Assembly: GCA_011939005.1 (NCBI GenBank) | Contig: GCA_011939005.1_4858.1 | Source of the DNA: a phage | Direction: 5' to 3' (one strand) | Length of the DNA stretch: 64,000 nucleotides | Shown here: piece by piece, positions 1 through 64,000 of the stretch | How the letters are laid out: each line of letters opens with the position of its first letter | How positions within the stretch are numbered: position 1 is the stretch's first letter | Notes under the pieces: model-generated | What the model was told of the DNA's origin: nothing | Databases searched by the model: none | What the model saw: only the letters and a program-made list of their open reading frames with translations | Position numbers and translations under genes: made by a program

Positions 1-1
1 A

Positions 2-172
2 ATTGCAGCCGAAGAGTACCATCCGCACTCCACCCCGTTGGATATCGTGAAGCTCGTAGACGACGTTGATCCTAACGTTTACTTCTACGTCTTCGAATTC
101 GATAACGTGGAATATCGTGTCTTGGCCCGTAAGGCCATTTGGGATGTTCCTGCGGTAGAGCCAAAAGCCTAA
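2..172 (+). CDS. 3' end of an upstream gene (partial, hypothetical protein)
   Basis: Open frame from window edge to TAA at 170-172, ending just before the RBS of the next gene; no start in window. Confidence 0.4.
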   Translation: MAAEEYHPHSTPLDIVKLVDDVDPNVYFYVFEFDNVEYRVLARKAIWDVPAVEPKA

Positions 173-182
173 GGAGGGTTAA

Positions 183-806
183 ATGGCACAACTGTTGCCT
201 AACACGCCTCAGGTTAACCTTGAGGGGTTGTTCAAGGTTAAGGCACCTTATACGTTGCCAGATAAAGTGATTTACCGTGTTGACGCGGTACAGAACTTTC
301 CGAAACTCCAACGTAATAATATTGACGTTTATAACAAGTATTATAAACCTGTCGGCCTAACTCGTGACGACTATATCAGCGACGCTAATGTCGAAGCCTC
401 GATTGTAACATTAAAGTCGAGGGACGGTCAAGTCTACGAGTTGCCTGATACGTACATTGAGACGTATCCTGGACTGAACGGGTTAAATTATAGACGCAAT
501 GTGGTGGTTATTGACCTGGCATTAATACCCGAATACGTCGATGTCACACTGCTAACGAACGACCTGAAAAGCATTTTAGAACGCGGTTTAGGAATCGAAG
601 CACGTGTGGACATCACGTCGATGGATTACGAAGGGACGGTGACGGAAGAAGAACACTTGCAAATGGAAGCGGTGCGTAAAGCCAAAATCCGTGAGCAGGT
701 TCCTCTGACAGAACAAGTTGCAACACTCACTAAGCAGAATCAAGAACTGCAGGCGTTGAATGATGCGATGTTGAAAATCCTGAAAGATAACGGGTTAACA
801 AATTAA
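183..806 (+). CDS. hypothetical protein (207 aa)
   Basis: ATG preceded by strong RBS aaggaggg; followed by hairpin terminator at 819-857. Confidence 0.7.
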   Translation: MAQLLPNTPQVNLEGLFKVKAPYTLPDKVIYRVDAVQNFPKLQRNNIDVYNKYYKPVGLTRDDYISDANVEASIVTLKSRDGQVYELPDTYIETYPGLNGLNYRRNVVVIDLALIPEYVDVTLLTNDLKSILERGLGIEARVDITSMDYEGTVTEEEHLQMEAVRKAKIREQVPLTEQVATLTKQNQELQALNDAMLKILKDNGLTN

Positions 807-818
807 AGAAAAAAAGAA

Positions 819-857
819 CTACCTACTCCCTTGGGAGTAGGTAGGCTTTTATTTTTT
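819..857. terminator. bidirectional rho-independent terminator
   Basis: Stem cctactccc/gggagtagg flanked by A-run upstream and T-run downstream, between convergent genes. Confidence 0.7.
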
Positions 858-863
858 ATCGCA

Positions 864-1997
864 TTATTTACCGATGATATCACGGACCATTGCTTTGATT
901 GTGGCAGCAGTACGTTTCTTTTTCGGCAGCTTGCGGATTTCTGCGTACAGTTTATCCAGGTTCAGCGTTTTCTGTACCTGCGCAACAATCTGCATTTGCT
1001 CTTCGTCGATCTTCACTTCGACGGTTTGTTCCTGCATTTTGCCCAGTTCCTGAATCACACTGGCAACCGACACCGGATAAGCTGTTGATTTTGGACGTTC
1101 GATACCGAGGGTAACAAAGATTTCGTCGTCAATAAACACATTTTCGATATCAGCCAAGTTTTCCAGAATGATTTCATCGTGGTCTTCATCTTCTGACGCA
1201 TTCGGGTATGGACGTTTGTAGGTGTAATCCCACACGTCATAACCGAGTTTATCTGCGAGTTGTACGAAACCTTCCCAGGTTACTTCGCCGGGGTTGATAG
1301 TCTGACCACGGAAACCAGGGTTGGCCGTAAAGACTTTCACCCAGTCGATGTTCGCGATGGTGCGACACTCTTCCAGCGGCGCGTAGCGATCTCCCACTTC
1401 GTCATTGTCAGGCTCTTCAACATGCACTGCTTCGCAACGCTCGAAAGTGACTGAGTGTGGTTTACCGTCACCGAAGATAACGGAGGCAGCACGCCAGTCT
1501 TCGATAGTCCACTGAACATGAGTCAATTCAATGTAACAATGCCCAACTTTAACACGACCATGTGGGGCACTTACTGGTTTAATCAGCTCACCTGGTTCGA
1601 AGAAGAATTCGTCAGAATGTGCAATGGCATACCAGACACCATCAACACCTTCAACGAGAATAGACCAGTTATAAGGCGCGTGGCAATTTTGGAAAGCTAC
1701 GCCCAGCATACTTCCCCAACGGTCATCTGGCGAATATTTCAGTGGCGGCAGGTTATCAAACTGAAGAGTTTGAGAAGAAAGGCACAACTTATTACGCAGG
1801 TGCGGCAGCGGCAGATAAGCCTCCACATTGTTATCGACCAGCGCATTGTAAAGATCCGGGTTGATAACACCGGTGCCAGTGACGTGTTGTGCAATCAGAG
1901 CTTCTGAATATGCACGAATACCTTCGTAGCTAAGCACATACGCACGGTCACGTACTACACGAGCCATATCTTCGATTACGGAAATTGGAAATTTCAT
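864..1997 (-). CDS. hypothetical protein (377 aa)
   Basis: Long ORF; track start at 2021 is TTG, ATG at 1997 with AAGGA RBS preferred. Confidence 0.7.
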   Translation of the reverse strand: MKFPISVIEDMARVVRDRAYVLSYEGIRAYSEALIAQHVTGTGVINPDLYNALVDNNVEAYLPLPHLRNKLCLSSQTLQFDNLPPLKYSPDDRWGSMLGVAFQNCHAPYNWSILVEGVDGVWYAIAHSDEFFFEPGELIKPVSAPHGRVKVGHCYIELTHVQWTIEDWRAASVIFGDGKPHSVTFERCEAVHVEEPDNDEVGDRYAPLEECRTIANIDWVKVFTANPGFRGQTINPGEVTWEGFVQLADKLGYDVWDYTYKRPYPNASEDEDHDEIILENLADIENVFIDDEIFVTLGIERPKSTAYPVSVASVIQELGKMQEQTVEVKIDEEQMQIVAQVQKTLNLDKLYAEIRKLPKKKRTAATIKAMVRDIIGK

Positions 1998-2057
1998 GTT
2001 AATAGTCCTTATAAAAGTCAATGGTATTTTCAGATGATTAGTTACTGCTGTAAAAAA

Positions 2058-2324
2058 CTAGTTACGGTCGGAATTAAAGACGTGCCAGGTACTACGCCAG
2101 CGAAAGAATCGGGTCATGAAACCACGCACGTGGTAGCCTGAGAACAACATCCAGATGGCAAGAAAGAGTTGCGCCCATGGGGACGTGAGTTCCATCAGAT
2201 GTGCGACAATCGCACCGATTACCAACATTACCGTGGAGAATAGCAAACCGTACATCATCGGAATGTTGTGGCTATAGCGTTTCTCCATCCAGTAGAGAAA
2301 ATTTATTAAACGTTTCACGAGCAC
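2058..2324 (-). CDS. small hydrophobic membrane protein (88 aa, start uncertain)
   Basis: Two hydrophobic segments; GTG at 2324 or ATG at 2288, neither with clear RBS. Confidence 0.4.
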   Translation of the reverse strand: MLVKRLINFLYWMEKRYSHNIPMMYGLLFSTVMLVIGAIVAHLMELTSPWAQLFLAIWMLFSGYHVRGFMTRFFRWRSTWHVFNSDRN

Positions 2325-2332
2325 ACATCCAA

Positions 2333-2370
2333 GAATTAAATAAAAGGCGGTCAGACCCGAAGGTCTGACC
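2333..2370 (-). terminator. rho-independent terminator
   Basis: Hairpin ggtcagacc-cgaa-ggtctgacc followed by T-run on minus strand, downstream of gene 2376..2969. Confidence 0.6.
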
Positions 2371-2375
2371 GTTAA

Positions 2376-2969
2376 TTACGCTTCGGCCTCAAAGAACGGC
2401 TGGTTCGGTACCACTGCATATTCGAGCACGAAAAGATGTTCTGGGGCATCTTCTGCTCGCCACAGTTTGTGACACGTTGCCAGTTTTTCCAGGATGGTCA
2501 ACCAGCTGAGCTGGCAGAAAGCACGGTCGCCGAAGAACAGTTTCTGCAGTGCAATCGACACATCCATATACGCCTGTTTGAAGTCGAGTTCTTTATCGTA
2601 ACCCGCCGACTGTCGCCACGTCAGCACGAAACCTGCTTCGGTTTCGTTAATTGCTGGACGTAAACCACAAATCCACATCAGCGCCAGATTAACGTTCCAG
2701 TCGAATTCGATACCTTCGTCTTCGTCATCACCAAACGCCGCGTTTAACGCATCGTAGAAACCGTGGTTCTCTGCGAACCATTCGCCATACTCAACGTATA
2801 CCGGTGCTTCGACAGCTTCCCCATCGACTTCACCGATAGGACGCTCTACATAGTTCGGGTTGGTTTGAACGTGTTCCGCACCCGCGCGAATTAATTCGTA
2901 GACATCTTTGGCGGTGATTTGTGCGGCTGTTTTAAGACCTGGATACCAGGGGCGTGTTACGAGTGTCAA
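2376..2969 (-). CDS. hypothetical protein (197 aa)
   Basis: ORF with apparent TTG start overlapping stop of upstream gene; no motif recognised. Confidence 0.55.
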   Translation of the reverse strand: MTLVTRPWYPGLKTAAQITAKDVYELIRAGAEHVQTNPNYVERPIGEVDGEAVEAPVYVEYGEWFAENHGFYDALNAAFGDDEDEGIEFDWNVNLALMWICGLRPAINETEAGFVLTWRQSAGYDKELDFKQAYMDVSIALQKLFFGDRAFCQLSWLTILEKLATCHKLWRAEDAPEHLFVLEYAVVPNQPFFEAEA

Positions 2970-3688
2970 AGCAATGCTCCTTTCATGATAGTGTTATTTG
3001 CCAGTAGTGTACCGGCCGCAGGTGATATTTTGGTGTACAGCGTATCCCAGATTTTCTGAAGCTCAGCGACGCGTTGGTCGCGGTCTTCCTTCGCAAAAGC
3101 AAGCTGACGTGTTTCAGCTTTCGGTGGCGTCATTTTCGCACCGTAGAATGCTGCGTCTTTTCGGTAGCTGGCCATCCAGCGTTTCCCGACCGATGATTTC
3201 TTTTTAATCATCGCAACAGCAGCGCTCTCACCGAAGCGGTAGCCTAATGCGATTTCGGCTGTGCTCGGCTTGCGTTTGAGTTGTTTTGTCAGATGATCCT
3301 CGATGTGTTTCATGTAAACAGCAGCAAGCTGTACAGCATATTTCGGTTTATTAAGGTCTGCGTTCTTTGGGATGTTAAGTTGTTTCCCATACAGACGTAT
3401 CATGGAGCGTTTAGTGCCTGTCGTCATTTGGACAACACTACTAGCACTGCTCGATTTATTCTTACCCACGTTTTTATTAAAACGGGATTCGCGGTAAATG
3501 GTGGTCGCAAGCATCCCGGCATGTACACCTTGCTTTTGAGATGCAGAGACGATGAGAGGTTTAATCTCATTGAACTGGTCCTGGATAAGGACGAATTCTT
3601 TTTGGTGTTTGTTACTGGTGGTCTGGTAAGAAGCGTTGCTGTTGAATGTGGTCACTGCTACCAGAAGAAATAAAATGGTGCGAAACAT
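2966..3688 (-). CDS. secreted lytic transglycosylase (SLT domain) with N-terminal signal peptide
   Basis: ATG with GGAGA RBS; hydrophobic N-terminus MFRTILFLLVAVTTF; motif ESRFN...SSASSVVQMTTGT resembling the SLT catalytic-Glu region (ES..N...S.GA.GLMQ...T). Confidence 0.6.
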   Translation of the reverse strand: MFRTILFLLVAVTTFNSNASYQTTSNKHQKEFVLIQDQFNEIKPLIVSASQKQGVHAGMLATTIYRESRFNKNVGKNKSSSASSVVQMTTGTKRSMIRLYGKQLNIPKNADLNKPKYAVQLAAVYMKHIEDHLTKQLKRKPSTAEIALGYRFGESAAVAMIKKKSSVGKRWMASYRKDAAFYGAKMTPPKAETRQLAFAKEDRDQRVAELQKIWDTLYTKISPAAGTLLANNTIMKGALL

Positions 3689-3787
3689 GGATGTATCTCC
3701 AAACGGATTTATACTTTTCCGTTCCCAATCCGGGAAGACGGCGCGGACGGCATTGTGCTCCTTTGTAATGTGCCCTGATGATAATAT

Positions 3788-4288
3788 CTATTTGAAACTT
3801 TTTGGGATGATTTTCTCTGCTTCCCTCAGCAGGGTGTCCGGTAAATAGAATCGATAAGTCTGCTCCGTGTGCTGTAGTCTTTTCTGTAAGTGTATAAAGA
3901 TTTCCAATCGCTCATGGTAACGTAACCAACCGTTAGCCATCCCTAGGGGCGGTATCGCAATCCCTCCTTCTAAGTCTTCCCCTAGTCGCGCCAGCGCATC
4001 AATGCCGGACGTGACATAGTAAATCTGCGATTTATAGCGAAAATGGGTTTTAGTAGGAAGGAGTATTACCCCTTCCTCAGGATAACAATAGACCTCACCG
4101 ATAACGATTTGCTCTTTACGACATTTCTGGCGATAGTCATTATAAAGCGATGGGAAGCGTTCTCGGCACGCCAAAGCAATGCCCCTTCCCATTGCACCAA
4201 CACAGTTAACTGTAACGACCTTGAAGCGCTCAGGCGCGTTAAACAGGTCGTGGGAGATAATAGCCTCGTCGATCAGTTCTAGTGACAT
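3788..4288 (-). CDS. macro domain protein (TARG1/Poa1p/DarG-like ADP-ribose hydrolase fold)
   Basis: VNCVGAMGRGIALACRERFP matches the C-I-S...G.GIA..F...F signature of TARG1-type macro domains; later GIAIPPLGMANGW resembles the second macro motif. Confidence 0.55.
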   Translation of the reverse strand: MSLELIDEAIISHDLFNAPERFKVVTVNCVGAMGRGIALACRERFPSLYNDYRQKCRKEQIVIGEVYCYPEEGVILLPTKTHFRYKSQIYYVTSGIDALARLGEDLEGGIAIPPLGMANGWLRYHERLEIFIHLQKRLQHTEQTYRFYLPDTLLREAEKIIPKSFK

Positions 4289-4487
4289 CTATTGCCATAC
4301 CCCATTGTGAAATAACCGGAGACTGAAGCAACGATTCCAGCTCAGTAAGAACTCTGGCTTTTGCTTCTTCGCGCAACTTACGGACTTCCGGATCGGGTTT
4401 ACCTGCGCCTAAATATTGGGGTTCTGTTTGTGGGGTAGGGAAACCACAGAAAGAACTAACCATTATTCCGATGATTGTTTTTTGCAT
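4239..4487 (-). CDS. hypothetical protein (82 aa)
   Basis: ATG with AAGGAA RBS, abuts stop of upstream gene; overlaps macro gene start by 50 nt. Confidence 0.4.
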   Translation of the reverse strand: MQKTIIGIMVSSFCGFPTPQTEPQYLGAGKPDPEVRKLREEAKARVLTELESLLQSPVISQWGMAIDVTRTDRRGYYLPRPV

Positions 4488-4910
4488 TTAGCTATTCCTT
4501 TTCACCCAGGTTTGTACCGCTGACTCGAAACCTTCGTGTTCGATACCGAGTCGTTTCATTGCCAACATAGTGTTGAGGCTATTCGTAATTTCTTCACGGT
4601 AGCAATGGTCGTCCATCTTACGCCAACACTTCTCCGGGTCAACACCTAAGCGTTGGAGTAGATACGCCTCACGCACCATACCAGGCCGCCAGAATTTAGG
4701 GCGGGTAATCGCGATTTCAATCATGGGTGTCATGTCCAACGTGTGCGCGAGAATACTAACCGGCGTTTCCCCAACTTTATCACGTAACGCTAAACGTAAC
4801 CACCACTGAACGTTTGCTTTGGTTTCAGGTAACAGATCGTAGAATAAGGCTGTTTCTTCTTCTGATAAATGATCGTATAGTGATTTTGTTTCGCGAATAG
4901 CGGTAACCAT
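4488..4910 (-). CDS. hypothetical protein (140 aa)
   Basis: ATG with AAGGAG RBS. Confidence 0.65.
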   Translation of the reverse strand: MVTAIRETKSLYDHLSEEETALFYDLLPETKANVQWWLRLALRDKVGETPVSILAHTLDMTPMIEIAITRPKFWRPGMVREAYLLQRLGVDPEKCWRKMDDHCYREEITNSLNTMLAMKRLGIEHEGFESAVQTWVKRNS

Positions 4911-4928
4911 TTTAATGCTCCTTTAGAT

Positions 4929-5447
4929 TTAATCAATCTCGCGTTTAGGGCTCCTGTGAAACTTCACTTCAGGATTATCCTTAAATGTTTCCCAGATAAG
5001 GGACGCACCACCAAGCTCTTTGGTTTTCGTGGTGCGCAAGTGTGAGTCGCCGAGCATAACAGCACAACGTCCTTTTGCCATATACTTTTTAATTTTTTCA
5101 ACCATTTTAGCTTCACGAATATAAAAAGAACGGCTAAAGTTTACAGCCATTCCCTTTTTATCCTTGATATCTTTAGCGTAGGTTGCATCGCTCCAGTCAT
5201 CGATCCCAATAGCAGGGATGCCGAGTTTCTTAGCCAACTCCAGCCCCATGGGCCCAATAGAGTACATCTTCTCCTTTAATGCCTTATCTTGCGCTTTTGC
5301 AGTGTGATATTCATACGGCCCCAGTTCTTCACACAGTAAAAAATCGTATGGTTTTTTCCGATGGTTATCGATGATCGCCCATTCAACACGATTACGATCG
5401 GCCGTGGTATGAATTTCCCCATATATGTCAACACGAATGTCCGTCAT
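4929..5447 (-). CDS. hypothetical protein, possibly TraB/GumN/ChaN (Tiki-like) family
   Basis: ATG with GAGGA RBS; N-terminal IYGEIHT and C-terminal MLGDSHL resemble the GE.H...G..H pair of that family (weak, by eye). Confidence 0.6.
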   Translation of the reverse strand: MTDIRVDIYGEIHTTADRNRVEWAIIDNHRKKPYDFLLCEELGPYEYHTAKAQDKALKEKMYSIGPMGLELAKKLGIPAIGIDDWSDATYAKDIKDKKGMAVNFSRSFYIREAKMVEKIKKYMAKGRCAVMLGDSHLRTTKTKELGGASLIWETFKDNPEVKFHRSPKREID

Positions 5448-5653
5448 TTTAATTCCTCAAAAACTATAGGCACCGGCAGCGTACCAAGCGCTGCTTTAAT
5501 ACACGTACTCAGCGGAGTATCATCGAACGCAACACGACCGATAGTACCCACGTTGATGTGTTTTGGATTTACGGGTAAGAACTCCTTCGCCCGTTCGTAC
5601 TCAGCCCAACAGACATCGGTGTTTAAAGCTGAAAACCCAGGACGGTGAAACAT
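5444..5653 (-). CDS. hypothetical small protein (69 aa)
   Basis: Internal ATG at 5653 with GAGGAG RBS preferred over track start 5698. Confidence 0.4.
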   Translation of the reverse strand: MFHRPGFSALNTDVCWAEYERAKEFLPVNPKHINVGTIGRVAFDDTPLSTCIKAALGTLPVPIVFEELK

Positions 5654-5723
5654 AAATAGCACTCCTCGCGTAAAAATACCCCACTCATAGTGAGGCATAA
5701 TCGTAAGGAGTGCTAAAACAGGA

Positions 5724-6212
5724 CTATGCTACCGCAGTCCTTAAAGGTTCATCTGCTTCCGCAGGAACCTGCTTCGTAAATTCAAGCCATTGTCCGTCGG
5801 TAGAGACTGTCTTGTCAAAACCGCGAGCGGTAAAGAACGCAATACCAGCTTCCTGGCAAGCGTATATTCCCCCATGCGCATTGGTGAACTGTTCGTTCAC
5901 TTCAAGCGCATCAAAAATCTGCGTCATCGTTTTACGACGGCGTGCCATTTCAGACACGAACATCGTACGAATCTTCAGAACCCCAGCGATTACGCGATAC
6001 AAACAGTAACCAACAGGGGTACCCCCTTCCAGAGCAACACAAGCACGGTTCCCCGCCAACAGTTTCTCCAGAGTGAGGTTCGGAATCTCACCTTTTTCGA
6101 TATGGAGTATGGTACGTTGGTGGTTCAGAAATTTATAATGCAGCCCCAACAGCTGTTTATTTTGTGCTTCCGTTAAATCTGAAGATGAGGAAAGAATGAC
6201 AATTTCGGCCAT
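5724..6212 (-). CDS. hypothetical protein, possible GNAT-fold acetyltransferase (162 aa)
   Basis: ATG at 6212 preferred over GTG at 6239; C-terminal AFFTARGF resembles GNAT motif B; weak. Confidence 0.45.
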   Translation of the reverse strand: MAEIVILSSSSDLTEAQNKQLLGLHYKFLNHQRTILHIEKGEIPNLTLEKLLAGNRACVALEGGTPVGYCLYRVIAGVLKIRTMFVSEMARRRKTMTQIFDALEVNEQFTNAHGGIYACQEAGIAFFTARGFDKTVSTDGQWLEFTKQVPAEADEPLRTAVA

Positions 6213-6358
6213 GAGCTGAATTCCTAAGTGAGCTTTCACCTGCGATGAAAGCGAGTAACGAAGAATTGCGTTTGTGTTTTCTTAAGTTTACCGGTAAAGC
6301 TTAGCGGTGTATACCGCTGCAGGTAAAGACCAGTTCTCTATCGGAACCGTGTCTTTGA

Positions 6359-6637
6359 TCAACAACGTCGTTGAAAACGCTGCGATGCTGAGGTAACCTT
6401 CCGTCGCCACATTCGCTCATGGCGCTTCTGATTACCACGCCAGTCTTCCCCGACTGTACGTGAAACTGCAAAATCATCCGGCCCGCAGACTTCCGCGATG
6501 TCTGCTAGAAGGTTCTTTGAAGACCCTATAGCCATCCCCGCGCTCGAAAGAACGATACGCCGGGTTGACACGGCCGCCCCTGAACCCACGACCACGGGAT
6601 CAGAGACTGTTTCACTGTTACATGATACTTCTCCCAC
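6359..6637 (-). CDS. hypothetical Gly/Ser/Val-rich protein (92 aa)
   Basis: GTG start with strong AGGAGGG RBS 7 nt upstream. Confidence 0.4.
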   Translation of the reverse strand: MGEVSCNSETVSDPVVVGSGAAVSTRRIVLSSAGMAIGSSKNLLADIAEVCGPDDFAVSRTVGEDWRGNQKRHERMWRRKVTSASQRFQRRC

Positions 6638-6655
6638 TTCGTAATTACCCTCCTG

Positions 6656-6763
6656 TTAAAACCAACCTTGCATCAATGCAAGGATTGCGCCTAGGGCGTA
6701 TGCGCCCGCTCCTAGTATCAGGCTACAGACGATACACCCAACCCTTTTCACTAAAATAACCAT
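6656..6763 (-). CDS. tiny hydrophobic peptide (35 aa)
   Basis: Hand-translated MVILVKRVGCIVCSLILGAGAYALGAILALMQGWF; single TM; not in ORF track (below length cut-off). Confidence 0.3.
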   Translation of the reverse strand: MVILVKRVGCIVCSLILGAGAYALGAILALMQGWF

Positions 6764-6882
6764 GTTGCTACAAACGCTCCGATTGCGCAAATGATAAGCG
6801 TGATACCAACATCTGTCCATGTGGCACCGTCATACGCACCTGTTGCAATCATGGCTGCGTTGACACTATTCACGACTGTCAT
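6748..6882 (-). CDS. tiny hydrophobic peptide (about 43 aa)
   Basis: Hand-translated MTVVNSVNAAMIATGAYDGATWTDVGITLIICAIGAFVATWLF; AAGGGA RBS; overlaps neighbours by about 16 nt. Confidence 0.3.
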
Positions 6883-7069
6883 AAGCCGGGTCCCTTAAAC
6901 GCGGGGGCTTGCTCCACAGATTACCGAAGTAAACCCCTTCTAAGAACACCAAAACAACTAAGCCCCAAAAGGCAGGCGTAGCGCGAGACATGAAAATACC
7001 GAGTAGCACCACAGTGTGCATTACCACAACTGCCCAAAACTTTAAACGACCAGGTTTACGTCTTGCCAT
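6866..7069 (-). CDS. small membrane protein (67 aa)
   Basis: ATG at 7069 with AAAGGA RBS (track start 7114 is GTG); hydrophobic core FWAVVVMHTVVLLGIFM. Confidence 0.45.
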   Translation of the reverse strand: MARRKPGRLKFWAVVVMHTVVLLGIFMSRATPAFWGLVVLVFLEGVYFGNLWSKPPRLRDPAYDSRE

Positions 7070-7156
7070 GGAATGCCCATCCTTTCGTGCGGATAATCCA
7101 ACCCCAGGCACCACGAATCAACCACAGTGCAATACCGGTTAATACGATACCTTCAA

Positions 7157-7348
7157 TCATGTCCGTTCTCCTATATCTCGCCACTCACAACGCGTGTCGA
7201 ACAGACGTTCTTTAAGAGCAGCAGCTAAATAAACGACCGCAGCGATAACCACTACGGTTGCACAAAAGGAGAGGTACAGTACCATCACAACAAACTGAAG
7301 GAACTGAAAACCCCACCAAGCCCATAAGCGCCAACCTTTATGATGCAT
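7157..7348 (-). CDS. small membrane protein (63 aa)
   Basis: ATG with AAGGGG RBS; Trp-rich hydrophobic segments. Confidence 0.45.
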   Translation of the reverse strand: MHHKGWRLWAWWGFQFLQFVVMVLYLSFCATVVVIAAVVYLAAALKERLFDTRCEWRDIGERT

Positions 7349-9848
7349 ATTTGATTATTACCCCTTCGTTATACACCGGTGGAAGCGTTACACCTTCTGG
7401 TTCCACGACACAGTAGGTGGCTTCGTTAAGTTTAGAATGAACTTCCGCTTCATGCGAAACGACCAGCAATTGAGAAAACTCTCCCGACAACGCCAACGAT
7501 TTAATGAAGTTAACTAATCGGTTTTTGTGTTCTTCATCCATGCCTTCAGATGGTTCATCCAATAACAAAGGATAATTTTGTAAACCAAGTGCTTTATACG
7601 CCGTTAAACGAAACATCATGTTGAAAATGATACGCTGTGCTTTTGAACCTTTCTTCACGTCAGGCACCAGTTCTTCATGGTCTTTTAATCGCACTGGGAA
7701 TGTATAATCCAAATCCCCGTCGGTTAGATCGCATGGAATAACCTGCATCGGATATGCCCACACCATTTCGATATACCGATTCATTAAATCCATGATGCGG
7801 GTAATCGCAGCATAAAAGTAACGACGCAATAATCCTTTTTCGGGTGAGACGGCATTGATAATCAATCTGGCATGATGGTGTTCTTTGAGCAACTCAGCTT
7901 GCTCTTTTTCCAGTTCCGCTAAACGTGCAATAGCCCCTTCCATTTGACGAAACCGTTCACGAGCTGAAGTATACGCATCGAGCTTCGCTTCGCGTCGGTT
8001 TAACAACTCGCGAACCACGACGTTGTTAACGGAGATGTTCATTTCCGATACCAGATGTTCGTAGCCCTTTTGGAAACGTTCGATTGCTTCTTTGGTTTGT
8101 TGCAGTTGGGTGGTTTCGCGTTCCAGCTCATTGGCTTGTCTGCGGTATTCTATCAGTCGTCGGTTAGCCCCGTCCAGTTGTGAACGGATATGTTCAATTT
8201 TCTGGCTCAGCGCACCATCAACGTTACCTACTGCAGCAACAGCCTCTTGCCATTCCCGTTCCGCTGTTGCAAGCTTCGCCGATTGACGCAGATACATCAT
8301 GGCCGAATCTAACTCTTCAGTAAAGGCACGTGCAATGGCACCGTAACGATCCCGCGCCGTGGTGAAGATATCCAGCTCCTGCAGTTTACGGAAAAACAAA
8401 CCGATAACGGGATGATTGGAATACGACATGACGATTTCGCGAATCGTACGTAAGCTACGGACGTCCTCTTCAATCTCTTTGCGGTCACGCAAAAGACTAT
8501 CCATTTCGTCTTTCAGCTGTTTTTTCCAACCTTCATTATCGTTGATGGCCTTTTCAATTTCAGGTAACGACTTACGAATCCCAGGACGGAAACGGTGGTT
8601 ACACTGTGGACAATCAACTTCTGCAGTTTCTAAGAAGTGTTGACGGTCGTGGTATAAACCGTGTAGCACATTCTCACAACGTTGCAACTTTTCAGATAGA
8701 CCCGCAGAGGTTAAATCCATACCCTGTAAACGCTTCTCTAACGCTCCCAGGCGCTCTGTTGTCTTTAACTGGTCCAGATGCATGGACAACGGTAAATTCC
8801 AGTTACAGGCGTCGTTTAACGCGTTCTGAATGCTATCCACGTCGATGCGGGTACCTTCAAACAGAGCCGGGAACATCCAGTTCTGTTGGAATGTTGCCAG
8901 TTCCTGTTTTAAGCTGTCGATTGTTTGTTTTAGACCGGTATGGTTGCGCATCAGATACGCTTGACGCGACTCCTCATCCAGTAGCTGTGACAACTCTTTA
9001 TTGTACATGTTGCATTCAGTTTCAGCAGAGGCAGCTTGCTCGCGCCAGGCAACCACACGACTTTGAAACTCGTTAATCAGTTCGTCAGAAGGCAGAACGC
9101 CATAACGTTCCATAATGAGTTTTACAGCCGGTTGCAACGAAGCAATGCGTTTCCGGATACTATCAACCGAAACGGCGTTATCTAAACCGGGTCTCGCTTC
9201 AATGGTGCGGTTTAGTTCCTGAAGCTCAACGTCCAGTTCTTTCAAACGAACTTCCAAACGTGCACGATCTTCTTCATCGTCAACGACGCGCATTTTTGCT
9301 TCGCCGATTTTTCGTCCGGTGTGCTCAATGGCCCCACTTAAACTGGAAGCGAGTTTACGCAGACGACGATAACAACCAACAACGTACGTCAGATCAGATT
9401 CTGACATTAACGTAAACCATTTACGACGAACTTCAGTGGTGGCGTCTGTTAATAAGGTCTCACCATTAATTAACTCTTTGATTTCTTTGGTGATTCCGGT
9501 TAATTGCTCCACCATGGAGTTGTAAACTTTAGCGTTTACTGAATCTACGATGGAAACACCTTTAGTGATGTTGAAGATACTACAAGACAAAGAAGACCCA
9601 CGTCGCAGGACTTCAAACTTAAGACGGTCGTCCCCAACTAACGCGTAGTTAGTGTAGGAACCACCTTCACGGAATTCTGATTTTGCTGGAGCTAAGGGGA
9701 GAAAAACAGATAGGAGGCTTGTTTTACCGCAGCCGTTGCCACCGAGGATGATGGTAACGGTTGACTTAAGGGTGAAATCAAACGTTTCGATTTCATGTAA
9801 CCCCATGCCGGTAAATCCTTTCAAAATGATACGTTCGACCTTGAGCAT
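7338..9848 (-). CDS. SbcC/Rad50-like recombination ATPase (T4 gp46-like architecture)
   Basis: N-terminal Walker A GGNGCGKTS; long coiled-coil middle; CPQC zinc-hook-like motif; C-terminal Walker B LLLDEP. Confidence 0.8.
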   Translation of the reverse strand: MLKVERIILKGFTGMGLHEIETFDFTLKSTVTIILGGNGCGKTSLLSVFLPLAPAKSEFREGGSYTNYALVGDDRLKFEVLRRGSSLSCSIFNITKGVSIVDSVNAKVYNSMVEQLTGITKEIKELINGETLLTDATTEVRRKWFTLMSESDLTYVVGCYRRLRKLASSLSGAIEHTGRKIGEAKMRVVDDEEDRARLEVRLKELDVELQELNRTIEARPGLDNAVSVDSIRKRIASLQPAVKLIMERYGVLPSDELINEFQSRVVAWREQAASAETECNMYNKELSQLLDEESRQAYLMRNHTGLKQTIDSLKQELATFQQNWMFPALFEGTRIDVDSIQNALNDACNWNLPLSMHLDQLKTTERLGALEKRLQGMDLTSAGLSEKLQRCENVLHGLYHDRQHFLETAEVDCPQCNHRFRPGIRKSLPEIEKAINDNEGWKKQLKDEMDSLLRDRKEIEEDVRSLRTIREIVMSYSNHPVIGLFFRKLQELDIFTTARDRYGAIARAFTEELDSAMMYLRQSAKLATAEREWQEAVAAVGNVDGALSQKIEHIRSQLDGANRRLIEYRRQANELERETTQLQQTKEAIERFQKGYEHLVSEMNISVNNVVVRELLNRREAKLDAYTSARERFRQMEGAIARLAELEKEQAELLKEHHHARLIINAVSPEKGLLRRYFYAAITRIMDLMNRYIEMVWAYPMQVIPCDLTDGDLDYTFPVRLKDHEELVPDVKKGSKAQRIIFNMMFRLTAYKALGLQNYPLLLDEPSEGMDEEHKNRLVNFIKSLALSGEFSQLLVVSHEAEVHSKLNEATYCVVEPEGVTLPPVYNEGVIIKYAS

Positions 9849-9901
9849 GTTTGCCTTCTAATGAGAAAGTATTAGTCGTTCATATCCAAAAGGTCATGCG
9901 T

Positions 9902-9933
9902 AAAAAAGAAGAAATGGAACCCCGAAGGGTTCC
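9902..9933 (-). terminator. rho-independent terminator
   Basis: Hairpin ggaacc-ccgaa-gggttcc followed by T-run on minus strand. Confidence 0.6.
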
Positions 9934-9944
9934 AGAGAGGAGAG

Positions 9945-10571
9945 TTACTGCGGAATAAACTTACGGTGTCCGAGCGATTCCCAAAAACTGTCGGTGCGCT
10001 CTTTGGTTAATTCATACCACGCACGCCCGGCATCAGAATCGACAACCTTTAACGTTTCAGTAAGCAGGAATTTGAACAGTTCAGCGCTACGACCGGGTGC
10101 CACGCCGTCGAGATATATCGGGATTAAATAACCGGTTTTGATTTCTTCGTACGGTTGCGATTGGTGCTGGCCAACAACCCAGGCATCAGCAGCGCTACCG
10201 ACCAATGTGGTGTTTACAGTTAACTCATCAGAAATCCAGTTAACTGTATCAGCCATTATTGAATCGCCATTGACGTAGAAGAAAACTAAACGTTTAGGTT
10301 GCTCCACCGAACCAGCCAAATCTAATGCAGTAGTTCCGGTGAAGATCGTATTATTGGGATTACGTTCTGCAATAGGTAGAGCAAACCACGCTTCGAGCTG
10401 CCCCCAGCTACGCGGCAGTGCTTCTTTAAACCACTTCACCAATCGCGGGTATTCCAGAAACCCTTCTACCTCTTCTTCCATCAGATTGATACGCAGTTTG
10501 GTATCCTGACGATTCGCTTTCTGACACGTCACCATGTCGTCGATGAAACGAATCAGGGTAATCTCGTTCAT
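9945..10571 (-). CDS. hypothetical protein (208 aa)
   Basis: ATG with AAGGAT RBS; no Mre11-type phosphoesterase motifs. Confidence 0.65.
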   Translation of the reverse strand: MNEITLIRFIDDMVTCQKANRQDTKLRINLMEEEVEGFLEYPRLVKWFKEALPRSWGQLEAWFALPIAERNPNNTIFTGTTALDLAGSVEQPKRLVFFYVNGDSIMADTVNWISDELTVNTTLVGSAADAWVVGQHQSQPYEEIKTGYLIPIYLDGVAPGRSAELFKFLLTETLKVVDSDAGRAWYELTKERTDSFWESLGHRKFIPQ

Positions 10572-10587
10572 GTTTAATCCTTCTTCA

Positions 10588-10617
10588 ACAAAAAAAGAAG
10601 GTAGCCCGTAGGCTACC
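10588..10617 (-). terminator. rho-independent terminator
   Basis: Hairpin ggtagcc-cgta-ggctacc with T-run on minus strand. Confidence 0.6.
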
Positions 10618-10625
10618 TCTCGTAT

Positions 10626-11126
10626 TTACAGCCCCATATGCATAAGGGAAATGATTGGGACCTTACGGCCACGAATCATTGCATACGGTTCGTACATTTG
10701 TGCGTTAGTTTCGAATAACTCACAGGCCGGAATACGGTCACCGGTAGAGAGTTGTAAGACCTCAATTTGGTCGCCCCAGAAGTTATTCACTAATACGTGG
10801 TCGACAGTGTTGTCTTCACGACCTTCAGGGGTTTTGCAATAAGTGGCTGCATCGTACCAACCTTTGCGGTATACTTCATATCCCGCATGAAGCATCCGGT
10901 AGTACGGACGTAGCTGTGGGGCATTCAACGCAGCATCTAACCATTCGCTGTGGATGCTGTTAATCAGTACGGTTGCTTCTGCTGGCCAGTCGGTGCGATT
11001 GAGGGTTAACTCGCCTAACAACTTCAACTTCCAACCAGTAGAAAGAATAGCACGGGTACGTTCAGGGTTAACGTTCATCTGAGTAAAGAAAGAAGAACGG
11101 GTATCGTCGAGAATGTTCATGTTCAT
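10626..11126 (-). CDS. hypothetical protein (166 aa)
   Basis: ATG at 11126 with AAGGAT RBS; track start 11192 is GTG inside the terminator hairpin. Confidence 0.6.
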   Translation of the reverse strand: MNMNILDDTRSSFFTQMNVNPERTRAILSTGWKLKLLGELTLNRTDWPAEATVLINSIHSEWLDAALNAPQLRPYYRMLHAGYEVYRKGWYDAATYCKTPEGREDNTVDHVLVNNFWGDQIEVLQLSTGDRIPACELFETNAQMYEPYAMIRGRKVPIISLMHMGL

Positions 11127-11155
11127 TTGCTTAATCCTTACGGGTAATAGTCGAT

Positions 11156-11230
11156 TAAAAAGGACCCTGCGGCTAAGTGTTGGGGAGATCACCGCAGGGC
11201 CAAAGTGAGATGGGTCGTCATCTCACGTTA
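11156..11230 (-). terminator. rho-independent terminator (compound hairpins)
   Basis: Stems ccctgcgg/ccgcaggg and gtgagatg/catctcac followed by T-run on minus strand, downstream of gene 11256..11639. Confidence 0.5.
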
Positions 11231-11255
11231 TAACATCTGTCTGAAAACTTTTCGG

Positions 11256-11639
11256 TTACTGGTCGAGCGCTATTGAACCACGCACTTCGCCTTGTTGTTC
11301 AATAACCAGGAGGCGCTGTTTGGTTTTCGTATTGTAAGCGAGCGACGCGCGAAGCGTCGGGTCGCACGTTATTGTCTCTACCGGCACAATCTCTTGTGCC
11401 TTTGAGTTCAACAGAAAGTAGTAACCTGCCGGACAAGTTTCCTCGCCCTTTGCGTGGACTAGGATGTACTCGTCGTGCCGGCTGACTTCTTCACATCTAC
11501 CATCGTCGCCAGTACAGACTTCGAATGAAGGCGGGTTGTACTGATACGGTGTGCCCGGCAGTAAATCTTCTACGCTGGTTGTAGCTGAAGCGGAAGCGGT
11601 CAAGAACACCGCCGCGATAATACCCATAAATCCACGCAT
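11256..11639 (-). CDS. small secreted Cys-containing protein (127 aa)
   Basis: ATG with AAGGAA RBS; signal-peptide-like N-terminus MRGFMGIIAAVFLTASASA; four Cys. Confidence 0.6.
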   Translation of the reverse strand: MRGFMGIIAAVFLTASASATTSVEDLLPGTPYQYNPPSFEVCTGDDGRCEEVSRHDEYILVHAKGEETCPAGYYFLLNSKAQEIVPVETITCDPTLRASLAYNTKTKQRLLVIEQQGEVRGSIALDQ

Positions 11640-11652
11640 GTTGTTTCCTTAC

Positions 11653-12063
11653 TTAAAAGTCGAGTTTATTGATGCCTACGTTTTTCTTAATCGTAGGGTC
11701 GTACATGATAACCGTCAGGGCATTGTCGCCTGGGTCGCGAGTAAACTCGGCAACGGCTTCACCACTGCAGGCTTGGTTATCATTATAGTTCATGGATTCG
11801 GCTTGCCCGGTTGCCATGTTAATAACCCCGTATTCAGGGTCGCCACATGCGACACCGCCCATCGTTTTCACTAACAGGTAACGGTTGTTATCGGACATCG
11901 CAACGATCTGGCAGCTACCGCCTTGTACGTCAGAGTTCTGGCACCAGAACTGTCCGCCGTATTCGTGATCGTTAACAACTTTTGGTAACTCGATACTTCC
12001 AGCGCGAGCGAAGAAGCTAATGGCCAGAGTAGCAAGTAAAACTGGTAATAAAAAATGTTTCAT
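11653..12063 (-). CDS. small secreted Cys-containing protein (136 aa)
   Basis: ATG with GAGGTG RBS; signal-peptide-like N-terminus MKHFLLPVLLATLAISFFARAGS. Confidence 0.6.
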   Translation of the reverse strand: MKHFLLPVLLATLAISFFARAGSIELPKVVNDHEYGGQFWCQNSDVQGGSCQIVAMSDNNRYLLVKTMGGVACGDPEYGVINMATGQAESMNYNDNQACSGEAVAEFTRDPGDNALTVIMYDPTIKKNVGINKLDF

Positions 12064-12085
12064 AATAGCACCTCAATTTTTTGAG

Positions 12086-12577
12086 TTATTCTGAATAGTC
12101 GATTGTTTTGATGGTTTCCATACCGTAGTACATAGCGATGGAGGCCAGAGTTTTGGTATCAGGTCGCTGTACAAAACCGGCCCTGAAATCTTTGCTGCAA
12201 ATTTTCTCCACTGATAGTTCATCACGATTAGGGATAAGCCATAACGCGTCACCGTTGTGACGGTCGACTGCACCCCACCAACCACCTGGGCAATCTTTAT
12301 CGCCCGGACGGTGTACGATAGCGACACGTCCGTTGAAGGATATGTCAACTACACGACACTGTTTCTTAAGCAGCTTACGCGCATTGCACCAGAACGGCTT
12401 ATCATTAAGATTGATGGTGCGGGTATATGCTGGAATGCTGCCGTTAATACTGCCCTGGAACCCGCTGAATTCGTCAGCGCGTGCCTTAGAAATCCGTAGC
12501 CCAACAACAACTGCCATCAACAGCACAGTAAAAAGCACCACCTTAATCAGGTGGTGATTAACGTTATTGCATTTCAT
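12086..12577 (-). CDS. exported or membrane-anchored protein (163 aa)
   Basis: ATG at 12577 with GGAGA RBS; N-terminal hydrophobic stretch LIKVVLFTVLLMAVVVGL. Confidence 0.55.
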   Translation of the reverse strand: MKCNNVNHHLIKVVLFTVLLMAVVVGLRISKARADEFSGFQGSINGSIPAYTRTINLNDKPFWCNARKLLKKQCRVVDISFNGRVAIVHRPGDKDCPGGWWGAVDRHNGDALWLIPNRDELSVEKICSKDFRAGFVQRPDTKTLASIAMYYGMETIKTIDYSE

Positions 12578-12965
12578 TTTTGATATCTCCACGAATGAGG
12601 GTGATGCGACCAACGAGCACATCGTTGTGATAAAAACTCACAGCAACCAGATCTGGCAATTCCAACGGCGATACGCTGACCGAAGTGACTTTTGGTTGAT
12701 CGCACGATATGTCGATTAATCGCTGATACATTTTCAGTTTCTTATCAGCGATAACCAGCCCTGTGCAGTTCTTACCATCCGTCAGTTTGTAGATTTGTAA
12801 CTGTTCGACCTCACGCATCAGTTCCGGTTTTTCATTCGGTGCAATGCCATAATCCGAATCAGCTGATGTGTATTCAGTCACGTCTGGCTTATCGAAAGCA
12901 TAAGTTGCTGCGATACCACATGCGGCCAGAACTACTACTGCTTGTAAGAACTTCTTGATAGTCAT
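12564..12965 (-). CDS. putative lipoprotein (133 aa)
   Basis: N-terminus MTIKKFLQAVVVLAACG with lipobox-like LAAC. Confidence 0.55.
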   Translation of the reverse strand: MTIKKFLQAVVVLAACGIAATYAFDKPDVTEYTSADSDYGIAPNEKPELMREVEQLQIYKLTDGKNCTGLVIADKKLKMYQRLIDISCDQPKVTSVSVSPLELPDLVAVSFYHNDVLVGRITLIRGDIKNEMQ

Positions 12966-12990
12966 GTTTTACTCTATAGTCGATTGGTTT

Positions 12991-13019
12991 AAAAAAGAAT
13001 AGGCTACCCGGAGGTAGCC
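12991..13019 (-). terminator. rho-independent terminator
   Basis: Hairpin ggctacc-cgga-ggtagcc followed by T-run on minus strand. Confidence 0.6.
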
Positions 13020-13022
13020 ATT

Positions 13023-13063
13023 GAGTTAATCTCTTAACTCTCACCTAAGTAATATATATCTGA
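13023..13063 (-). promoter_or_regulatory. conserved element copy 1: palindrome gagttaa-N4-ttaactc plus shared 30-mer
   Basis: 30-mer ttaactctcacctaagtaatatatatctga at 13034-13063 is identical to 61077-61106; both carry the same upstream inverted repeat. Confidence 0.4.
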
Positions 13064-13069
13064 GATATT

Positions 13070-13657
13070 TTACAATGTGAACGTTGTGTTAAGAATACGA
13101 AAACCCAATGCTCGCTTAGCGATTTGCATATTTGCAGGCGTGAAGTCCACCAGTTTGATTTGAACGATCGATAAATCGTAAAGCTTGTGAAGCACTTCGA
13201 TTTTGTGTCGCCAATCTGTTTTTTGGTGCAGCTCTATCGTCGTTGGTATCTCGCCTAGTCTCGGCAACTGTGCTCCAAGTAAACGATGATGGACTTTACC
13301 GTTTATAGTTGGGGTGCCTTCCGTGACCATCAGTCGCGCATCGATGTAGTTATTTCGCTTAGCGTACTCCATAAAAGTTTTGACATTTATCTTTTCCTCG
13401 TATAGAATGCTGCGAAAGTATTCGTAAATGATGTGTCCTGCCTCCCTACCGCTTTCCGAGTCCGGAATAACCTTATCGATGAAAATCGCAGAGACCACTT
13501 CGTTCCCACGCGAATGCATTGTAATGACCCTGTCCCCGTGCTGCGCAGAAGTTATTAACCCACTTACATCAAGCCCCACTGGGAACAAGCCGCGACTACG
13601 CATTACGTGCAGGTCTTCTAACCTGTTCTCTTGCAGTCGTAAAATACGTTCTGTCAT
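13070..13657 (-). CDS. hypothetical protein (195 aa)
   Basis: ATG at 13657 with GAGGTG RBS (track start 13666 is GTG). Confidence 0.6.
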   Translation of the reverse strand: MTERILRLQENRLEDLHVMRSRGLFPVGLDVSGLITSAQHGDRVITMHSRGNEVVSAIFIDKVIPDSESGREAGHIIYEYFRSILYEEKINVKTFMEYAKRNNYIDARLMVTEGTPTINGKVHHRLLGAQLPRLGEIPTTIELHQKTDWRHKIEVLHKLYDLSIVQIKLVDFTPANMQIAKRALGFRILNTTFTL

Positions 13658-13690
13658 ATACCACACCTCAAATTAATTTGAGTTAAGTGT

Positions 13691-13731
13691 AAAAAATAAG
13701 AGGACTCCAGTAACCCTCGTGGTTACTGGAG
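13691..13731 (-). terminator. rho-independent terminator
   Basis: Hairpin ctccagtaacc-ctcgt-ggttactggag followed by T-run on minus strand. Confidence 0.6.
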
Positions 13732-13736
13732 ATAAA

Positions 13737-14267
13737 CTACACACTCAACGTTTCGATGAAAGTGATGCGCGCTGGGTGAAATGTGTGATAAGCAGTCACC
13801 GGCGTGTGCGGGCCTTCGGCTGCGTGTATTGCGCCATCGTATCCGCTCAACAACAGATGGTCATATATCCCACTGCAGTTATACGCCACCGATGCCCACA
13901 GAGGTAACTTGTCAAACTCTTTAGGGTGTTGGTGATAAATTTCCATTAAACCCTTTTCAGGATGACGCTCTTGGATACGCACCCACTCATTCGTTTTAGT
14001 GAGCAGCCTCCCTTTCTTCTGTGCCACTGTCTGGTATTGATGCGGGGAAAGAATATCGCGGAAATTACCCATGTCGACAAATGGGTCGGTTGGATCGTTG
14101 ATAAACGGATTGGTGATTTCCAAAGAAACGTGGTTGATTAGCCAGCTGGGATTCGCTTTAACGATTTCGGCAGGCACATCGATGTCTTTATAAACAACCT
14201 GTGAACGCGACAGGTTGGCTTCAGCAAAAGGTTTATCAGTAACAACGTAGCCTTCGAGTTTCATCAT
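13737..14267 (-). CDS. hypothetical protein (176 aa)
   Basis: ATG with AAGGAG RBS; ATGA-type overlap with upstream gene. Confidence 0.6.
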   Translation of the reverse strand: MMKLEGYVVTDKPFAEANLSRSQVVYKDIDVPAEIVKANPSWLINHVSLEITNPFINDPTDPFVDMGNFRDILSPHQYQTVAQKKGRLLTKTNEWVRIQERHPEKGLMEIYHQHPKEFDKLPLWASVAYNCSGIYDHLLLSGYDGAIHAAEGPHTPVTAYHTFHPARITFIETLSV

Positions 14268-14827
14268 AAAGCTCCTTTAAAGTGGTATGTTAAGCTTTCT
14301 ACGAGATGGCAGGTTTGGCTTTCAAAGAAGTGTAAAATGGGCTCAATGGGCACACCGCCGAGATTATAGACGATTACGTCCTGCTTTAATCCGGCATCGA
14401 CTTCGCTAAGAAACGATTCGGTTGCGAGTTCACTCTCTGACGAGGAAAGGGTAATCGTTGTTTCCCCATCGTCGCTACTACCAGACGCATCCTGTAAACG
14501 CAAAACGGTCGGTACGGTTTTACTGATACGAATATCTGGCGGGAGTGTAACCTCCAGTAGCGGTGTACGGACTTTACGCGCAAGATAGTTGGTGAATAGA
14601 TTGGGATCAAGCTCACTGACGCCACAGCAAATGCAGTTCAGTAAGGTCGACAAGCTTGTCGTTTTGCGTTCAAATATCCCCTTGATCTGTTTGGCCTTAT
14701 CGCTATAAAGGAACACCAACAGCTGGTCGGGGTTATCCGGTAAATCACTTTCAACTCCTTCCCACTCCGGATCGTTGCGGATGTGCTCTTGCCAGATATC
14801 GTTTCGAATTTCTAGTAAACGGAACAT
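14264..14827 (-). CDS. hypothetical protein (187 aa)
   Basis: ATG with AAGGTG RBS. Confidence 0.6.
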   Translation of the reverse strand: MFRLLEIRNDIWQEHIRNDPEWEGVESDLPDNPDQLLVFLYSDKAKQIKGIFERKTTSLSTLLNCICCGVSELDPNLFTNYLARKVRTPLLEVTLPPDIRISKTVPTVLRLQDASGSSDDGETTITLSSSESELATESFLSEVDAGLKQDVIVYNLGGVPIEPILHFFESQTCHLVESLTYHFKGAL

Positions 14828-14836
14828 ACACTCACC

Positions 14837-15418
14837 TTACGCAATGTAAATACCACGGTGGTTACGGAAACCGTGTTCTTCGGTAAGGTAGCGCGCATAG
14901 GTGTGCTCGACGGATGGGGTGTAGCAAACCAGATGCAATTCCTGACCTTCAGCTAGGCCCGGTAACATGACGTTTAGCCAATCCATCCCGCCGTTCTGCT
15001 GTAACGTATCTTGCGACAGCGTTAGTGGCTGAACAATATGCGCTGGGTTACTGTCGTCTTCGCTTTTCGTAAAACGAAGAATAGCCGGACGGGAACCATC
15101 TACTAGTACCGTGCGTGGTAAGTCAAAAGCAACCACCTTCGCTTTCTGTTCGTAGGATGATTTATAACGACGTAACAGTCCAATATCGGTATCTAGTACG
15201 GTAGCCATCACGTTATACAACATCACTAGACGGGCGTCGTTATCGATGGTGACGTGTTTTACGAACACCATCATCGGAATACCTTCGCGTTGGAATACCA
15301 CGAAGTCTGCTTCTTTGTATTTCTCGCAACCTTCTACTACCCGTGGGGCTTTCACGCGATAGCGGCGGGTCAGTTCTTCGTAGTTCATTTCATGTTGTTC
15401 AATAATTGGTTGTGGCAT
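14837..15418 (-). CDS. hypothetical protein (193 aa)
   Basis: ATG start, weak RBS. Confidence 0.6.
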   Translation of the reverse strand: MPQPIIEQHEMNYEELTRRYRVKAPRVVEGCEKYKEADFVVFQREGIPMMVFVKHVTIDNDARLVMLYNVMATVLDTDIGLLRRYKSSYEQKAKVVAFDLPRTVLVDGSRPAILRFTKSEDDSNPAHIVQPLTLSQDTLQQNGGMDWLNVMLPGLAEGQELHLVCYTPSVEHTYARYLTEEHGFRNHRGIYIA

Positions 15419-15440
15419 GGTTAAATACTCTTTACGGTTA

Positions 15441-15469
15441 AAAAATAAGAAGGGGGTACAAGACCCCCG
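15441..15469 (-). terminator. rho-independent terminator
   Basis: Hairpin gggggt-acaa-gaccccc with T-run on minus strand. Confidence 0.6.
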
Positions 15470-15478
15470 ATGGCGAGA

Positions 15479-16717
15479 TTACAGTAAACGCAAATCTGCG
15501 ACAAACAACAGTTGACGGCCGTACTTAGTCACTTCTTTCCAGCCATTGTTAACACCCCATTTGATGATAGCGTCGTAATGCCACTGTTTCAGTTCGTTGG
15601 TACCCCACGCATCCCGTACCGCCTTCGCCGACATCAAATAAGCAGGTTCGGCAACGGAGCGCATTTCAGAATCTGGCAGGCGAGAAACAACGGAACTGTT
15701 CACGCGCTGCAGTGTACCGGACACCTGTATCCAGAACGCAGGCGATATTGTATTTGTCGGTCGACAGTCAAATACCCAGGCCGTGTCATTTTCACTGGCC
15801 GGGGTCTTGCGTTTATAGATGCTTAACAGTATTTCTGACTGGATAACTTCGCGGAAAACAGCAAGAAGTGCGATGACTTTCTCATTAACCACCTCATCCT
15901 TTTCGACCTTATAGTAATCTTTAAGGTTTCCGGGCTCTGCTATCGGCATTACTGACCAAACATCGGCGTCTAACATCTCACCGAAATAATGGTTAGCGTT
16001 TTCATCAGATGTCCAGAACATCGTATTACCGTCATTGGCAGTGGTGGCTAGATCACGCAGTGCTTCCTTGGTGTCTTCGTCAATTTCCACAGGTTTGGCT
16101 GCTTCACGCGGTGCGTTTTTCGTGTAGAATCTGCGCTTGCTTACCGCTCTATTCCATACGGTAGTAATTTGGTACGCAGTGAATTCGGGGAACTGCTGCA
16201 CCAACACTTCCGCATCAACATCAAGCCGCTCTGAATTAAAGTTTTGTAATTTCTCATTAAACCCTGTATTCAGCTCTCCGCCAGTCCACCAGTTGCTGTC
16301 GCTTAGTGCAGGCATGTCAGGTGTTAACTCGAACACCGGTTTACCGGTCAGCAGAGTAAGAATGTAGTGCACCCACATTGTGTTACCCTCAGCAATGGCG
16401 CGTCCGATGTTTTGATTACCCGATAGGTAAGCTACACGCGAATCCCCTTCGAATGTCATGGTTAACTCAACCCACGGCGCTAAGTCAGAGACGTGGTGGC
16501 CTAAACGGCACTTTACTTCCCCTTTGTCAAGCAGCCGCTTTTCGACAACGGTTGAGAGCTTTTGTGGCAGGCACGCACAATCCTGCCACGTTACGTCGCT
16601 GTAAGCCATACTCCGAATATTGAACTGCATTCCCAACAGTACAATTGTGTTAGTAATTACTGCATTAAAGAATGCTTCTTTCGGTGTCTGGTAAACTAAT
16701 TCGTATTCGTTATACAT
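15479..16717 (-). CDS. hypothetical protein (412 aa)
   Basis: ATG at 16717 with AAGGAA RBS preferred over track start 16753. Confidence 0.65.
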   Translation of the reverse strand: MYNEYELVYQTPKEAFFNAVITNTIVLLGMQFNIRSMAYSDVTWQDCACLPQKLSTVVEKRLLDKGEVKCRLGHHVSDLAPWVELTMTFEGDSRVAYLSGNQNIGRAIAEGNTMWVHYILTLLTGKPVFELTPDMPALSDSNWWTGGELNTGFNEKLQNFNSERLDVDAEVLVQQFPEFTAYQITTVWNRAVSKRRFYTKNAPREAAKPVEIDEDTKEALRDLATTANDGNTMFWTSDENANHYFGEMLDADVWSVMPIAEPGNLKDYYKVEKDEVVNEKVIALLAVFREVIQSEILLSIYKRKTPASENDTAWVFDCRPTNTISPAFWIQVSGTLQRVNSSVVSRLPDSEMRSVAEPAYLMSAKAVRDAWGTNELKQWHYDAIIKWGVNNGWKEVTKYGRQLLFVADLRLL

Positions 16718-16838
16718 TTGGTATTTCCTTTTAAAGTACACTAAAGTGACCAAAAAATGTTACTAAAGAACAGTTGGTGTTTAAGCGACTGTGGGTTTAT
16801 ACACAATGCTCACTAAGATGACATCTATCTGTAAAAAC

Positions 16839-17156
16839 TTAGTATACGACCAGTACGATGCAGTCATCGATAGCCAGATTCAGTAATGAGTAGTCGTTAC
16901 TTAACCGCTGGTAACGCATCCCTTTTTCAAACCGACTTAGTTGTTCAGTCGGCATGACGTATACCGCGCTTTGCACTACTCCCGTAAACAGTTCGTCGTA
17001 GAACTGGTCTACTTCCCCGACTTTGTAAAAGCGCATTCTTTGATTGTTAGCAAAGACGCTATCTAGCTTCCCGTTACTGGCTTTCTGTAACGCAGTAAAG
17101 GCACTGTCTGCATCATTACGCTCTAATGCACTTTTAATGGTTTGAAATAAAGACAT
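16839..17156 (-). CDS. hypothetical protein (105 aa)
   Basis: ATG with GAGGAG RBS; diverges from the plus-strand structural block. Confidence 0.55.
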   Translation of the reverse strand: MSLFQTIKSALERNDADSAFTALQKASNGKLDSVFANNQRMRFYKVGEVDQFYDELFTGVVQSAVYVMPTEQLSRFEKGMRYQRLSNDYSLLNLAIDDCIVLVVY

Positions 17157-17340
17157 GGTACTGCACTCCTCGTTAGGTTAAAAGTCAAGGTCAACTACAA
17201 AACAAAAGGATGTCGGTATCCTACGGATACCTCCGTTTATGTTCGCATCCAATACATAAACCCCCTTACCCCCGTACTCTCCTCGATTGTCAAACGATGA
17301 GATCGAAACGTAAAAAAGTGTAGTATGAGAGGAGGGTGGT

Positions 17341-18273
17341 ATGAACAAATCTAAGTCAGGGTTGCACATCTTCTCGATAGGTATCGTCGCGGAAGATAAA
17401 CCTCGTGGTGCCACTCGAGTTAAAGTCATCCCTATCGAAGTTAACTTTATTAATCCAACAGCTGTCGATGCAACAGAGACGCCTGTAGAGAAGCAACACA
17501 ACAGTTTAAGTGGTACTGACAACCTTACTGTAAAGCAAGGTAATGCCATCACTGCAAAATGGATGAAGTCCAACAGCAACCGGGTTAACCCTCCGGATGT
17601 GAAAAAAGAAGACTACGTAAGAATCTGGCGTATCGGTGAAACCGATATGTACTTCTGGGAAGATTTAAACAACAGTAACGTTAAGCGACTGGAAGATGGG
17701 GTATACGCCTGGTCTGCTGACCCAGTAAACCAGATGGCCGATGACCTCTCTAACGCCTACGTACTGAATATCTCCCCGATGGATGGTCACGTTACTTTAC
17801 GTACCAGTATGACTAACGGCGAGAAAAATGCGTATTTGCTCCAGCTGAATACCCGTGACGGGTTTTGCCAGTTAGTGGATGACGAAGGGCGTAAGTTCTA
17901 CCTCAACTCTCCAGAGGATGACTTAGGGTTTGAAAACGCCTGCCGGTCGAAGATTAATATCAATAAAGAGGACGCTTTCATTTATGCTAAACGTTCTATT
18001 AATCTCGAGACAAAGACGATTAACGAGAAGTGCGAAACTCGCAACTCTACAGCGTCGAAAAACATGGCATGGAAGACTGAAGACTGGAAGACCACATGCC
18101 CAACGAATCTATTTACCGGTAACCTGGAAGTAGGTAAAGATTTCCTCTATAACGGCAAAGGTGAAGGTAAGGGCACATTCACAGTTACCGAATCGGTTAT
18201 CGGCGGCATCACCTTTACTCTTCACGTACATACTGGCCATGGTCCGGGCAACGACACCAGTACACCACACTAA
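17341..18273 (+). CDS. putative central tail spike / baseplate hub protein (gpV/gp138-like apex)
   Basis: Strong RBS gaggagggtgg; C-terminus ...GITFTLHVHTGHGPGN contains an HxH motif like the iron-binding apex of membrane-piercing spikes; assignment by analogy only. Confidence 0.5.
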   Translation: MNKSKSGLHIFSIGIVAEDKPRGATRVKVIPIEVNFINPTAVDATETPVEKQHNSLSGTDNLTVKQGNAITAKWMKSNSNRVNPPDVKKEDYVRIWRIGETDMYFWEDLNNSNVKRLEDGVYAWSADPVNQMADDLSNAYVLNISPMDGHVTLRTSMTNGEKNAYLLQLNTRDGFCQLVDDEGRKFYLNSPEDDLGFENACRSKININKEDAFIYAKRSINLETKTINEKCETRNSTASKNMAWKTEDWKTTCPTNLFTGNLEVGKDFLYNGKGEGKGTFTVTESVIGGITFTLHVHTGHGPGNDTSTPH

Positions 18274-18433
18274 GTTATTTACGTGTGTGGGGTATAATGT
18301 GACAATAAACCCCTAACTGTAACGATAACCCGAATCGCTTGTGCACAGTTAGCCACTTTTTTCGCACAAAAGCCGGTTTATTGTCAACTAATTTACGAGT
18401 CGGGGCAGTTAATATGCCTTGAAGTACAAGTAG

Positions 18434-18460
18434 TTGAACATAGGGTTCTTCTGCTATCAT
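18434..18460 (+). promoter_or_regulatory. candidate sigma70-like promoter (TTGAAC-15-TATCAT)
   Basis: Hexamers about 20 nt upstream of the 18481 ATG; spacer is short (15 nt), so weak. Confidence 0.25.
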
Positions 18461-18480
18461 TTGTTAATGGAGATAAGTAA

Positions 18481-18690
18481 ATGAGCATTCGTGAAATCAC
18501 CGCAGGCAGCGACGTTTCTGGTCTGGTAGAAGCAGGCACCGTTCAGGTTTCTGGACTGAGCACCGTTACCGAAGTTACCGAAGCGCTGGCTAAGAAAGCC
18601 GAAGCTGAAGGCGGCGTAGCATTTAAAGTTACCGCTTGCGGCGGCAACAACAAAATGTTCGGCAACGCCATCTATTACGTAAACGCGTAA
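18481..18690 (+). CDS. DUF1471 (YdgH/BhsA/McbA-like) domain protein, no signal peptide
   Basis: GTVQVSG...LAKKAEAEGGVAFKVTACGGNNKMFGNAIYYVNA matches the BhsA-family pattern G.h.LDE.LA.KA.E.GA..F+ITS....N.L.GTA.IYK; own terminator. Confidence 0.6.
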   Translation: MSIREITAGSDVSGLVEAGTVQVSGLSTVTEVTEALAKKAEAEGGVAFKVTACGGNNKMFGNAIYYVNA

Positions 18691-18702
18691 TCGGCCTGCA
18701 GG

Positions 18703-18761
18703 CAAAAAAAGATATAGGTACCCTACTCCCGTTGGGAGTAGGGTTTACCTTTTATTTTTTT
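18703..18761. terminator. bidirectional rho-independent terminator
   Basis: Hairpin ccctactccc-gtt-gggagtaggg flanked by A-run and T-run between convergent genes. Confidence 0.7.
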
Positions 18762-20014
18762 CGTGCTTTGTAGCGATGCATTTCAACAAATGGCTTACCC
18801 CAAGCCCCGAAAGGCCCGACGATTGCCTGCGCGTCGTTTACCAAATTCTGGTTATACCAACGCGCGTTCCCCAACAAAAAGTTTTCCCGGTCGAAGAATG
18901 TGGTATTAAAGACCCACTCCCCTTCTTCCCAGGTCGGCCAGTACCCTACACATTTACCAATACGGTTAAAGATAGGACCTAGCGTCTTCTTCCCATCTGG
19001 GTCAGTCGGGTCTTTTAAATAGAACCGGCCCCAGATAGCGTTGTGGCTTATTCCGTGAATCTCTTTTTCGAGATACGGGTTGTCTATCGTAAAGATAAAC
19101 GAGGATTCGTGCGTCAGCAACGCTTTTAACGTTTCTGAGTTACGAATACGTTGAACGGACGTAGGCGTACTTAAATCACCTACACCGATGGCGTCCCAAT
19201 CGTAATAGCGACGGGTTTCCAATACAATCTTCGCCACGCTAAGGTTTGGCAGACTCAGCATAATCGCACGGTCGCTGAAATAGCCCTGCGGTGGCAACCA
19301 ATGCAGAATACCCCCGATGACGAACCCAACGGTTTTCCCTGTAATGGAATCGGGTAAGGTCAACATTAACGAAGAATAGTAATCTCGCGTAGTATCGAGT
19401 TTGTTCATCGTTAAACCGGATATGGGGTAAGTCTTCACTTTACCAATATTCGCCATCACTAGACAGCCGATGTCGGGTGTGTTGGCTCTCCGCACGATGT
19501 TACCAGCACCGGTTAAGCGAACGCCCACAGGGTCAGATTGGTGCGGTACCCACTGACCGTTGATGTTGTACAGTACCCCGGTACGGTATTTTTCTTTCCA
19601 CTCATCGTCGCAGACTACAACAACGTCGTGCGCATCATCAGGGTTGAAGTCCTGAGTGTAATGGTACCCAGGAGGGCACAGGTGCGTTTCTACGGGCACA
19701 TCTGCATTAATAGACTGGTAATGTGCCTCAGCGAATTCTAACTTCGGTAGGCCTTTCCCAAGCGTTGGAATTGCGATTCCTGACTTGGTGTTTAACCAAT
19801 CTTGCAACGTGTCCGTACGGTTTTGTAAATCAGCCAGGTGATACTGGCTATAGAAGGTATATTCGGCACCTAGTGCTTCTAGTCCTACTTCGAAAAAGTG
19901 GTAGTTAGCACAAAGGGTATTTAAGGGCTGCGTGACATCGATGGTTCCCCAAGTTCGGGTGTCTCGAGAGAAGCCAAAAGCGCTGTCGGCCCGCACTTGA
20001 TAAGCAGTAGTCAC
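18752..20014 (-). CDS. hypothetical protein, probably virion-associated (420 aa)
   Basis: Long ORF with apparent GTG start and AGAGGAAA RBS; embedded in structural block. Confidence 0.6.
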   Translation of the reverse strand: MTTAYQVRADSAFGFSRDTRTWGTIDVTQPLNTLCANYHFFEVGLEALGAEYTFYSQYHLADLQNRTDTLQDWLNTKSGIAIPTLGKGLPKLEFAEAHYQSINADVPVETHLCPPGYHYTQDFNPDDAHDVVVVCDDEWKEKYRTGVLYNINGQWVPHQSDPVGVRLTGAGNIVRRANTPDIGCLVMANIGKVKTYPISGLTMNKLDTTRDYYSSLMLTLPDSITGKTVGFVIGGILHWLPPQGYFSDRAIMLSLPNLSVAKIVLETRRYYDWDAIGVGDLSTPTSVQRIRNSETLKALLTHESSFIFTIDNPYLEKEIHGISHNAIWGRFYLKDPTDPDGKKTLGPIFNRIGKCVGYWPTWEEGEWVFNTTFFDRENFLLGNARWYNQNLVNDAQAIVGPFGAWGKPFVEMHRYKARKK

Positions 20015-20081
20015 TGGCTGTTTCCTCTAAGGATTCGGGTCATAGTATGAACTCGACGCCCTCAGAGAAAAGGAGTGTAAA

Positions 20082-23000
20082 ATGGCTGTCGTCCCTGACC
20101 CGCACTATCAAGAACCGGGGAATATGCAGACCGGTGAAGCGGTAACGCCGATCGGTACTAAGTACCGGATGCTGTTCCCCGCACACGCCCCCTTTTATAC
20201 CACATCCCTGGTGGTCAAGAGTGGCGGCAAGAAATTAACATTAGGTGATGATTACGTCATCACCCATGCGTACGTTACGGGCATGGCACGCACTGGCCAT
20301 GTTTGTCACGGCGGCGTGTGGATTACCAACCCGAAATATCAGAGTGGCTTTACACTCGATTACCACGCAATTGGCATCGGTGAAGCCACTGCAGAAATGA
20401 TCGCCGCAGAACGAGAAGCGAATAAAGATCGCTATCCCGTGGACTGCCAATGGGATAACGTCATTGGGGATTTATATTTCCCACCGGTCGATATTAAGTT
20501 CGATTGGGAAAACTGGCGTGGCGAATCTGAGTTGATGGAAGCCATTGTTGCGGTTGGTGCTAAGCTCGGTGAAGCGATCAGTCGCGTTGACCCGATTGCT
20601 CGTAACACGTTAGACCTTCAATATCGCGCCGGCGTCACGCTTATCACGTCCGAGCAGTATGCGACGTACGACGGTACTGGCGGCTACACGTATAACGCGT
20701 CACGTCGTCGTTATTCGTTATCTTACCAGAACACGACATTCGATGCGTATTCGTTAGCGGTAAAATACCGTTTACCGAGCATTCCACCGGAAACAACGTT
20801 GAACCCAGGCGAGTTGATCGATTGGATGCTCTGTTACGCAAACGGTGGGACAAGTATCCTGCGTCTTCAGTTGAAGCAACGCGCGATTTATCTTACCTTA
20901 ACGACAGCGATTGGTTCCGGTTCGTCCAATTACAGCTATACGTTGACGACTGGCCTGACTGATACCGAGTTGGCGGGTGAGGTTGAGTTTAGCGTGGTCA
21001 GACGCGAAGGTAACGGCGTTTACGACATCACCGTTAAAACAAGCAAGCAAACCGTTAACTACAGCTTTAACGTTGACAACCCACCGAGCGAATTTGCACC
21101 AGGGTATCAGAAAACTGATGTCGCAAAATGGTTGAAGTTTAAATCGGGCGTCAACCTAAACTGGTGGGCAGGTGAGAACGATTACGTCCAGATTCGTTCA
21201 TTACCAGGCGCACCGGCACCTGACGTTAACAATGACGTGTACCAGCTGCTGGTAAAATATCACCAGATTGTCGATAAACTGTACCGTGATGCACCGGCAC
21301 ACACACACGTGCCGCGCAAGGATAACCCGCATCGCGATTCGTGGGGCGCAATCCGTGCTTTGGAGAATAACGGTATTGCTTCGGACGCGACACTGGTATA
21401 CGGAAAAACGCAACCGCAGCTGACAGATTACGTTAACAATCTGTTGCCGAAACTGTCAACGCTGGCGAATAAGCTTTTACGTTTACCGGCGGCTGCACAG
21501 TCTATCATCGGCACGTTCGGCATGAAGCCTGGCCTGACTTCAATAACGTCAGCAGTGGGTACCGATGAGTCTGAAGGCGTGGGTGCACAATTCACGGTTG
21601 ACCCGAGGGTTATCCGTTTTATTGGCCGCGATTCGCAAACCGTTAACGCCGGGAACAATCCGATTACATGGCAAGGTGGGGCTAACCAACTCATCCTTTA
21701 TCCGGATTCCCGTGGATTGGAGTTCAACGGTAAGAAACTGTTGGACCCTACTACGGTCGGGCCGTACCTGCCGGGTAACGAATCAGGTGGTGATGGACTG
21801 TTTTACGGAACATCCACAGCTACTGTAACCATTAACGGTAACGGTATTCAGTCTGTTCCGTTCATTTGTACCTTTGTTCCACCGGAGTCCGATGACCTTG
21901 GCCTGATGGCTGTCCGTTTGTTGGCTACTGAATTCGGCGATCGTGAGGACTTGGCCGCAACGCCGGCACTCATCAAGAAATTGGATCAGCAGTTTACGGG
22001 CAAGTTGGTTGCCGTTAAATCGTACATCAACGACATGCCACTGACGAGTTCTATTTACATCGATAAAACTAACTTCGGCTTATCGAACGTACAGAACATC
22101 CCAGATGTACAATTGCCGATTTCCCCGCTCCAACAAGCTGAGCTGGACAAGTATGCAGTCGTCGGTCACAAACACACTTCTGCCGCGTTCGGGATTAAGC
22201 GTGCAACAACGACGGAGTTCGGTTTAGTACAGTTCGGCACCGCGGTTGACGATGCCACTCTGGCATTAGACGGTGGTGAGGTCATCCGACAGGCGGACGC
22301 CATCACAGAGATAGAGAAGGTTGCGAAGACAGTCGACTCTGGTGCTTCAATCAACATTATTCGTTACGGTTTACCCGGCACGGATATCATTGAAAACGGC
22401 ATCACTTACACCGACTGGATGGTTACTATTAAAGCGAACGATTATTTCGTTGGTCGCGAGTACAAAGTACCTCTCTCCACATTTAACTTGGCGGAGCTAT
22501 TCCCAGCGACGCACGAAGATGCTGAGTTTGGCGTGTATGTTGACGCGGCGGGCGATGACGGCAAGTACATTATCTACGAAAATCCAAACACGGCAGAAAC
22601 TGAGACGATGACCAAAATAGGTTCCATCATCACCAGTGAAACCGGTGTGGTTTTTGTAGAAATCCGCAACGTGACGCGTTTAGGTGAGTTCCGTGAATTA
22701 GGCGAGCATATCGAGGATGATAACGCCCATATTCGTCGGGGCATGACGCAAGCTGAATTCGGATTTACTTACGGTACGGGCGGGCCTGTGTGGTCCACGG
22801 GCGCACCGGGTACAAAACGTATAGATGCTGATTGGCGTTACGCGCAGGCTAGCGGCTATACGCCTATGTTGAAAGCGGACTACGATCCGGCTGCTGATAA
22901 ATGGACGTTTAAAACAACCAGTTTATCTGTAACCGATTATCGTTTTGTCCACAACACGTTCCCGATGTTCCAGAATAACGGCATTACCGCAACGTGGACA

Positions 23001-23795
23001 CCTTTAACCGCAACAGCGGACAGTGTGCTAGAAACGGTAATTGGGTGTTGTCATCACTCGGCCACGTTCATGCACCGTATTTCTGTACTCGTCGCACGCA
23101 CCGCAGGACGTATTACCACTCCAGGCGGTGTGAGCACGTATGCGGGAATCGCGGTTAACTACGGACGTGCTGCGCAGGTTGTTATTGGCTTGAACGGCGT
23201 TACTGGTTCCGGCCATGACTGGACGGCACTTAATCCATCGGTGCGTTTCAGCCACGCGCGAACAGCGGACGGTATTTCGTTCGTGGGAACGATTAACATC
23301 GATTCCAAAACGATTAACTTTGAGCTGACGCTAACCGCGACAACAAAGACGCTGAAATACACCTTGCAGTCGACCGGCGAGTCGTGGACTGAGGATTTGT
23401 CTACCCGTCTCCGTCCTGACTATATCGACTTGACGAAACTGATTACCGATCCGAGTACGCCGATTTATCACGGCGTGGGTGGTTTGTTTAGTTCCGACAC
23501 AGAAGCGCGTTTGACCTACGCTAACCTGAACACGATGCCGACAAAGAATCGTTATTACGCCACGTTCCTTGACTATGCGATTAACTATTCCGGCTTAAAC
23601 CGCGCAAGATTCTTTACTGGCGTGGTGGATGCAGGTTCAACGATTAATGAGATGAACAGCGCGATGAGCAACTATTCATACAGTTCGTTCCGACCAGTGG
23701 ATACAGGTAAAATTCCACTGGTGGCACACCCATCCAAGATGATGACGTTCAATCCGAAAAACACGTCAGCTCGAACACTTATTATTCGTGATTAA
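20082..23795 (+). CDS. large virion structural protein (1237 aa; tail fibre/baseplate-associated, putative)
   Basis: ATG with AAAGGAG RBS; size and position upstream of further giant ORFs and a coiled-coil fibre. Confidence 0.8.
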   Translation: MAVVPDPHYQEPGNMQTGEAVTPIGTKYRMLFPAHAPFYTTSLVVKSGGKKLTLGDDYVITHAYVTGMARTGHVCHGGVWITNPKYQSGFTLDYHAIGIGEATAEMIAAEREANKDRYPVDCQWDNVIGDLYFPPVDIKFDWENWRGESELMEAIVAVGAKLGEAISRVDPIARNTLDLQYRAGVTLITSEQYATYDGTGGYTYNASRRRYSLSYQNTTFDAYSLAVKYRLPSIPPETTLNPGELIDWMLCYANGGTSILRLQLKQRAIYLTLTTAIGSGSSNYSYTLTTGLTDTELAGEVEFSVVRREGNGVYDITVKTSKQTVNYSFNVDNPPSEFAPGYQKTDVAKWLKFKSGVNLNWWAGENDYVQIRSLPGAPAPDVNNDVYQLLVKYHQIVDKLYRDAPAHTHVPRKDNPHRDSWGAIRALENNGIASDATLVYGKTQPQLTDYVNNLLPKLSTLANKLLRLPAAAQSIIGTFGMKPGLTSITSAVGTDESEGVGAQFTVDPRVIRFIGRDSQTVNAGNNPITWQGGANQLILYPDSRGLEFNGKKLLDPTTVGPYLPGNESGGDGLFYGTSTATVTINGNGIQSVPFICTFVPPESDDLGLMAVRLLATEFGDREDLAATPALIKKLDQQFTGKLVAVKSYINDMPLTSSIYIDKTNFGLSNVQNIPDVQLPISPLQQAELDKYAVVGHKHTSAAFGIKRATTTEFGLVQFGTAVDDATLALDGGEVIRQADAITEIEKVAKTVDSGASINIIRYGLPGTDIIENGITYTDWMVTIKANDYFVGREYKVPLSTFNLAELFPATHEDAEFGVYVDAAGDDGKYIIYENPNTAETETMTKIGSIITSETGVVFVEIRNVTRLGEFRELGEHIEDDNAHIRRGMTQAEFGFTYGTGGPVWSTGAPGTKRIDADWRYAQASGYTPMLKADYDPAADKWTFKTTSLSVTDYRFVHNTFPMFQNNGITATWTPLTATADSVLETVIGCCHHSATFMHRISVLVARTAGRITTPGGVSTYAGIAVNYGRAAQVVIGLNGVTGSGHDWTALNPSVRFSHARTADGISFVGTINIDSKTINFELTLTATTKTLKYTLQSTGESWTEDLSTRLRPDYIDLTKLITDPSTPIYHGVGGLFSSDTEARLTYANLNTMPTKNRYYATFLDYAINYSGLNRARFFTGVVDAGSTINEMNSAMSNYSYSSFRPVDTGKIPLVAHPSKMMTFNPKNTSARTLIIRD

Positions 23796-23807
23796 GGAGA
23801 TTTTTGA

Positions 23808-26800
23808 ATGAAAACGTATCCTTACGATCCTCGGGGTGTAAATCCTGAGTGTCACTTCATCGAGGAACGTATCATCGACTCCGACAATCCTAACGATCGG
23901 GTGGTGATGCTAGATCATCGCCCGTTTTTCGAAGGATTGGTGGTAAGGCTCGCCGGCTCGTCCATACCGCTTACCCGCGGGACGGACTATGAGCTGGAGT
24001 ATGCTTTAACACCGTTGGACGACTCGGTGACGACCCCGGTGTTTTGCGGGGTGCATCTTATTAACCCTAAACTGCGTGGTGCGGTGGTCTTTGAAGGCCA
24101 GATGCTCGGGGGTACGTTTTACAGTGGTTTGATTGAGATGTTGGATGAGCTAGTTAAGGCACTCAACAATCCAACGGCTGCAGATTGGCTGCTTTTAGGT
24201 AATCGACCTTCCCTGTACCCAGCCACCCCTGCAGCGGTGGCTTGGTCAGACATGCTGAATAAAAAGTATGTTGCCTCTGCAGTGCATGATGTGGAGTTAG
24301 ATGCCGGGGCGGCCAACGAGCAGATTCGTGAAAAGCTTACTGAGCTGAAAGATGCGGTTTTGGGCTTAGGAACTGAAATCGCCGCATTTAACTACCCCGG
24401 ACACATTGCGTCGACTAACCCTCATGGGACTACCGCGGCGCAGGCCGGTGCGCATCCTGTCAACCTGAAAACGCCAGATACTTTCCTGGCGTATGGAAAG
24501 ACGTTGCGTCAGTTAACCAGCGAGGTCCGTGCACTGGGTCTGCAACAATCGGATATCGACAAGTACATTTCTAAATGGGTATCGAAAGAATCCAAAGGGG
24601 TGTTTAATGCGACGATATCCGGTACTCGTGCCCTGTTCCGTTCTCCTGCTGGTGAATCCGAAATTGTGTTCTCTGCTGAGGCATTCACTCTTAAATCTAA
24701 TGGCTCTGTTGTGTTGGCGTGTGGGTATGCCGACACTACTGGAACCGTCCGGTTTATGGAGTGGAAAGCAGGCATCAATACATTACGTATTGAGTCGACT
24801 GGCAGTGCCTTGGGGATGGATAAGCTGACGCTTAATGGTACGACGTTACTGACCACAACTGCTCTCATGGGCTATCAACAAGACCCTGGTACCGGCGGTG
24901 GTACCGTTGACCCGGATGACAACAAACTGTACATTAGCGGGGTGAACGGCATCACTTTCACGGGTAAAGGGTCAAAAGCCGATCCCGTCACCGGGAAGGT
25001 CACAGCCAAACCCGCGACGACCTCTGAACCAGGCGTTGTGACGCTGACTGATAAGCCGAGCGATGTAGTCAAAGGGCAAGCAGCCACCCCGTCGGCGCTT
25101 TTGCCGTATGAGGGCGACCTGTCTTCGTACGTCAGGAAGACAACGCTGCTGAATAACCAGCCGATGAACACTGGTAGTCGAACGCTGACGAAAAAGGATT
25201 TAGGTTTAGACTTGGCTGATAACACAGCTGACGTCGATAAACCACTTTCTGATGCGTTGGCAGAAGCAGTTACCGGTCTTAGTGATAAAGGTCACCATCA
25301 CAACTTCGCTGATTTACAGATTCCAACAGCCTCTCAAACTGTGCCAGGTATCGCACGATACTCTACCAACTTAAACGGCTTGGCGGATAATCGCGGCGTT
25401 ACCCCGAATGTTCTGAACGATCTGTCAAAACGTTTAGACGTAGTTGCAGCTGCGCTAGCAAACGCGAAAGAGGATTCCGTGACCGATTTTGCCGCTGTGC
25501 GTGGTAAGACTTGGACTGTGGGATCTACACGTACCACCCTCGCCGTAACGGATTTGAATTATTTCTATCTGTTAAATGGTGCACGTAAAGAGGGGACGGT
25601 ATCTGGTTCGATAGACCTGCAAACCACCCCGATGTTCCAGTGGTTCTCTCCAGATAACCGTATGGAAAGAACGTGGCAGAACGCGGTAATTAATATCGGT
25701 GACGGTATTGATTTTAGTGGGTTTGAGGTTGCCGTCCCGGAAACGAACTACGGTGCGCAGATTGGGTTAACGGCAACCGGCATGGGTGACTTATCGGTTG
25801 TTAACCTTTTAGCAAAAACGTGGGTTCGTTGCGATACAGGTAAACTACGTATTTGGGTTCGTGGCGGTGGTGCTGTTTCTGTTTATCTGGACGGTGTAAT
25901 TATCGGTGCGGGTATTACAGAAGCGGGGTATCTGGAGGCGACTGTCAAAGAGGGGTGGAAGCAACATTGCCTGGCGTTTCGTGCGGAATGTAACAATAGC
26001 GCGAAAGCAGCTGCTATACGCTTCACCATTTACGATGGTGATTACCCGGTTGCGGTGTCGGACAAAAACACCAAAGTTGCCCGCCTGCAGGAGTTTGTTA
26101 AGACCGCGAACGGTTTACGACATTATCTTTACGTGAACATGATAACCAACGCATTGTATTCACGTGCGGAACCCATTGTGGACACGGAAGGTATTAACCT
26201 GGAGCGTGGGTACATTGGTTACATTGATGTACCCGAGACGGGATTGGTTGCAGGTACGACTTACGAGTTTGAAACGACGTTTGATTTTGGCATGGCGTCC
26301 GAACTTAAACGGCACTTCGAAACACGTCTGGCGCACGGAGTGAGTAATGCCGACTGGTCGTTGACGGATAACCCAAAAATGTTACCGCTAAACAAAGTCG
26401 ATCCGTTGCCTAAACAGTGGCTTTATGCGTACCCTAATAGTCCAGTTTCTGGTAACCACTATATTCGATTAGACCGAGGGTTATTCGATTATAAATTTGA
26501 TAGTACCATTTCAAGCCTAGTGTTTGTTGGAGCGGTTGTCTCCACAGAAAGCGCATCACCGTACTGCTGGTTTACACCAAGCAACCCGAAAGAAAAAGGG
26601 ATGGCGACGTTTGAAGGTTCTGTGGTGGTCGATGTTGATTTGTCGGAAGCACAAACAGTTCGCGTTCGCGATATCACATTAAACTTCATGGCCCCGTCTG
26701 CAGATGATAAAAGCAAGACCAGGGTACTGAGATGGAGTGGCAATCGTCCAGAATTGAATTGTGGCTTCATCACGTCTCCTTATAACCAAGCAACTGGAGG

Positions 26801-27938
26801 CATCATCTCGACCACGCAGGGCAGTGTTACAAATAAGGTGCTTGAAAATCCGAGGGTAATTAAAAACCTGACGAGCCAATCTACCGAGTGTTTAGATTTT
26901 CTTTCGGTTCATACCGATAGTGAGCTTGCGCCGCTTGGAGATCGTTGGCTTGTACGTTATCGATACATTGTTGATACGCAGGTACTGCGCATCTCAATGG
27001 TTTCTAAGTTGATAGCCAATCCGCTGGTGCAGGTTTACGAAATGGAATACGACATTCCGTTTGATGCGATCGATTACTTTAAAGGTGGGGCGCTAGCCAT
27101 CCACGTTTCCGGTATTGAAACTGGAGACAACGTGACTATTAACCACGGTTTGATGCAGCCGATCATCTCAGATGTGGATATAAATCGTTTCCATTATTTA
27201 CGTTCACTGTTTGAGTCGTATATTGAAAGGACACCAGATAGACAGTCTTCCGGCCACGAGGAGATGACAGTAACAACGGTACCTTTTGCGTCATTTGGAG
27301 ATAACGTTGATCACCCGGTTACGGAATACATCACGATGTCTGCTGCAAGTGAGGGTTATCCGGAACTTGCACCGAACGGTAAACTCCCAGCGCCGTTTTA
27401 TAAAGGGCTGCAGAAACGTGGTGCTCCGCTACTTGAGTCGGCTCCTGCCGACTATACGTCTAACGGTGGTGAATGGAAGTACGGCTTTATGCGGACTTAT
27501 CGCCCGACTCAAACTGAGCGTTTTGTGTCGGTAAATGGGACAATGCTCTCTAACTACCCCGGATATATCGTCGTGGGTAGTGAGAAAATTCCGGGTAATG
27601 TTATACCTTTCAGTGCGTCGACAACAGCTGTTCGGATATCCAGGACTCTTGCCCGCACGAAACCGATGCAGCCAATTCACATCGTGTTCGTGCCTCCGGA
27701 AGGTTCTGTGCCGCCGCTGCAAGCGAAGTTCACTATTAATGGTGTGGGTAGTAGTGGTAATCCGATGTTCGTGATTACTGAAACGACACCGGTGGAACTT
27801 CGCACGGGTGGCGAGACGATTCTCATTGAGAAGCGTAATCCATTCCACATCCCCACCAGGACATGGGATTGGATTTTACAAACGTTGGATACTGAACGTA
27901 GAAACGAAGGCAACAACTCGGGTGAGTGGGCCTCTTAG
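23808..27938 (+). CDS. large virion structural protein (1376 aa; tail fibre/adhesin-like, putative)
   Basis: ATG with AAGGAGA RBS 13 nt after previous stop. Confidence 0.8.
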   Translation: MKTYPYDPRGVNPECHFIEERIIDSDNPNDRVVMLDHRPFFEGLVVRLAGSSIPLTRGTDYELEYALTPLDDSVTTPVFCGVHLINPKLRGAVVFEGQMLGGTFYSGLIEMLDELVKALNNPTAADWLLLGNRPSLYPATPAAVAWSDMLNKKYVASAVHDVELDAGAANEQIREKLTELKDAVLGLGTEIAAFNYPGHIASTNPHGTTAAQAGAHPVNLKTPDTFLAYGKTLRQLTSEVRALGLQQSDIDKYISKWVSKESKGVFNATISGTRALFRSPAGESEIVFSAEAFTLKSNGSVVLACGYADTTGTVRFMEWKAGINTLRIESTGSALGMDKLTLNGTTLLTTTALMGYQQDPGTGGGTVDPDDNKLYISGVNGITFTGKGSKADPVTGKVTAKPATTSEPGVVTLTDKPSDVVKGQAATPSALLPYEGDLSSYVRKTTLLNNQPMNTGSRTLTKKDLGLDLADNTADVDKPLSDALAEAVTGLSDKGHHHNFADLQIPTASQTVPGIARYSTNLNGLADNRGVTPNVLNDLSKRLDVVAAALANAKEDSVTDFAAVRGKTWTVGSTRTTLAVTDLNYFYLLNGARKEGTVSGSIDLQTTPMFQWFSPDNRMERTWQNAVINIGDGIDFSGFEVAVPETNYGAQIGLTATGMGDLSVVNLLAKTWVRCDTGKLRIWVRGGGAVSVYLDGVIIGAGITEAGYLEATVKEGWKQHCLAFRAECNNSAKAAAIRFTIYDGDYPVAVSDKNTKVARLQEFVKTANGLRHYLYVNMITNALYSRAEPIVDTEGINLERGYIGYIDVPETGLVAGTTYEFETTFDFGMASELKRHFETRLAHGVSNADWSLTDNPKMLPLNKVDPLPKQWLYAYPNSPVSGNHYIRLDRGLFDYKFDSTISSLVFVGAVVSTESASPYCWFTPSNPKEKGMATFEGSVVVDVDLSEAQTVRVRDITLNFMAPSADDKSKTRVLRWSGNRPELNCGFITSPYNQATGGIISTTQGSVTNKVLENPRVIKNLTSQSTECLDFLSVHTDSELAPLGDRWLVRYRYIVDTQVLRISMVSKLIANPLVQVYEMEYDIPFDAIDYFKGGALAIHVSGIETGDNVTINHGLMQPIISDVDINRFHYLRSLFESYIERTPDRQSSGHEEMTVTTVPFASFGDNVDHPVTEYITMSAASEGYPELAPNGKLPAPFYKGLQKRGAPLLESAPADYTSNGGEWKYGFMRTYRPTQTERFVSVNGTMLSNYPGYIVVGSEKIPGNVIPFSASTTAVRISRTLARTKPMQPIHIVFVPPEGSVPPLQAKFTINGVGSSGNPMFVITETTPVELRTGGETILIEKRNPFHIPTRTWDWILQTLDTERRNEGNNSGEWAS

Positions 27939-27973
27939 GACGGACTGCCTACGGGCGGGTAGTCCGTAGGTAA

Positions 27974-28011
27974 ACCGCCCTTCCGTTATTGGGAGGGCGG
28001 TCTCCGTTTTA
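27974..28011 (+). terminator. intra-operon hairpin / possible attenuator
   Basis: Stem accgccc/gggcggt followed by ctccgttttatt between two giant ORFs. Confidence 0.4.
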
Positions 28012-28033
28012 TTACAGATTAGGAGTGTTTGCA

Positions 28034-31000
28034 ATGCCGAGAGAAGATGCGGCGCAGTTTAACGGTACCCTCAGTACCGCTACTTACCCGAACCGTTATT
28101 CGACGGTCATTCCCGTCGAAGCACCGTTCTATCGCATCGGGTTAACGTTAACCGTTACCGATAAAACAACCGGAACCAAACGCAAGTTAATAGAAGGTCT
28201 TGATTATTTCTTAGGACATTACTTCCAGGAATTAGCCGAGGCTGAGAACGATGCAATATACGGCAGCATAATGCTGCTGAACGCCACAGAGGTAGAATAC
28301 GAGTTATTGTCGGTTGGTCGACAGTATCGCATCCCTGCTTCTGAAATCGGCAAGTATCTGGTTAAGACGGATATGAAAGACCCGCGCAACTGCGATTGGT
28401 CTGAGCTGATGAAATATCCGCCGATTATCTCGCCAATCGACCCGCCAAAAGATCTCGAAGAAGCCATCCTTCGCGATGAAATCGTAAAGGCGTTGGAAGA
28501 TATCCGTCTGGGTATTTTAGAACGTGCCCACGAACTGGATGAGGCTTTTGCGGAAGTTACTGATTTGATTTATCAGAACGGTAAAAAGGTGTTTGATGAC
28601 GAAATGTATCAACACCACCTGATTAAAAATGCACATGGTTACACCTGCGGTGACATTGGCGCTCTCCCGGTACTCGGCAAAGCCGTAGATGCGACTAAGG
28701 CATTCGGACGTACCCTGGCAGAGCTAGTGACGTTAATGTCTACCAGTGGCATCCAACAGAAACACGTTGACATGCTTCTGGATAATACCCTGGGTGATTT
28801 ACTGGGCCGTATGCGTGTTCTGAATAACGACGCGATTACGTTCCAAACAACGTCTGGTCACGTTATCAGCATGAAGGGTGAGAAGTTCATCATCACCTCG
28901 ACAAAACCGCTGGTATTAAAAGCTGACCAGGATAACAACGAACCGGGTATCGCTACGGAGTTCAGTGCTGGTCTGAACACGCTTTGGGTTCACTCGGGTA
29001 AAGCAGGTGACAAGTGGGGCGCTTATGATGCAGGTGTGCTTGCACCTGTGTATAACAGCGTGTATCTCGTTACGCCGGATATGGTTAAGATGTACTTGAC
29101 CTCGGTGAAGATACTTCCAGCAAACGCCTACTTCAAGTCCAGCGACACGTTGAAGATTTACGGCTCTGGTAAAGAAACAAACAAACTTTACATGAATGCG
29201 GAGCTGCCTGCAGCAACCACAACTGTGCAGGGTTTGTTTGCGATTACTAACCTTTCGGCGTCCGCTGCAGCATCCACAGCGATTTCCCAAAAAGCTGTTA
29301 CTGACTTGAAGAACAAACTCGACGGATATGTGGACGACACGTATACAGTCAACGGTAAAGGGTTTGTATTAGATTCAAACGGGCAGATGCATCTGACCTT
29401 AACCGCGGCAGATTTCGGTATTGAGAAGATGAACAATACCGGGCCGCTGGAGAAACCGGTTACTAATGCGTTGCGCACCGTGCTATCTGGCAAAGCGCTT
29501 ACAACGCACACCCACACCATTGCCGATCTCGATAACGTGCCGTACGCATCCACGTCTGTTACAGGTTTGGCTAAACTGTGGGATGCTATTGACACCACAA
29601 CAGATAAGATGGTTACTTCGCGTCAAGGCTTCTTGCTTGAACAGAAGATTGACACGCTGAATGACAAGATTGCTACGTTATTACCGGCGTGGACTGTCGG
29701 CGGATCATCGTACGGCAACAATAACTTCTTGCCTATACCTGTCCAGGGGAACTACGAAGGGTATACCAAAAACCAAACCTGGCAGAAAGGTTTGGCGCGT
29801 TACGAGTCTGGTAAGGTTTACTCGCTCCGTAACGGTTCTAACGGGAACCCACCAGGTGACTGGGCTATCTATTACGCCTATGCTGATGTGTCGCCAAGCA
29901 ATACGCTGGAAAATATGCAGCAGACGTCCGTACGCTATCGACCCGCTGGAATGTCGGCGTATCCTGGGGTGAATCTGGTTGCTATTGTGATTACCGGTAC
30001 CGATGCAATGATCTGCTTAGGCAGTGACGGTGCGTACTACCTGGTCATCTTCGATGGGACGATTGACCATGCAAAACATCATCGTGTTGTTAAAGTGGTG
30101 TTGGGTGATTACAAGAACGGTAATGGTGCGGGCACAGTAACGACAGCACCGTGGGCTCCAAACGCTTCTACAGACGATTTGATTGTTTGTAATGAACGTG
30201 TCTACCTGTTGCGTACGGTGCTTACCTCCGGTAACTATTTCGTGAGTATGCGTAGCATCGCACTCAACGAACTTAATCTGGGTGGCAGCAACACGTTTGT
30301 GGCGGATGCGTTAACAGGCGGGATATTAACGTCGGGTGAAAACGTTTATCTGCGACAGGGACAGAAACGTGCACCTTCCGATGCGCTCCCAGCACCAGTT
30401 ACACAGATCTACGCAGACGCGTTAGCGAAGTGGAACAATGCAACCAACTTTGTACATGGTCCTGAGTGTAATCACGCGATTGGTGTTGATGGGCTGAGCT
30501 TTCGTGTTGGTTTAACTCCAACGGTTTGGTTTGCTTCTACTACAGGGCAAACTATTAACTTTAAACAATGGGTGTCAAGCTTTGTTGTCGACTGTAGCGC
30601 ATTAACGGTAACGCTGGAAGGGGCTGATCGATTCCCTATTGTGGCTGATCTTACCACGGTTCGTTATAACGGTGGTACTGAGATTGGGATTCCAAGCCGG
30701 AAGTGGGGCGAAGGTCAAGCTAATAACCGAACCTTTGCAACATCGCAAGACAAGTATATCGTTTCGCAGGGACATGCAGGCGATCGCGACCTAATGCCAA
30801 TTGTCACGATTACCACGTTAGACGACGGTGTGAGTTGGTACGAGTACCTGTCGTGCGACTACAACTTCACTGCCAGAAGTTTTAGTGCGGTAATGTTAAA
30901 CCAAGGTCGTGGTTCTATCTACGAGCTAGGTATGGCGTATCCACTGACTCTGGGAGCGAATTCCAGACTTATCTGGTTGTCACAGCCACGTTCCCGTTTG

Positions 31001-33217
31001 GCAATTGAAGTTGAGTTTGATCCGAACACCACTTACTCAGGTAAGGTGGGGTATGGCCCAACTAACAATCGTCGTGTAGTAGATTCTATCACGTATGAGA
31101 ATCTGTCGCAGATGTGCCACATTGTTACACCGGCGTCGCCTGGTACAGAGTTAAACGGCTGGTATTGCACAGGGCCAGAAACATTCCCTTACCACAACGT
31201 TTCTGGCACTTTCACGATTCATGCCGATCGGTTGACGCTGTCACAGGCCGAATGGGATAAGATGAAGCAGATGATCATCGACGGTGCACCGGCAGGCGCT
31301 GCGAATGGTTATGCTTCGGAATTTATCCTTGCCGCAAATAACGCAGGAAAGGCATTGTTCTCCGTTTGGTTCATCGGCATTGGTACGGCCACACCGCTCA
31401 CGTTAGCACAAGTAGCATGTACGCGTACTGTGAACAACGTTAACGTGTTGGATATCTACTACTTTACACTGAAACCAACAATCAGCAACGGGCAGGTAAC
31501 ATTCCCCGCAGCGATATTGGCTTTGTTTGACTTCTATAACAACCTCGACTATAGCTTGAACTATGCTACGTTGGGTGAGATAACGGGAGGAAAAACACGC
31601 CGGCCGGGACAACCTACCTTGGTGTCAGTAGATGGTACTCAGTTCGGGTTGTATCTTCCACACACGTTAACCTTGCGCCAAATTGGCGACTTGGGTGCGC
31701 TTAACTACGCTGTTGGTCTTACGCTGTCTAATGGTACTTGGACGCGTTCTTCTGCTCCACACGGCGTTGGACGTATGGCACCGTCACACACTCCAGTCAG
31801 TCCAGCTTATCTGGCACATCGCGATCAAGTGATGTTACACAACTCATCTCTCGACTACGTCTATTGTGGTGGTATCGCAACGCCGTCGAGAGATTTTGTC
31901 GCGGCTCCTAATTTTAGTGGCCCGACTGAATCGGTTGTCATTGCTGGTGTGGAAACAGCTGAAGGTTGGCTGGTATATGTGACTGAGGAAGTTGACCTGC
32001 GTTTCGGCTCGAGCACTTATAAGCTGCCTACGTGGTATATTGACCTCAGCGCAGCATTTCCAACAAACCATCAGAACCGGACATTCTACCTGCACGCCAA
32101 GGTAGAAAATGGTACACCGAAGTACGTAATGGACGTGGTTCAACATCCAGACACTGAAACGGAACTCTACATCGGGTATGTTAAAACGGGCTCGTCGCGA
32201 GTCGTCGAGACTAACGTCGAACATGCTAAGCGATTGGGGGCGGTGAAACAACTGTTGGAACATGCGGCGGTTGAGAATAAGCATGATGTGGAGGTGGGAA
32301 GGGATGCGGCAACGGGCAGACTGGCACCATTGCGTAAAGAAGCGATGGGTCCTTTGTCTATCGATGCTACGAAAGGCTATCTGGATAGTCAGTTGCTTTA
32401 TACCGTATCTGACGCACAGCGTCGCGGTAAACCGATGGTCTCCAAACGTTTCGAAGGCTTGAAAACTTTGCCGGCGTTTACTCAGGCAAACAAGTCGGGG
32501 GCGTTTTGGAAACATCCTACAACAATTGCGACGGTAACGGCCGATGAGAACGGTGAAGCGGCATCGTTGGGAATGGAGTGGGTGGGTATCCCTACGCCTG
32601 CTTTCTCTCCGACCTCAGGAATGATGATAGTGGTGATACAAAGTAAATTCGTCGTCCCAGGTACACCGGGAGTAGAAACGACCTTTAATGTCAACATCGC
32701 CCCATGGGATACGGTAGATAGATTTTTCTACAACGTCGAGGCGGAAGGTAAGGATGTTAACATTGAAGAAAATCCAGAAGTGCTAATGCCGACACCACAT
32801 ACCGTGTATCACAAACAGCATTCTCTGCCCGCAGGCGTGCCATGTACGTTTACTTTCGCTGCTGTGTTGAGTTCCCCAGCGCTTGAGATGGCCAACCAGC
32901 ATATTTGCTCTTGGCTTTTCACGGACGCGGGGGGACTACCAATCACCACCGATCTTTCGGATAGTAAGATTCAAATCTTACCATTGGGGGGAGAGACCTA
33001 CGGCACACCAGTTGTTTTGAACAGCCGTAGCTACACGTTTGTGGATGTGGCGGGTGCAATTCCGGTTGTTACCACGGGCGCTCAGGGTTTATTCCCACCA
33101 CCGATCGTGGCGTGGGATGGCGATGATCTTACGTTAACGATTGCGCACGATTGGGTGAACGAGAGAGGATGGCAACAGCCTGATATTATCCAGGTCAATC
33201 TTATGTTCCGTACCTAA
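28034..33217 (+). CDS. giant virion structural protein (about 1728 aa; tail fibre/adhesin-like, putative)
   Basis: ATG at 28034 with AGGAGTG RBS preferred over track start 27989, which lies in the hairpin. Confidence 0.8.
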   Translation: MPREDAAQFNGTLSTATYPNRYSTVIPVEAPFYRIGLTLTVTDKTTGTKRKLIEGLDYFLGHYFQELAEAENDAIYGSIMLLNATEVEYELLSVGRQYRIPASEIGKYLVKTDMKDPRNCDWSELMKYPPIISPIDPPKDLEEAILRDEIVKALEDIRLGILERAHELDEAFAEVTDLIYQNGKKVFDDEMYQHHLIKNAHGYTCGDIGALPVLGKAVDATKAFGRTLAELVTLMSTSGIQQKHVDMLLDNTLGDLLGRMRVLNNDAITFQTTSGHVISMKGEKFIITSTKPLVLKADQDNNEPGIATEFSAGLNTLWVHSGKAGDKWGAYDAGVLAPVYNSVYLVTPDMVKMYLTSVKILPANAYFKSSDTLKIYGSGKETNKLYMNAELPAATTTVQGLFAITNLSASAAASTAISQKAVTDLKNKLDGYVDDTYTVNGKGFVLDSNGQMHLTLTAADFGIEKMNNTGPLEKPVTNALRTVLSGKALTTHTHTIADLDNVPYASTSVTGLAKLWDAIDTTTDKMVTSRQGFLLEQKIDTLNDKIATLLPAWTVGGSSYGNNNFLPIPVQGNYEGYTKNQTWQKGLARYESGKVYSLRNGSNGNPPGDWAIYYAYADVSPSNTLENMQQTSVRYRPAGMSAYPGVNLVAIVITGTDAMICLGSDGAYYLVIFDGTIDHAKHHRVVKVVLGDYKNGNGAGTVTTAPWAPNASTDDLIVCNERVYLLRTVLTSGNYFVSMRSIALNELNLGGSNTFVADALTGGILTSGENVYLRQGQKRAPSDALPAPVTQIYADALAKWNNATNFVHGPECNHAIGVDGLSFRVGLTPTVWFASTTGQTINFKQWVSSFVVDCSALTVTLEGADRFPIVADLTTVRYNGGTEIGIPSRKWGEGQANNRTFATSQDKYIVSQGHAGDRDLMPIVTITTLDDGVSWYEYLSCDYNFTARSFSAVMLNQGRGSIYELGMAYPLTLGANSRLIWLSQPRSRLAIEVEFDPNTTYSGKVGYGPTNNRRVVDSITYENLSQMCHIVTPASPGTELNGWYCTGPETFPYHNVSGTFTIHADRLTLSQAEWDKMKQMIIDGAPAGAANGYASEFILAANNAGKALFSVWFIGIGTATPLTLAQVACTRTVNNVNVLDIYYFTLKPTISNGQVTFPAAILALFDFYNNLDYSLNYATLGEITGGKTRRPGQPTLVSVDGTQFGLYLPHTLTLRQIGDLGALNYAVGLTLSNGTWTRSSAPHGVGRMAPSHTPVSPAYLAHRDQVMLHNSSLDYVYCGGIATPSRDFVAAPNFSGPTESVVIAGVETAEGWLVYVTEEVDLRFGSSTYKLPTWYIDLSAAFPTNHQNRTFYLHAKVENGTPKYVMDVVQHPDTETELYIGYVKTGSSRVVETNVEHAKRLGAVKQLLEHAAVENKHDVEVGRDAATGRLAPLRKEAMGPLSIDATKGYLDSQLLYTVSDAQRRGKPMVSKRFEGLKTLPAFTQANKSGAFWKHPTTIATVTADENGEAASLGMEWVGIPTPAFSPTSGMMIVVIQSKFVVPGTPGVETTFNVNIAPWDTVDRFFYNVEAEGKDVNIEENPEVLMPTPHTVYHKQHSLPAGVPCTFTFAAVLSSPALEMANQHICSWLFTDAGGLPITTDLSDSKIQILPLGGETYGTPVVLNSRSYTFVDVAGAIPVVTTGAQGLFPPPIVAWDGDDLTLTIAHDWVNERGWQQPDIIQVNLMFRT

Positions 33218-33264
33218 CAGATAGCGCTATGGGGCAAGGAAGCCCCAATCAAAGGAGTTTGGCA

Positions 33265-34467
33265 ATGGCCGAAATCATTTATCAGTACCCGCTCGACCTT
33301 ACCGGGACATTAACGTCGAACGCCGTTACGCGGCGTATTACGTTAGGTTCTGGTAAAGTTAACCGGGCTTTTGCATTTCCTGACGGAGCTTTCTACGCGG
33401 ATACCTTCCGCTTGGCGGCTGCGAATAAACCAGGTGTCTACCCGTACAAACGCGGCACAGACTACGAACTGATTTTTGCACATACTGCATATCAGAAAAT
33501 GACCAAGAACCGCGAAGTGGTCATGGGTGTGGTGGTAACTAACTCGGCCATTCCTACTGATATCGAAGTCTCTGCGCAAGTCGTTGGTGGTTTTCAGTCC
33601 GCGAACGTCGAAGGCATCCGACAAGCGATTGCGTCGTTGAAAATTGAAGACCGCGTGGTGGACTTCAAGGATCTTCGAAACGTACCCGATACGTTCCCGT
33701 CCGCACCGACGTATAAAGACCTTGGCGATATCTACGGTTTTGAGTATATCATTACCGTACTCGCGGGGATTAAAGATGCGATTAACTCCGGCTCTGCAGT
33801 ACAGCTGGAAGAAATTAAAGGTATTCTGGGTGGTCTGAAAAACGACTTCCTCGACGCCTTAAATGCCCACATCAACGCCGAAGGTAACGTACACAATCTC
33901 GACATTCATCAGGTTAATGGCCTGACGGAGACGGAGATTCGTGCCCTGATTCAAAGTGTACAGACTGCCATTGACGCCACCATCAAAGATATCGGCGACT
34001 TAAGAGCAGCAGACACAGCGTTGGGGCAACGCATCGATGCAATTGTGGCTTCGTTAGCCGCGTGGAACGACCAGCTTAACGTGGTTGCTCAAAATTACCA
34101 GAAAATGTCGTTAGCATTAGCTAACCTTAATTCTCTGGTGTTGCAATTACAGAAGATGGTTAACGATCTTCAGTCTGCACTGAATAAAACAAATCAGCGC
34201 GTCACGGATCTTGAGAATCAGGGCAAAGACTTCCAACAGCAAATTGATAACCTGCAAGGACAAATCAACAGTCTTAAAACTCAGGTTGTAAATAACACCA
34301 ACGCAATTTCGCAGGCAAACCAGAATCTGGCGAACCATGCGGCTGCGGATAACCCACACCCGAATTACCTCCATAAACAGTATGGCGGTGTTGTGCAGGC
34401 TGCTGTTCACGTCAACAACAACCTCACCTCGCGCGACGATGTTCAAGCTGAAGCGGGTACTAAGTAA
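33265..34467 (+). CDS. coiled-coil fibre-like protein (401 aa)
   Basis: ATG at 33265 with AAAGGAG RBS; C-terminal half is a long heptad-like Q/N/L-rich coiled coil. Confidence 0.75.
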   Translation: MAEIIYQYPLDLTGTLTSNAVTRRITLGSGKVNRAFAFPDGAFYADTFRLAAANKPGVYPYKRGTDYELIFAHTAYQKMTKNREVVMGVVVTNSAIPTDIEVSAQVVGGFQSANVEGIRQAIASLKIEDRVVDFKDLRNVPDTFPSAPTYKDLGDIYGFEYIITVLAGIKDAINSGSAVQLEEIKGILGGLKNDFLDALNAHINAEGNVHNLDIHQVNGLTETEIRALIQSVQTAIDATIKDIGDLRAADTALGQRIDAIVASLAAWNDQLNVVAQNYQKMSLALANLNSLVLQLQKMVNDLQSALNKTNQRVTDLENQGKDFQQQIDNLQGQINSLKTQVVNNTNAISQANQNLANHAAADNPHPNYLHKQYGGVVQAAVHVNNNLTSRDDVQAEAGTK

Positions 34468-34477
34468 CTTGTTTACG

Positions 34478-34521
34478 AGCCGGACTATGTTTATGGACAT
34501 AGTCCGCTCGTTCTACTTTTT
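34478..34521 (+). terminator. imperfect hairpin plus short T-run (weak terminator or processing site)
   Basis: gagccggactatg / catagtccgctc stem with one bulge, then cttttt, immediately before the RBS of the first Cys-rich ORF. Confidence 0.35.
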
Positions 34522-34532
34522 AAGGAAGCGTA

Positions 34533-34925
34533 ATGGCGATATCTATTAAAGACGTCAGAAACCGCGTCCAGATAGTCGAAGCTAACATGGCGACAGGCCC
34601 CCGCGTCGACGCGCAAGTGGCCTCTAAAGCCCATAATGCGGCAGACCGATTTGGGGGTTGGACGAAAACACAGCTAGATTGCGGAGGGACATGTTCTTGG
34701 ACGTGCTCTAACGGTTGCTCGCATGGCTGTTCGAGCTGTTCAGGAAGCTGTTCTGCTTCTTGTATCGGTAGCTGTTCTTCGACGTGTGGCGGTAACTGTT
34801 CTGGTTGCTCTGGTTGTTCTGGTGGTTGCAGTAGTAGCTGTACCGGTAACTGCACAGGTGGTTGCGGTGGCTCTTGTTCTTCCAATTGTTCCGGAGCCTG
34901 CTCCGGTGGCTGTTCAGGTCGCTAA
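34533..34925 (+). CDS. Cys/Ser/Gly-rich small protein 1 (130 aa): leader-like N-terminus plus about 16 CxxxC tetrad repeats; candidate radical-SAM substrate
   Basis: ATG with AAGGAAG RBS; core DCGGTCSWTCSNGCSHGCSSCSGSCSASC...; paralogous to the next two ORFs. Confidence 0.65.
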   Translation: MAISIKDVRNRVQIVEANMATGPRVDAQVASKAHNAADRFGGWTKTQLDCGGTCSWTCSNGCSHGCSSCSGSCSASCIGSCSSTCGGNCSGCSGCSGGCSSSCTGNCTGGCGGSCSSNCSGACSGGCSGR

Positions 34926-34935
34926 GGGGGATTAA

Positions 34936-35340
34936 ATGGCAATTGGATTAAAAGAACTGAATAACCGATTAAACACGATCGATGCAAACGCTCTAAAGAA
35001 TACCACGAATGTGCAAAACTACATTCGCAATAAAGCTACGAATAACGCTGACTTGTTCGCAGGTCAAGGTCGTTCGCACTACGACTGTGGTGGTACGTGT
35101 TCTTTTAGCTGCTCAAGTTGCTCTGGCGGGTGTACTGGGTCTGCGACAGGTGGTTGTGGGTCGACTTGTTCGGCAAACTGTGTATCAGGCTGTAGCAGCA
35201 GCTGCACGGGCTGTAGCTCTTCGTGCTCTGGTGGTTGTAGCGGCACGTGCACAGGCAGCTGTTCTGGGGGTTGTGGTAAATCCTGCTCCGCAAACTGCTC
35301 AGGTGCGTGCTCTGGTGGTTGTTCAGGTCCTAACTCCTAA
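34936..35340 (+). CDS. Cys/Ser/Gly-rich small protein 2 (134 aa), paralog of 34533..34925
   Basis: ATG with AAGGGGGA RBS; same leader-like N-terminus and core start DCGGTCSFSCSSCSGGC. Confidence 0.65.
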   Translation: MAIGLKELNNRLNTIDANALKNTTNVQNYIRNKATNNADLFAGQGRSHYDCGGTCSFSCSSCSGGCTGSATGGCGSTCSANCVSGCSSSCTGCSSSCSGGCSGTCTGSCSGGCGKSCSANCSGACSGGCSGPNS

Positions 35341-35355
35341 CTGACGGAGGCTTAT

Positions 35356-35562
35356 GTGATCAGTCTCAAGACTATTCGAAACCGTCTCGTTACGGCAGAA
35401 GGTTACATTACAACCGCACAGGCAAACAACTATATCGCTAACCAGGGCACCGTGTCGACCACAAATAACCTGGCTGGCTTACCGCTTTCTCACTATAACT
35501 GTAATGGTGGGTGTAGCTGGTCCTGCAGCGGAAGCTGTAGCCGTGGAGCGGGGAATCGATAA
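35356..35562 (+). CDS. Cys/Ser/Gly-rich small protein 3 (68 aa, short core), paralog
   Basis: GTG start with GGAGG RBS; conserved leader and core start NCNGGCSWSCSGSCS. Confidence 0.5.
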   Translation: MISLKTIRNRLVTAEGYITTAQANNYIANQGTVSTTNNLAGLPLSHYNCNGGCSWSCSGSCSRGAGNR

Positions 35563-35584
35563 CAGAAAACGTTCGGAGTATTAA

Positions 35585-36472
35585 ATGAAAAACGATTTGC
35601 ATCTTGCGTATAAAACCACATTCAACCACCCGCTGCATCTATCTTCCCCAGATTCAGTGCGTGCACATCTCGCTGACAAAGTCAGACTGATTGCACAGAT
35701 TCCTGGTGAGTGGCCAAAGGTTCGTGGTCGCTTCTTGACCGACAAGAAGAACTACACCGTAGAAAATACGTTTAAGATCCGTGATATGGTTGCAGAGGCC
35801 ATCGTTATCTTTAACGGCGATGGTAACTCTCGCGGCGTGTTGGTTGACGGTAAGTATTTCTTCAGTGAAGGGATTCTGAACAACAGTGTCGATTTAGAAC
35901 TGATGTTTACACCGTTTGACGAACTTGAAGCAAAACCGATGGCGCGCCGTTGGTGGAGTCCGGACTATCTGGGCTCGTTCCCTTACTACTTTGTACTGGT
36001 ACCTGCCGATACGGAAACGTATTTCGACACCGAACCATACATCGATATCGAGGGGTATAAAGAACTCGGCATCACCCGTTTAGCGGACATGATGGCGTAT
36101 AGCTATAAGTTCGTGTGGGATAAAAAGCGTTCTGTCTGGTATGCGCTGACTGACGATTTTGAAATCACCAAGCGTATTCGTAAGCCGTGGATGCAACACC
36201 TGGTTCAAACTCGATATGGGGATTACCCGGCGACAGAAGCGGATTTGAGTAAGCTGGTAAGTTTCCTCTTAACGAAGGTGGATTTAACGAAAGAAGAAGC
36301 AGAAGCTGTTTCTGAGATTCGTGGTCGTTCGGTAACGTTGGCCGATTTGAAACGTCTGAACGAAAGACACGCCGACCTGAACAAAATTTTAGCTGCCTAT
36401 CACGACCCGATGTTACTGGTGCCTGGCGCTAACGTAGACGAAGATCCTTTATTCGCCATTGATTATATTTAA
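35585..36472 (+). CDS. hypothetical protein (295 aa) in radical-SAM cluster
   Basis: ATG with GGAG RBS; no recognisable motif. Confidence 0.65.
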   Translation: MKNDLHLAYKTTFNHPLHLSSPDSVRAHLADKVRLIAQIPGEWPKVRGRFLTDKKNYTVENTFKIRDMVAEAIVIFNGDGNSRGVLVDGKYFFSEGILNNSVDLELMFTPFDELEAKPMARRWWSPDYLGSFPYYFVLVPADTETYFDTEPYIDIEGYKELGITRLADMMAYSYKFVWDKKRSVWYALTDDFEITKRIRKPWMQHLVQTRYGDYPATEADLSKLVSFLLTKVDLTKEEAEAVSEIRGRSVTLADLKRLNERHADLNKILAAYHDPMLLVPGANVDEDPLFAIDYI

Positions 36473-36494
36473 AAATATACTGGAGCAACCTGCA

Positions 36495-37409
36495 ATGACA
36501 GATCAAGTAGAATCCAGGATCTCGTCTGAACTGTACGACAAACCGTCAATTCTGTCGGTTGTCGCAACTTCTAAGTGTAACTTAGACTGTAGCTTCTGTG
36601 GAGGGGCTTATTACATGGATAGAGAAGATACTTCTCGTGAGTTTCAACGTGAAGAGATTCTCTCGATTTTAGAGAAGAATCCGGATATCGGTGAGATTCA
36701 TTGGACGGGCGGTGAGCCGCTGTTAGCGCAGCGCAAGATTGAAGACTTCGTGAACGAGTTGAAGGAGTCTCATCCGAACCTCCGTCATCACATGTACACC
36801 AACGGTTTAAAGATGCGTAAATCACATCTGCCGTTGCTGAAACAGTTCGACCTTATCTTTGTGTCCATTGACGGCTACAAGAAGTCGGAACGTCCGTTTA
36901 TGAACTTTGTAAACGGTGGTAATCACGAAGCGCTGGAAGTGCTGTACGAGCTGGACAACTATTACACCTGGGGTGTGATGACGCGTGACCAGTTAGGTGA
37001 TAAACGCTGGTACGAAGATTTCATCGAGCTGCACCGAGCAATCTATCATTACCGTCCAGGTGGTATGTCGTTGCTGTTTGATGCGATGATGCCGAAACCG
37101 TTATCGCCAGACCACGTCATGAACTTCATGTACGGGTATTGGAAAATACTCGACAATATCGAACGCCTTAACATGCAGAACGATTCTGAATGTGGGCTTG
37201 CGATCAGTAAAATGTTCGATACCGAGTGCAACACGTGCAGTGAAGTGCTGTGGCTTAACGCCGACGGTACGCAGGAGCAAATTCAGAACGCCCCAGAGAT
37301 ATTGGAAGTCGGCTGTAATCGCCTGGCGCGTTCTATCGGCGTTGATGCGTATAACTACATCAACCGTGTAATTTCTGCTAAGCGTAAACGGGCGGCGAAC
37401 AATGAGTAA
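36495..37409 (+). CDS. radical SAM enzyme (305 aa)
   Basis: CNLDCSFC (CxxxCxxC) near N-terminus, GGEPLL and YTNGL motifs, additional C-terminal Cys (ECNTCSEV...GCN); ATG at 36495 with GGAG RBS. Confidence 0.8.
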   Translation: MTDQVESRISSELYDKPSILSVVATSKCNLDCSFCGGAYYMDREDTSREFQREEILSILEKNPDIGEIHWTGGEPLLAQRKIEDFVNELKESHPNLRHHMYTNGLKMRKSHLPLLKQFDLIFVSIDGYKKSERPFMNFVNGGNHEALEVLYELDNYYTWGVMTRDQLGDKRWYEDFIELHRAIYHYRPGGMSLLFDAMMPKPLSPDHVMNFMYGYWKILDNIERLNMQNDSECGLAISKMFDTECNTCSEVLWLNADGTQEQIQNAPEILEVGCNRLARSIGVDAYNYINRVISAKRKRAANNE

Positions 37410-38730
37410 TAGCGAACAGCAAATCCAGTACACACCACGCACGTATCAGGTTGTGACTAACCTGTCATGTAACCTGGACTGCGAATACTGCTACGAGCGT
37501 AAATATCCACGCAATAACAAAGTAGCTGACGTGATTGATTTTATCCACGCTTGCTTCGAGCGCGATAAAGATATCCCGAACGTTGAAGTCATCATCGATA
37601 TCATCGGTGGTGAGCCGTTCATGCAGCCTAAACTTCTTTTGGCGGCCTTTGAAACCGCAGAGAAGTTATGCGCAGAACACAATCGCCCGTATATGTTCAG
37701 TATCTCCACGAACGGTACACTTCTGGACCGTCCGCTGAACAAAGAAATTATCGAGCGCTGGAAAGACAAACTGTCTATTGGGGTCTCCATCGATGGTTTA
37801 CCTGAAGTCCATGACAAATATCGTATCTTTACCACGACGCGTGAAGGGTCGTACGAAGCTGCGGTACGTGGTTACAATTATCTGAAGAGTGTTGGCATCG
37901 CTGAACTGGGCGTAAAGGCGACGTTTACGATCGATACATTGCCGCACTATGCCGCCAGCATGAAATCGTTAATTGACATGTCCGGCGGTGGTACCATTTC
38001 TGGTAACGTAACGTACGAAGATATCCTACCGCGCCATATGGCGTTGGATATCGCGAACCAGATGATGGACGTGATGGACTACTGGATTGAGAAGGGTCTG
38101 CACACCAACCCGCGTAACACGATTACACACATCATCCCGGATGGCCTGAACTTTATGGCAACTTGGGACCCGGATTGGCGTGACAAACTCTTACATGACG
38201 ACTCTGTTCGTCTCGACCCAGAACGCCTGAAACCGTACTGCGGTACGTTGACGCACATGACCTGTCTCGGCTTTGATCGCAAGATTTACGGTTGTAACCG
38301 TTTCATGTCCACGGTAACTTCCCGTTCTGCTGTAGCAGAACTGGTCGGTCGTGAGTTTGTGAGCCTGGACGGTGGTAAGCTGTTAGAAGAGATTCAAACG
38401 CAGTACACCAACTACCCAGAAACCTGTTTAGGGTGTCCGATGAAACACAGTTGCGGTAGCTGCGCGGCAGCATCGTACGAAAACGGTGAAGGTACACTGG
38501 AAGACCGTAAAGCGTATCATGCCGAGCGTCGTCAGTGTGGTTGGACTACTGCGAAGCTGATGGCGGCAGAATATTGGTATCAGAAAACTGGTACGACCCG
38601 CGCATCAGATTTGCATGATAAATCCATGTGCTATTGTTCACGTTGTGTACGCCAACGTGCTGAAGCAGAAAAATTACAAAACGGAGCCCAGAATGAAGTC
38701 AATACTGATTCACAATTTTACGAAGCGTAA
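37402..38730 (+). CDS. radical SAM enzyme with SPASM-like C-terminal Cys cluster (442 aa)
   Basis: CNLDCEYC, GGEPF, STNGTLL motifs; C-terminal CLGCPMKHSCGSCAAASY and CYCSRC; overlaps previous gene by 8 nt. Confidence 0.85.
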   Translation: MSNSEQQIQYTPRTYQVVTNLSCNLDCEYCYERKYPRNNKVADVIDFIHACFERDKDIPNVEVIIDIIGGEPFMQPKLLLAAFETAEKLCAEHNRPYMFSISTNGTLLDRPLNKEIIERWKDKLSIGVSIDGLPEVHDKYRIFTTTREGSYEAAVRGYNYLKSVGIAELGVKATFTIDTLPHYAASMKSLIDMSGGGTISGNVTYEDILPRHMALDIANQMMDVMDYWIEKGLHTNPRNTITHIIPDGLNFMATWDPDWRDKLLHDDSVRLDPERLKPYCGTLTHMTCLGFDRKIYGCNRFMSTVTSRSAVAELVGREFVSLDGGKLLEEIQTQYTNYPETCLGCPMKHSCGSCAAASYENGEGTLEDRKAYHAERRQCGWTTAKLMAAEYWYQKTGTTRASDLHDKSMCYCSRCVRQRAEAEKLQNGAQNEVNTDSQFYEA

Positions 38731-39259
38731 ACTGCACTTGGTCGATCGCTTCCTGCGCAAAAGCAAGCTGTACAATGTGCACGCAATTGTGGCAGGGGAA
38801 GACTTCACTGATGAAATCCAAAGCCTGTTGATTAAATACGGGCTGAATGTGATGATCCCGGTCTACTGCGTTGAGAAAGGACACGAGTCTGTCGCAGAAA
38901 TCGAAAAGCGCAATCCTGGCTTTGAGAAGCGATTGCTCGCATACCCACGCCACAAAATCGAACTGCTACGTCATTCCATCGATGAAGCCAGTCCTGAAAG
39001 TTTAGTGGCTTTGGGCTTGTCTTTCCCGCGGATGCGTATTCGTAACTTACGCTCCAATAATCCGGTCGACGCGTATTACACAGAGCGTCAAATCTTTGAA
39101 GAACATCTGCTCCCGCAGTTGGAAGAAGAAGAGCAACACAACATTTCGTTGTTGTGGGCCGGTAACCTCGATCAGGACTTCCAGATGCTGGACTTCGGTT
39201 TGTTGTTAGAACTTGGCCTGATTGAGGAGGACGAATGTCTGTTACTGACAAAAGCTTAA
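38693..39259 (+). CDS. hypothetical protein (189 aa) in radical-SAM cluster
   Basis: ATG at 38693 with ACGGAG RBS preferred over track start 38615. Confidence 0.5.
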   Translation: MKSILIHNFTKRKLHLVDRFLRKSKLYNVHAIVAGEDFTDEIQSLLIKYGLNVMIPVYCVEKGHESVAEIEKRNPGFEKRLLAYPRHKIELLRHSIDEASPESLVALGLSFPRMRIRNLRSNNPVDAYYTERQIFEEHLLPQLEEEEQHNISLLWAGNLDQDFQMLDFGLLLELGLIEEDECLLLTKA

Positions 39260-39906
39260 CGAACGAAGAGATCCGCGCCCGTTATTTCCAGCGCAATTTG
39301 CCGATTGACCGACACGGCAACTTCATGGAACGTATCGGTGCAGAGGATCAAGGCCGTACAGGCTTTTGCGCTCTGCTCCATTATCATCTCATCGAAGGGA
39401 TGTCTGATAAAGAAGCCCTGGCACGCATGAAGCTGTATGAGATGTCGGAGATTGAAGCTAACTTCACATTGAAACGCACGAAAGAGTTTATTGCTAATGT
39501 GCTGGAGATTGACCTCGACGAAATTCGCGGGAATCTAAAATCTACCGCACGTTACATTTACGAAGACGTGCAGAAGATGCTGTTGGAACTCGACCACCGC
39601 TACGAAGATGAGCGCCATGGTTATATCGAGTTTGAAGGTAGTCACTTTCAAGCCGATGAATCGTCGCGTACCATCCTCGGTCAATACATTCAGGCAGATA
39701 CCGCACCAGAATACTGGCTCGATACGCTGAATACTAAGCACAGTCCGTTTACAGTAGACCAATGTAAAGCGTTGTTGGGCGCTATTGTTGCACGCGACCA
39801 AGTGTTGCACTCAGCAATGGCAGATAACAAACGCCAAATCCGTGAGTTAGCTGAAAAGCGCGATTACACTGGATTAAAAACATTGTCCGAGTCACTCGGC
39901 ATGTAA
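39235..39906 (+). CDS. hypothetical protein (223 aa) in radical-SAM cluster
   Basis: ATG with perfect GAGGAGG RBS; followed by terminator. Confidence 0.65.
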   Translation: MSVTDKSLTNEEIRARYFQRNLPIDRHGNFMERIGAEDQGRTGFCALLHYHLIEGMSDKEALARMKLYEMSEIEANFTLKRTKEFIANVLEIDLDEIRGNLKSTARYIYEDVQKMLLELDHRYEDERHGYIEFEGSHFQADESSRTILGQYIQADTAPEYWLDTLNTKHSPFTVDQCKALLGAIVARDQVLHSAMADNKRQIRELAEKRDYTGLKTLSESLGM

Positions 39907-39908
39907 GC

Positions 39909-39965
39909 AAAGAAAATAAAGGCCCTACCTCCCCGAAGGGAGGTAGGTACCTTTTATTTATTTCT
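39909..39965. terminator. bidirectional rho-independent terminator
   Basis: Hairpin ccctacctcccc-gaa-gggaggtagg flanked by A-run and T-run; closes the plus-strand block. Confidence 0.7.
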
Positions 39966-39987
39966 TAGAAACTACTAAGTTGTTTTG

Positions 39988-40515
39988 TTAAACGAATCCG
40001 TCCAGTTCACCGTTGGTGGTACTCAGGTCAGTTTTAACGATTGGCTGCGTTACAGTATAAACTGCAAGGCTGGCAGGCTGGTATTTAATGTGGCCTTCTT
40101 TCACCTTAACAGTGATGATTTTCTCACCACTGTCGCCGTCCTCGCGTGTAATGGTGAGTTCAGACAATGCAAACGCATCTTCCGTTTTACCGGCAGCAAT
40201 TAGATCTGCGTTGACAAAAGCAAGCACTTCTTCATCGGTATCCCATTCTGCCTGGTCAGCGGTAACTGCTTTCGCACCGATGATGTTCAATGAATCGAGG
40301 CGGGTATAATGCAGCTCTTTCTCGCCAGTAAAGTTAGCGGATTCCGCGGTGGCAGTGATGGTGAGTTTGGAGTTGCGATGGTCTCCAGAATCTGCTGGTG
40401 AATAGTCAGCAACAGCGCCGAATGTAACGTCAGCAGAAGTTAACGGACTAGACAGTCCGCTGTTTGCAGCATTAAACAGCGCAACGAGTTGGTCTTTTGC
40501 AGAGATGACTGCCAT
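39988..40515 (-). CDS. short member of the shared-N-terminal-domain family (175 aa), C-terminus ...TNGELDGFV
   Basis: ATG at 40515 with AAGGAAA RBS; N-terminus aligns with the tandem paralogs further downstream. Confidence 0.6.
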   Translation of the reverse strand: MAVISAKDQLVALFNAANSGLSSPLTSADVTFGAVADYSPADSGDHRNSKLTITATAESANFTGEKELHYTRLDSLNIIGAKAVTADQAEWDTDEEVLAFVNADLIAAGKTEDAFALSELTITREDGDSGEKIITVKVKEGHIKYQPASLAVYTVTQPIVKTDLSTTNGELDGFV

Positions 40516-40639
40516 GGTTGTTTCCTTATAGTAGGTTTGTGGTGCATACCAAATCATTCTAAAAAATACATAGTGGGGTTAATATGACAGTAAAGTTGGC
40601 TGTTAAACGAGAAAGTTTTTACCACTGAAAGGATACCTT

Positions 40640-41131
40640 ATGAAACGTCTATTTATCGTATTCGCGATTATAAACCTGTTGGTCGGTTGTGTTCAGTCGC
40701 CAAACAACATCGGGCAATTTAGCGCCACGCCAGTAAAGAATCACGACTTGGTGATTTATACATGCACAGGAACGCAGGAGAAGTTTGTAGACTACCGTCC
40801 GGTTCTGGACAACCTACAAATGATGCCGCGGTCAGTAACAGTATTGGATGTGGGTGCAAGCTGGGTAGCAACGTGGGACGGTGGCAAACTTGAGTCACCG
40901 ATGATGTTTAAAGATACAATTGGCAAAATCGACGGGAATGTTAACACCACCACAGGTGAGCGTTATTACCGTATTAATAAAACCGTAAACGATAGCCCCA
41001 CTTACTCTTTTTCGGATGTGAACCCGTATACCGGCGAAGGTAAAGGGATGACATTCTTTCGCTGCAGCAGCGGGTTTATCGGTGAAGTTCCTACCCCGAT
41101 TACGATTGTTCCGTTAGAAGAAAATAAATAA
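40640..41131 (+). CDS. putative lipoprotein (163 aa)
   Basis: AAGGAT RBS; N-terminus MKRLFIVFAIINLLVGCVQ with lipobox LVGC; divergent from the family gene at 39988..40515. Confidence 0.7.
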   Translation: MKRLFIVFAIINLLVGCVQSPNNIGQFSATPVKNHDLVIYTCTGTQEKFVDYRPVLDNLQMMPRSVTVLDVGASWVATWDGGKLESPMMFKDTIGKIDGNVNTTTGERYYRINKTVNDSPTYSFSDVNPYTGEGKGMTFFRCSSGFIGEVPTPITIVPLEENK

Positions 41132-41175
41132 TGCTTACCCACTCCCGTAAGGGGAGTGGGTAAGGGCTTTATTTA
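41121..41175. terminator. rho-independent terminator (bidirectional)
   Basis: Hairpin cttacccactccc-gtaa-ggggagtgggtaag with flanking A-run and T-run. Confidence 0.65.
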
Positions 41176-41256
41176 CCCTCTAAAACGCTCTGTAACGCTC
41201 TCTAAGCGCATTAAACGTATCAAATGATAAATGATATTACTTTTGATTAAAGTGGC

Positions 41257-41772
41257 TTAGATTTTAACTAGCTTGCTCCAATCGATGGGTTGTTGCTTAA
41301 CCACTTTAACGGTACCACGTGTCGGTGACCAGAAGGTGATATCAGGCTGGTTGCGTACGTCAACATGCAGCCAGGTAATATCGCACTCGATAAAGTGAAT
41401 AAATGGAAACTCGTCAGGGTTCGCGGCAATATAATCGTGCACTTTCTGCAACGGAGTATCAAGCATTGTTGCATCAAACGCATTACCGAATTTATGCATA
41501 CTGCCTGATTCGGCGTACAGTTTGTTTGCACGAGTTTGCCAATCGCCACCCTTTGGTTTCTCTTGATTAATAAAGAACTGCAGGGTACGCAGACTACGCT
41601 GTTGCTGGGAACTGGTTAAAATCACCATCCGCCCAAAACGATTACGAATCTGTTGGAGCGAGATTAGCAGTAACGGATTAAGGAAACGAATAGCACCTTC
41701 ACCGTATTTCGCGATGTACTCCTGCGGCATCAACTCTTTTAACGCGAAGTTGGCAGGATTCGGATGAAACAT
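41257..41772 (-). CDS. peptidase M15-family zinc peptidase (putative L-Ala-D-Glu endopeptidase-type lysin)
   Basis: SMHKFGNAFD (S.H..G.A.D) and WLHVDV motifs; ATG with AAGGAGA RBS. Confidence 0.65.
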   Translation of the reverse strand: MFHPNPANFALKELMPQEYIAKYGEGAIRFLNPLLLISLQQIRNRFGRMVILTSSQQQRSLRTLQFFINQEKPKGGDWQTRANKLYAESGSMHKFGNAFDATMLDTPLQKVHDYIAANPDEFPFIHFIECDITWLHVDVRNQPDITFWSPTRGTVKVVKQQPIDWSKLVKI

Positions 41773-41781
41773 TTTCTCTCC

Positions 41782-42423
41782 TTAAGGGGTAGTCAGGAAC
41801 GCGCGTTTGATATTCAAATACTGCACGTTTACCGGTTGCCCATTAGTAATGTCAACACGTTCGTGTTCAGGAATCGCTAACGTACGCGATGTTCTAAAGA
41901 ACAGGTAGTTGCGATTATAGGACAACGTCTTTTCTACCGGCCGGCTATAAACCACCTTAGAGTTATCGTCTACATAGGACGGCCAACCAAACTCGTGAAC
42001 GGCATGGTAGAAGGACTTACGAATAAAGGTGTCAACGCCTAATGCCTCCATGATGCGTAAGAACATCAAGTCAGCGAACGTTTTGTCACATGCACGAGAT
42101 AGATTACCTTCAACGGTGTCAGGGTAAAAGCCTACCGATGAACGTTTCTGGTAAAACAAATCATGCACACAAGCGGCAGCGGCCCAAGGCCCATCCGGAT
42201 GCAGGATAGGACGTAACGTTTCTGGAATGCTTGCCAGGTCCGTCACAAATCCTCTCGGTACCGTTACCCATAACGGGGTATCCGGATGCACACCTGCTAA
42301 TGCTACCATCGCATCCATTCCGGTCTGTTCACGATAGAGGCTGCGCAACGTAAACTCGAAATGGAAATCATCCGTGAGGATAAACCACGGCTTCTCTAAC
42401 AACTTATACTTAAGTGCTTCCAT
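41782..42423 (-). CDS. hypothetical protein (213 aa) within lysis module
   Basis: ATG with GAGGTC RBS; GFVTDLASIP segment; function unknown. Confidence 0.6.
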   Translation of the reverse strand: MEALKYKLLEKPWFILTDDFHFEFTLRSLYREQTGMDAMVALAGVHPDTPLWVTVPRGFVTDLASIPETLRPILHPDGPWAAAACVHDLFYQKRSSVGFYPDTVEGNLSRACDKTFADLMFLRIMEALGVDTFIRKSFYHAVHEFGWPSYVDDNSKVVYSRPVEKTLSYNRNYLFFRTSRTLAIPEHERVDITNGQPVNVQYLNIKRAFLTTP

Positions 42424-42426
42424 ACT

Positions 42427-42522
42427 GACCTCATGTCATATAACGCACGAGCATCGTGAGGACCATTAATCCCAGTAAAATGGGCATTAAGCCTTTCGGC
42501 CAGTCGTCGTTGTCGTATTGCA
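42427..42522 (-). CDS. tiny membrane peptide (31 aa), possible lysis accessory
   Basis: Hand-translated MQYDNDDWPKGLMPILLGLMVLTMLVRYMT with GAGGG RBS; not in ORF track. Confidence 0.3.
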
Positions 42523-42639
42523 TGGCTTTACCCTCTGACAGAAGATCGTGCGTAATAGTTTGAAGAACCCAGAATCGTAATACGTTTCCGGAACAGTTTG
42601 TACTTCGGGGAACTTAGGCGGAGTTGGACGGTGGGTCAT
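42487..42639 (-). CDS. small ORF (50 aa) overlapping the 31-aa peptide gene
   Basis: ATG with strong AAGGAGA RBS; hand-translated MTHRPTPPKFPEVQTVPETYYDSGFFKLLRTIFCQRVKPCNTTTTTGRKA. Confidence 0.3.
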   Translation of the reverse strand: MTHRPTPPKFPEVQTVPETYYDSGFFKLLRTIFCQRVKPCNTTTTTGRKA

Positions 42640-42711
42640 TACGTTTTCTCCTTGCAGCAAAAACAAGGGCGCGCCAGATAGCTTTCATTAAGGCAGCAAA
42701 CCAATTCTGTT

Positions 42712-43329
42712 TCATTTACACATCCCCAACTTAGCCACGTAGTCTGGCATTTCCTGATAGACGCGGCCATACCAGCCGTAAGTAAACTCTTCGTTATCCT
42801 CACGCCCTTCACTGATTTCCGTGTAGTACGCTACCTGATGACAGGTTAAAGCGAATATCAGTCGATTTAGGCCCTCTTCCCCACGAGCTTTGATAAAGCC
42901 TTCTAACGCTGTTAACGTACGTGGTCCAATACCACCGTCGGCATCGATATCGTCGTACAGTTTACCCTGACGGTTTAATACGTTCAGAATGCGCTGCAGG
43001 GACTTGATACAGTTGCCACGACCTGCGTTGATGCCGAAATCAAACATCCGGTCAGCTAGCAGGACATTCATTTTCATAATCTGGTCTAAGCGCATCCGCT
43101 GCCACCAGAGCTTGTTGTAAATGTCTAACGCGGTTTCTAGGCTCAGGTCACGCATATCCCCTTTATAGCCATATTCACGCGCCGTGAGTTCGGTGACACC
43201 ACGGTTCGTTGCTTTACCCAAATCTTTCGGGTTATTAACGTAACCGGCTTCGATGTTTACTTTGGCACGAATAATGCCCTCTTTACTCCAACGATCGACC
43301 ACGATAACCTCCTGCGTTGATAGGGTCAT
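42712..43329 (-). CDS. GH108-like muramidase with PG_binding_3-like domain (endolysin candidate)
   Basis: IEAGYVNNPKDLGKATNRGVT resembles the GH108 EGGYVN.P.D.GG.T..GIT motif; DADGGIGPRTLTAL resembles a peptidoglycan-binding motif; ATG at 43329 preferred over track start 43365. Confidence 0.65.
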   Translation of the reverse strand: MTLSTQEVIVVDRWSKEGIIRAKVNIEAGYVNNPKDLGKATNRGVTELTAREYGYKGDMRDLSLETALDIYNKLWWQRMRLDQIMKMNVLLADRMFDFGINAGRGNCIKSLQRILNVLNRQGKLYDDIDADGGIGPRTLTALEGFIKARGEEGLNRLIFALTCHQVAYYTEISEGREDNEEFTYGWYGRVYQEMPDYVAKLGMCK

Positions 43330-43361
43330 AAAAAGAAAGCCTCTTCCCCGTGGGGAAGAGG
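43330..43361 (-). terminator. rho-independent terminator
   Basis: Hairpin cctcttcccc-gtg-gggaagagg with T-run on minus strand. Confidence 0.6.
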
Positions 43362-43416
43362 GCATGGGTTATTCTCAGGCTTTAACCCCGTCAAGTTCCT
43401 CGTTAAATTATGATAA

Positions 43417-45585
43417 CTATTTCTTTGGCCGCACCCACGGTTTAGGGGCGGATTTGGTATACGGATTACATTCCATCATCTTACCGAGGTAGGCATCGTA
43501 ATACACGAAGCGATCGACATAGAACTTCTCCACCGGTGCACTACTGGTAGCCGATTTCACCCGGTTGCGTTCCACAGCGAGGCTAATCGCCCCGGTAGGT
43601 GCGGGTTTTAGCGTGAACATTACCGCGCGGTTGTAACGCCAAGTGTCGTGCACAATATCAAACTCCGATACACAGTGTGCCATGATACCAAACAATGTGG
43701 TGGCTGGTAAGTTGGCTACAGCATCGCCGTATGGTGTTCCCACCAAACCGCCGGGTATGTTTTGCTTTTTGAACAGCGTACCTGAAATAATCGTACCTAA
43801 GAACTCCACAACTACAGGCTTGGTTGGGTCGGTGACTTTATCTATCCCATCCGCACTGGCCAATCGGTTGGCATCTAAATCTGCGAGGTAGTCGAGGAAC
43901 TCTTGGTACTCGTCGGTAACATTCGGTTTCACCGTTCCGACGGATACCCAGTTGACGATACTTTTATTCCCACCGACAGCTTCGCCTGCCATCCCAGGGC
44001 GAGTCCATGACATCCCGTCTTCACGACCGTAGACATAGACTGGCGAGCCGGTAGCCGGGGTGTTCCATTGCTCGAACGCTGTATATCGTCCCGGCTGGCC
44101 CCAATCCCCACCCGGACCGCCATAGTAGCGACTCTGGTAGCCGGTAAATTGCGCGACGACTAACTGGGTAGCACCGCCTTTGTCACGGGACCCAGCTAAG
44201 CCGTTACGGTTATTGGTGCCGCTGGGCACCGCCGCGCCTGGCCCGAGAGGCGCACCACCAGCTCCACCGATCTTGGTGGTGCTAAACGCATAGTAGTCGC
44301 CCCCACCCCCACCACCGGCGATGGTGCCGTAGTTTTCGATGGTGACTTTGCCACGGAAGGTATCGCTAATGTGGATTGCGTCAGCTCCGTCCGCTGATGT
44401 GTTCGCAGGCATAGAGTAGACCACACCCGAACCACCACGACCAAGAATGGTTCCCCGGTTAACGAAGTTCCAAACCACCTCGCCAATTTGCGGCAATTCG
44501 TCGATAACGAACGTCGGTTTCAGGTTGCTGTCGCGATAAACGAAAGCCCCCGCATCTACGGTCACGTTAACAAACAAACGCCCGCACGCCGCATGGTTGG
44601 TCAACGTTGTGGCCCAGTAGCTGTCCGAAAGTTGCGACGTAGTTGTGTAGTTCAGGTTAAGGGTTTGCTCGTTATCTTGATAGCGTGCTACATTCAACGT
44701 GGCACTGCCCATGACTTTGTACGAACCCTCTACGGGTGCCAATTGCACTTGTCTCGGCCACTCGCCTGCCAGGTTCTCTACAGGAGCAATTTCGTTTACA
44801 TCAAAAACACTCCGAATGCCGAGTGTCTCGATGGCCAGAGCATCGTGCAGGCTACCGGTGAAATCATCCGGGACGTATGTGGTTTTGCCTGCATATGTCT
44901 CGAGTTTGTTACGTGAGAAGAACACATACTTCGTTCCAAACATCCCGCTCCCCGGTCTAGCGGTCAAAGCTACGACGCTGTTATACGCAGAGGTTTGGCC
45001 TATATCCTCCGGGGACATCGGGGCGCTGACATCGACTTTATCAAGATCCACGATCCGTTTGGTTGCATTAGAGTAGAAGTTAATCCACTGCTGCTTATTC
45101 GCAGCCTTTAGCGTGAAAATGATATTGGTAACAGTGTAGACAGTGTTGATATCCACGTCACCGTTTATCACATCTAGCGTTTGGCTGCCGTACCAGATAA
45201 GACTTGTCTGTTTCGCCTGGAACGTGATGCGCGCAGCATTGTTTGTCCAAGTGATGGGCAGGTCTTCAAAGTCGTCGGTTAAAAAGGTAATCCCTAGTAG
45301 AGTGTCTAAATGCGGCAACAGTTCGTGGATGGACGCACAAGTGGGAATGGCATCCAACTTAACCTTGGCGAAATAATCAGCAATATTTTGCTTCGTGACT
45401 TGGGCCGTAATTTGACCGTAACTAGAATACCCCGGACCCCCTGTCAGTGTGACGTCTAGGGTTTTTTCGTCACGATGCGCCACGGACACCAGGCGTACGT
45501 TAGCGGGGTCTACTGCTTTGGCGACCGCGTTTTTACGGTTGAGCGACCGAATCACGGTCGCCACTAAATCGGGAGTGTATGACAT
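43417..45585 (-). CDS. tail fibre-like protein with Gly-rich segment (722 aa)
   Basis: ATG with AAGGTG RBS; N-terminus resembles the family domain; GGGGGG and Gly-rich stretch; C-terminus SAPKPWVRPKK parallels SKTAPVPWYPAL of 45600..46919. Confidence 0.8.
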   Translation of the reverse strand: MSYTPDLVATVIRSLNRKNAVAKAVDPANVRLVSVAHRDEKTLDVTLTGGPGYSSYGQITAQVTKQNIADYFAKVKLDAIPTCASIHELLPHLDTLLGITFLTDDFEDLPITWTNNAARITFQAKQTSLIWYGSQTLDVINGDVDINTVYTVTNIIFTLKAANKQQWINFYSNATKRIVDLDKVDVSAPMSPEDIGQTSAYNSVVALTARPGSGMFGTKYVFFSRNKLETYAGKTTYVPDDFTGSLHDALAIETLGIRSVFDVNEIAPVENLAGEWPRQVQLAPVEGSYKVMGSATLNVARYQDNEQTLNLNYTTTSQLSDSYWATTLTNHAACGRLFVNVTVDAGAFVYRDSNLKPTFVIDELPQIGEVVWNFVNRGTILGRGGSGVVYSMPANTSADGADAIHISDTFRGKVTIENYGTIAGGGGGGDYYAFSTTKIGGAGGAPLGPGAAVPSGTNNRNGLAGSRDKGGATQLVVAQFTGYQSRYYGGPGGDWGQPGRYTAFEQWNTPATGSPVYVYGREDGMSWTRPGMAGEAVGGNKSIVNWVSVGTVKPNVTDEYQEFLDYLADLDANRLASADGIDKVTDPTKPVVVEFLGTIISGTLFKKQNIPGGLVGTPYGDAVANLPATTLFGIMAHCVSEFDIVHDTWRYNRAVMFTLKPAPTGAISLAVERNRVKSATSSAPVEKFYVDRFVYYDAYLGKMMECNPYTKSAPKPWVRPKK

Positions 45586-45599
45586 GGTGACACCTTAGT

Positions 45600-46919
45600 C
45601 TATAGCGCTGGATACCAAGGGACCGGGGCAGTTTTGCTATATGGACTGTAGACCATATAGCCGCCTTTGCTTGGGTCGTAATAGATGAAATAGTTACAGT
45701 AATTCGAGTAGAGGCTCGTCATTTGTTTGGATTGGTATCCGTTACGGTATAGTCCCTGGTAAGTAGTAGCTGATGTCGTGGTGGTGTAAGCAGTGTGGTA
45801 CAGTACCCGACGTCGGTTAGCAATACTTTCTTGGAACATCTCTTCGGTCGGAAACGCGTGTTGCATCAGCCGTCGAATACTCCCGGTACAGTATCGAGTG
45901 CCATACGGGGAACCCGTTAAATCATCCGCAGTTTCAGGCGATTCTGCCCGAGTCAACACGTACTCGTTTTGATACAACGTGACGCTCATCGAATTTGGGC
46001 TGGTTTCCCGGAAACTCATGTAACGCGCATAACGTTCGACGTCCTCTTCCTGCGCCAAATAGGCCACGTTATTTTTCGGACCAAAGTGCAAGAAGAACGG
46101 ACGGCGGAGATTACCCATATCCTCAGGTGGCGTCAACTTCACGCAGTAATTGTACTCCCCACGCATATCAGGGTCTAAGCCTGGGTTGTTATTGCGTGTA
46201 GCGACATACCCATAGAGGTCATACGGGTTATCAGTAGCAGCATTACCGATAGTGAACGGGATGCCCGACCATGCCGACAGCGCCGCGATGAACTGGGTCA
46301 TGTACGAGTTACTGTTTAGTCGCAGCGGGGTACCCATCTGGATATTGATTATCTGTTGGGTGTACATGCTCCAGTCGAGTCGATAGACCGTGCTGTAAAC
46401 ATCCATGGGTTCCCAAGCTCCGGTTTCGGTGGTGTGGTACAAGTCGGCAAAGCTGGGCTCTTCACGAATAAAGCTAATAGGAATGTGACCCGTGAATGCG
46501 GGGTTATCCGATTTAATCGCCACCGTCCGATCGCCCGTTGCCACAGTGATCATTGCAAACTGGCTGTCAGGATACGTTAAATCGTCAGCAGTAAGCACCA
46601 GCCCACAAGCTGCGGAAATCCGGTCGATGATGTCGCGGTAGACCGTCGCCCGATAAGGTACTTTAACCGGTACGCTGACGCCTTTAAAATACTGCGAAAG
46701 GTTTAAGCGGTCGTAGTAGATGTCCATCTTACCGCTGTAACCACCACCCTGTAATCCGTTTACCACGATACGGCTGTTGCGACCATCGCGCAAGGCATTG
46801 GTTAAAGGACCTTGTAATAACGCCACGTTGGTTGCGTTGAGCGGTTTCTTGAGCTGCGGGTTATCACGATTAATCTGATCCCAAACCAGTTGCATGACAG
46901 GTTTGTTATAGTTGATCAT
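45600..46919 (-). CDS. family paralog, C-type (439 aa)
   Basis: N-terminus MINYNKPVMQLVWDQINRDNP and VYYDRLNL motif shared with other members. Confidence 0.8.
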   Translation of the reverse strand: MINYNKPVMQLVWDQINRDNPQLKKPLNATNVALLQGPLTNALRDGRNSRIVVNGLQGGGYSGKMDIYYDRLNLSQYFKGVSVPVKVPYRATVYRDIIDRISAACGLVLTADDLTYPDSQFAMITVATGDRTVAIKSDNPAFTGHIPISFIREEPSFADLYHTTETGAWEPMDVYSTVYRLDWSMYTQQIINIQMGTPLRLNSNSYMTQFIAALSAWSGIPFTIGNAATDNPYDLYGYVATRNNNPGLDPDMRGEYNYCVKLTPPEDMGNLRRPFFLHFGPKNNVAYLAQEEDVERYARYMSFRETSPNSMSVTLYQNEYVLTRAESPETADDLTGSPYGTRYCTGSIRRLMQHAFPTEEMFQESIANRRRVLYHTAYTTTTSATTYQGLYRNGYQSKQMTSLYSNYCNYFIYYDPSKGGYMVYSPYSKTAPVPWYPAL

Positions 46920-46929
46920 TGCAACGTCC

Positions 46930-46965
46930 TAAAAAAGAAAATAGGCCCCGAAGGGCCTATTTTTA
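46930..46965 (-). terminator. rho-independent terminator
   Basis: Hairpin taggccc-cgaa-gggccta with T-run on minus strand. Confidence 0.55.
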
Positions 46966-47143
46966 GCTGTTATGGTGAAGTACGCTATCCCTTTAACTCC
47001 AGCTGCTTCGACGTCAGTTTGGATAACCACGCGGCCGTACGCTTTATTAGCGAAATTGAATCAGCGCTGATTCGACCTGCGAGTTCAGGGTTATCCCTTA
47101 CGACTTGTTGGCAGAGCAGTTCCAGTGCGCTATACAATCCCAT
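46966..47143 (-). pseudogene. decayed remnant of a family paralog (N-terminal about 30 codons joined out of frame to C-terminal about 28 codons)
   Basis: Intact RBS and ATG at 47143 encode MGLYSALELLCQQVVRDNPELAGRISADSI (compare MGLYTEPSMELLCQQIVRDNPGLAGKITADSI at 50555); region 46965-47070 is about 80 percent identical to 54051-54155 (3' end of 54050..54877) with a 1-nt deletion. Confidence 0.5.
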
Positions 47144-47154
47144 GAAGTCTCCTG

Positions 47155-48054
47155 TTAAGGCAGAACGAGTTCAAGTACCGCGATAGAACGTATTGTATTG
47201 GTTTCGTATCTACCGTACGACGGCGACTCTGGGTAGGGTGGACGGTTGTACCACTGATTGTAAATGTCAGACATAGCCGCAAAGAATGCAGATTGTTGGG
47301 CAGTAGTCGAATCGATTGAACCGACCGGAAGGTCGTCAAAGCGCGGCAACTGCCCACTGTAGTTGTACAGGCGCGCGAAAGTGTTAAACCACTCACCGTC
47401 GAGATACAACTCACTGTTACCGCTTCTAACGTTAGTCGTCCAGAATCTGTAGTCGAACAAATACGGCAAGCGCACCACGTATTCGTAACCGTTCTTCGCC
47501 ACCGTGCGGCGTTGGTTACGTGCAGTGGCCCAGCTCGGTACAAATCCATTGCCATCCTGGCCGTACATCAGCCCCTGGTTATAAATGAACTGCGGGCTAG
47601 CGTATATTATCGAGTTATCGGACATAAACAGAATACGGTTTTTGTAAATGAATTTATGCCAGGCACCAACGGCGGAACTGAACATATTCACCACGAGGCT
47701 GTTCAGTTCCGCGTTAGTGAATAACTCTGCTGGCGTTACTGTTCCAAAGTATCCAGCGTGCCAGTCGCCGTATAACAGCTTCTGGGGGCCAGGCCCGGTG
47801 TCTAAAAAGAACCCTTGGGCGGTAGGGGTGTTGAAGACACGCTCACCGTCTTTAACCGCAGCTATCCAATAACGGTAAGTGGTGTTGTTTTCCACAGCGT
47901 TGTCTTCGTACGATGTAGCGTCACCCGGAAGGGTTGCCAGAGGCGTTCCCGGTGCATTAACATCAATGGTGGCGTTGCCCGGCGTCTTGCGATAGATTTC
48001 AATGTTATCGAGCGCCTGTGGCTTCCGTTGTGCAAAGTTTAATGTAATAGGCAT
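47155..48054 (-). CDS. module protein B2 (299 aa), FN3-like N-terminus
   Basis: ATG at 48054 with GAGGAT RBS; paralog of 50569..51492 (IEIYRK...TYRYW, DTGPGPQ..GYFGTV). Confidence 0.75.
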   Translation of the reverse strand: MPITLNFAQRKPQALDNIEIYRKTPGNATIDVNAPGTPLATLPGDATSYEDNAVENNTTYRYWIAAVKDGERVFNTPTAQGFFLDTGPGPQKLLYGDWHAGYFGTVTPAELFTNAELNSLVVNMFSSAVGAWHKFIYKNRILFMSDNSIIYASPQFIYNQGLMYGQDGNGFVPSWATARNQRRTVAKNGYEYVVRLPYLFDYRFWTTNVRSGNSELYLDGEWFNTFARLYNYSGQLPRFDDLPVGSIDSTTAQQSAFFAAMSDIYNQWYNRPPYPESPSYGRYETNTIRSIAVLELVLP

Positions 48055-48056
48055 GA

Positions 48057-49046
48057 TTAATCCTCGATAAGCTCGATTACTGGAATCCAAATACCGCCCA
48101 CGGTCGCACCAGGGACATGTTGTATACGCTGGAGGTTATCCACGGTATCAGTGGAATCCGTCGTCGCTGTTCCGCGCGTCAGCCCCAACTTACGGTCTGG
48201 GTCAAACTCCTGACAATGCACCCCACGGCCACTCACCACCGATCCATTTCCGAATATGCTGATGTTCGACCGCGTTAACAGGGACATCACTTTTTTCTTT
48301 GCTGGGAACCAGGTACTTATCCCATAGATGAGTCGGTTGTATTCGCTATCGGCAGTATACGGTGACACGTCATGGATTTTTCCGTCCCACTGTGCATCGA
48401 GCGCCATGACCGGACTTTCACTGTCGTGTGTTAAACCGCGCAGCAATCGCATCCGATAGCGGTCACCCAACCACGTAAACTCCCCAGACTGGTCAACGTC
48501 AGGTAAATCACCATGACCGCCTTCCGGACCAGGTCCCGCCACACCGTACAGCAAACCCGCGTTATAAATCGCATCACGGCTATACAGCGTGTTGCCGTTC
48601 ACACGAAGACCACTAAGCAGATACAGAATTTTACCGTCTAGCTGGAACTTAAACAAGTACAGCTTAACAGTTGGGTCAATTCCAGAAAGGGCCACAAACC
48701 CTGGCGGATAATCACCCACGCTAGGCAATTCATCGTACGCCACATTCCCGTAATACGCAAAGCGGTCATCACCGTACTGTGGAGTCACGATGCCGATACC
48801 GCGACGGTTCTGAATCAGAATTGATTTCTGCGGACTGAACAGTGTCCGGCTTCCCACTGTCACGGTGGTCATGTAGTAATACGTTGTCCCCAGTATCGCT
48901 GTTCGGTCAGTATACTCAGTTTCCCCGTTAGTGAACGTTGCCAGAGGTTCAGGTAATGCCGTACGCACCAGAGGTTTGGTGTCGCGGTACAGCTTCACGG
49001 TCGAAGCCCCAGGGTTATTGTTCGTCCAACGAATTGTAAAAGCCAT
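48057..49046 (-). CDS. module protein A2 (329 aa), FN3-like N-terminus
   Basis: ATG with AGAGGTA RBS; paralog of 51502..52500. Confidence 0.8.
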   Translation of the reverse strand: MAFTIRWTNNNPGASTVKLYRDTKPLVRTALPEPLATFTNGETEYTDRTAILGTTYYYMTTVTVGSRTLFSPQKSILIQNRRGIGIVTPQYGDDRFAYYGNVAYDELPSVGDYPPGFVALSGIDPTVKLYLFKFQLDGKILYLLSGLRVNGNTLYSRDAIYNAGLLYGVAGPGPEGGHGDLPDVDQSGEFTWLGDRYRMRLLRGLTHDSESPVMALDAQWDGKIHDVSPYTADSEYNRLIYGISTWFPAKKKVMSLLTRSNISIFGNGSVVSGRGVHCQEFDPDRKLGLTRGTATTDSTDTVDNLQRIQHVPGATVGGIWIPVIELIED

Positions 49047-49058
49047 TGTCGTTACCTC

Positions 49059-50555
49059 TTATTGGAATCCATCCAACTCACCGTTAGTATCGCCCAGAGT
49101 AATTTTTGAAGGTTGGGCGATTTGGTCAGTCGTGAGAATAATCGGTCTAATCTTAACGCTAGCCATGCCTGTTACCGCGACGGAATATGCACGTTCATCA
49201 TTGTCCGTCGTGGCAAGCAGAGGACGTGGTGAGTCTGATGACGCTTCCCGTACCCAGGCAGGGGTGGCAGTTTCGGTGTTGTCGGTGTTGAAAACTAACG
49301 GACGTGGATTCGCTGCAGCGGAGGTTTCCGTAATCGGCACCACACGAAGCGATTCATTTTGGTCGATGTCCGTCAGAGTAACCACGGACGGTGCCCATGT
49401 TAGTTCTGCACCTTCGTCAATCAACGGCACAGGTTCATTGGCAACATCAATCATCTCCAAGATTGGCCAAAAGCCAGAAGAGGTGTAGATGTAGGTGTAT
49501 GAACGATAGCTCCCACTGATAGACTGGTAATACGCTTGGTCGGCACCGAACTGGTGTCGTAACCACACGTAATCCAGGAAGTTAGCATCAGTCGTGCTAA
49601 GAGTTCCCCATTCCCCATATACGTTCACCGACCCCAATTTGCTGGTCAGTGACAGGATAGAGGTGATTGACGGCGGTTTACTCCAATCAGGCGCGGCGGC
49701 GTTCTCGGTGTAATACGGGATAGACATTCTGAAATAATGCGTTCCTTCATCATCCCGTTTTACCATGTATTTCAACTGTTCAACATCGACAGGTGTGTAA
49801 GTCGACTTCGGGCGAGGTCCTGCGTCTCCGGAATCAAATATTGCACCCTTGTTGTACAGGTCTGCCCAGGTAACGTTGCAAATCGCACGGGTCGGAACAA
49901 ACACTACCGCCCCATTCAGAAAGAATTTGAGCCACTTGATAGCGTAGCGGTTAGGCCAGTTGGTGCCGTTATAGAGGGCATACACCATTTCATCAGATGT
50001 GAATAACTCTTCCGCGCTTACCAGCCCAAAAAATCCGTATAACTCATTACCGGCCATTAATCCTTTTGGCCCAGGGCCCGACTTCGGATACATCGCAATC
50101 GGTTCGTAAACATAGGTCATCTTGCATGACCCGGTATAGCACAAGGAGTTAGCGTGCGCCGTCAGAGTTACAGTTTCTGGCGTAGCGTATTTCATTAATG
50201 CAACGTTTGGACTGGTGATGTCACTCGCGGTTAAGTTCAACCCGTTCAATTCATTGAACGCCGGTAACGCTTCCGCATGGGTTTGTGCGCTACGTGGAAT
50301 ACTCACCATCTTCGGGCCAGACTTGAACAGACTGGCCAGATTCAACCGGTCGTAATAGACCGTTATTTCCCCAGCAAATCCTTTACCGGGTTTACCTACC
50401 AACGTAATCTGTGTGTTTCGTCCGTTAACGTTTTTCGCAACAGGAACACCCCTGACCCCAATGGAGTCAGCGGTGATTTTTCCTGCTAAACCGGGATTGT
50501 CACGCACAATTTGTTGGCAGAGCAGTTCCATTGAAGGTTCTGTATACAACCCCAT
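49059..50555 (-). CDS. module protein C2 (498 aa), family N-terminal domain, C-terminus ...NGELDGFQ
   Basis: ATG with GGAG RBS; TVYYDRLNL motif; about 27-aa C-terminal repeats. Confidence 0.8.
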   Translation of the reverse strand: MGLYTEPSMELLCQQIVRDNPGLAGKITADSIGVRGVPVAKNVNGRNTQITLVGKPGKGFAGEITVYYDRLNLASLFKSGPKMVSIPRSAQTHAEALPAFNELNGLNLTASDITSPNVALMKYATPETVTLTAHANSLCYTGSCKMTYVYEPIAMYPKSGPGPKGLMAGNELYGFFGLVSAEELFTSDEMVYALYNGTNWPNRYAIKWLKFFLNGAVVFVPTRAICNVTWADLYNKGAIFDSGDAGPRPKSTYTPVDVEQLKYMVKRDDEGTHYFRMSIPYYTENAAAPDWSKPPSITSILSLTSKLGSVNVYGEWGTLSTTDANFLDYVWLRHQFGADQAYYQSISGSYRSYTYIYTSSGFWPILEMIDVANEPVPLIDEGAELTWAPSVVTLTDIDQNESLRVVPITETSAAANPRPLVFNTDNTETATPAWVREASSDSPRPLLATTDNDERAYSVAVTGMASVKIRPIILTTDQIAQPSKITLGDTNGELDGFQ

Positions 50556-50568
50556 GGCTTTTACTCCG

Positions 50569-51492
50569 TTACGGTAAGACTAATTCAAAAGCAAAGAATA
50601 TCGTGGCCGAGTTCCCGACACCTGCGGTGTTACTAATCACCATAGGCACGGTGCCATACGCATAAGCGAATATGTTGTTGCTCCACAAAGGAGCTAATAC
50701 AGCGGCACCTGACTCATTCGGCTGCACAGTCGCGCCTTGTCTTGCAAGTGAGTCAATCGCACCAAGACCGAGGGCTGCGAACTGTGCACCGACAGGATAC
50801 AAACGGCCCATTGTGTTTCGCCATTCACCGTTGTTGTAATCCTGTCCTGAGAGAACAGCGTCGTACGGGACTGCGTAAGGTAATCGGATACGGTACGTAC
50901 GACCATCCTTCGTGACCTTACAATCTTGTTTAGTCGCCGTGGCTCCCTGCGGAACAATACTTCCGACATCATCGGTCCCGTACATCATACCGTACTGATA
51001 CGCCATTTGTACCGAGTTGGTTTTCGAATGCATCGTCGCTGGGAAGAAGACAATTCTCCCACGGAAAATAAACTTGTGCCATTCCTGAGGGTCGTAGACA
51101 AACATGTTTCCCTGCTGTGCAGTCAACATAAGCTTCAGCTCGGCGGTATTAAAGAACTCGGTATTCGGTACTGTACCGAAATAACCTGAAGCCCAGTCAC
51201 CACGCAAAATAGTTTGCGGACCCGGCCCGGTGTCCGGATAGAATCCTTGCGTAATCGGATTGCCGATAAGTCGTTCACTGTCCTTCACAGCAGCTACCCA
51301 ATAACGATAGGTTGTATTCTTCGTCAGAGTATCGATATTATCTACGAACTCTACCGCGTTGCCCGATAAAGTTGCGTGGGGTGTGCCTGGATTGTAAACG
51401 TCGATTGTTGCGTTCCAACCTTCCTTGCGGTAGATTTCAATCGCGGTAAGACCTTTGCTGGCTTGGGACGGCCAGCTTAACCGTATAGTCAT
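50569..51492 (-). CDS. module protein B1 (307 aa)
   Basis: ATG with AAGGGG RBS; paralog of B2. Confidence 0.8.
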   Translation of the reverse strand: MTIRLSWPSQASKGLTAIEIYRKEGWNATIDVYNPGTPHATLSGNAVEFVDNIDTLTKNTTYRYWVAAVKDSERLIGNPITQGFYPDTGPGPQTILRGDWASGYFGTVPNTEFFNTAELKLMLTAQQGNMFVYDPQEWHKFIFRGRIVFFPATMHSKTNSVQMAYQYGMMYGTDDVGSIVPQGATATKQDCKVTKDGRTYRIRLPYAVPYDAVLSGQDYNNGEWRNTMGRLYPVGAQFAALGLGAIDSLARQGATVQPNESGAAVLAPLWSNNIFAYAYGTVPMVISNTAGVGNSATIFFAFELVLP

Positions 51493-51501
51493 GACTGCCC
51501 C

Positions 51502-52500
51502 TTACTCGACCAGTTCAAAGATAGGGTAGTAACGCCCTTTCGTGGTGGGTGATAAATAGTTTATACGCTGAATCGTGGATACGGGTGTTCCACCGGCATT
51601 GTTAAAAATGCCACGATGGACCACACGGTCTTCCGCGGTGTCGTGTTCCATACAGAGAACTCCGGCACCGAAATACGTTGCCGAGGTTCCCAAATTAGCC
51701 TGCCCCAGATAAGTATAACTGTTCGCTGCCCAGTTAGCCCAACGCTGTTTCCTCGGCACCTCGTTAACCATCGTGTAAAGTAAATCGTTATACTCACACG
51801 GGTTGGTTAGAGAAGCGATTTCATCGTGGGTTTTCCCATTGTAGTCAGCTACGAAAGGATACGCAGGAGACTCGCTAGACGTCGTCAGGCCGCGAGGAAG
51901 ACGCATAATGTACGTATCCCCTTTGTGGACTATCTTAGCGTCTTGTGGAGTGGCCGGTAGCGTTCCATGGCCGTTCTCTGGGCCAGCATCGCCCGTACCA
52001 TAGACTAAACCAGCTTGATAGAGGGAAGCCCAGTCCACAGGCGTATTCGGGAACTGCGACGTGTTAGATAGCATGTAATAGATCTTCCCGTTTCGGGTAA
52101 ATTTATACAACGCCACACGATCGGTTAACAGGTTAGGGAACATCGCCAAAAATGCAGGTGGCATTTGCGACGGAAGCCACTGTTCGTCGTAAGGAACCTC
52201 ACCCATAAACCCTAAACGGTCGTTGCCGTTTAGAATAGTCATTGGGCCTATCCCGCGTTTTACCTCAATGGTATATTTCTGGCTAGACGACGCTACTGTT
52301 TTACCGTTGGCGGTTACCGTCAGAAGGTAATAATAGGTTGCGCCTGGTGTGGCGGTGGTATCACGCCATTCTGTCTCGCCGTTTGAGAGCGTTGCAATCG
52401 GTTCAGGCAAAGCGCTTGGTGTGATATCTTTAACATCACGGTAGATTTTTACTACCGTAGAGATTACGTTTGGATTTTTCCAACGCAAAGTAAAAGACAT
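51502..52500 (-). CDS. module protein A1 (332 aa)
   Basis: ATG with AGAGGTA RBS; paralog of A2. Confidence 0.8.
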   Translation of the reverse strand: MSFTLRWKNPNVISTVVKIYRDVKDITPSALPEPIATLSNGETEWRDTTATPGATYYYLLTVTANGKTVASSSQKYTIEVKRGIGPMTILNGNDRLGFMGEVPYDEQWLPSQMPPAFLAMFPNLLTDRVALYKFTRNGKIYYMLSNTSQFPNTPVDWASLYQAGLVYGTGDAGPENGHGTLPATPQDAKIVHKGDTYIMRLPRGLTTSSESPAYPFVADYNGKTHDEIASLTNPCEYNDLLYTMVNEVPRKQRWANWAANSYTYLGQANLGTSATYFGAGVLCMEHDTAEDRVVHRGIFNNAGGTPVSTIQRINYLSPTTKGRYYPIFELVE

Positions 52501-52511
52501 AGATGATACCT

Positions 52512-54002
52512 CTACTTAAAGCCGTCCAGTTCACCGTTAAGAGACGTTAACGTTGTCTTGTCAGGGGGCGTATACATTTCAGCGGTAGCCGCAATAGGTT
52601 GAAAATCGACAGTCTTCGGCAGCATTAATGCAGGCGGATGCAGTGCGAAACTGTTTTCTGAAGTAACGGCCACAGGTTGAAAATCGACAGTCTTCGGCAG
52701 CATTAATGCAGGCGGATGCAGTGCGAAACTGTTTTCTGAAGTAACAACTACCGGTTCGAAATCGGTAGTATCTGGATTACCGAGCACCAACGGCTTGAGA
52801 CTAAACGTGTTTTCTGCGGACACGCTGCACGGTTGGAGGCTGTAATCTACCGCGCCGTGGATATCTTCTAAGCCCAAGGTAACCGTGGACTTATCCACCA
52901 ACTCCAGCACCGGGAACCAGTAGTAGTTGCCCGCACTCGATGATTTTTCTAAGTTTGTCCAACTTGCTCCAGACAACGTCGCCATGCGATGATTGGCGAC
53001 GTTGGTGTTCAGTGTATCTTTCAATAAACAGAACAGCGTCCAGTAACTGTTAATCGGTTTGTCCCACGTTCCATTATACAGAAAGTTGAACATCTCAAAC
53101 TCACTACCTGCTAACTCAGCGGCAGTTGGGGTGCCGCTGACGTATGGGTCTTTCCCGGCACTAGGTAGACGAACGCGGAAGTAAAACCTTTTGTTGTCTG
53201 CGCCTGTAAAGCTAATGATGCGTCCCTGGTTAACGGGCGTCGCCGCAGGGTATTTACCATTATCATCTGTTCCGTAAACGAGTCCGTTTGTATATAACGT
53301 ATTCCAGGAGATGGAGCTAGCGACAGGACTGATCGGAAGGTAAATAACCCTACCCTGGTAAAAGAACTTGTACCAACCTTCGGCACCAGAATGTACCGGT
53401 GGTAACGCACCGGCCGATATAGTGGCATTAAGAAGTTGAGAGTGTGTAAACAACTCTGCAATTGTGGTTGTTCCGAAATAACCCGCGATAGTGTTACCTT
53501 GCAGCAACGTTTTAGGGCCAGGTCCAGAATCGGGGTAAATTGCACCGCTCGGGACGGTATAACGTATCGTTAAGCTGCCTATAAACGCAGGGCAATTACC
53601 TGAGATATTTAATTTCAACGTCTGCGGCGAAGCGCTCGGTTTAGGTAAACTTGCGTCAGGTGACTGCAAATCAGAAGCAACTAATGTAAGCCCCAATGCG
53701 TCGTTTATTGCAGGTAGCGCGTCTCGTACCGTTAAGACTGTATCTTTGATAGCCACAGTCGGCACAAAATTAAATAAAGTGGCCAGGTTAATCCGGTCGT
53801 AGTACACGGTAACATTACCTTGTACACCTGTCCCTGGATACCCGGTGAAAACAGCTTTGGTGTTACGTTGGTTTAACGTAACTGAAGTTGGGCCGCTGGT
53901 TAAAGCAGCGATAGCCGGTGTCAGCTTAACAACTAAATCAGGGTTATCCCGATTGACTTGGTCGTATACAAGCAGTGCCGACTCCTTCGAGTAAAATAGC
54001 AT
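52512..54002 (-). CDS. module protein C1 (496 aa), C-terminus ...NGELDGFK, contains 78-bp tandem duplication
   Basis: ATG with GGAG RBS; family N-terminus MLFYSKESALLVYDQVNRDNP; TVYYDRINL. Confidence 0.8.
   Translation of the reverse strand: MLFYSKESALLVYDQVNRDNPDLVVKLTPAIAALTSGPTSVTLNQRNTKAVFTGYPGTGVQGNVTVYYDRINLATLFNFVPTVAIKDTVLTVRDALPAINDALGLTLVASDLQSPDASLPKPSASPQTLKLNISGNCPAFIGSLTIRYTVPSGAIYPDSGPGPKTLLQGNTIAGYFGTTTIAELFTHSQLLNATISAGALPPVHSGAEGWYKFFYQGRVIYLPISPVASSISWNTLYTNGLVYGTDDNGKYPAATPVNQGRIISFTGADNKRFYFRVRLPSAGKDPYVSGTPTAAELAGSEFEMFNFLYNGTWDKPINSYWTLFCLLKDTLNTNVANHRMATLSGASWTNLEKSSSAGNYYWFPVLELVDKSTVTLGLEDIHGAVDYSLQPCSVSAENTFSLKPLVLGNPDTTDFEPVVVTSENSFALHPPALMLPKTVDFQPVAVTSENSFALHPPALMLPKTVDFQPIAATAEMYTPPDKTTLTSLNGELDGFK
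52597..52752 (-). repeat. near-identical in-frame tandem duplication (2 x 78 bp) inside CDS 52512..54002
   Basis: ggttgaaaatcgacagtcttcggcagcattaatgcaggcggatgcagtgcgaaactgttttctgaagtaac occurs twice with period 78 bp; encodes TSENSFALHPPALMLPKTVDFQPVAV twice. Confidence 0.8.
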
Positions 54003-54017
54003 AGGGACTCCGCATCG

Positions 54018-54046
54018 CCAAAAGAGGGGGCTCCGAAGAGCCCCTA
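54018..54046 (-). terminator. rho-independent terminator
   Basis: Hairpin ggggctc-cgaa-gagcccc followed by short T-run on minus strand. Confidence 0.5.
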
Positions 54047-54049
54047 CAC

Positions 54050-54877
54050 TTAGCTGTTATAGTGGTAGTACGCCACGCCTTTCACGCCTTCCTCATCGAT
54101 GCCCGTTTGGACAACCACGCGGTCGTACGATTTGTTAGCGAACTGAGCGGTGGATGTCGGCACATCCTGAACGGTGTTGCTGTTCAGTGGCCCCGCGTAG
54201 TTCGGAATACCCAGGTCATCCAACACCTTACGCAATCCAGCCCACTGCGGTAGGCCAGAAGCATCTACTGTCAGTAGGTTTTTATACGCGGTAAAGTCAA
54301 TACCATACGTCAACAAATCAATACACTTCTTACCGAGAGACGGTGAAATAGGCTCTTGAATCGCATTCAAGACATCCGATTTCACCGAAGTGTCTAGTAC
54401 CGGTAAACCACGGTTATAACGCAACGTCGCAGAACCGATATAAGCCGGAGATGTCGATAGCGCTACGATGTTCTGTGTATTGGTGTAATTTGGGGTATTG
54501 GGACCCGCCAGTGGGAGGTTATAGATATCGATTGCAGAGAAGTTTACTCCGTAAGTATCCAAGAGCACCGAAAAGGCTGAATGGAGGTTGGGCGCGTCAA
54601 ACGTGACGAACTGCGCCTGGACAGAAGGACCCCACGGCAATAACCGCGCTAAGTTCACACGGTCGTAGTAAACGGTGATTGCGTCTCGAAATCCGGAACC
54701 CTGAATACCGCGCAAGCGTGCCGACGTATTGCGGTTGTTGGAAGCTGCATTAACGGGAACCTGTGTCACTTTCTCCACGTAGCAGTTTGCCGGCGACGCT
54801 TTAATAGGTAGGTTTGGGTTATCCCGGTTAATGAGGTCAAAGACCAACTCGTTTGACGGCTTAGCATAGTTGATCAT
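54050..54877 (-). CDS. family paralog P7 (275 aa)
   Basis: ATG at 54877 with GAGGTA RBS; N-terminus MINYAKPSNELVFDLINRDNP; TVYYDRVNL. Confidence 0.75.
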   Translation of the reverse strand: MINYAKPSNELVFDLINRDNPNLPIKASPANCYVEKVTQVPVNAASNNRNTSARLRGIQGSGFRDAITVYYDRVNLARLLPWGPSVQAQFVTFDAPNLHSAFSVLLDTYGVNFSAIDIYNLPLAGPNTPNYTNTQNIVALSTSPAYIGSATLRYNRGLPVLDTSVKSDVLNAIQEPISPSLGKKCIDLLTYGIDFTAYKNLLTVDASGLPQWAGLRKVLDDLGIPNYAGPLNSNTVQDVPTSTAQFANKSYDRVVVQTGIDEEGVKGVAYYHYNS

Positions 54878-54880
54878 CAA

Positions 54881-55768
54881 TTATACCTCGCTTGGATCGT
54901 CCAGATCGTTGAACTGGAGATACAACGTTCCGACGATGGTGGTACAGGTAACAGGCAGTTTCAACGCCAGCACATACTTGTACTTCGCGTTTGTCGGCAT
55001 TGCAACAGGGTCATTCAGACCAACACTGATAACCTCCGCGCCCGCCAAACCGTAGGAAGCGGAAGTGGTCGCTACCCATGCAGTACCCGTGATATCTTTC
55101 AGCAGGTTAACCATATCCGTTAACGGCTGTCCGGACAGAATACCCGGCTTGTATGCCAGCAGAGCATCTCGGTACTTAGTGAAGTTGTACGGGTAGGAAT
55201 AAACCTCTGCAATGACCGCAGTAACATTTTCGGAACCCATCTGACCGTTCGGGTATTTCAGACCGGTCAGGACGTTAGTGGTGACTGCAGAGACTAACGA
55301 CTCATCACCTTTCACGACTTTAAATGTCGCCTGTCCAACCCAACCGATAGACTCTGGATGTGCAACAACACGCACAGTACCTTCGGTCTTATCACCGTTC
55401 CATTCGATATCTGCGTCCTGCAGGTCAGCTTCTTCCAGAACAAAACCGTAACGTTGGTTCAGTCCAGGAATGGCCGCATACAAGGTTTCGTTGGATGGGC
55501 CGATCGCCAACGTGTCACCGATCAGCACTAACAAGTCTTCGACTTTCATGCGGTTGTAGAAGACATTTTTCTTACCCGACCAGGTAGAGCCCGTTACCCC
55601 ATCTGCCGTAATTTTAATTTGCGTGTTACGGTTAGTCAGCGTTTCCTTCTCCGTACCACGGATGTCCTTTGGCGAGGACCAGATGATGTCAGTCATCTTA
55701 ACAGCAAGCGAGTTCTGTGCGTTCACTGCTGCCAACAGGACGTCTTTAGAAGGTTGATAAATAGCCAT
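54881..55768 (-). CDS. family paralog P6 (295 aa)
   Basis: ATG with AGGAAT RBS; conserved N-terminal domain, divergent C-terminus. Confidence 0.75.
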   Translation of the reverse strand: MAIYQPSKDVLLAAVNAQNSLAVKMTDIIWSSPKDIRGTEKETLTNRNTQIKITADGVTGSTWSGKKNVFYNRMKVEDLLVLIGDTLAIGPSNETLYAAIPGLNQRYGFVLEEADLQDADIEWNGDKTEGTVRVVAHPESIGWVGQATFKVVKGDESLVSAVTTNVLTGLKYPNGQMGSENVTAVIAEVYSYPYNFTKYRDALLAYKPGILSGQPLTDMVNLLKDITGTAWVATTSASYGLAGAEVISVGLNDPVAMPTNAKYKYVLALKLPVTCTTIVGTLYLQFNDLDDPSEV

Positions 55769-55778
55769 TCGCTAATTC

Positions 55779-56618
55779 CTAGTTGTTGTAGTGCAACATA
55801 CACTCGCCGATTACTTTCGGGTCGTTCTGAATGCCGGTAATCAGCAATACGTTATCGTACGCTTTATTGGCGGTCGCCAACTCACTCGTTTTGTAGCGGG
55901 TAATTGTGCAGTTCGTCGGATCAAACGACGGTACCCCACGTGCGACCAATGTGGCCATCAGATTGGACGTGTAACCCAAATCAAAGTTACTTCCTACATC
56001 CATTCGCCCGTTCTTAAACGAGGCCATAACCTGCACTTCATCGGTAAAGTCTTCCCCGTACGTCAAGAAGCCCATGTATTTCTTACCAGTGCTTGCTGCT
56101 GCAGGGTGGTTCAAAGCCAACAAGATGTCGTTTACCACGAGGTCTTCGAGGCTATTCTTACCCCGGATAGACATAAAGGTGATGCTGCCAGTGTATTGGA
56201 TACAGCTAGCGTTAATACGCATCGTGTTGTTTACGTTCAGATAAACGTATTGTTCTGGGATATCATCTGCAACCAGGTTTAATCCATAACGACCGTTCAG
56301 GTTCTGCGCAAACGCAGTACGTTTCGACTCCACGTTCAACCAACCGTAGGCATTCGGTGCAGTTACCTGAGGTGTCATGTTCTTAAATAAGTCGTTCAGC
56401 GACAAGCGCTTATAACGGAACGTCTGGGGACCGATATAGCCACGACCTTGACGACCACGAATGATAATCTCAGTATTGGCACCGCTTGCTGTCGGTGTGA
56501 TTGCTTTCGGCGTACCGATGATAGCATTGTCTAAACCCATCGGTAGCACAGCATCCGGGTTTTCGGCATTAATCGCATCGTACAGATATTGTCGCTGAGA
56601 CAGACTATATAAAGCCAT
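55779..56618 (-). CDS. family paralog P5 (279 aa)
   Basis: ATG at 56618 with perfect GAGGAGG RBS (track start 56636 is TTG). Confidence 0.75.
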   Translation of the reverse strand: MALYSLSQRQYLYDAINAENPDAVLPMGLDNAIIGTPKAITPTASGANTEIIIRGRQGRGYIGPQTFRYKRLSLNDLFKNMTPQVTAPNAYGWLNVESKRTAFAQNLNGRYGLNLVADDIPEQYVYLNVNNTMRINASCIQYTGSITFMSIRGKNSLEDLVVNDILLALNHPAAASTGKKYMGFLTYGEDFTDEVQVMASFKNGRMDVGSNFDLGYTSNLMATLVARGVPSFDPTNCTITRYKTSELATANKAYDNVLLITGIQNDPKVIGECMLHYNN

Positions 56619-56634
56619 AATAGCCTCCTCGGCC

Positions 56635-56680
56635 AAAAAAGAAAGGAGTAGCCGGGAGGAGGATTTCCTCCTCCCAGCGA
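56635..56680 (-). terminator. rho-independent terminator inside the paralog array
   Basis: Hairpin gggaggagga-tt-tcctcctccc followed by T-run on minus strand. Confidence 0.55.
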
Positions 56681-56687
56681 GGCCTAA

Positions 56688-57599
56688 TTAGGCATTAAAG
56701 TGCAGGTACATGATGCCCTGGAAGTTGGTGCACAGAGTGTCATCCAGCTGCAGCAGCAGAACCTGGTTGTAAGCAGTGTTTGCACCTTCAACCGGTTTCT
56801 TAGGTTCGTCGCCTGAAGCAGTGCCATCGTCAGTAGTAGAACCAACGTACAACACGTTAGCACCTTTCAGGTTATAATCCGCAGGCTCATCAGATGCAAC
56901 CCACAGTTCCGGCACAACTTTATTCAGCTCAACCGGGAATGCAGAGTCGCCAGCGATAACACCTTTCGCCTGTACTTTCAGGAATGGTGCGATTGCTGTG
57001 CAGTCTACACCGTAAGAGTAGATGTAACCCTGACCCTTCGCTTCGCTTGGACCATCTGGGTAAACCAGGCCGTCGAGCTTGGTTTGTGTTACCACCAGAC
57101 TCAGACGTTCACCAACCTGAGGCTTAGCACCGATTTTAACCGGGATGCTGCCCAGATAAGCGTAGCAGTCTTCTTTGAAGGTAATGACGTGGTCAACCGG
57201 TGCTGGGTCCGGATCGTTCGGGTTAGTCAGCGGCGGGTTGGTATTTTCCGGAATAGCCGCCGGAACAATATCATCTTCGGTCAGTTTCAGACCGTATTGG
57301 GTGTTCAGGGTCGTCAGCAGGTCGGTGGTGGTTTTCGGCAATTTAACGTCGAGGTATGCCGTTACATTACGGAACAGCGCACCGCCTTCCAGGCGATTAT
57401 AAGTCACGTCCTGAGTACCGATGTACCCGGAGTTCTTTTTCGCAGTCAGGGTCATGCTGGTATTGCGATCAGCACCTTCATCGCTAATAGGGGTCGGTGT
57501 GCCGAGCGTTATTTTAGAAAGTTCCAGTTCTGCGTCTGGGTTTTTCTCATTAATAAAATCCAGAACCAGCTTATCTGACGTTTTGTTTAAAGGTTTCAT
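56688..57599 (-). CDS. family paralog P4 (303 aa)
   Basis: ATG with AAGGAAG RBS. Confidence 0.75.
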   Translation of the reverse strand: MKPLNKTSDKLVLDFINEKNPDAELELSKITLGTPTPISDEGADRNTSMTLTAKKNSGYIGTQDVTYNRLEGGALFRNVTAYLDVKLPKTTTDLLTTLNTQYGLKLTEDDIVPAAIPENTNPPLTNPNDPDPAPVDHVITFKEDCYAYLGSIPVKIGAKPQVGERLSLVVTQTKLDGLVYPDGPSEAKGQGYIYSYGVDCTAIAPFLKVQAKGVIAGDSAFPVELNKVVPELWVASDEPADYNLKGANVLYVGSTTDDGTASGDEPKKPVEGANTAYNQVLLLQLDDTLCTNFQGIMYLHFNA

Positions 57600-57620
57600 T
57601 CTTACTTCCTTTACTCAGGA

Positions 57621-58466
57621 TTAATCAGGGTCGTTGTAATGCAAATACAAACGCCCGCCAAAATTCAGACAGTACAACGACAGCTCCACAATCAGCACGT
57701 TGTCGACTGCTGGGTTGGTTGGTAATTCCGCTTTGTTACGCCCGTTATAGACGACGACGGCTTCACGAAGGTTAAAGTCGATTGGGTTACGGTACGTTGT
57801 CCAGTTATCACCGGTGACCGTTTTGAGAATCTGCGCCAGACGTTCTGCGGTTATCGCAGCACCTAGTCGTTGAAATTCCTCCGCGAAATTATCAAAGCGC
57901 CAGGGATACGAATAAACTGCACCTTGACCGACCTTGATGTTAAAATACGGATACTCGTAAGGCATCACTGTTAACGGTTCGAAGTTTGCAGGAAGCAACG
58001 CATCGCCTGGTAACAGCTGTACCTGTTGTTGCCCTATCCAACCTAAAGAAGAGGGCGTGGCAATCAGATCCACACGCCATGTCTTCCTGTCGATTTCGGT
58101 ATTCACCACATCTGCAGGTTTAAGGCTGAGACCGTAATACTGGTTAATTAACCCGACCACGTCATGCATCTGGTAAACAGCATCGAGACGTGCAGGAACA
58201 CGTAAAGGTTGAATCCCGTCTGGGTCGGTAAACATGTCTGCGAAGTCAACACGATCGTAATAGACGGTAGTGGCACCGATAGCATTAGCCGTGGCCAATG
58301 CCTGAATGCGCACCATCGCGTTGTGACCGTTAGCTTTTGCCAAGTCTTCGTCAGACGTTGGAATCGCAGGGACACCAAAAACAACATCCTCGACTTTTAA
58401 ATCGAGATTGTTTTCGACGTTAACTTCCGCGATAATAATCTTTTCAGCTGTGGCTAAAAGTGGCAT
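57621..58466 (-). CDS. family paralog P3 (281 aa)
   Basis: ATG with AAGGAT RBS. Confidence 0.75.
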   Translation of the reverse strand: MPLLATAEKIIIAEVNVENNLDLKVEDVVFGVPAIPTSDEDLAKANGHNAMVRIQALATANAIGATTVYYDRVDFADMFTDPDGIQPLRVPARLDAVYQMHDVVGLINQYYGLSLKPADVVNTEIDRKTWRVDLIATPSSLGWIGQQQVQLLPGDALLPANFEPLTVMPYEYPYFNIKVGQGAVYSYPWRFDNFAEEFQRLGAAITAERLAQILKTVTGDNWTTYRNPIDFNLREAVVVYNGRNKAELPTNPAVDNVLIVELSLYCLNFGGRLYLHYNDPD

Positions 58467-58476
58467 GTCAAAATCC

Positions 58477-59319
58477 TTATATCGGGAGATAATGAAGGAT
58501 GAGATTACCGGCGTAGTTGCTGTCCGCAGCTAGCTTGATAATCGCCACACGCTGATAATCGGGGTTGTAACTATCGTTCGGTGTGACTGAAGTTATCCCC
58601 ATAAATCGTGCACCTTGGAGTGCAATTTGTTCAGGTTGCGCATTCGCCCCCGTCACATATGCAAACTTTAATGGCACCACTTCATTCAACAACTCAACAT
58701 CCGCTGCAGTGATTGCACGGTTGTAAACCCAATCGGTGGTGAACTGTTTTTGCAGTTCAGTCCAATCGTAACCATACGCCACATACTCGGCCTGTGGTTT
58801 ACTAGCAACCACGAACGGTGCGATTATTGCGCTGAGGTCAACATCCGTCACCACATCCGCCAAGTTCGGGAAGAACTTCGCAAAGCGTAAACGGAAACCA
58901 CCTTGCCAGGCCAAGCAACCGGGCTTAATAGTCACATCGATTAACCAGCTTTCTCCCAAATCTTTTACTGACTGGTCAACGATATCGTCGGCAACTAAAG
59001 ACAAGCCGTATTTCGCATTCAGAAACGGCAACAACTCAGAGAGTTTATTTACCGGGTCGGCAACGACTACCGGTATTACGTTCCTGAACAGAATTTCCAT
59101 TTCGATACGGTCGTATTCGAGCGTAACGTTGCCTTTGTAGCCCTTGCCGTTCAACCCGTATAAGAGCACACGTGTATTCCGGTCAGCGCCAGGCGTTTGG
59201 ACAGACTCAGGGAAGCCAGTTGCAACCTGCTCCCATGTGAGTGGATTGGCCGTTAATCCGTTCTGTCGGTTAATAGCATCTAACAACATCTCTTTCGAGG
59301 GCTTATCGTAAATAGACAC
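58477..59319 (-). CDS. family paralog P2 (280 aa)
   Basis: GTG start with strong AGGAGGG RBS; N-terminus MSIYDKPSKEMLLDAINRQN. Confidence 0.75.
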   Translation of the reverse strand: MSIYDKPSKEMLLDAINRQNGLTANPLTWEQVATGFPESVQTPGADRNTRVLLYGLNGKGYKGNVTLEYDRIEMEILFRNVIPVVVADPVNKLSELLPFLNAKYGLSLVADDIVDQSVKDLGESWLIDVTIKPGCLAWQGGFRLRFAKFFPNLADVVTDVDLSAIIAPFVVASKPQAEYVAYGYDWTELQKQFTTDWVYNRAITAADVELLNEVVPLKFAYVTGANAQPEQIALQGARFMGITSVTPNDSYNPDYQRVAIIKLAADSNYAGNLILHYLPI

Positions 59320-59329
59320 CTATACCCTC

Positions 59330-60127
59330 CTAGTTGTTAAAGTGTAAGTTGAGGCTGCCCTGGAAGTTCGTACATTTATCGGTCAGTTGCACTGACACGA
59401 CTTTCGCGAACGCCGTATTTGCTCCCGGTAAGTCTGCAGGTACGCCGTCGAATACGACAGTAGCACCACGCAAGTTATACGGGGATGGGGTATCTTCAGC
59501 CACCCAAATCTCAGGAACACATTTGTTGAGTTCGATTGCTAACGCCGTGTCATCTACTTCGATACCGACCGCTAAGAGGCTCAGGAAACGAGAGATGTGG
59601 CTACAATCGATGTCGCGCGAATAGATATACGCCTGACCCAACTGGATGTCCTGGTGATCCGGGTACAGAAGACCGCTCAACTCTGTATTGGTTATTACTT
59701 CTGCCAGAGGTGTAGCAGGTTTCAGCTCGATGACCGCTTGACTTCGCCACTCGTGGGAAGTTTCAACAGCAACGACTGTGTGAGTCTGTCCATCAATGGG
59801 GTTATCTTCGATATCCTCAGGTAAGATAGACAGATTAAAACGCTCGTTAATCGCCGCGAGTAAGTCGTGCGTGGTATGCACATCTTCATCGCCAAAGGCA
59901 ACATCGCCTGTAAGGTAGTCCTCTAATGGACGACGATGATAGTCCACAATCACTTGCGTACCTTCATCACCGCGCATTTTCGAGGTTAGTACCACCTCCG
60001 AATCACGACCGTCTACTGACACAACCTCCGGCAGTCCGATATCAACATCGTCAAAGGTAAGCGGTGGGCTTATCTTATTCTCTTCGTTGATGAGTTTTAG
60101 CAGATTCTGTTTTGAAGTAAAAGACAT
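59330..60127 (-). CDS. family paralog P1 (265 aa), first gene of array
   Basis: ATG start; palindrome ttaactcgagttaa lies 5 nt upstream on the mRNA. Confidence 0.7.
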   Translation of the reverse strand: MSFTSKQNLLKLINEENKISPPLTFDDVDIGLPEVVSVDGRDSEVVLTSKMRGDEGTQVIVDYHRRPLEDYLTGDVAFGDEDVHTTHDLLAAINERFNLSILPEDIEDNPIDGQTHTVVAVETSHEWRSQAVIELKPATPLAEVITNTELSGLLYPDHQDIQLGQAYIYSRDIDCSHISRFLSLLAVGIEVDDTALAIELNKCVPEIWVAEDTPSPYNLRGATVVFDGVPADLPGANTAFAKVVSVQLTDKCTNFQGSLNLHFNN

Positions 60128-60131
60128 CGCG

Positions 60132-60145
60132 TTAACTCGAGTTAA
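60132..60145 (-). promoter_or_regulatory. perfect 14-bp palindrome TTAACTCGAGTTAA just upstream of the array's first start codon
   Basis: Same half-sites (gagttaa / ttaactc) as the inverted repeat in the conserved 30-mer elements at 13023-13063 and 61067-61106. Confidence 0.35.
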
Positions 60146-60243
60146 GGGATTATTGAGGTCGTAAGATTTTTAGACCTCCTGCCAGCATATTAAAAGCGTA
60201 GAGCGTACCAGAATCCGAACAAGAGCAAACAAAAAGAAAAGGA

Positions 60244-60285
60244 AACAAAAAAAGAAGGGGAGCCGAAGCTCCCTTTTCTTCACGA
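60244..60285 (-). terminator. rho-independent terminator
   Basis: Hairpin gggagc-cgaa-gctccc flanked by A-run and T-run. Confidence 0.55.
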
Positions 60286-60304
60286 CTATATCCTCAATCG
60301 TCGA

Positions 60305-60523
60305 TTAACAGACCCACACAAGGCCGTTATTCTTTGGGCGGTCTTTAACACCATAGGTTACTTCAACATTGTCAATCGTTTTCTCGTCGTCTTTCATTGT
60401 ATTCATGAAAGCTTTGGCTTCTGCTGCAGACATTTTCAGCAGCAGGTCAATCATGTCGGGCTTACGTTTGGCTGCGGTTTCAACAACAGGTTTGATTTCA
60501 GATTTGGAGAACAGGTTGCGCAT
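60305..60523 (-). CDS. hypothetical small protein (72 aa)
   Basis: ATG with AAGGAA RBS. Confidence 0.5.
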   Translation of the reverse strand: MRNLFSKSEIKPVVETAAKRKPDMIDLLLKMSAAEAKAFMNTMKDDEKTIDNVEVTYGVKDRPKNNGLVWVC

Positions 60524-60584
60524 GGGATATTCCTTTTTTGTAGATTGCGGGTGAATTGGCGGGACTTTGCCCGCCGGGTTATTA

Positions 60585-61031
60585 TTAGTGTACTTCTTTT
60601 TCTAAACGCAGGCGATGTGTTGCTAAGGCAACCGCGCGGTTTTCGAATTCAAGACTGAATGGGCTGATTTGTGCCATGTATTTCTTTACGACATCGTCAG
60701 AGACAACTTGACGACGATAATCACGAATCATTTCAGCAAAGCTGCTAGTAGGAAGTTCGTCGTATTCGATTTCCATACCACGTCTATTGATGTAGTACGA
60801 AGCAATCATGTCGTTAAACATTACATCGCCGGCTTCACCTAGAGGGAACTCGTCACGTGTGGGTTCCGTAGTCTGGAACGTGGCTTCTTTGGCGTTGGCG
60901 ATAATCTCTTCGAAGTCCTCAGTAGTGAATTCGCTAGGGTCTTGTTTGTTGGCCGCCATCACGATTAGGAAAGAAATCATAATCGGGTTTTTGCTAGCGT
61001 ATTTAGTAAGTTCGTTATTCAGAATGTACAT
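60585..61031 (-). CDS. hypothetical protein (148 aa)
   Basis: ATG with AAGGAG RBS; conserved 30-mer element about 40 nt upstream. Confidence 0.6.
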   Translation of the reverse strand: MYILNNELTKYASKNPIMISFLIVMAANKQDPSEFTTEDFEEIIANAKEATFQTTEPTRDEFPLGEAGDVMFNDMIASYYINRRGMEIEYDELPTSSFAEMIRDYRRQVVSDDVVKKYMAQISPFSLEFENRAVALATHRLRLEKEVH

Positions 61032-61066
61032 GTTAAAACTCCTTAAGATAATGGTCGATTAGATAA

Positions 61067-61106
61067 GAGTTAATTGTTAACTCTCACCTAAGTAATATAT
61101 ATCTGA
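61067..61106 (-). promoter_or_regulatory. conserved element copy 2: palindrome gagttaa-N3-ttaactc plus shared 30-mer
   Basis: 61077-61106 is identical to 13034-13063; lies between a terminator and the RBS of gene 60585..61031. Confidence 0.4.
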
Positions 61107-61120
61107 AAATAATTGTAATC

Positions 61121-61160
61121 GGACTAGGCAAAAAAAAGAAGAAACCCTACTCCCGAAGGA
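61121..61160 (-). terminator. rho-independent terminator
   Basis: Hairpin ccctactcc-cgaa-ggagtaggg with long T-run on minus strand. Confidence 0.65.
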
Positions 61161-61203
61161 GTAGGGTACTGCTTTATTCGCTACCCTTGGGATAAGCGTC
61201 ATC

Positions 61204-61632
61204 CTAGTTGATGTGGAGTAGAGTGTCCTTCAACGCCTTCTGCTTTTCGTACGACTGACGACACAAGGAAGTCAGCGTCGAATACGCCGTGCCGGTACGC
61301 ACCGGTAATTCGCCACCCGCTTCGGTGGGTTCTGTACGAACAAAAGACCCTTCTTCAAACGGCGGCGCTGCGTGTGGGAAGTTCTTTTTCATGTATCGCT
61401 TATACCAGCCGGCCACAACACGGATAACTTTTGGCATCTGAGATCGTCGGTCACGTACTTTCTTCCCGTGCATCTGATTCATCTCGGAAGACATGCATAG
61501 CGAGGTGTACTGACTGAATCCGTCACTGACCCACTTACCGTCCTGGACCAGTAATTTCTTACCAACTGCTACAGCGATTCTCGGAGAGAAAATGACCGCA
61601 CCATCTTTACGTTTCTTAGGCTTAAGCATCAT
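61204..61632 (-). CDS. hypothetical basic protein (142 aa)
   Basis: ATG with AAGGAC RBS; N-terminus MMLKPKKRK resembles that of the upstream gene. Confidence 0.55.
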   Translation of the reverse strand: MMLKPKKRKDGAVIFSPRIAVAVGKKLLVQDGKWVSDGFSQYTSLCMSSEMNQMHGKKVRDRRSQMPKVIRVVAGWYKRYMKKNFPHAAPPFEEGSFVRTEPTEAGGELPVRTGTAYSTLTSLCRQSYEKQKALKDTLLHIN

Positions 61633-62425
61633 TATCGTCCTTGTATAGGGAGTCGTAAGGGCTGTTAGTGTTCATGTTAAATTCTTGTTCTACTTCAGGA
61701 TGTTGTGAAAGGGAATCCAGAAAGATCGGTTGATATCCACCCTCTGTACGTTTCTTTATCATTTCAAGGAACGACTTTCCATCAGGAACATCAGGTGTTG
61801 ATACTAACACCGTGTCAGAGACTGTCGGTAAACGCGCGCAGCCTTCAGTGTTCAGCTGTAGTACCGCGTCTGGTGCGATGTGTCTGATGTTAGGAAACTT
61901 CAACGCGATCTCTTCCATCTTCGCTTTCAATGCATCACCGTTTAGCAGCGGTACAGTCGGCGTCATATAAGCGAACTCAACATCTCGATCGGCCACATAA
62001 TCGCGTAAGTGTTTTCGGGCTGCTACTGTAGCAGAAACTTGCTCTTTATTAGCGTTTATGCCGATGTCATTAAAGCGTTTTAGTTTGTCTAAGAAAACGC
62101 TAATGTTTTCCTTCGGCATAGGGCGTGGGAACTTACGCAGAAAATAAAGTTGTTCGCGGCCAGGCACCCAGCTGAGTACCCAGCACGCTTTTAGTGTACG
62201 GAAGATATCACGATAGGGTTTCTTCTCTTGAAAGAAATCCCCTTTTAACTGGCAACGGTCTTCAACCATTGCCTGGAGTTGGGTGGCTACGTTGGCCATT
62301 GCCGACCAGGTGATAAGACGACTACGGTGTTTACCCACGTAGAGACGTCCACCTGTAACACGATGGGACTGTGGATGTACTATTTTGACAAACTGTAATC
62401 TTTTCTGTTTGCGTGGCTTTAACAT
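61622..62425 (-). CDS. hypothetical protein (267 aa)
   Basis: ATG at 62425 with perfect AAGGAG RBS preferred over track start 62494. Confidence 0.6.
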   Translation of the reverse strand: MLKPRKQKRLQFVKIVHPQSHRVTGGRLYVGKHRSRLITWSAMANVATQLQAMVEDRCQLKGDFFQEKKPYRDIFRTLKACWVLSWVPGREQLYFLRKFPRPMPKENISVFLDKLKRFNDIGINANKEQVSATVAARKHLRDYVADRDVEFAYMTPTVPLLNGDALKAKMEEIALKFPNIRHIAPDAVLQLNTEGCARLPTVSDTVLVSTPDVPDGKSFLEMIKKRTEGGYQPIFLDSLSQHPEVEQEFNMNTNSPYDSLYKDDNDA

Positions 62426-62502
62426 TTTAATACTCCTTATGGTCGTAACTAATTTGAAACTGTTGCTTTTAAGGATTAACGAACAGCCTGCCAACCTCTA
62501 AT

Positions 62503-62904
62503 TTACTCATCTTTTACCTCGAAACCGTGACTACGGAAATACTCGATGGCCGCAGAACGTTTACCTACACAGGAGAGTTTTTCATAGAGCAACTCAAGGA
62601 GTGTTTTTGGTTCCCAACGTTGCTCTATGAAATAGATTAGGGCACCCAGGTTCCGTCCTAACATCTTGTCACGCAGATCCGCATCTCGTCGGGCATCTCG
62701 TAGTTCGTCTTCGAGTTTTCGGTTCTTAGACTGTTCCTCAGAAAGTAATCGGGTAAGTTTGCGTTGTTCTTCGAATGCTGCTAACAGGTTCCGTTCCCAA
62801 ACTTCTTTGGACGCTTTCAACTCAATTTTTGCGATGTCGAGTTCCATTTCCAGCAACTCTACTTGCTGCCGCAATTGTCTCCTCTCCCGGAACACTCCGA
62901 ACAT
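62503..62904 (-). CDS. hypothetical coiled-coil protein (133 aa)
   Basis: ATG at 62904 with AAGGAGA RBS; charged heptad-like sequence. Confidence 0.55.
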   Translation of the reverse strand: MFGVFRERRQLRQQVELLEMELDIAKIELKASKEVWERNLLAAFEEQRKLTRLLSEEQSKNRKLEDELRDARRDADLRDKMLGRNLGALIYFIEQRWEPKTLLELLYEKLSCVGKRSAAIEYFRSHGFEVKDE

Positions 62905-62969
62905 GTTTTCTCCTTGCAATAGCCCTGTCGATTCTGTTACGAATTTCTGCTAACGTTAACGGTTCCCAC

Positions 62970-63290
62970 TTAAAATCCATTGCGACCTCCTTGTGCGATG
63001 TATAACGCACATTTCGCATTGAGTGCTTCGATATTAGCGATAAGTATCATCACCCCGCCGAGTGTTCGTGGTACGCGAACTGCTTCGTACTCGCGACTTT
63101 GTGTACGGACACAATACTCATCGCCCAGAAACGCGATTTCGTAATACTCAGCGCGTAGCGGCACAAATGACTGCAGCAACATATCTGCGGTTTGATAGTC
63201 GTCAGTCAGTTTCCCGCCCTCGAGTAAATATTTCTGAATCTCGTGAATGGTCAATCCCTGTAATGAAATAGACACCGGCTTCTCCTTCAT
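62970..63290 (-). CDS. hypothetical protein (106 aa, weak)
   Basis: ATG start without RBS; overlaps next upstream gene by 89 nt. Confidence 0.3.
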   Translation of the reverse strand: MKEKPVSISLQGLTIHEIQKYLLEGGKLTDDYQTADMLLQSFVPLRAEYYEIAFLGDEYCVRTQSREYEAVRVPRTLGGVMILIANIEALNAKCALYIAQGGRNGF

Positions 63291-63627
63291 GGTCGATTAA
63301 TAACAGTTCAGGTGGCACGTCATAGTCGATGGGTGCGGACTCCTCCATCACGCTATACAATCGCTGATAGAACCCTCTGGAGGTTTCCAGGTGCCCTCTT
63401 GACACGTGTCTGACATGCGGTGTATTAGGATGATAAAACTCGCCGTAGGTTATCGCTAACTCGACAAACCATAGACATAGTTCTCTTGGCCCGTATCGGT
63501 TATAAAACTTTATCACCCCAACATCAAACATCTTGTTGTAATGCGGTAAATCGCGATAACGAAGTTTTAGTGTACCTACACCGATGCGTTGAAGCTCGAT
63601 AGAGATAGCTACGTCTATGGTTAACAT
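63202..63627 (-). CDS. hypothetical protein (141 aa)
   Basis: ATG at 63627 with AAGGGTA RBS. Confidence 0.5.
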   Translation of the reverse strand: MLTIDVAISIELQRIGVGTLKLRYRDLPHYNKMFDVGVIKFYNRYGPRELCLWFVELAITYGEFYHPNTPHVRHVSRGHLETSRGFYQRLYSVMEESAPIDYDVPPELLLIDHEGEAGVYFITGIDHSRDSEIFTRGRETD

Positions 63628-63650
63628 TATCAATTACCCTTATCTACCGA

Positions 63651-63989
63651 TCAGTTAAATCCGGTATATTCGTTGATGCTACCGTCCTTGATATACACGC
63701 CTGGCGTCAGTGCAACTTTACGTGGATCGTTATCAGCACGCTCGCCGTTACACTGAACGTTCCACTCGTTGACTAAGCGCTCCATTTCGCGCGATGCATA
63801 TAGGCGCACGTCTGTAACCAGCTCGCTGGCCTCACCCAGATGCGTTGCGTGAAGCACGCTGTTCTCCAGGCTGTAGAGTTTAGCGAGCAGGATTTTGTTA
63901 AGTTCTAACGCTGCTTTTGCAACGAGTGCATACCCTTGACGTTGTCCGTCTGTGCTTGCATTCAGTAACGTCAGCTGATGGTTTTTCAT
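63651..63989 (-). CDS. hypothetical protein (112 aa)
   Basis: ATG start; ORF complete in window. Confidence 0.5.
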   Translation of the reverse strand: MKNHQLTLLNASTDGQRQGYALVAKAALELNKILLAKLYSLENSVLHATHLGEASELVTDVRLYASREMERLVNEWNVQCNGERADNDPRKVALTPGVYIKDGSINEYTGFN

Positions 63990-64000
63990 GTGTTCGATTG

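Follow-up and report, generated by a model that had tools for sequence, protein, structure and literature searches.

What a phage gains from a long run of genes that share one N-terminal domain is the question raised by positions 43417-60127 of the DNA analysed here (the window, 64,000 nucleotides in all). The original prediction read this run as a common virion-attachment module carrying a diversified set of binding or enzymatic heads.

Identity of the array

The window belongs to a Seoulvirus: across the whole span it is 97.8-98.1% identical in nucleotide sequence to SPN3US and EC001, and the array matches SPN3US_0138-0155 gene for gene. The array is that of SPN3US gp138-gp155, and most of it was already described in 2016-2017 under the name "paralog family B" (Pfam DUF7941, PF25613), comprising gp138-gp154, gp83 and gp160, with gp155 unlabelled (Thomas et al. 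2016, PMC5105663; Ali et al. 2017, PMC5694885; Scheuch et al. 2023, PMC10052503). Genes, order and orientation are the same in the two phages and the proteins are 91-100% identical, but gp151-153 are missing here through a 3.3-kb deletion that left a 52-codon stub, and the gp145 orthologue has one additional 78-bp repeat. The SPN3US papers leave gp155 out of the family and propose neither a fold nor a function for it or the others; here gp155 is a member by Pfam, with a putative gp38-type adhesin domain. The family is specific to chimalliviruses, the array is carried by SPN3US-like giant phages of Salmonella and E. coli, and no phenotype has been reported in the literature for any mutant in it.

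Composition of the array

The ORFs confirm the predicted count and positions of eleven intact minus-strand genes with a common N-terminal domain (Table 1), all scoring 84-292 bits against DUF7941 (Pfam gathering score 27 bits); the outlying gp160 orthologue also exceeds the threshold, at 43 bits, giving twelve intact members. A profile of the eleven N-termini, searched against the six-frame translation of the whole 64 kb, finds the eleven genes at E 1e-43 to 1e-57, the gp160 orthologue at E 2.6e-7 and the one predicted decayed remnant at E 1.3e-3, with the next match only at E 1.5. N-terminal-only matches among members reach E = 1e-22 by pairwise BLASTP, and the alignment consensus agrees with the motif first noticed (INR.NP ... 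TVYYDR.NL..LF). The array is real, but the common domain is about 150-160 aa long and not 70-90 aa.

Table 1. Members of the array, associated genes and terminator-like elements, named after SPN3US orthologues.
Feature	Coordinates	Strand	Description
gp138	59330..60127	-	265 aa; N-terminal domain, linker and C-terminal domain; DUF7941 229.6 bits, profile 5-276/276; 100% identical to SPN3US
gp139	58477..59319	-	280 aa, GTG start; full-length DUF7941, Pfam 238.5 bits
gp140	57621..58466	-	281 aa; full-length DUF7941, Pfam 265.5 bits
gp141	56688..57599	-	303 aa; full-length DUF7941
gp142	55779..56618	-	279 aa from probable ATG at 56618 (ORF 55779-56636); full-length DUF7941, Pfam 267.8 bits
gp143	54881..55768	-	295 aa; full-length DUF7941, Pfam 273.9 bits
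gp144	54050..54880	-	275-276 aa; full-length DUF7941, Pfam 291.7 bits
Terminator-like GC-rich hairpin, then T-run	54027..54044	-	Separates the seven small genes from the first three-gene unit; pattern match only
gp145	52512..54002	-	496 aa; DUF7941 N-terminal domain 1-150, predicted C-type-lectin-like domain ~155-377, disordered tail 378-496
gp146	51502..52500	-	332 aa; no DUF7941; lectin-like domain as in gp145/148; BLASTP to gp145 E 1.9e-8, to gp149 E 3.7e-73
gp147	50569..51492	-	307 aa; no DUF7941; lectin-like domain; BLASTP to gp145 E 3.4e-19, to gp150 E 1.3e-64
gp148	49059..50555	-	498 aa; gp145 architecture; Pfam 105.3 bits
gp149	48057..49046	-	329 aa; gp146 paralog; no DUF7941 N-terminal domain; phrog_1062 match
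gp150	47155..48054	-	299 aa from ATG at 48054; gp147 paralog; no DUF7941 N-terminal domain
Decayed remnant	46985..47143	-	52-codon stub; six-frame profile match at 46988-47170, profile positions 1-34
GC-rich hairpin, then T-run	46938..46963	-	3' of stub, before gp154; hairpin visible in sequence
gp154	45600..46919	-	439 aa; near full-length DUF7941, Pfam 92.6 bits; phrog_1037 over 1-287, phrog_6409 over 312-436
gp155	43417..45585	-	722 aa; two DUF7941 N-terminal-type domains, putative gp38-type domain, C-terminal domain; DUF7941 83.6 bits in 2 stretches
GC-rich hairpin, then T-run	43340..43361	-	3' of gp155; pattern match only
gp160	39988..40515	-	175 aa; DUF7941 N-terminal domain and linker only; Pfam 43.2 bits

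The module is indeed joined to differing C-terminal parts, but the claim that these "diverge completely" is only partly right. The entire DUF7941 profile (276 positions) matches the seven genes gp138-gp144, which align mutually end to end; these seven of the eleven are full-length two-domain paralogs rather than an anchor plus a head; gp145 and gp148 are full-length homologues (29% identity, BLASTP E 9e-62), and gp154 and gp155 have a C-terminal domain in common (BLASTP E 2e-5), which in gp154 is an extra domain at residues 312-436. Nor does every gene in the span carry exactly one copy of the N-terminal domain: gp155 has two in tandem (residues 11-155 and 176-306, the second with iE 6e-5), while four interleaved genes (gp146, gp147, gp149 and gp150) have none and share instead the middle domain of gp145 and gp148, and this part of the array thus consists of three-gene units.

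Domain architecture

In the seven ~280-aa proteins the N-terminal domain is followed by a conserved linker and a C-terminal domain, and the N-terminal domain folds like phiKZ gp127 (Foldseek E 3e-5; profile-to-PDB sequence match E 7.8e-9). Conservation within the protein peaks at block 161-170 of the linker, with a mean majority frequency of 0.94 across 25 sequences (the query and 24 orthologues), and residues 160-190 have the lowest pLDDT of the AF2 model, 59-70; we note that the most conserved segment is also the least confidently modelled one. The C-terminus of gp160 aligns to the linker motif, a putative docking motif (hhalign against the full-length family, Prob 95%, E 3e-8), and the gp145, gp148 and gp160 orthologues all end in NGELDGF, in gp145 and gp148 after a disordered tail, which in gp145 contains the 78-bp tandem repeat. 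A profile of the linker alone did not match the C-terminal tails significantly (E > 0.3). The N-terminal segment of gp146 may be Ig/FN3-like.

Putative binding modules

Structural models suggest that gp145 and gp148 (~497 aa) carry a C-type-lectin-like domain, with C-type-lectin/FGE-type fold matches that include Treponema TvpA, a Bdellovibrio fibre tip, Legionella Lcl-CTD, NK-receptor lectins and BPP-1 Mtd; the likeness to these proteins is at the level of the fold only, with no sequence-level match of the domain to lectin or FGE families. Sequence comparison likewise suggests that gp155 carries a T-even gp38-type glycine-rich adhesin domain: residues 373-553 score 65.7 bits against Pfam GP38 (PF05268; profile positions 61-214 of 218) and match 6f45_D and 9v85_A in a PDB sequence search (E 5e-3), and the glycine-rich motifs align with those of the receptor-binding domain of T-even and S16 gp38 (PDB 6f45). 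gp155 lacks the N-terminal domain by which gp38 docks onto the tip of the gp37 fibre and has the two DUF7941 N-terminal domains in its stead, together with an additional C-terminal domain; and whereas gp38 lies at the tip of the long tail fibre, the SPN3US gp155 orthologue is on tailless heads. We found no enzymatic or depolymerase domain in the array proteins, and the original suggestion of enzymatic heads is not upheld. Among 3400 family representatives in metagenomes (E up to 1e-3), some have 2-7 tandem N-terminal domains (Pfam), and there are fusions of the module with GP38, Ig, SPRY, ConA-like lectin and cadherin-like domains.

Location in the virion

The prediction that these are virion proteins is borne out by published proteomics, with orthologues 97-100% identical to them present in virions; mass spectrometry detected gp138-155 and gp160 in wild-type SPN3US particles. 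It also showed that SPN3US gp139 starts 30 nt before the position annotated in GenBank (Table S6), which fits the GTG-start ORF found here. The tail-tube amber mutant 255(am107) makes tailless heads, and these contain gp138-155 and gp160 at head/wild-type ratios of 0.9-1.7, with true tail proteins below 0.07; gp138-154 likewise stay with the heads of a second tailless mutant, 64_112(am27). Because they do so in two independent mutants, they are not classical tail-fibre proteins. We note that head association alone fits the outside or the inside of the capsid. The most abundant full-length member in SPN3US is gp141, with gp160 second overall (583 PSM) and gp143 third (346 PSM), and the total copy number of array proteins is roughly estimated at 850-1800 per virion.

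We lean, at slightly better than even chances, towards the interpretation that the virion proteins of the DUF7941 array are a modular set based on a single chain-forming module, with chains on the head or neck acting in host capture. The abundant gp141 and gp143 and the short gp160 would form flexible hetero-polymeric filaments, of which the seven full-length paralogs are probably themselves subunits and gp141 the probable major one. Low-copy members would enter the same chains through their N-terminal domains and so display the putative lectin-like (gp145, gp148) and gp38-type (gp155) modules, and the anchor-less gp146/147 and gp149/150 probably ride on gp145/148 through the common lectin-like domain, which would account for the conserved three-gene units. 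The chains of SPN3US-type phages would be fixed to the head (or neck), because the proteins co-purify with DNA-filled tailless heads; gp237, encoded outside the window, is the tail-associated relative. The likely job of the chains would be to catch host surface structures ahead of tail-fibre binding.

The original prediction is essentially the proposal reached independently for phage Goslar in a 2026 preprint (bioRxiv 10.64898/2026.04.21.720040), in which DUF7941 proteins are proposed to join head-to-tail as filaments for host recognition, a "fibre cloud"; purified Goslar gp22 forms filaments in vitro, and head-to-tail dimers are predicted by AF3. [quoted passage not shown] However, Goslar has 10 scattered members, whereas the window has 12 intact ones (11 in tandem plus gp160) and four anchor-less lectin-domain partners, and the cargo reported for Goslar is glycoside hydrolase and LRR domains rather than lectin-like and gp38-type ones. 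We note that the polymerisation idea comes from this one preprint, whose subject is a distant paralog.

It seems unlikely that the array encodes internal head proteins, whether as the "antler" densities beneath the capsid vertices or as part of an ejected protein bolus, acting inside the capsid or infected cell and not on the host surface. Every member is retained on tailless DNA-filled heads at a normalised level equal to that of capsid and portal proteins, and they are present in DNA-free protease-null prohead preparations, although these also included tails and debris. Tentative tags from the SPN3US group read "Head ejection?" and "antler" for gp141, gp143 and gp160, with gp141 and gp160 regarded as internal; the antlers are density under the 5-fold vertices without an assigned protein, but the tags are unexplained spreadsheet notes. 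Unlike gp53, gp54 and gp47, which are internal and processed, the array proteins have no capsid-targeting propeptide or protease site, and their SPN3US orthologues (91-100% identical) are not cleaved by the prohead protease; this is a weak point, as other presumed ejection proteins, such as the vRNAP subunits, are also uncleaved. Also opposed to an internal location are the external position of phiKZ gp127, the sole member in a structure, the long filaments made in vitro by the Goslar paralog, and the fusions to lectin-like, gp38-adhesin, Ig, SPRY and ConA-lectin domains, all of them surface-binding.

We give somewhat less credence still to a baseplate-anchored fibre cloud as for Goslar, with chains arising from six outer-baseplate sites and the SPN3US head association a purification artefact. 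In phiKZ, gp127 and gp126 lie on the outer peripheral baseplate (cryo-EM, PDB 9xqd; Nat Commun 2026, PMC13250141), where the gp127 N-terminal domain is at the tip of each star lobe and gp126-gp127 fit unassigned density; the array is ~6 kb from the tail-fibre/baseplate genes gp167-170 (20082-34467, + strand), and the family member gp237 is a tail protein in SPN3US. The phiKZ family differs in its size, about three members only and a single gp127 in each star lobe, against a far higher total copy number for the array, and its gp127 is on the baseplate where the array proteins of SPN3US are head-associated. Against a baseplate anchor, the two tailless mutants, purified on step and buoyant-density CsCl gradients, keep the array proteins at full level with tail proteins down >14-fold, protein-only filaments would be unlikely to band with DNA-filled heads unless attached, and the preprint has no density for these proteins on the Goslar baseplate. 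It places the filaments there without citing the SPN3US tailless-head data, and the two literatures are at odds over location, head in one and baseplate in the other.

Evolution of the array

Each of gp138-144 is kept as a positional orthologue in Erwinia phage Caitlin, with 59-85% identity, while gp148-150 have only 31-41% identity and gp154/155 are absent from that phage. A redundant, largely neutral amplification, a by-product of recombination-prone replication in which all but one or two members are unimportant, drifting copies, is improbable, for although copy number differs among near-identical phages (three versus two three-gene units, with stubs in three decay states) and the SPN3US papers map no essential amber mutation to these genes, the seven small paralogs are conserved across genera, all members are expressed and built into virions, and the ORFs are intact with one stub only.

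Copy number may shift by recombination between paralogous gene starts. The deletion in the window, relative to SPN3US, has removed the third three-gene unit, and the first 31 of the 52 codons of the stub come from the beginning of a gp151-type gene. The stub is 30 aa long in SPN3US and 10 aa in EC001, with differing junctions; close relatives present three stub states and two deletion junctions.

Identity and extent of the paralogous array

The array at 43417-60127 has 98.1% identity with Escherichia phage vB_EcoM_EC001 and 97.8% with Salmonella phage SPN3US. Both are phiKZ-like jumbo phages of the genus Seoulvirus, and these identities place the window in a phiKZ-like jumbo phage (chimallivirus). 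Its genes correspond one-to-one with SPN3US_0138 to SPN3US_0155 (91-100% protein identity; gp151-153 are missing), and we number them accordingly, with the outlying gene being gp160. All eleven array genes match Pfam DUF7941 (PF25613) at 84-292 bits and gp160 does so at 43 bits, the membership threshold being the Pfam gathering score of 27 bits, and the N-terminal globular domain has the phiKZ gp127 fold of this family. The array is SPN3US paralog family B, already known and named by Ali et al. 2017 (PMC5694885), who remarked on how abundant gp141 and gp160 are, and which is now Pfam DUF7941; since SPN3US-like phages carry it as a textbook feature, it does not amount to a new kind of system. 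No larger concentration of genes of this family, which occurs in phiKZ-like jumbo phages, is known, and a role in host recognition was put forward for the family in 2026.

The original prediction of eleven minus-strand genes sharing an N-terminal domain, together with gp160 and a decayed remnant, was borne out in gene count and coordinates, and the motif that it gave for the domain is correct. BLASTP matches among the eleven reach E 1e-22 and are limited to the first ~150 residues, and a profile of the N-termini run against a six-frame translation recovers the same eleven, gp160 (E 2.6e-7) and the remnant (E 1.3e-3), the best remaining match in the whole window having an E-value of only 1.5. 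The domain is longer than the 70-90 residues proposed, at about 150-160. Nor do the proteins diverge completely beyond it: the seven genes at 54050-60127 (gp138-144) match all 276 profile positions and can be aligned end to end, gp145 and gp148 are paralogs over their full lengths, and gp154 and gp155 have a C-terminal domain in common. Rather than diversified fusions of an anchor to a head, the seven are full-length copies of one two-domain protein. Family membership, the gp127-type fold and the domain layout of the array proteins are established.

Features of the array and its surroundings. Coordinates refer to the window unless another sequence is named.
Feature	Coordinates	Strand	Description
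gp161 orthologue	39235-39906	plus	DUF4376 protein, adjoins gp160
gp160	39988-40515		outlying DUF7941 gene
Genes between gp155 and gp160	41257-43365	minus	
Genes between gp155 and gp160	40640-41131	plus	
gp155-gp160 gap gene			endolysin, GH108 plus PG_binding_3
gp155-gp160 gap gene			DUF1353 protein; RefSeq name tail assembly chaperone
gp155-gp160 gap gene			Peptidase_M15-like, weak
gp155-gp160 gap gene		opposite	small protein, lipoprotein-like N-terminus
gp155	43417-45585	minus	722 aa
gp154	45600-46919	minus	439 aa
DUF7941 gene-start stub	46985-47143	minus	52 codons, starts MGLYSALELLCQQVVRDNPELAGRISADSIS
Remnant, profile match	46988-47170		E 1.3e-3
gp148	49059-50555	minus	anchor-bearing gene
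gp145	52512-54002	minus	anchor-bearing gene
78-bp tandem repeat	52596-52764		inside gp145
gp141	56688-57599	minus	modelled with AF2
SPN3US stub	L002 (SPN3US) 9499-9676		30 codons, same kind, between gp153 and gp154
EC001 stub	L006 (EC001) 4004-4093		10 codons, deletion junction unlike the window's

Two-domain proteins and their linker

[quoted passage not shown] No block of the protein is more conserved than 161-170 (QVGERLSLVV) in the linker (0.94 over 25 sequences, the query and 24 orthologues), and model confidence there is nearly the lowest in the protein. This combination of high conservation and low confidence fits a segment that needs a partner in order to fold. When gp160, the counterpart of Goslar gp23, is aligned with the full-length family by hhalign (Prob 95%, E 3e-8), it spans the N-terminal domain and linker and ends directly after the motif, its TTNGELDGF pairing with TQTKLDGL. 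C-terminal NGELDGF tails were not recovered with a profile built from just the linker (E > 0.3), and it is the full-length gp160 alignment, as the one source of support, that suggests the C-terminal NGELDGF may be the same element as the linker motif T.T.LDGL. The seven full-length paralogs would be structural subunits.

Three-gene units and a putative lectin-like domain

Four genes in the span, starting at 47155, 48057, 50569 and 51502, lack the DUF7941 domain and have in common with gp145 and gp148 the middle domain of those two proteins. This part of the array therefore consists of two three-gene units, gp145-147 and gp148-150, each ordered as an anchor-bearing gene, partner 1 and partner 2, whereas SPN3US has three. 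By the structural model the domain common to the units may be C-type-lectin-like, and there are no Pfam Lectin_C or FGE-sulfatase matches to the middle domain. An FN3/Ig-like N-terminus of the four anchor-less proteins was not confirmed: the segment has no Pfam match, and a PDB sequence search with it gave only E 1.3, to a segment of pectate lyase. The gp145 orthologue is 496 residues long, compared with 470 in SPN3US and most database relatives; a 78-bp tandem repeat (2.2 copies, the first 1.9 of them 100% identical) lies in its disordered C-terminal tail and lengthens it by 26 residues relative to SPN3US.

The original prediction also raised the possibility of enzymatic heads, and Pfam and PHROG scans found none in the array proteins. 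There are no Pfam or PHROG matches to a beta-helix or to a glycoside hydrolase or lyase catalytic domain across them, and the structure models of gp145 and gp141 have no beta-helix; the array proteins do not show the features of the tailspike or depolymerase-type class of enzymatic receptor-binding proteins. Between four and six array genes are labelled "glycosyl hydrolase" in GenBank records of relatives (OQ383623, MT679221), a label supported neither by the scans nor by the structural model. As for function, what the original prediction suggested comes close to the 2026 preprint proposal and is partly backed by the fold and domain evidence.

A gp38-type domain in gp155

The gp155 orthologue has two DUF7941 N-terminal-type domains in residues 1-306, and residues 373-553 match the Pfam GP38 adhesin family (PF05268) at 65.7 bits (cut-off 25 bits) over profile positions 61-214 of 218. 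Its glycine-rich motifs match the S16 and T-even gp38 structures 6f45_D and 9v85_A (E 5e-3), so that by sequence it carries a putative glycine-rich receptor-binding domain of the T-even gp38 type. Profile positions 1-60, the gp37-docking N-terminal domain of true gp38, are unmatched in it, and with DUF7941 domains at 1-306 we conclude that gp155 is a domain fusion; it is not functionally a member of the gp38 family, and appears from its sequence to be a gp38-type adhesin domain re-mounted on a DUF7941 anchor. Only five full-length homologues were found. In SPN3US, gp155 is a head protein, yet it was left out of paralog family B. Apparent variability of gp154 and gp155 among the Seoulviruses (rows with 78% coverage) proved to be an artefact, in which an extra three-gene unit split the match; SEGD1 has both genes.

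Virion location and a possible mechanism

Every array member has been detected by mass spectrometry in SPN3US wild-type particles and tailless heads (the orthologues being 91-100% identical), and the prohead protease leaves all SPN3US family members uncut; the literature thus establishes their incorporation into virions without proteolysis. Scheuch et al. 2023 (PMC10052503, Table S2) quantified all members both in wild-type virions and in the heads made by 255(am107), an amber mutant of the tail tube, and the normalised head/wild-type ratios are 0.9-1.7 for gp138-155 and gp160, 1.39 for the capsid protein, 1.40 for the portal, and at or below 0.07 for tail proteins. Very rough estimates from spectral counts give 250-520 copies per virion of gp160, 180-375 of gp141, 85-180 of gp143, and tens of copies or fewer for each of the remaining members, with partners inside one three-gene unit lying within ~2.6-fold of each other.

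The Goslar preprint (bioRxiv 10.64898/2026.04.21.720040) reports AF3 predictions of head-to-tail dimers, filaments of purified gp22, and some members with carbohydrate-binding, hydrolase or LRR domains, and its model for host recognition is a "fibre cloud" anchored on the baseplate; filaments have been demonstrated for Goslar gp22 only, and SPN3US is not mentioned. By analogy, the array proteins may also assemble head to tail, a possibility to which the linker, as the most conserved segment, lends indirect support. In such chains the abundant gp160, gp141 and gp143 would be the building blocks and the low-copy members the carriers of binding modules, anchor-less partners would join via the common lectin-like domain, and the function would be capture of the host surface.

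We favor an external position with anchoring on the head or neck, although of all the steps this one is the weakest. The array proteins are fully kept by two different mutants that lack tails and were purified by buoyant density, which argues that the chains are attached there. One alternative is that they lie on the baseplate as proposed for Goslar; in the phiKZ structural atlas (PMC13250141) each star lobe of the outer baseplate ends in one gp127, and gp237, a family member encoded outside the window, is a tail protein in SPN3US, but baseplate anchoring conflicts with the retention of the array proteins on SPN3US tailless heads. An internal "antler" or ejection role is an informal guess of the SPN3US authors. 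The fuller form of head or neck anchoring, in which SPN3US-type chains form a head-borne cloud of adhesins with tips that include the gp38-type adhesin of gp155 as well as lectin heads that are hetero-oligomers, each three-gene unit encoding one of them, is tentative, and we consider it rather unlikely as a whole. Were it true, the SPN3US tailless-head proteomics and the Goslar filament data would be reconciled, and the jumbo-phage capsid would be an active organ of host capture with a repertoire changing by unequal recombination.

The SPN3US amber-mutant and proteomics system could test the fibre-cloud model directly, and its tailless-head data are already at odds with baseplate anchoring. 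The gp38-type and lectin-like cargo offers handles on host range in jumbo phages for Salmonella and E. coli biocontrol, as do the natural variants, of which the window, EC001, Lh1B and SPLA3 have two lectin units, and SPN3US and SEGD1 three. Four points seem worth passing on: the unrecognised conflict between the findings on heads and the baseplate model, the membership of gp155 and its gp38-type domain, the probable lectin-like fold in the three-gene units, and the scars of recombination.

Remodelling and possible transcription signals

A 3.3-kb segment of SPN3US is missing from the window; it takes in gp151 from roughly codon 32 onward, the whole of gp152 and gp153, and part of a spacer. The spacer ahead of gp154 retains a truncated DUF7941 gene start, decayed to three different extents (52 codons in the window, 30 in SPN3US and 10 in EC001), and a second frame in it still reads GVKGIAYFTIT, a DUF7941 trace reminiscent of the gp144 C-terminus. 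The stubs, their differing junctions and the C-terminal trace argue that recombination or deletion at paralogous gene starts is remodelling the array.

As pattern matches, GC-rich hairpins with T-runs separate three blocks (gp138-144, gp145-150 with the stub, and gp154-155), which are possible transcription units. Sigma-70 promoters show no enrichment, with 17 in the sequence against 21 expected from shuffles, a count that is uninformative because SPN3US-like phages use their own RNA polymerases. The window contains no tRNAs.

Family breadth and neighboring genes

In Erwinia phage Caitlin each of gp138-144 has a positional orthologue (59-85% identity) and gp145-147 are 63-69% identical, while gp148-150 reach just 31-41%, with no evident orthologue, and gp154 and gp155 are absent. 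DUF7941 homologues occur in 130 jumbo-phage records, with hosts including Erwinia, Salmonella, Serratia and Klebsiella, and the N-terminal profile matches 3400 cluster representatives among 1.84 billion proteins (E up to 1e-3). These range from 152 to over 2000 residues, Pfam finds 2-7 N-terminal domains in tandem in some of them, and their fusion partners include GP38, Ig, SPRY, ConA-like lectin and cadherin-like domains. One metagenomic protein of 1166 residues (P0168) has from seven (Pfam) to 13 (our own profile) tandem DUF7941 N-terminal-type stretches in a single polypeptide, and resembles a covalently joined form of the proposed chain. Klebsiella phage vB_KpM_FBKp24 (307 kb) encodes a full-length homologue at 293449-294258, with 30% identity over 98% of gp141.

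Four genes separate gp155 and gp160, and gp156-158 of SPN3US are classed as non-virion. The 2017 paper (PMC5694885) names "161" in family B and the 2023 tables (PMC10052503) mark gp160; it is to gp160 that the DUF7941 domain belongs. About 6 kb from the array and divergently transcribed, 20082-34467 (plus strand) contains three very long ORFs, of 1237, 1376 and 1742 aa, and after them one of 412 aa; by position and size these are SPN3US gp170, gp169 and gp168 (paralog family C, baseplate or tail-fibre candidates) and gp167.

Follow-up and report, generated by a model that had tools for sequence, protein, structure and literature searches.

A probable recombination scar between two DUF7941 paralogs at the downstream end of the C-B-A gene array of a Seoulvirus

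The DNA analysed in this study (the window; 64,000 nt) represents a Seoulvirus, i.e. an SPN3US-like jumbo phage of Salmonella, and shares 96-99% identity with SPN3US, SEGD1, the SPFM and SPLA isolates, and EC001. Its gene order is that of SPN3US gp111-gp121, and it includes an array of related genes that corresponds to the "paralog family B" of SPN3US (Pfam DUF7941). Comparison with Pfam profiles revealed that the S genes of the array match DUF7941 over its full length; the C, G and H genes match only the N-terminal part of this profile. The array is composed of the following elements:

59330..54050, minus strand: seven short S-type genes (S1-S7)
54002..50569, minus strand: triplet C1-B1-A1
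50555..47155, minus strand: triplet C2-B2-A2 (C2, 49059..50555; A2, 47155..48054)
between A2 and gene G, minus strand: the scar described below
45600..46919, minus strand: gene G (SPN3US gp112 in the RefSeq numbering, gp154 in the original numbering)
43417..45585, minus strand: gene H (SPN3US RefSeq gp111)

SPN3US is a genetic model for the phiKZ-like giant phages. According to the papers devoted to its array (Thomas et al. 2016, PMC5105663; Ali et al. 2017, PMC5694885), paralog family B consists of 17 consecutive virion-protein paralogs (gp138-gp154 in the original numbering), which were reported to be head-associated on the basis of a tailless mutant, and the run was described as possibly the largest paralog family within any single phage genome. 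The scar is located between the 16th and 17th genes of this run (gp153/gp154 in the original numbering; gp113/gp112 in RefSeq), in a spacer to which the SPN3US annotation assigns no gene. Targeted term searches detected no mention of the remnant in either publication or in the genome papers on SPFM and SPLA, nor do these papers give an account of growth or shrinkage of the paralog run.

In gene H, the N-terminal DUF7941 segment is accompanied by a "phage tail fibre adhesin" domain (Pfam GP38; E=7e-18, residues 373-553); the gene also matches a PHROG tail-fibre host-specificity family. These domains point to a putative role in receptor binding; the neighbours from the same family, gp138-gp154, were reported to be head-associated. 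Strong terminator-like hairpins are predicted on the minus strand after S7 (54027..54044), after H (43340..43361) and upstream of the S-gene run (60258..60273). Together with the hairpin that follows the scar, they split the paralog run into the blocks S1-S7, triplets and G-H.

We performed a detailed inspection of the spacer between A2 and G, which revealed the following features:

47157..47155, minus strand: stop codon (TAA) of A2
47149..47153, minus strand: ribosome binding site (RBS; AGGAG), 5 nt upstream of the ATG, inherited from a gp115-type C gene
47143..47141, minus strand: ATG opening a 52-codon ORF
47143..46985, minus strand: 52-aa ORF (MGLYSALELLCQQVVRDNPELAGRISADSISLIKRTAAWLSKLTSKQLELKG), with its current stop (TAG) at 46985..46987
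47054..47143, minus strand: 5' stub, i.e. C-type DUF7941 codons 1-30, orthologous to SPN3US gp115
between 47127 and 47126, minus strand: window-specific 6-nt deletion (ACCCGA) inside the 5' stub
47053..47054, minus strand: junction of a window-specific 76-nt deletion (1 nt microhomology), which puts the two pieces out of frame
46963..47053, minus strand: 3' fragment, i.e. the last ~30 codons and stop of an S7-type DUF7941 gene (FANKAYGRVVIQTDVEAAGVKGIAYF.HNS plus stop)
46978..46979, minus strand: ancestral 1-nt deletion (TACT-TCAC vs TACTAYCAC), which shifts the last four codons and the old stop
46963..46965, minus strand: ancestral S7-type stop (TAA), now out of frame
46928..46963, minus strand: intrinsic-terminator-like hairpin (AAAATAGGCCC-TTCG-GGGCCTATTTT) with a T tract
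46917..46930, minus strand: RBS (AGGA) and ATG of gene G, after the hairpin

Among the 15 array genes, two gave significant blastn matches to the scar. The 5' 74 nt share 74% identity with the 5' end of C2 (E=1e-8), and the segment 47054..46963 shares 78% identity, with one gap, with the last 93 nt of S7 (54050..54880; E=8e-17), including the AACAGCTAA stop context common to both. The reading frame of the S7-type piece is shifted by -1 from that of the ATG. The product of the 52-codon ORF matches phrog_3589, the profile of the C-type family, at positions 1-35 only (E=2e-9), and has no Pfam match. The initial annotation had described an intact RBS and an ATG at 47143 that open about 30 C-type residues, and these run into sequence about 80% identical to the 3' end of gene 54050..54877 with a 1-nt deletion and the YYHYNS stop context out of frame. 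Each of these elements was recovered, the old TAA (46965..46963) being displaced by the 1-nt gap, and the proposed nucleotide alignments to array paralogs proved significant for both pieces. Of the limits originally given for the feature (46966-47143), the start is correct; the 3' end lies 3 nt further, at the old TAA (46963).

At the site of the 1-nt gap, three intact homologs (S7 of the window, gp143 of Phobos and gp153 of Caitlin) read TACTA(C/T)CAC. The gap is common to all seven other independent assemblies inspected (SPN3US, SPLA3, SPLA5c, EC001, L012, L013 and L015), and it is therefore not a sequencing error in the window. Because all versions of the scar share it, this deletion predates their divergence.

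Both pieces align with genes of the window; other genes fit better as their parents. The 5' piece is about 95% identical to SPN3US gp115 by alignment count (90-93% over a span that includes the end of A2), as compared with 74% for C2, and the RBS and its spacing are identical to those preceding the intact SPN3US gp115. It is also near-identical to the 5' ends found in JN03 and in the metagenome contig L015. The gp115 gene, the third C gene of SPN3US, which starts MGLYSAPELELLCQQVVRDNPELAGRISADSIG, is missing from the window together with gp114 and gp113. The coding part of the 3' piece is collinear with the 3' ends of gp143 of Erwinia phage Phobos and gp153 of Caitlin, sharing 65-70% of its nucleotides with Phobos gp143 and 72-78% with the S7 genes of JN03, Caitlin and the window itself. 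In the terminator and spacer preceding the G start codon, identity reaches 91.5% with the Phobos S7-G spacer (gp143-gp144), vs approx. 57%, i.e. chance level, with the region downstream of the window's own S7, whose terminator is different and Caitlin-like. The gene order in the Derbicusvirus phages Phobos and CR5 is S7-G-H-(C-B-A)n; Caitlin (Machinavirus) has the order S7-(C-B-A)3 and lacks G, H and the scar. Given the Phobos-like downstream spacer and the Derbicusvirus order S7-G-H, the 3' piece can be regarded as the stump of an S7-type gene that is still attached to G. The resident C2 and S7 were therefore rejected as parents, on the basis of identities and the downstream spacer, in favour of a gp115-type C3 gene and an old S7 copy (S7'). 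The segments originally proposed as parental (50460-50555 and 54050-54160) are only paralogs of the real parents.

In every Seoulvirus that possesses G, the scar separates this gene from the last A gene; its length, counted from the ATG to the old TAA, differs as follows:

L013 (a 242.5-kb metagenome contig): 350 nt; ORF of 127 aa, in frame
SPLA5c, P0003 and L014-L016: 263 nt; ORF of 91-98 aa, in frame, with an 87-nt in-frame deletion relative to L013
window: 181 nt; ORF of 52 aa
SPN3US, SPLA3, L012 and most isolates: 123 nt; ORF of 30 aa
EC001/Lh1B: 36 nt; ORF of 11 aa, with only 5 stub codons kept in EC001

These five sizes occur among genomes that are more than 95% identical (95-99% in the flanks). 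Contigs L014-L016 have exactly the gene order of the window and carry the 98-codon form; across the spacer, the window differs from them only by the 76-nt deletion, the 6-nt deletion and one SNP. The 76 nt lost in the window are present in SPLA5c, L013, L014, L015 and L016. Judged by these alignments, the fusion and the 1-nt deletion are old and genus-wide, and only the 76-nt and 6-nt deletions are specific to the window genome. The window's version of the scar, with its junction, is absent among 50,697 phage genomes, in which no record covers at least 80% of the region in one piece. The exact junction string has no match in IMG/VR; the conserved 3' string has none in GTDB genome contigs, and its IMG/VR match is SPN3US only. 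A full-length gene at this position, which the initial annotation had proposed to seek in related phage genomes, was not found among the relatives, the 127-aa chimera of L013 being the longest version.

In the light of these comparisons, the feature is very probably a non-coding recombination scar, i.e. a pseudogene at the downstream end of the Seoulvirus C-B-A array, built of pieces of a gp115-type C gene and an S7-type gene. In the least eroded relatives the pieces form an in-frame chimera, in which C codons 1 to ~69 (...ECTVYY(D/N)) are followed by S7 codons from -47 to the end (GPLNSNTV...). The ORF of L013 reads ...GKGFSEECTVYYN up to the join and GPLNSNTVADV...GVKGMAYF beyond it, so that about 69 C-type codons are joined directly to the last 47 S7-type codons; the sequence of intact S7 genes at the position of this join (-47) is ...NYAGPLNSNTVQDV. 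For the ancestral junction, YYD/GPLNS can be reconstructed: the codons GAT GAG TCG of SPLA5c and AAT GGG CCG of L013 are few changes away from GAT GGG CCG. The C genes read YYD-RL and S7 of CR5 reads QYD-GPL, which makes a short microhomology at TAC GA(C/T) plausible.

The chimera may have been generated by illegitimate, microhomology-level recombination at the YYD/(Y)DGP codons. Such an event would have put an S7'-terminator-G-H block behind the triplet array, replacing the rest of a C gene, and the product would combine a left part resembling Caitlin/JN03 (S7-terminator2-triplets) with a right part resembling Phobos (S7'-terminator1-G-H). An internal deletion or a recombination scar between paralogs had been suggested initially; the latter part of this suggestion agrees with the fusion, and the internal deletion of a single full-length paralog does not, L013 being an in-frame chimera. 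G and H share 50% and 37% aa identity with their Phobos counterparts, respectively, which is no closer than other array genes. This equal divergence indicates that the fusion event is old, and it does not allow a donor to be named; a recent horizontal transfer of G-H from a Derbicusvirus is ruled out by the same comparison.

Another account of the origin, which we consider rather unlikely, is that the scar is a decayed eighth S-type paralog ("S8"), whose 5' end was converted by C genes and whose middle was deleted, with no illegitimate C::S7 junction. The N-terminal DUF7941 segment is common to the S, C, G and H genes, and homologous exchange at 5' ends is plausible and observed; after enough deletions the outcome would look alike, and this account might apply to the very first step. 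However, the longest version runs as a C-type sequence to ...ECTVYY and continues directly with GPLNSNTV, with no S-type residues 73-229 in between. Moreover, the number of S genes is exactly seven in the window as well as in Phobos and Caitlin, and the S gene next to G in Phobos is S7 itself.

We also considered whether the short ORF, or the 98- and 127-aa fusion ORFs of the relatives, may encode a functional small protein, i.e. a minimal DUF7941 module comprising the conserved N-terminal segment and a C-terminal strand region, the window form being a truncated but still useful N-terminal peptide. In favour of this reading, no variant has lost the RBS or the ATG, and neither the original fusion nor the 87-nt deletion disturbed the reading frame. 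The 98- and 127-aa ORFs are intact, recur in several assemblies (3 to 12 contigs), are called as genes, match DUF7941 and may be expressed. Between the 5' part of L013 and gp115, divergence amounts to 14% and pN/pS to 0.29, a value that is confounded by pre-fusion divergence and later recombination and that would be compatible with some past constraint on the fusion protein, or with divergence older than the fusion.

Such a function is nevertheless very unlikely, as it is argued against by (i) the selection data, (ii) the unrelated ends of the ORFs and (iii) the existence of viable isolates with the 30- and 11-codon forms. A comparison of the S7-type part of L013 with that of L015/SPLA5c revealed seven nonsynonymous and no synonymous substitutions (pN 0.066), vs six nonsynonymous and 14 synonymous substitutions in the neighbouring gene G of the same genomes (pN 0.006; Fisher p=0.002); the test on the 3' part rests on seven substitutions only. 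Purifying selection, as expected for a family B gene, was thus not seen in the S7-type part in this small sample. The C-terminal ends of the ORFs are unrelated between the variants (...LELKG, ...ISWS, ...AKNRP and ...YHNS before the respective stops), and the terminal YYHYNS motif has been lost from all forms through the shared 1-nt deletion. The viable, isolated phages carry forms of 52, 30 and 11 aa, the last with merely five stub codons in EC001, so neither length nor frame is conserved (127, 98/91, 52, 30 and 11 aa). Intact neighbours cover the N-terminal ~150 residues of DUF7941 (profile positions 1-150 to 1-276, the S-type genes covering all 276), and the 52-aa ORF, with no Pfam match, does not; the SPN3US spacer carries no annotated gene.

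Three properties expected of a pseudogene were observed: homology to intact genes is limited to fragments, the frame is disrupted relative to the parents (76 nt at 47054/47053 and 1 nt at 46979/46978), and the relatives show progressive, lineage-specific loss, with five size classes and overlapping independent deletions. On this sequence evidence, the product of the 52-codon ORF is probably junk, if it is made at all. The 91-127-aa ORFs that have been called "virion structural protein" at this position are likely pseudogenes, which should serve as a warning to annotators. The scar differs from SPN3US paralog family B, from whose members both of its pieces derive, in that it is not a member gene; it consists of 30 + 30 codons that are out of frame, and is variable or nearly absent in relatives.

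The proposal that the frame breaks are sequencing or assembly errors, or are bridged by programmed frameshifting to yield a protein spanning both pieces, could draw on the two frame changes within 180 nt (suggestive of homopolymer errors) and on the 76-nt deletion being unique to the window, but it has hardly any credibility: the first frame change is a 76-nt deletion rather than a homopolymer slip, the 1-nt deletion occurs in all eight independent sequences compared, repair of all frames would give only about 60 residues, and programmed -1 frameshifting would require two separate shifts, with no X_XXY_YYZ slippery heptamer at 47060..47050 (TCA ATT TCG CTA) and the second shift needed 75 nt downstream.

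The recombination scar appears to have decayed by small deletions, two of which are bracketed by direct repeats that can be recognized in the window:

47066..47076, minus strand: left copy of direct repeat D1 (GTCGAATCAGC)
47002..47012, minus strand: right copy of D1 (GTCGAAGCAGC)
47124..47133, minus strand: left copy of direct repeat D2 (ATAGCGCACT)
46979..46988, minus strand: right copy of D2 (ATAGCGTACT)

D1 is an imperfect pair, GTCGAA(T/G)CAGC, with a spacing of 64 nt, and it brackets the 64 nt missing in the SPN3US-type genomes; their version can be derived from that of the window by removing the 64 nt enclosed by the D1 pair, with exact microhomology of CAGC. D2, also an imperfect pair, ATAGCG(C/T)ACT, with a spacing of 145 nt, brackets the 145 nt missing in EC001/Lh1B (181 - 36), and the EC001 version can be derived from that of the window by removing the 145 nt enclosed by the D2 pair. 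The 76-nt deletion of the window shows only 1 nt of microhomology. It overlaps the SPN3US-type deletion; the two are independent rather than successive.

Since the fusion, the scar has lost 1 nt (in all versions), 87 nt in frame and then, depending on the lineage, 76 + 6 nt (window), 140 nt (SPN3US type) or nearly its whole length (EC001). These losses would have proceeded by replication slippage or microhomology-mediated joining, with no selection at the protein level. The SPN3US-type and EC001-type deletions can be interpreted as typical repeat-mediated events, a mechanism read from their end points. Deletions between short direct repeats, produced by slippage or illegitimate recombination, are classic in lacI of Escherichia coli and rII of phage T4. 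The SPN3US-type and EC001-type deletions resemble them in lying exactly between imperfect direct repeats of 10-11 nt; the 76-nt deletion of the window, with its 1 nt of microhomology, differs.

The hairpin downstream of the scar has a stem of 11 pairs (5 GC), the loop TTCG and the tail CTTTTTT, and is contained in both the MFE and the centroid structures of the fold prediction. No stem differences occur among the Seoulvirus variants, and Phobos shares the GGCCC/GGGCC core; the loops read TTCG, TGAA or TTCA. The hairpin therefore shows two sequence properties of an intrinsic terminator, a GC-rich hairpin followed by a T run, and a conserved stem with a free loop. It is the strongest terminator-like site between the triplets and G, and has been kept in every variant and in Phobos. 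An Rfam scan of positions 46500-47600 gave a sub-threshold match to sbrA only, on this hairpin (26 bits vs the gathering score of 45), and a known non-coding RNA was rejected in favour of chance or the terminator shape. A scan with a sigma-70-like model, which does not describe phage-specific promoters, detected no promoter in the scar, and shuffled sequences yielded more sites than the region did; SPN3US-like phages use their own multisubunit RNA polymerases. The S7-type fragment was already followed by this hairpin and by G and H before the fusion, and the predicted intrinsic terminator and the RBS of G are likely the only parts of the region that are still functional today.

The 5' end of the scar coincides with the site at which the number of triplets differs between near-identical phages. 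In comparison with SPN3US, the window lacks 3.35 kb, from codon ~30 of gp115 to the SPN3US scar (the stub, gp113, gp114 and most of gp115), and its positions 47054-52697 are collinear with SPN3US from codon ~30 of gp115 upward. The stubs of SPN3US and SPLA5c start with MGFYSSTALELLCRLIQRDNPQ, i.e. with the start of a fourth C gene (C4) that is intact in JN03; codons 1-22 of the SPN3US stub equal the JN03 C4 start, and beyond codon ~22 the SPLA5c stub is gp115-like (AGRISADSIG-ECTIYYD). In L015, SPLA3 and the window, the stub already resembles gp115 at its start and directly follows a gp116-type A2 gene. The markers of the switch differ between two of these: GGTCGAAT...TTCAATT, of the old-stub type, in the window, and GGAAGAAT, of the gp115 type, together with the SPN3US-type deletion, in SPLA3. 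JN03 carries C4-B4-A4 (3.3 kb) where the others have S7'-G-H (3.6 kb), with identical flanks and with the stop of A4 or H as the right boundary.

Genomes that are 95-98% identical differ by whole 3.4-kb C-B-A units, with boundaries in the first ~90 nt of the C genes or the stub. In the simplest reading, the triplet number changed on at least two independent occasions, by unequal crossovers that paired the stub with the 5' ends of C genes. In this process, the gene-like 5' stub would serve as a homology target for unequal crossing-over with the intact 5' ends of C genes, by which 3.4-kb triplets would be added or removed; the window and SPLA3 may each have reached the two-triplet state by a separate crossover. 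The order and direction of the events, i.e. gain or loss of triplets and the donor of G-H, are deduced from mosaic patterns and should be treated as provisional. The view, expressed in the initial annotation, that the scar testifies to turnover of the array is well supported, as genomes more than 95% identical hold five scar sizes and differ by C-B-A triplets.

It is conceivable, but very unlikely in our opinion, that the 5' stub (the RBS, the ATG and 20-30 codons of C type, present in every lineage except EC001) is retained as a terminal homology "landing pad" of the array. If so, it would allow the population to add, drop or swap cassettes (C-B-A triplets vs G-H) with no damage to G, and the stub would represent a built-in cassette-exchange site, kept by lineage-level selection for variability of the virion surface, H being the gene that carries the Gp38-like adhesin domain.

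Tandem arrays of viral paralogs, e.g. poxvirus K3L, change their copy number by unequal homologous recombination in the manner of an accordion. The variation of whole 3.4-kb C-B-A units among near-identical Seoulviruses is similar; it differs in that the units are diverged (C1, C2 and C3 are 40-75% identical) and that one of the partners is a pseudogene stub. The genomes of tailed phages are characterized by mosaic joints, exchange of cassettes, and alternative modules flanked by shared sequence. The alternative occupation of one site by S7'-terminator-G-H (3.6 kb) in SPN3US and C4-B4-A4 (3.3 kb) in JN03, with the same flanks, fits this pattern, but the left joint in Seoulvirus lies inside a coding region rather than at a gene boundary, and left a translatable chimera. 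A pseudogene scar, decay by small deletions and copy-number change by unequal crossing-over are all known phenomena, and none of them points to a new mechanism. The value of the locus lies in an unusually complete natural series and in the light it sheds on the assembly of the SPN3US paralog run: it records (i) the fusion, within a C gene, of the end of the triplet array with the G-H block found next to S7 in Derbicusvirus, and (ii) the decay of this junction by small, often repeat-flanked deletions, and (iii) it marks the place where near-identical phages differ in triplet number. The variable spacer also provides a cheap PCR or sequence marker for the typing of Seoulvirus lineages.

Several other irregularities were observed within or next to the array. 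JN03 (L009) contains a second, similar scar (12072..12569), in which ~77 5' codons of a gp115-type C3 gene are in frame and then frameshifted, and are fused to the last ~25 codons of an A3-type gene, i.e. a collapsed C-B-A triplet. ORFs of this type (P0004 and P0005; 77 aa), with the first 15 codons C2-like, are present in other assemblies. The 3' part of C1 (52512..54002) contains a perfect 78-nt (26-codon) tandem duplication (52596..52745, minus strand; 1.9 copies, 100% match), owing to which C1 is 1491 nt long in the window and JN03, vs 1413 nt in SPLA3, SPLA5c, EC001 and L015, a further length polymorphism of recent origin within the array. The annotation of SPLA5c (L003; 11545..12619) splits the B-type gene of its last triplet into two ORFs (11545..11943 and 12029..12619); this may be another disrupted array gene. 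The A2 orthologs of L013 (3578..4477) and L015 (7090..7989) show pN of 0.080 vs pS of 0.065, as compared with pN/pS of 0.1-0.2 for G and H, which suggests that A-type genes may be under diversifying selection or subject to mosaic recombination. Finally, the tail-assembly-chaperone and endolysin genes are located on the array strand in Seoulvirus and on the opposite strand in Caitlin, Phobos and CR5, an arrangement that implies a putative inversion next to the end of the array where G-H or the last triplet sits.

Follow-up and report, generated by a model that had tools for sequence, protein, structure and literature searches.

A minor virion protein of a jumbo Salmonella/E. coli phage carries, in the 64,000-nucleotide stretch of DNA analysed here (the window), a C-terminal tail with three full units of a 26-residue repeat in place of the two present in nearly all relatives. 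The explanation that we favour, and regard as moderately probable taken as a whole, is that the third unit marks a rare, heritable allele, in which a terminal peptide would dock the protein onto a partner and the repeats would serve as a tether.

The gp145 ortholog and its repeat array

By nucleotide identity and gene order, the window belongs to an SPN3US-like jumbo phage (Seoulvirus, Chimalliviridae). The repeat-bearing gene is 97.5% identical to that of SPN3US at the nucleotide level with gene order kept, and its identity to 22 full-length, cleanly assembled records of Seoulvirus with the same neighbours is 96.6-98.0%; one further record, SPLA3, shares 88.8% nucleotide identity with the window gene. 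The product matches phrog_3589 (E 1.5e-174), and its assignment to SPN3US gp145 follows gene order and protein masses (50.8 kDa; PMC5694885 Table S1). In SPN3US, 'paralog family B' comprises gps 83, 138-154, 161 and 237, with gp160 also marked B in the tables (PMC5694885). Mass spectrometry detected gp145 in SPN3US virions at 0.91 spectral counts per kDa, next to 0.93 for the 12-copy portal (PMC5694885), and the gp145 ortholog is a low-copy virion protein. None of the nucleotide records is identical to the window, and the gene had no match among complete E. coli genomes. The exact 496-aa protein is held at NCBI under two accessions from bacterial isolate assemblies, with the annotation 'hypothetical protein' and E. 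coli as the organism; it lies on a contig of 241 kb.

The protein consists of three parts (Table 1). Pfam DUF7941 (PF25613) is matched with 110.6 bits against a cut-off of 27, over profile positions 1-153 of 276 only. This N-terminal domain has the fold of the solved phiKZ gp127, whose own N-terminal domain is the top fold match; C-type-lectin/FGE-like fold matches rank after it. The DUF7941 linker and C-terminal globular domain are absent from the product. Since the Pfam alignment ends at residue 150 and residues 152-376 form a different, predicted lectin-like domain, the protein is an N-terminal-domain-only DUF7941 member with other domains attached. In an AlphaFold2 monomer model built on 36 homologs, residues 1-379 are confident and residues 380-496, which cover all repeats, have a pLDDT below 50; the proline-rich tail of ~120 residues is predicted to be disordered in the monomer. 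A low monomer pLDDT is compatible both with true disorder and with a segment ordered only in an oligomer, for example a fibre shaft. A sequence search of PDB chains with the 496-aa protein gave no match.

Seven full-length DUF7941 paralogs lie immediately upstream of the gene, and a neighbouring DUF7941 protein of the window carries a GP38 adhesin domain (PF05268, E 7e-18). The two genes that follow downstream, orthologs of gp146 and gp147, have the gp145-type central domain without the DUF7941 module, and their N-termini appear FN3-like from the sequence alone. The window contains this three-gene cassette twice, and the cassette is also conserved in Erwinia phage Caitlin.

Tandem Repeats Finder (TRF) reports the array with a period of 78, 1.9 copies, 100% matches and a score of 300, and extends it to position 52764 at 93% identity (2.2 copies). 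A second repeat search returns the same 78-nt pair. A repeat of this kind cannot be due to chance. The array lies in frame within the minus-strand ORF, and the original prediction of a 78-bp, in-frame, C-terminal duplication in a member of a paralogous family is borne out by TRF, the ORF and the codon phase: the period-78 array is recovered at 52596-52745, and the coordinates first proposed (52597-52752) are those of this array with its phase shifted. The original prediction also held that one 26-aa peptide occurs twice, which is correct in that two near-identical tandem copies are present, their agreement being 24 of 26 residues and not 26. The duplicated part of U2 and U3 amounts to 72 of 78 nt and 24 of 26 aa, and the last three codons differ (VAV versus IAA), so that the peptides end in …QPVAV and …QPIAA, respectively. 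The degenerate copy expected ahead of this pair corresponds to U1, which is identical to U2 at 13 of 26 residues and is found in all orthologs. Further upstream, the end of U0 aligns with the end of U1 at a shift of 26 in an off-diagonal self-alignment. The 78-nt alignment gap against all single-copy alleles falls at U2; "single-copy" here denotes an allele with two full units, the window allele having three. A non-coding role of the DNA repeat was dropped because, in a promoter and terminator scan around the repeat, sites were no more frequent than in shuffled sequence.

Table 1. Positions in the window of the repeat array, the gene that carries it and related features.
Feature	Position	Strand	Remarks
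Gene for 496-aa virion protein, SPN3US gp145 ortholog	52512..54002	-	RefSeq ACQ60_gp121, 470 aa; YP_009153439.1; assigned by ORF, identity and gene order
N-terminal DUF7941 domain	53553..54002	-	aa 1-150
Central globular domain	52875..53549	-	aa 152-376; C-type-lectin/FGE-like (predicted); common to two downstream cassette genes
U0, very degenerate first unit	52821..52898	-	aa 369-394; partial only, …AVDYSLQPCSV
U1, old diverged unit	52743..52820	-	aa 395-420; SAENTFSLKPLVLGNPDTTDFEPVVV
U2, unit	52665..52742	-	aa 421-446; TSENSFALHPPALMLPKTVDFQPVAV
U2-terminal junction codons	52665-52673	-	GTG GCC GTT; specific to three-unit allele
U3, unit	52587..52664	-	aa 447-472; TSENSFALHPPALMLPKTVDFQPIAA
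Terminal segment	52515..52586	-	TAEMYTPPDKTTLTSLNGELDGFK; conserved C-terminal motif K-T-x-L-x-x-x-N-G-E-L-D-G-F
Perfectly periodic 150-nt stretch	52596..52745		72 nt duplicated without mismatch; TRF
Two downstream cassette genes	50569..52500	-	332 aa and 307 aa; gp146/gp147 orthologs
Tail of paralog (gp148 ortholog, gene 49059..50555)	49062..49427	-	old 26-aa repeats; terminal NGELDGFQ
Short DUF7941 protein	39988..40557	-	N-terminal domain, then directly …KTDLSTTNGELDGFV

Conservation of the tail and its possible role

As judged from self-alignment, the gp145-type tail is built from an ancient 26-residue repeat with the consensus L-x-P-x-x-x-G-x-P-K-T-V-D-F-x-P-I. When one unit is removed from the tail, the self-alignment at a shift of 26 is still significant (score 82; reached by 0 of 500 shuffles). 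The element PKT(V/I)DFxP(I/V) is nearly invariant in the units of orthologs. Across 29 gp145-type orthologs, column conservation is 0.53-0.66 in the tail compared with 0.60-0.65 in the folded domains, and within the tail conservation is highest in the terminal segment (mean 0.66). Because this conservation equals that of the folded domains, the sequences indicate that the tail is under constraint.

The gp148 ortholog, for which old and diverged repeats of the same period had also been predicted, agrees with this expectation: the best off-diagonal BLOSUM62 score of its tail is 72 at a shift of 26, compared with a mean of 24.5 and a maximum of 45 in shuffles, none of 500 reaching it. Its units (…PRPLVFNTDN…, …PRPLLATTDN… and …IRPIILTTDQ…) are unlike those of gp145 in sequence. 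Since gp148, gp151 and an extra gene of phage JN03 each carry their own, different internal repeats ahead of the same terminal motif, tail duplication is, on the tails compared, a recurrent theme in the family.

The NGELDGF motif ends three proteins of the window, namely the gp145 ortholog, the gp148 ortholog and the short DUF7941 protein. The latter spans 176-189 aa, is probably 176 aa long from an internal Met, and is probably the ortholog of the very abundant SPN3US gp160. In gp160-type orthologs from several genera, the peptide KTDLSxTxGELxGF is nearly invariant. Aligned with hhalign as a whole protein against full-length DUF7941 paralogs, the gp160 type reaches a probability of 94.8% (E 5e-8), and its tail lands on the DUF7941 linker region, the tail columns being of low confidence. 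When only the 32-residue tail was compared by profile with these paralogs, the match was not significant (E 0.5-0.7) and fell outside the linker. Homology of NGELDGF to the DUF7941 linker is considered here a lead only. Some Erwinia-phage orthologs end in …YTPPES without the terminal motif, and the motif is hence dispensable.

We propose that the terminal NGELDGF-type peptide docks the protein onto a partner, most likely the N-terminal domain of another DUF7941 protein, and that the repeats tether the lectin-like body to this docking peptide. The third unit would make the tether 26 residues longer, which in an extended chain corresponds to at most ~9 nm, and would add one more conserved PKTVDFQP motif. 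An insertion of this kind might be tolerated owing to the modular tail, and its phenotypic effect is probably small, perhaps an altered reach or flexibility of a host-recognition appendage. Both the docking and the tether role are inferences. Repeats that are as conserved as folded domains speak against a pure spacer.

The structural background comes from related phages. Work on phage Goslar ranks DUF7941 proteins with the most abundant proteins of the virion, reports that gp22 assembles into filaments when purified, and describes host-recognition domains in some members (Goslar, 2026 preprint). [quoted passage not shown] In each outer peripheral baseplate lobe of phiKZ, the N-terminal domain of gp127 sits where the gp139 band ends (PMC13250141). 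The SPN3US authors place family B in the head, since a tailless mutant still contains it (PMC5694885); this head placement conflicts with the baseplate-filament model.

Apart from the single docking peptide, it is possible, though rather unlikely, that each unit docks a partner (gp146, gp147 or a DUF7941 N-terminal domain), in which case the third unit would bring in one more subunit and change the composition or branching of the appendage. Units that are conserved like folded domains yet predicted to be disordered are typical of motifs that fold on binding. Furthermore, all orthologs have exactly two full units and the conserved cassette exactly two partner genes, and gp145, gp146 and gp147 are of similar abundance in SPN3US virions (SC/M 0.91, 0.84 and 0.50; PMC5694885). 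However, the tails of the paralogs gp148 and gp151 have ~3-4 units with the same two partner genes. Moreover, an added site that equals U3 would bring in the same partner a second time, for which there is no evidence. A general form of this proposal, in which the 26-residue units are docking peptides for gp146/gp147 or DUF7941 N-terminal domains and their number sets the number of lectin-like subunits or the branching of filaments, we consider unlikely. If it were true, tail duplication would act as an evolutionary dial for the valency of the host-recognition appendage of jumbo phages.

It is quite improbable that the repeats form an ordered oligomeric beta-structure in the virion, to which an extra unit would add a rigid module of fixed length. 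The regular 26-residue period, the conserved Pro and Gly and the alternating hydrophobic positions would suit such a fibre shaft, monomer AlphaFold2 models of such shafts usually have low pLDDT, and the family is implicated in filaments. Nevertheless, only 3-5 units are present, the repeat sequences of different paralogs are unrelated, gp145 homo-oligomers are not in evidence and the tail is without a fold match. Beside the docking and tether reading and these two competitors, an effectively neutral change remains as an alternative.

Distribution and history of the three-unit allele

The gene is shorter in 21 of the 22 cleanly assembled phage records (1413 bp in 20 and 1411 bp in SaP7, against 1491 bp; hit span). 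In a direct alignment of 14 fetched loci, JN03 alone has three units and the other 13 have two, and the 15 single-copy Seoulvirus DNA alleles have two units. Of the 295 members of the 90% cluster, another twelve are single-copy, 11 of them with 470 aa and one truncated by a frameshift at 459 aa, as are three further loci from metagenome and IMG/VR contigs. Beyond this group, two full units are found in 29 of 29 gp145-type orthologs of alignment A1 (456-478 aa, down to 38% identity), which includes Erwinia and related phages. A scan of GTDB genomes with the unit core and a search of IMG/VR for the duplication junction each gave 0 matches. Three units are confined to the window and JN03, ~2 of 37 distinct sequences. 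Because two units occur in the ~35 other Seoulvirus sequences and in all orthologs down to 38% identity, this comparison identifies the two-unit state as ancestral and near-universal and the three-unit form as derived and rare. An association with the host was rejected, since two units occur in EC001 and Lh1B, both phages of E. coli, and three in JN03, a Salmonella phage.

The alleles of the window and JN03 differ by ~2.5% across the gene. Both contain the junction GTGGCCGTT (GTG GCC GTT), and both carry four synonymous states (GCA, ACT, GAT and TTT) in each of their two copies. All four states together occur in 0 of the 15 single-copy alleles; 14 have none of them, and SPLA3 has only GAT. The changes private to JN03, CCC and CCA, are present in both of its copies. 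As junction and synonymous states are shared despite ~2.5% divergence, the alignment places the duplication before the split of the two alleles. The original prediction had taken near-identity at the DNA level to imply a recent duplication, a conclusion at odds with these shared features. In addition, the same non-templated junction in both genomes argues for a single origin, and independent duplications in the window and JN03 were rejected on this ground. An origin of the junction in one step was likewise rejected, either simple flank join differing from GTGGCCGTT at 3-4 of 9 bases.

The copies are more alike within each genome than their counterparts are across genomes, which points to gene conversion; on these alignments, conversion accounts for the identity of the copies better than fresh slippage does. 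Over the 150 nt downstream of the repeat, the window matches SPN3US at every position and differs from JN03 at 14, and the repeat segment is closest to JN03 and SPLA3. By this measure, the region around the repeat is strongly mosaic. In view of single origin, conversion and mosaicism, the perfect identity in the window says little in favour of a very recent event. We suggest that the duplication arose once, where unit boundaries share short homology, through slippage or unequal recombination, that the allele moved between genomes via the frequent recombination visible in the region, and that gene conversion might have held the two copies near-identical.

Fresh slippage at a hypermutable, contingency-like repeat, with the identity of the copies reflecting a very recent duplication, would fit the 72 nt of perfect identity between the window copies and the difference in copy number between isolates. 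It is nonetheless very unlikely. Only two states are seen in ~37 distinct sequences, the long one twice, and the non-templated junction and the four diagnostic bases are common to the window and JN03, which differ elsewhere. Moreover, no contraction product is seen, and no single-copy allele has all four diagnostic bases. A contingency locus would have many copy-number states among close isolates; two were found. The copy-number variation of the original prediction is therefore real insofar as isolates differ (three units versus two), but the picture of a slippage-prone, hypervariable locus does not hold with only two states. An invariant unit count, which would have told against that prediction, is not what is observed, with three units in the window and JN03 and two in ~35 others. 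Expansion of a single unit by misassembly, the other such outcome, is barely credible: a 156-bp array is close to short-read length and could be mis-resolved, but the two copies differ at the junction, the array stays in frame, the identical protein occurs under two NCBI accessions, and the independently assembled JN03 has the same three-unit layout with substitutions of its own.

Comparison with known systems

The closest counterpart, SPN3US gp145, has the same three-part architecture and the same position in the DUF7941 gene array as the window protein, and differs from it in length and unit number (470 aa with two full units versus 496 aa with three). A third cassette, gp151-153, is present in SPN3US and absent from the window. 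JN03 encodes the same 496-aa three-unit allele (QNI20845.1), with the junction codons and the four diagnostic synonymous bases of the window. Besides the two substitutions private to both of its copies, JN03 differs from the window in a change from TCA to GCG where the downstream copy begins (TAENS), and its 3' end is a different one (…PPDNVSLTTLNDELDGFK). These differences indicate recombination and homogenisation within each genome.

With Goslar gp22/gp23 and phiKZ gp126/gp127, the window protein shares the N-terminal domain according to both Pfam and fold, whereas a lectin-like domain and a repeat tail take the place of the DUF7941 C-terminal domain. Docking by NGELDGF is proposed here, and the 26-residue repeats are not described in the papers on these phages. 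Goslar gp86, gp92 and gp161 are likewise N-terminal-domain-only members of DUF7941.

In itself, the duplication in the window is a commonplace polymorphism in length and adds a new allele to a kind of variation already known. Its wider value would lie in the tails of the DUF7941 proteins that head the cassettes, which appear modular, repeatedly remodelled by tandem duplication and conserved like folded domains, and which end in an NGELDGF motif shared with the very abundant gp160-type protein. Host-recognition filaments of DUF7941 proteins have only just been proposed for chimalliviruses, and the location of the family at the head or the peripheral baseplate is disputed. Two-unit and three-unit alleles in near-identical phages thus offer a natural experiment on the function of the tail.

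In the adenovirus fibre shaft and in the collagen-like repeats of Streptococcus thermophilus phage receptor-binding proteins, the number of in-frame units sets the length of the appendage. Such repeats arise by slippage or recombination and form ordered oligomeric shafts with documented effects on receptor use. The gp145 tail, in contrast, is predicted to be disordered in the monomer, and the likeness lies in the in-frame tandem units. In bacterial contingency loci, near-identical tandem coding repeats can expand or contract by recombination. The gp145 repeat differs from these in that high-frequency switching is not apparent: two states, one of them rare, are found, and the junction is stable across genomes.

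A shared terminal peptide and its loss

Three otherwise different proteins in the window share the C-terminal peptide K-T-x-L-S-x-x-N-G-E-L-D-G-F (see table). In the gp160-type protein, a short protein of the DUF7941 (phiKZ gp127-like) family, this peptide directly follows the N-terminal domain and hardly varies among the protein's orthologs in phages of Salmonella, Erwinia and Cronobacter. The terminal NGELDGF is missing from some gp145-type alleles, namely P0051, that of phage SaP7 (L007), P0004-P0006, P0008 and P0015. Two of these proteins, P0051 (two NCBI accessions) and that of SaP7, are cut short ahead of the motif by a frameshift in or close to a run of five C; orthologs of the Machina/Caitlin-type Erwinia phages have a natural end, …YTPPES, which lacks NGELDGF and lies 12 nt from the next gene. 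Phage JN03 encodes an extra 504-aa paralog with a different internal repeat (copies …VTVTDIGWAQELRTP… and …VVTDIGWHQPNRTP…) ahead of its terminus; this repeat is another independent tandem duplication in a DUF7941-family tail.

Features of the DUF7941 array and its relatives
Feature	Location	Strand	Remark
gp160-type protein	39988-40557	-	shared C-terminal peptide
Shared C-terminal peptide	49065-49085		
Shared C-terminal peptide	52518-52538		
Run of five C (C5)	~52540-52552		in ACGCCCCCTGAC; at/near motif-removing frameshifts
722-aa protein	43417-45585	-	DUF7941 N-terminal domain, T-even-type GP38 tail-fibre adhesin domain (PF05268)
gp151 remnant	47054-47149	-	first ~30 codons, MGLYSALELLCQQVVRDNPELAGRISADSI…; compared with SPN3US L001 191-3536
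JN03 504-aa paralog	L002 1631-3145		ends …CNGELLGFK

An adhesin domain in the array

The 722-aa protein matches PF05268 with an E-value of 7e-18 (65.7 bits; cut-off 25). As it joins a DUF7941 N-terminal domain to a GP38 adhesin, its domain composition supports a putative role of the array in host recognition.

Mosaicism, cassette content and related assemblies

Compared with 14 relatives, the window is strongly mosaic over 51012-55500, the closest relative switching every few hundred bases; SPLA3, for example, is near-identical except over 52962-53560 and 54161-55200, where divergence is high. This pattern indicates that Seoulviruses recombine frequently here.

Sequencing of bacterial isolates frequently yields SPN3US-like jumbo phage genomes (90% cluster of P0001, the window's gp145-type protein), which reflects a carrier state, pseudolysogeny or contamination. 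Among the LR5359xx records of SPFM phages, several (nucleotide matches H23 and H25-H34) have matches broken into 19-23 pieces and split ORFs, suggesting indel-rich assemblies, and were left out of the repeat copy-number count.

The third three-gene cassette of SPN3US, gp151-153 (about 3.35 kb), is absent from the window, where the gp151 remnant is a deletion scar. Judged by hit span, EC001 shares the window's shorter layout, and JN03 carries extra cassette genes, which are different ones.

Follow-up and report, generated by a model that had tools for sequence, protein, structure and literature searches.

The peptide that ends three genes of the window, by which we mean the entire 64,000-nucleotide stretch of phage DNA that was analyzed, is the connector that follows the N-terminal domain (N-domain) in proteins of the DUF7941 family, and the three proteins stop after this motif. 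We regard this assignment, made by sequence comparison, as established because a position-specific scoring matrix (PSSM) trained on remote relatives, the coordinates of the Pfam profile, and collinearity with full-length members all lead to it. By analogy with related phages, the connector probably hooks each subunit to the next and so gives rise to filaments. A tail peptide of these DUF7941 proteins is KTDLSTTNGELDGFV.

The tail motif in the window

A six-frame search of the window returned exactly three occurrences of NGELDGF (52518-52538, 49065-49085, and 39994-40014), each of them on the minus strand and followed by one residue and a stop codon, which confirms what the initial annotation had seen at the three gene ends. 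The genes, all on the minus strand, are referred to here as A1 (52512..54002, 496 aa), A2 (49059..50555, 498 aa), and the gene for a 175-aa protein (39988..40515). For the last of these we used the start at 40515, the ATG annotated in Salmonella phage SPN3US; the mechanical open reading frame extends to 40557. C-terminal peptides of such tail-bearing proteins include TDLSTTNGELDGFV, TTLTSLNGELDGFK, and ITLGDTNGELDGFQ.

The conserved block was longer than the heptapeptide and took the form of a 14-mer, K-[TI]-[TD]-L-x-x-x-N-G-E-L-D-G-F. It reads KTTLTSLNGELDGF in A1 (52518..52559, minus strand), where it is followed by K and a stop codon at 52512-52514; KITLGDTNGELDGF in A2 (49065..49106, minus strand), followed by Q and a stop; and KTDLSTTNGELDGF in the 175-aa protein (39994..40035, minus strand), followed by V and a stop. 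When a PSSM made from homologue tails was run over 62,122 window positions, the three sites scored 32-43 bits and the next best position scored 10.6. By this sequence measure, the three shared tails are far beyond chance, since no other position comes near their scores.

The 3' coding DNA had been described as conserved along with the peptide. This was correct to the extent that a 20-nt direct repeat (repeat family D5) is present at the three gene ends with 85-95% identity. It was not correct beyond that, as 5 of the 7 motif codons differ synonymously among the copies (GAA/GAG, CTG/TTG, GAC/GAT, GGC/GGA, and TTT/TTC) and the DNA flanking the copies on both sides is unrelated and could not be aligned. 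The peptide has therefore been conserved without recent transfer of DNA, and the codon pattern between the copies points to selection on the peptide.

DUF7941 membership and gene content

Positions 47000-54100 of the window were 97% identical to the Salmonella jumbo phage SPN3US (Seoulvirus) and its relatives. By position, the tail-bearing genes are SPN3US_0145, SPN3US_0148, and SPN3US_0160; that is, A1 is the orthologue of gp145, A2 of gp148, and the 175-aa protein (phrog_4862) of gp160, to which it is 97% identical. SPN3US has a fourth copy of the tail at the end of gp151 (...KTDLATANGELNGF), so that its tail carriers are gp145, gp148, gp151, and gp160; the cassette of gp151-153 is missing from the window. 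Besides the three tail-bearing genes, the window has at least nine further DUF7941 genes. Seven full-length ones lie at 54050-60127 and two more at 45600-46919 and 43417-45585, the last encoding a DUF7941 N-domain together with a T4 gp38-adhesin-like domain.

The Pfam DUF7941 profile (PF25613) matched the N-termini of all three tail-bearing proteins, with scores of 110.6, 105.3, and 43.5 bits (the last for the 175-aa protein) against a gathering threshold of 27 bits. A1 and A2 also matched phrog_3589 from end to end. The view that the tail sits on divergent heads of otherwise different proteins must be given up, since all three share the DUF7941 N-domain and two are full-length phrog_3589 paralogues. 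Judged from these sequence matches, A1, A2, and the 175-aa protein are paralogues that belong to "paralog family B" of SPN3US (gp138-154, gp160, and others), in which they have their direct orthologues, with DNA about 97% identical. The SPN3US papers treat family B as head or ejection proteins, and the motif is not mentioned in their accessible text (PMC5694885, PMC10052503).

The N-domain of the A1 AF2 model, which was predicted with confidence, superposed on the solved N-domain of phiKZ gp127 (9xqd_0; Foldseek E 3.8e-5, probability 1.0, TM (target) 0.58). A Foldseek search of the PDB with the 175-aa model gave nothing significant, and the A1 middle domain had no match in the PDB. [quoted passage not shown]

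Architecture of the tail-bearing proteins

The 175-aa protein is made up of the DUF7941 N-domain and the connector motif only, which is the architecture of Goslar gp23. Its AF2 model, built with a 62-sequence alignment, had a pLDDT of 94, with about 88-90 for the tail (residues 161-175). In this model the motif comes directly after the last beta-strand, and the tail is non-regular with one helical turn and is packed on its own domain. Because this packing is in cis, a hook acting in trans and an intramolecular cap are indistinguishable from the monomer.

The long proteins are built differently. From its N-terminus, A1 (minus strand throughout) consists of a DUF7941 N-domain at aa 1-150 (53553-54002), a middle domain at aa 152-376 (52875-53549) that is globular and confident in AF2, and a disordered leash of repeats at aa 379-481 (52560-52868), and it closes with the tail motif. 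The middle domain is also found in two downstream genes (phrog_1062). Residues 379-496 of A1, which contain "PKTVDFxPI" repeats and have the motif at their end, were modeled by AF2 with pLDDT below 50; the motif itself (pLDDT 38-45) was only slightly above the leash, and the tail was undocked in the monomer. A2 has an A1-like architecture, and in both proteins (~497 aa) the motif is borne on a disordered leash of ~118 residues. In this model, the tail of A1 thus looks like a short linear motif held by a flexible tether.

The tail corresponds to the linker of full-length members

In full-length DUF7941 members, the motif sits between the N- and C-terminal domains. We aligned the full-length paralogues of the window and of Goslar with the 175-aa protein and Goslar gp23 using MAFFT, and the tail fell under the inter-domain linker, with ELDGF aligned to ELSGL, KLDGL, and ELDGL. 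A profile search with the 175-aa family against 1.84 billion representatives yielded 177 matches, many of which were short DUF7941 proteins. Among matches of 140-200 aa, the pattern h-x-G-[FLYW] was present within the last 30 residues in 45 of the 63 remote relatives and in 67 of the 82 close ones, compared to 11 of 265 (remote) and 2 of 330 (close) control windows. Several remote tails bridge the tail and linker forms (DLATVIANNVLDGLTYEPPV, PLDGTITNPELDGFDQPV, and KLSDIITDTVLDGFVYK).

A PSSM was then trained only on 43 tails of the remote short DUF7941 proteins and applied to the 62,122 window positions. The linkers of full-length paralogues ranked 1, 3, 5, and 11, and the three tails ranked 2, 4, and 7 (hypergeometric P: linkers, about 1e-14; six targets among the first seven positions, about 1e-23). 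All four linker motifs are on the minus strand and were also covered by the MAFFT alignment. The top match, at 27.7 bits, was PLAEVITNTELSGL (59669..59710) in the full-length paralogue at 59330-60127. Rank 3 was RLSLVVTQTKLDGL (57066..57107) in the full-length paralogue at 56688-57599, rank 5 was SLVSAVTTNVLTGL (55259..55300) in that at 54881-55768, and rank 11 was NLADVVTDVDLSAI (58825..58866) in that at 58477-59319.

The Pfam coordinates agreed with the PSSM. The profile runs unbroken through the tail of Goslar gp23, residues 5-175 of which correspond to profile positions 4-174 of 276, and it runs through the tails of the remote short proteins to position ~172, i.e., into the linker region. 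In profile numbering, both sets of tails occupy positions ~158-174. There are also natural fusions: P0137 is a single chain with three N-domains, and ~10 residues after each linker motif comes the first helix of the next N-domain.

Three other comparisons did not connect tails and linkers. A linker HMM built on 11 full-length sequences missed the tails; a PSSM made from the close-family tails missed the linkers, of which the best ranked 18th with 7.4 bits; and when the 175-aa family was compared with the full-length family by hhalign, the alignment ended at residue 150. The consensus of the connector across the family is roughly [DP]-L-x-x-h-[VI]-T-x-x-[DE]-[LM]-[DN]-G-[FL]. A system of N-domain and connector is of the kind described in 2026 and is not a new kind; what the window adds is an architectural variant, in which the motif is placed distally on a leash.

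Conservation of the tail in homologues

The 175-aa protein has about 60 orthologues at 45-95% identity in our set, and nearly all of them carry KTDLS[TAG]T[ND]GEL[DN]GF. The tail was the third most conserved of the 162 14-residue windows in this family. Among homologues of the long, A-type proteins, the tail is kept down to 29% identity. The motif is therefore not confined to this phage, and the prediction that it should be found in the homologues of related phages was borne out down to about 29% identity. The initial annotation had also given the ending as a heptapeptide plus one residue, which proved to be a local detail and not a rule: in homologues, 0-9 variable residues come after the motif, and in remote relatives there can be as many as 21.

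The tail was cleanly lost in 5 of 37 A-type homologues (from Erwinia phages Caitlin, Machina, and others), and it is therefore dispensable on at least one paralogue. The tail-less proteins end just before the site of the motif (...YTPPES*). In Machina, the next gene starts 10 nt past the tail-less stop, and the other paralogues of the same phage have tails. From this distribution, the tail behaves as a discrete module that is under selection and that some lineages can do without on one paralogue.

Relation to known systems

The Goslar "fiber cloud" proteins gp23 and gp22 belong to the same Pfam family as the three window proteins. Goslar gp23 (180 aa, ending ...NVADGFVKPTVSVVG) has the N-domain and linker only, like the 175-aa protein, and is highly abundant in virions, as is SPN3US gp160; the two short proteins nevertheless have no pairwise similarity (BLASTP E = 35). 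The motif of the SPN3US clade is two residues shorter than that of Goslar and has its own KTDLS..NGELDGF signature. The layout of A1 and A2, with an N-domain, a middle domain, a disordered repeat leash, and the connector, is not mentioned in the available text of the Goslar preprint. In phiKZ, gp127 and gp126 (PDB 9xqd) are also DUF7941 proteins, and it is the gp127 N-domain on which the A1 model superposes. The phiKZ proteins are full-length (N-domain, linker, and C-domain), with the linker unresolved in the deposited model, whereas the tail-bearing window proteins have no C-domain.

Two more distant likenesses were found. One is an analogy only, with donor-strand exchange in chaperone-usher and type V pili, where a terminal peptide is held by the next subunit in a non-covalent head-to-tail polymer. 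Foldseek gave no significant match to a pilin fold (best 6fqa, E 0.28), and pilins of this type combine an incomplete Ig-like fold with a donor that is a beta-strand, whereas the tail of the 175-aa protein was modeled as coil with one helical turn. The other is with spiralin-type surface proteins of Mollicutes. The first ~70 residues of the DUF7941 N-domain match the Pfam Spiralin domain, and Mycoplasma and Mesoplasma proteins have tandem 77-aa repeats that are each preceded by a tail-like KTDLSTIATKELGDI or KTDISTLDLN.NAGAF. These are cellular lipoproteins with covalently tandem modules, unlike the phage proteins. Homology of DUF7941 and spiralin is only suggested by these matches, as the scores per repeat are weak and the totals are inflated by repetitive sequence.

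A proposed docking role for the connector

[quoted passage not shown] Purified gp22 formed filaments in negative stain, and the linker-only gp23 was reported at about 2,140 copies per virion. In the same preprint, a head-to-tail dimer of phiKZ gp127 and gp126 was fitted to baseplate density (bioRxiv 10.64898/2026.04.21.720040, for all of these statements). Phage phiKZ gp127 has been located at the end of the gp139 band in the outer baseplate (PMC13250141). SPN3US gp160 ranks among the most abundant virion proteins (PMC5694885).

By analogy with Goslar and phiKZ, we propose that the tail is a donor peptide that would hold the N-domain of the next subunit, head to tail. The 175-aa protein would then probably be the bulk building block, or extender. 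In A1 and A2, a payload domain and a leash would have been inserted between the acceptor N-domain and the donor motif, and DUF7941 proteins with no recognizable donor motif, such as that encoded at 43417-45585, could act as chain terminators. The N-domain-linker-N-domain order within P0137 supports a head-to-tail arrangement. Docking in trans, its polarity, and the formation of filaments in the SPN3US-like phage of the window are all inferred from these other phages. Of the functions first suggested for the tail, docking is the reading with the best support, in the specific sense that the motif is the family connector proposed to dock on the N-domain.

Alternative explanations for the conserved tail must be considered. 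The motif could be the last element of the N-domain itself, packing in cis as an intramolecular cap that stabilizes the fold and joins no subunits. The 175-aa monomer, with its confidently modeled tail lying on its own domain directly after the last beta-strand, looks just as a cap would. In A1 and A2, however, a folded domain and 118 disordered residues come between the N-domain and the motif, and AF2 left the A1 tail undocked. In addition, the solved phiKZ gp127 model ends at residue 150, before the motif, the AF3 dimers reported in the Goslar preprint put the linker on the neighboring protomer (bioRxiv 10.64898/2026.04.21.720040), and in the tail-less Erwinia orthologues the N-domain can evidently fold although the motif is missing. 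We therefore consider a cap unlikely. A tail that docks in trans, but on a partner outside the DUF7941 family, would be a virion-attachment tag. Candidate partners would be a capsid protein, a baseplate protein, or the two proteins (B and C) whose genes lie downstream of each long gene and which are virion proteins with no DUF7941 domain. The finding of the family in tailless SPN3US heads (PMC5694885, PMC10052503) would fit such a tag. Yet the 175-aa protein has the same tail although no B/C cassette goes with it, the motif is the equivalent of the full-length linker for which docking on N-domains was predicted in the Goslar preprint, and N-domains and linkers are fused in nature. An outside partner seems improbable to us on these grounds.

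The two remaining explanations, both raised by the initial annotation except for the idea of modification, fared worse. A tag for processing, for recognition by a chaperone, or for modification, for example by nearby radical-SAM enzymes as in a RiPP-like substrate, could be imagined from the genes within 3 kb of the 175-aa gene, which include two radical-SAM genes, one DUF4376 gene, and one gene for a DUF1353 "tail assembly chaperone". The radical-SAM genes are about 1.3 kb from the 175-aa gene but 9-12 kb from the A1 and A2 genes. We found no evidence for cleavage or a chaperone: Pfam searches gave no protease domain and no match to Peptidase_S74, the self-cleaving intramolecular chaperone domain at the C-terminus of tail fibers and spikes, which is ~100 aa or more in length, whereas the conserved element here is only 14 aa. 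It is the motif that is conserved, with few and variable residues after it, and in full-length paralogues it lies inside the chain; it does not contain the prohead protease site AxE (PMC10052503). A tag of this type is thus very improbable. The conserved 3' DNA could instead have served as a patch of homology for module swapping, i.e., as a recombination junction, and the 20-nt repeat at the three gene ends would suit this in a cluster that clearly gains and loses cassettes. The synonymous codon differences and the unrelated DNA on both sides of the copies speak against it, as does the retention of the peptide in proteins that are only 29-45% identical and whose DNA is no longer homologous. 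Real scars lie elsewhere, in conserved 5' coding DNA away from the tail: at 46920-47154 the first ~32 codons of an A-type gene are joined to what is left of the 3' part of a full-length paralogue, and SPN3US has a similar scar. We give the junction hardly any credence.

Location in the virion

With docking of the connector on the next N-domain as the preferred reading, the site of the proposed filaments has to be considered. SPN3US family B proteins were found in tailless particles and were assigned to the head on that basis (PMC5694885, PMC10052503), and a purely baseplate-anchored filament therefore does not fit. It is possible that free filaments co-purified with the particles or that there is an attachment site on the capsid. 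A more far-reaching idea, which we put forward as doubtful, is that the tail is a portable docking peptide. Payloads ending in K..L...NGELDGF on a leash would plug into a network of DUF7941 N-domains, and the donors (the four SPN3US tails), the full-length extenders, and the donor-less N-domain proteins with adhesin-like domains would together make up a branched filament cloud for host recognition; alternatively, the acceptor would be on the capsid. If true, a capsid acceptor would reconcile the "head" assignment in SPN3US with the "baseplate" model for Goslar.

Significance

In phiKZ-like jumbo phages, DUF7941 proteins rank among the virion proteins that are most abundant and have expanded the most, with ~20 paralogues in SPN3US, and a role for them was proposed only in 2026. 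The present analysis pins the proposed assembly "hook" to a 14-residue motif, which offers a direct experimental handle. The same motif would serve as a sequence rule by which paralogues may be sorted into bulk subunits, payload carriers, and chain terminators, and it offers a way to test the disagreement over localization in the head or the baseplate.

Results and Discussion

The leash of the 496-aa protein, a disordered repeat stretch ahead of its C-terminal tail motif (K-x-x-L-x-x-x-N-G-E-L-D-G-F), contains a tandem duplication of 78 nt (52596-52764) in which copies 1 and 2 are 100% identical. The duplication amounts to one extra 26-aa NSFALHPPALMLPKTVDFQPVAVTSE unit, and the protein is 496 aa long compared to 470 aa for its SPN3US orthologue, gp145. 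PKTVDFxPI repeats make up the leash. There are 2-3 of them, close to how many partner genes (B and C) lie downstream, a match that may or may not be meaningful.

The B and C genes, two after each long tail-bearing gene, lie on the minus strand at 50569-52500 and 47155-49046 and belong to phrog_1062. Their products (~330 and ~300-310 aa) have a middle GPGP domain in common with the preceding long tail-bearing protein and contain no DUF7941 domain; their C-termini read ...ELV[E/LP] or ...ELIED. Relatives carry a glycosyl hydrolase annotation in some records.

A third cassette of this type, comprised of a long tail-bearing (A-type) gene with its B and C genes, is present in SPN3US (gp151-153) and not present in the window. 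The window has a pseudogene scar on the minus strand at 46920-47154, in which an A-type gene, cut off after its first ~32 codons (MGLYSALELLCQQVVRDNPELAGRISADSI), is joined to the 3' remainder of a full-length DUF7941 gene, and SPN3US has a similar scar located after gp153. The scars in both phages, together with the missing gp151-153, show that cassette number varies through recombination events that fall within the conserved 5' gene ends.

The 722-aa protein (43417-45585, minus strand) combines a DUF7941 N-domain with a T4 gp38 adhesin-like domain (PF05268, E 7e-18). The connector motif was not recognizable in this protein, which is, therefore, a candidate receptor-binding chain terminator. 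The 175-aa gene is adjoined by a DUF4376 protein gene (39235-39906, plus strand) and by 2 radical-SAM genes (37402-38730, plus strand, and the gene upstream of it), assigned by synteny with SPN3US gp163 and gp164.

The 175-aa family profile matched BspA-type surface proteins of Mycoplasma and Mesoplasma and a metagenomic lipoprotein (P0133, P0149, P0151, P0153, P0194, and P0176 in the profile search). These matches contain ~77-aa tandem repeats, with KTDLSTIATKELGDI or KTDISTLDLN.NAGAF ahead of every copy. One short DUF7941 protein also passed the Pfam Spiralin threshold (33.6 vs 25 bits). These similarities suggest that the DUF7941 N-terminal subdomain is related to Mollicutes spiralin-type domains. 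In contrast, a preprint on phage Goslar (bioRxiv 10.64898/2026.04.21.720040) describes the DUF7941 module as restricted to chimalliviruses.

Several GenBank proteins of Salmonella phage SPFM that belong to these protein families (P0060, P0063-P0069, P0094-P0098, and P0105) appear internally permuted or scrambled, some with C-terminal sequence at the start and N-terminal sequence at the end, which suggests that the records contain artefacts of assembly or annotation. In Erwinia phage Machina, the orthologue of the 496-aa protein (16494-17867) terminates at ...YTPPES*, exactly ahead of the motif and 10 nt from the next gene start. Caitlin and other Erwinia phages have the same truncation. The Machina-type truncation is a natural tail-deletion variant that could serve as a comparison.
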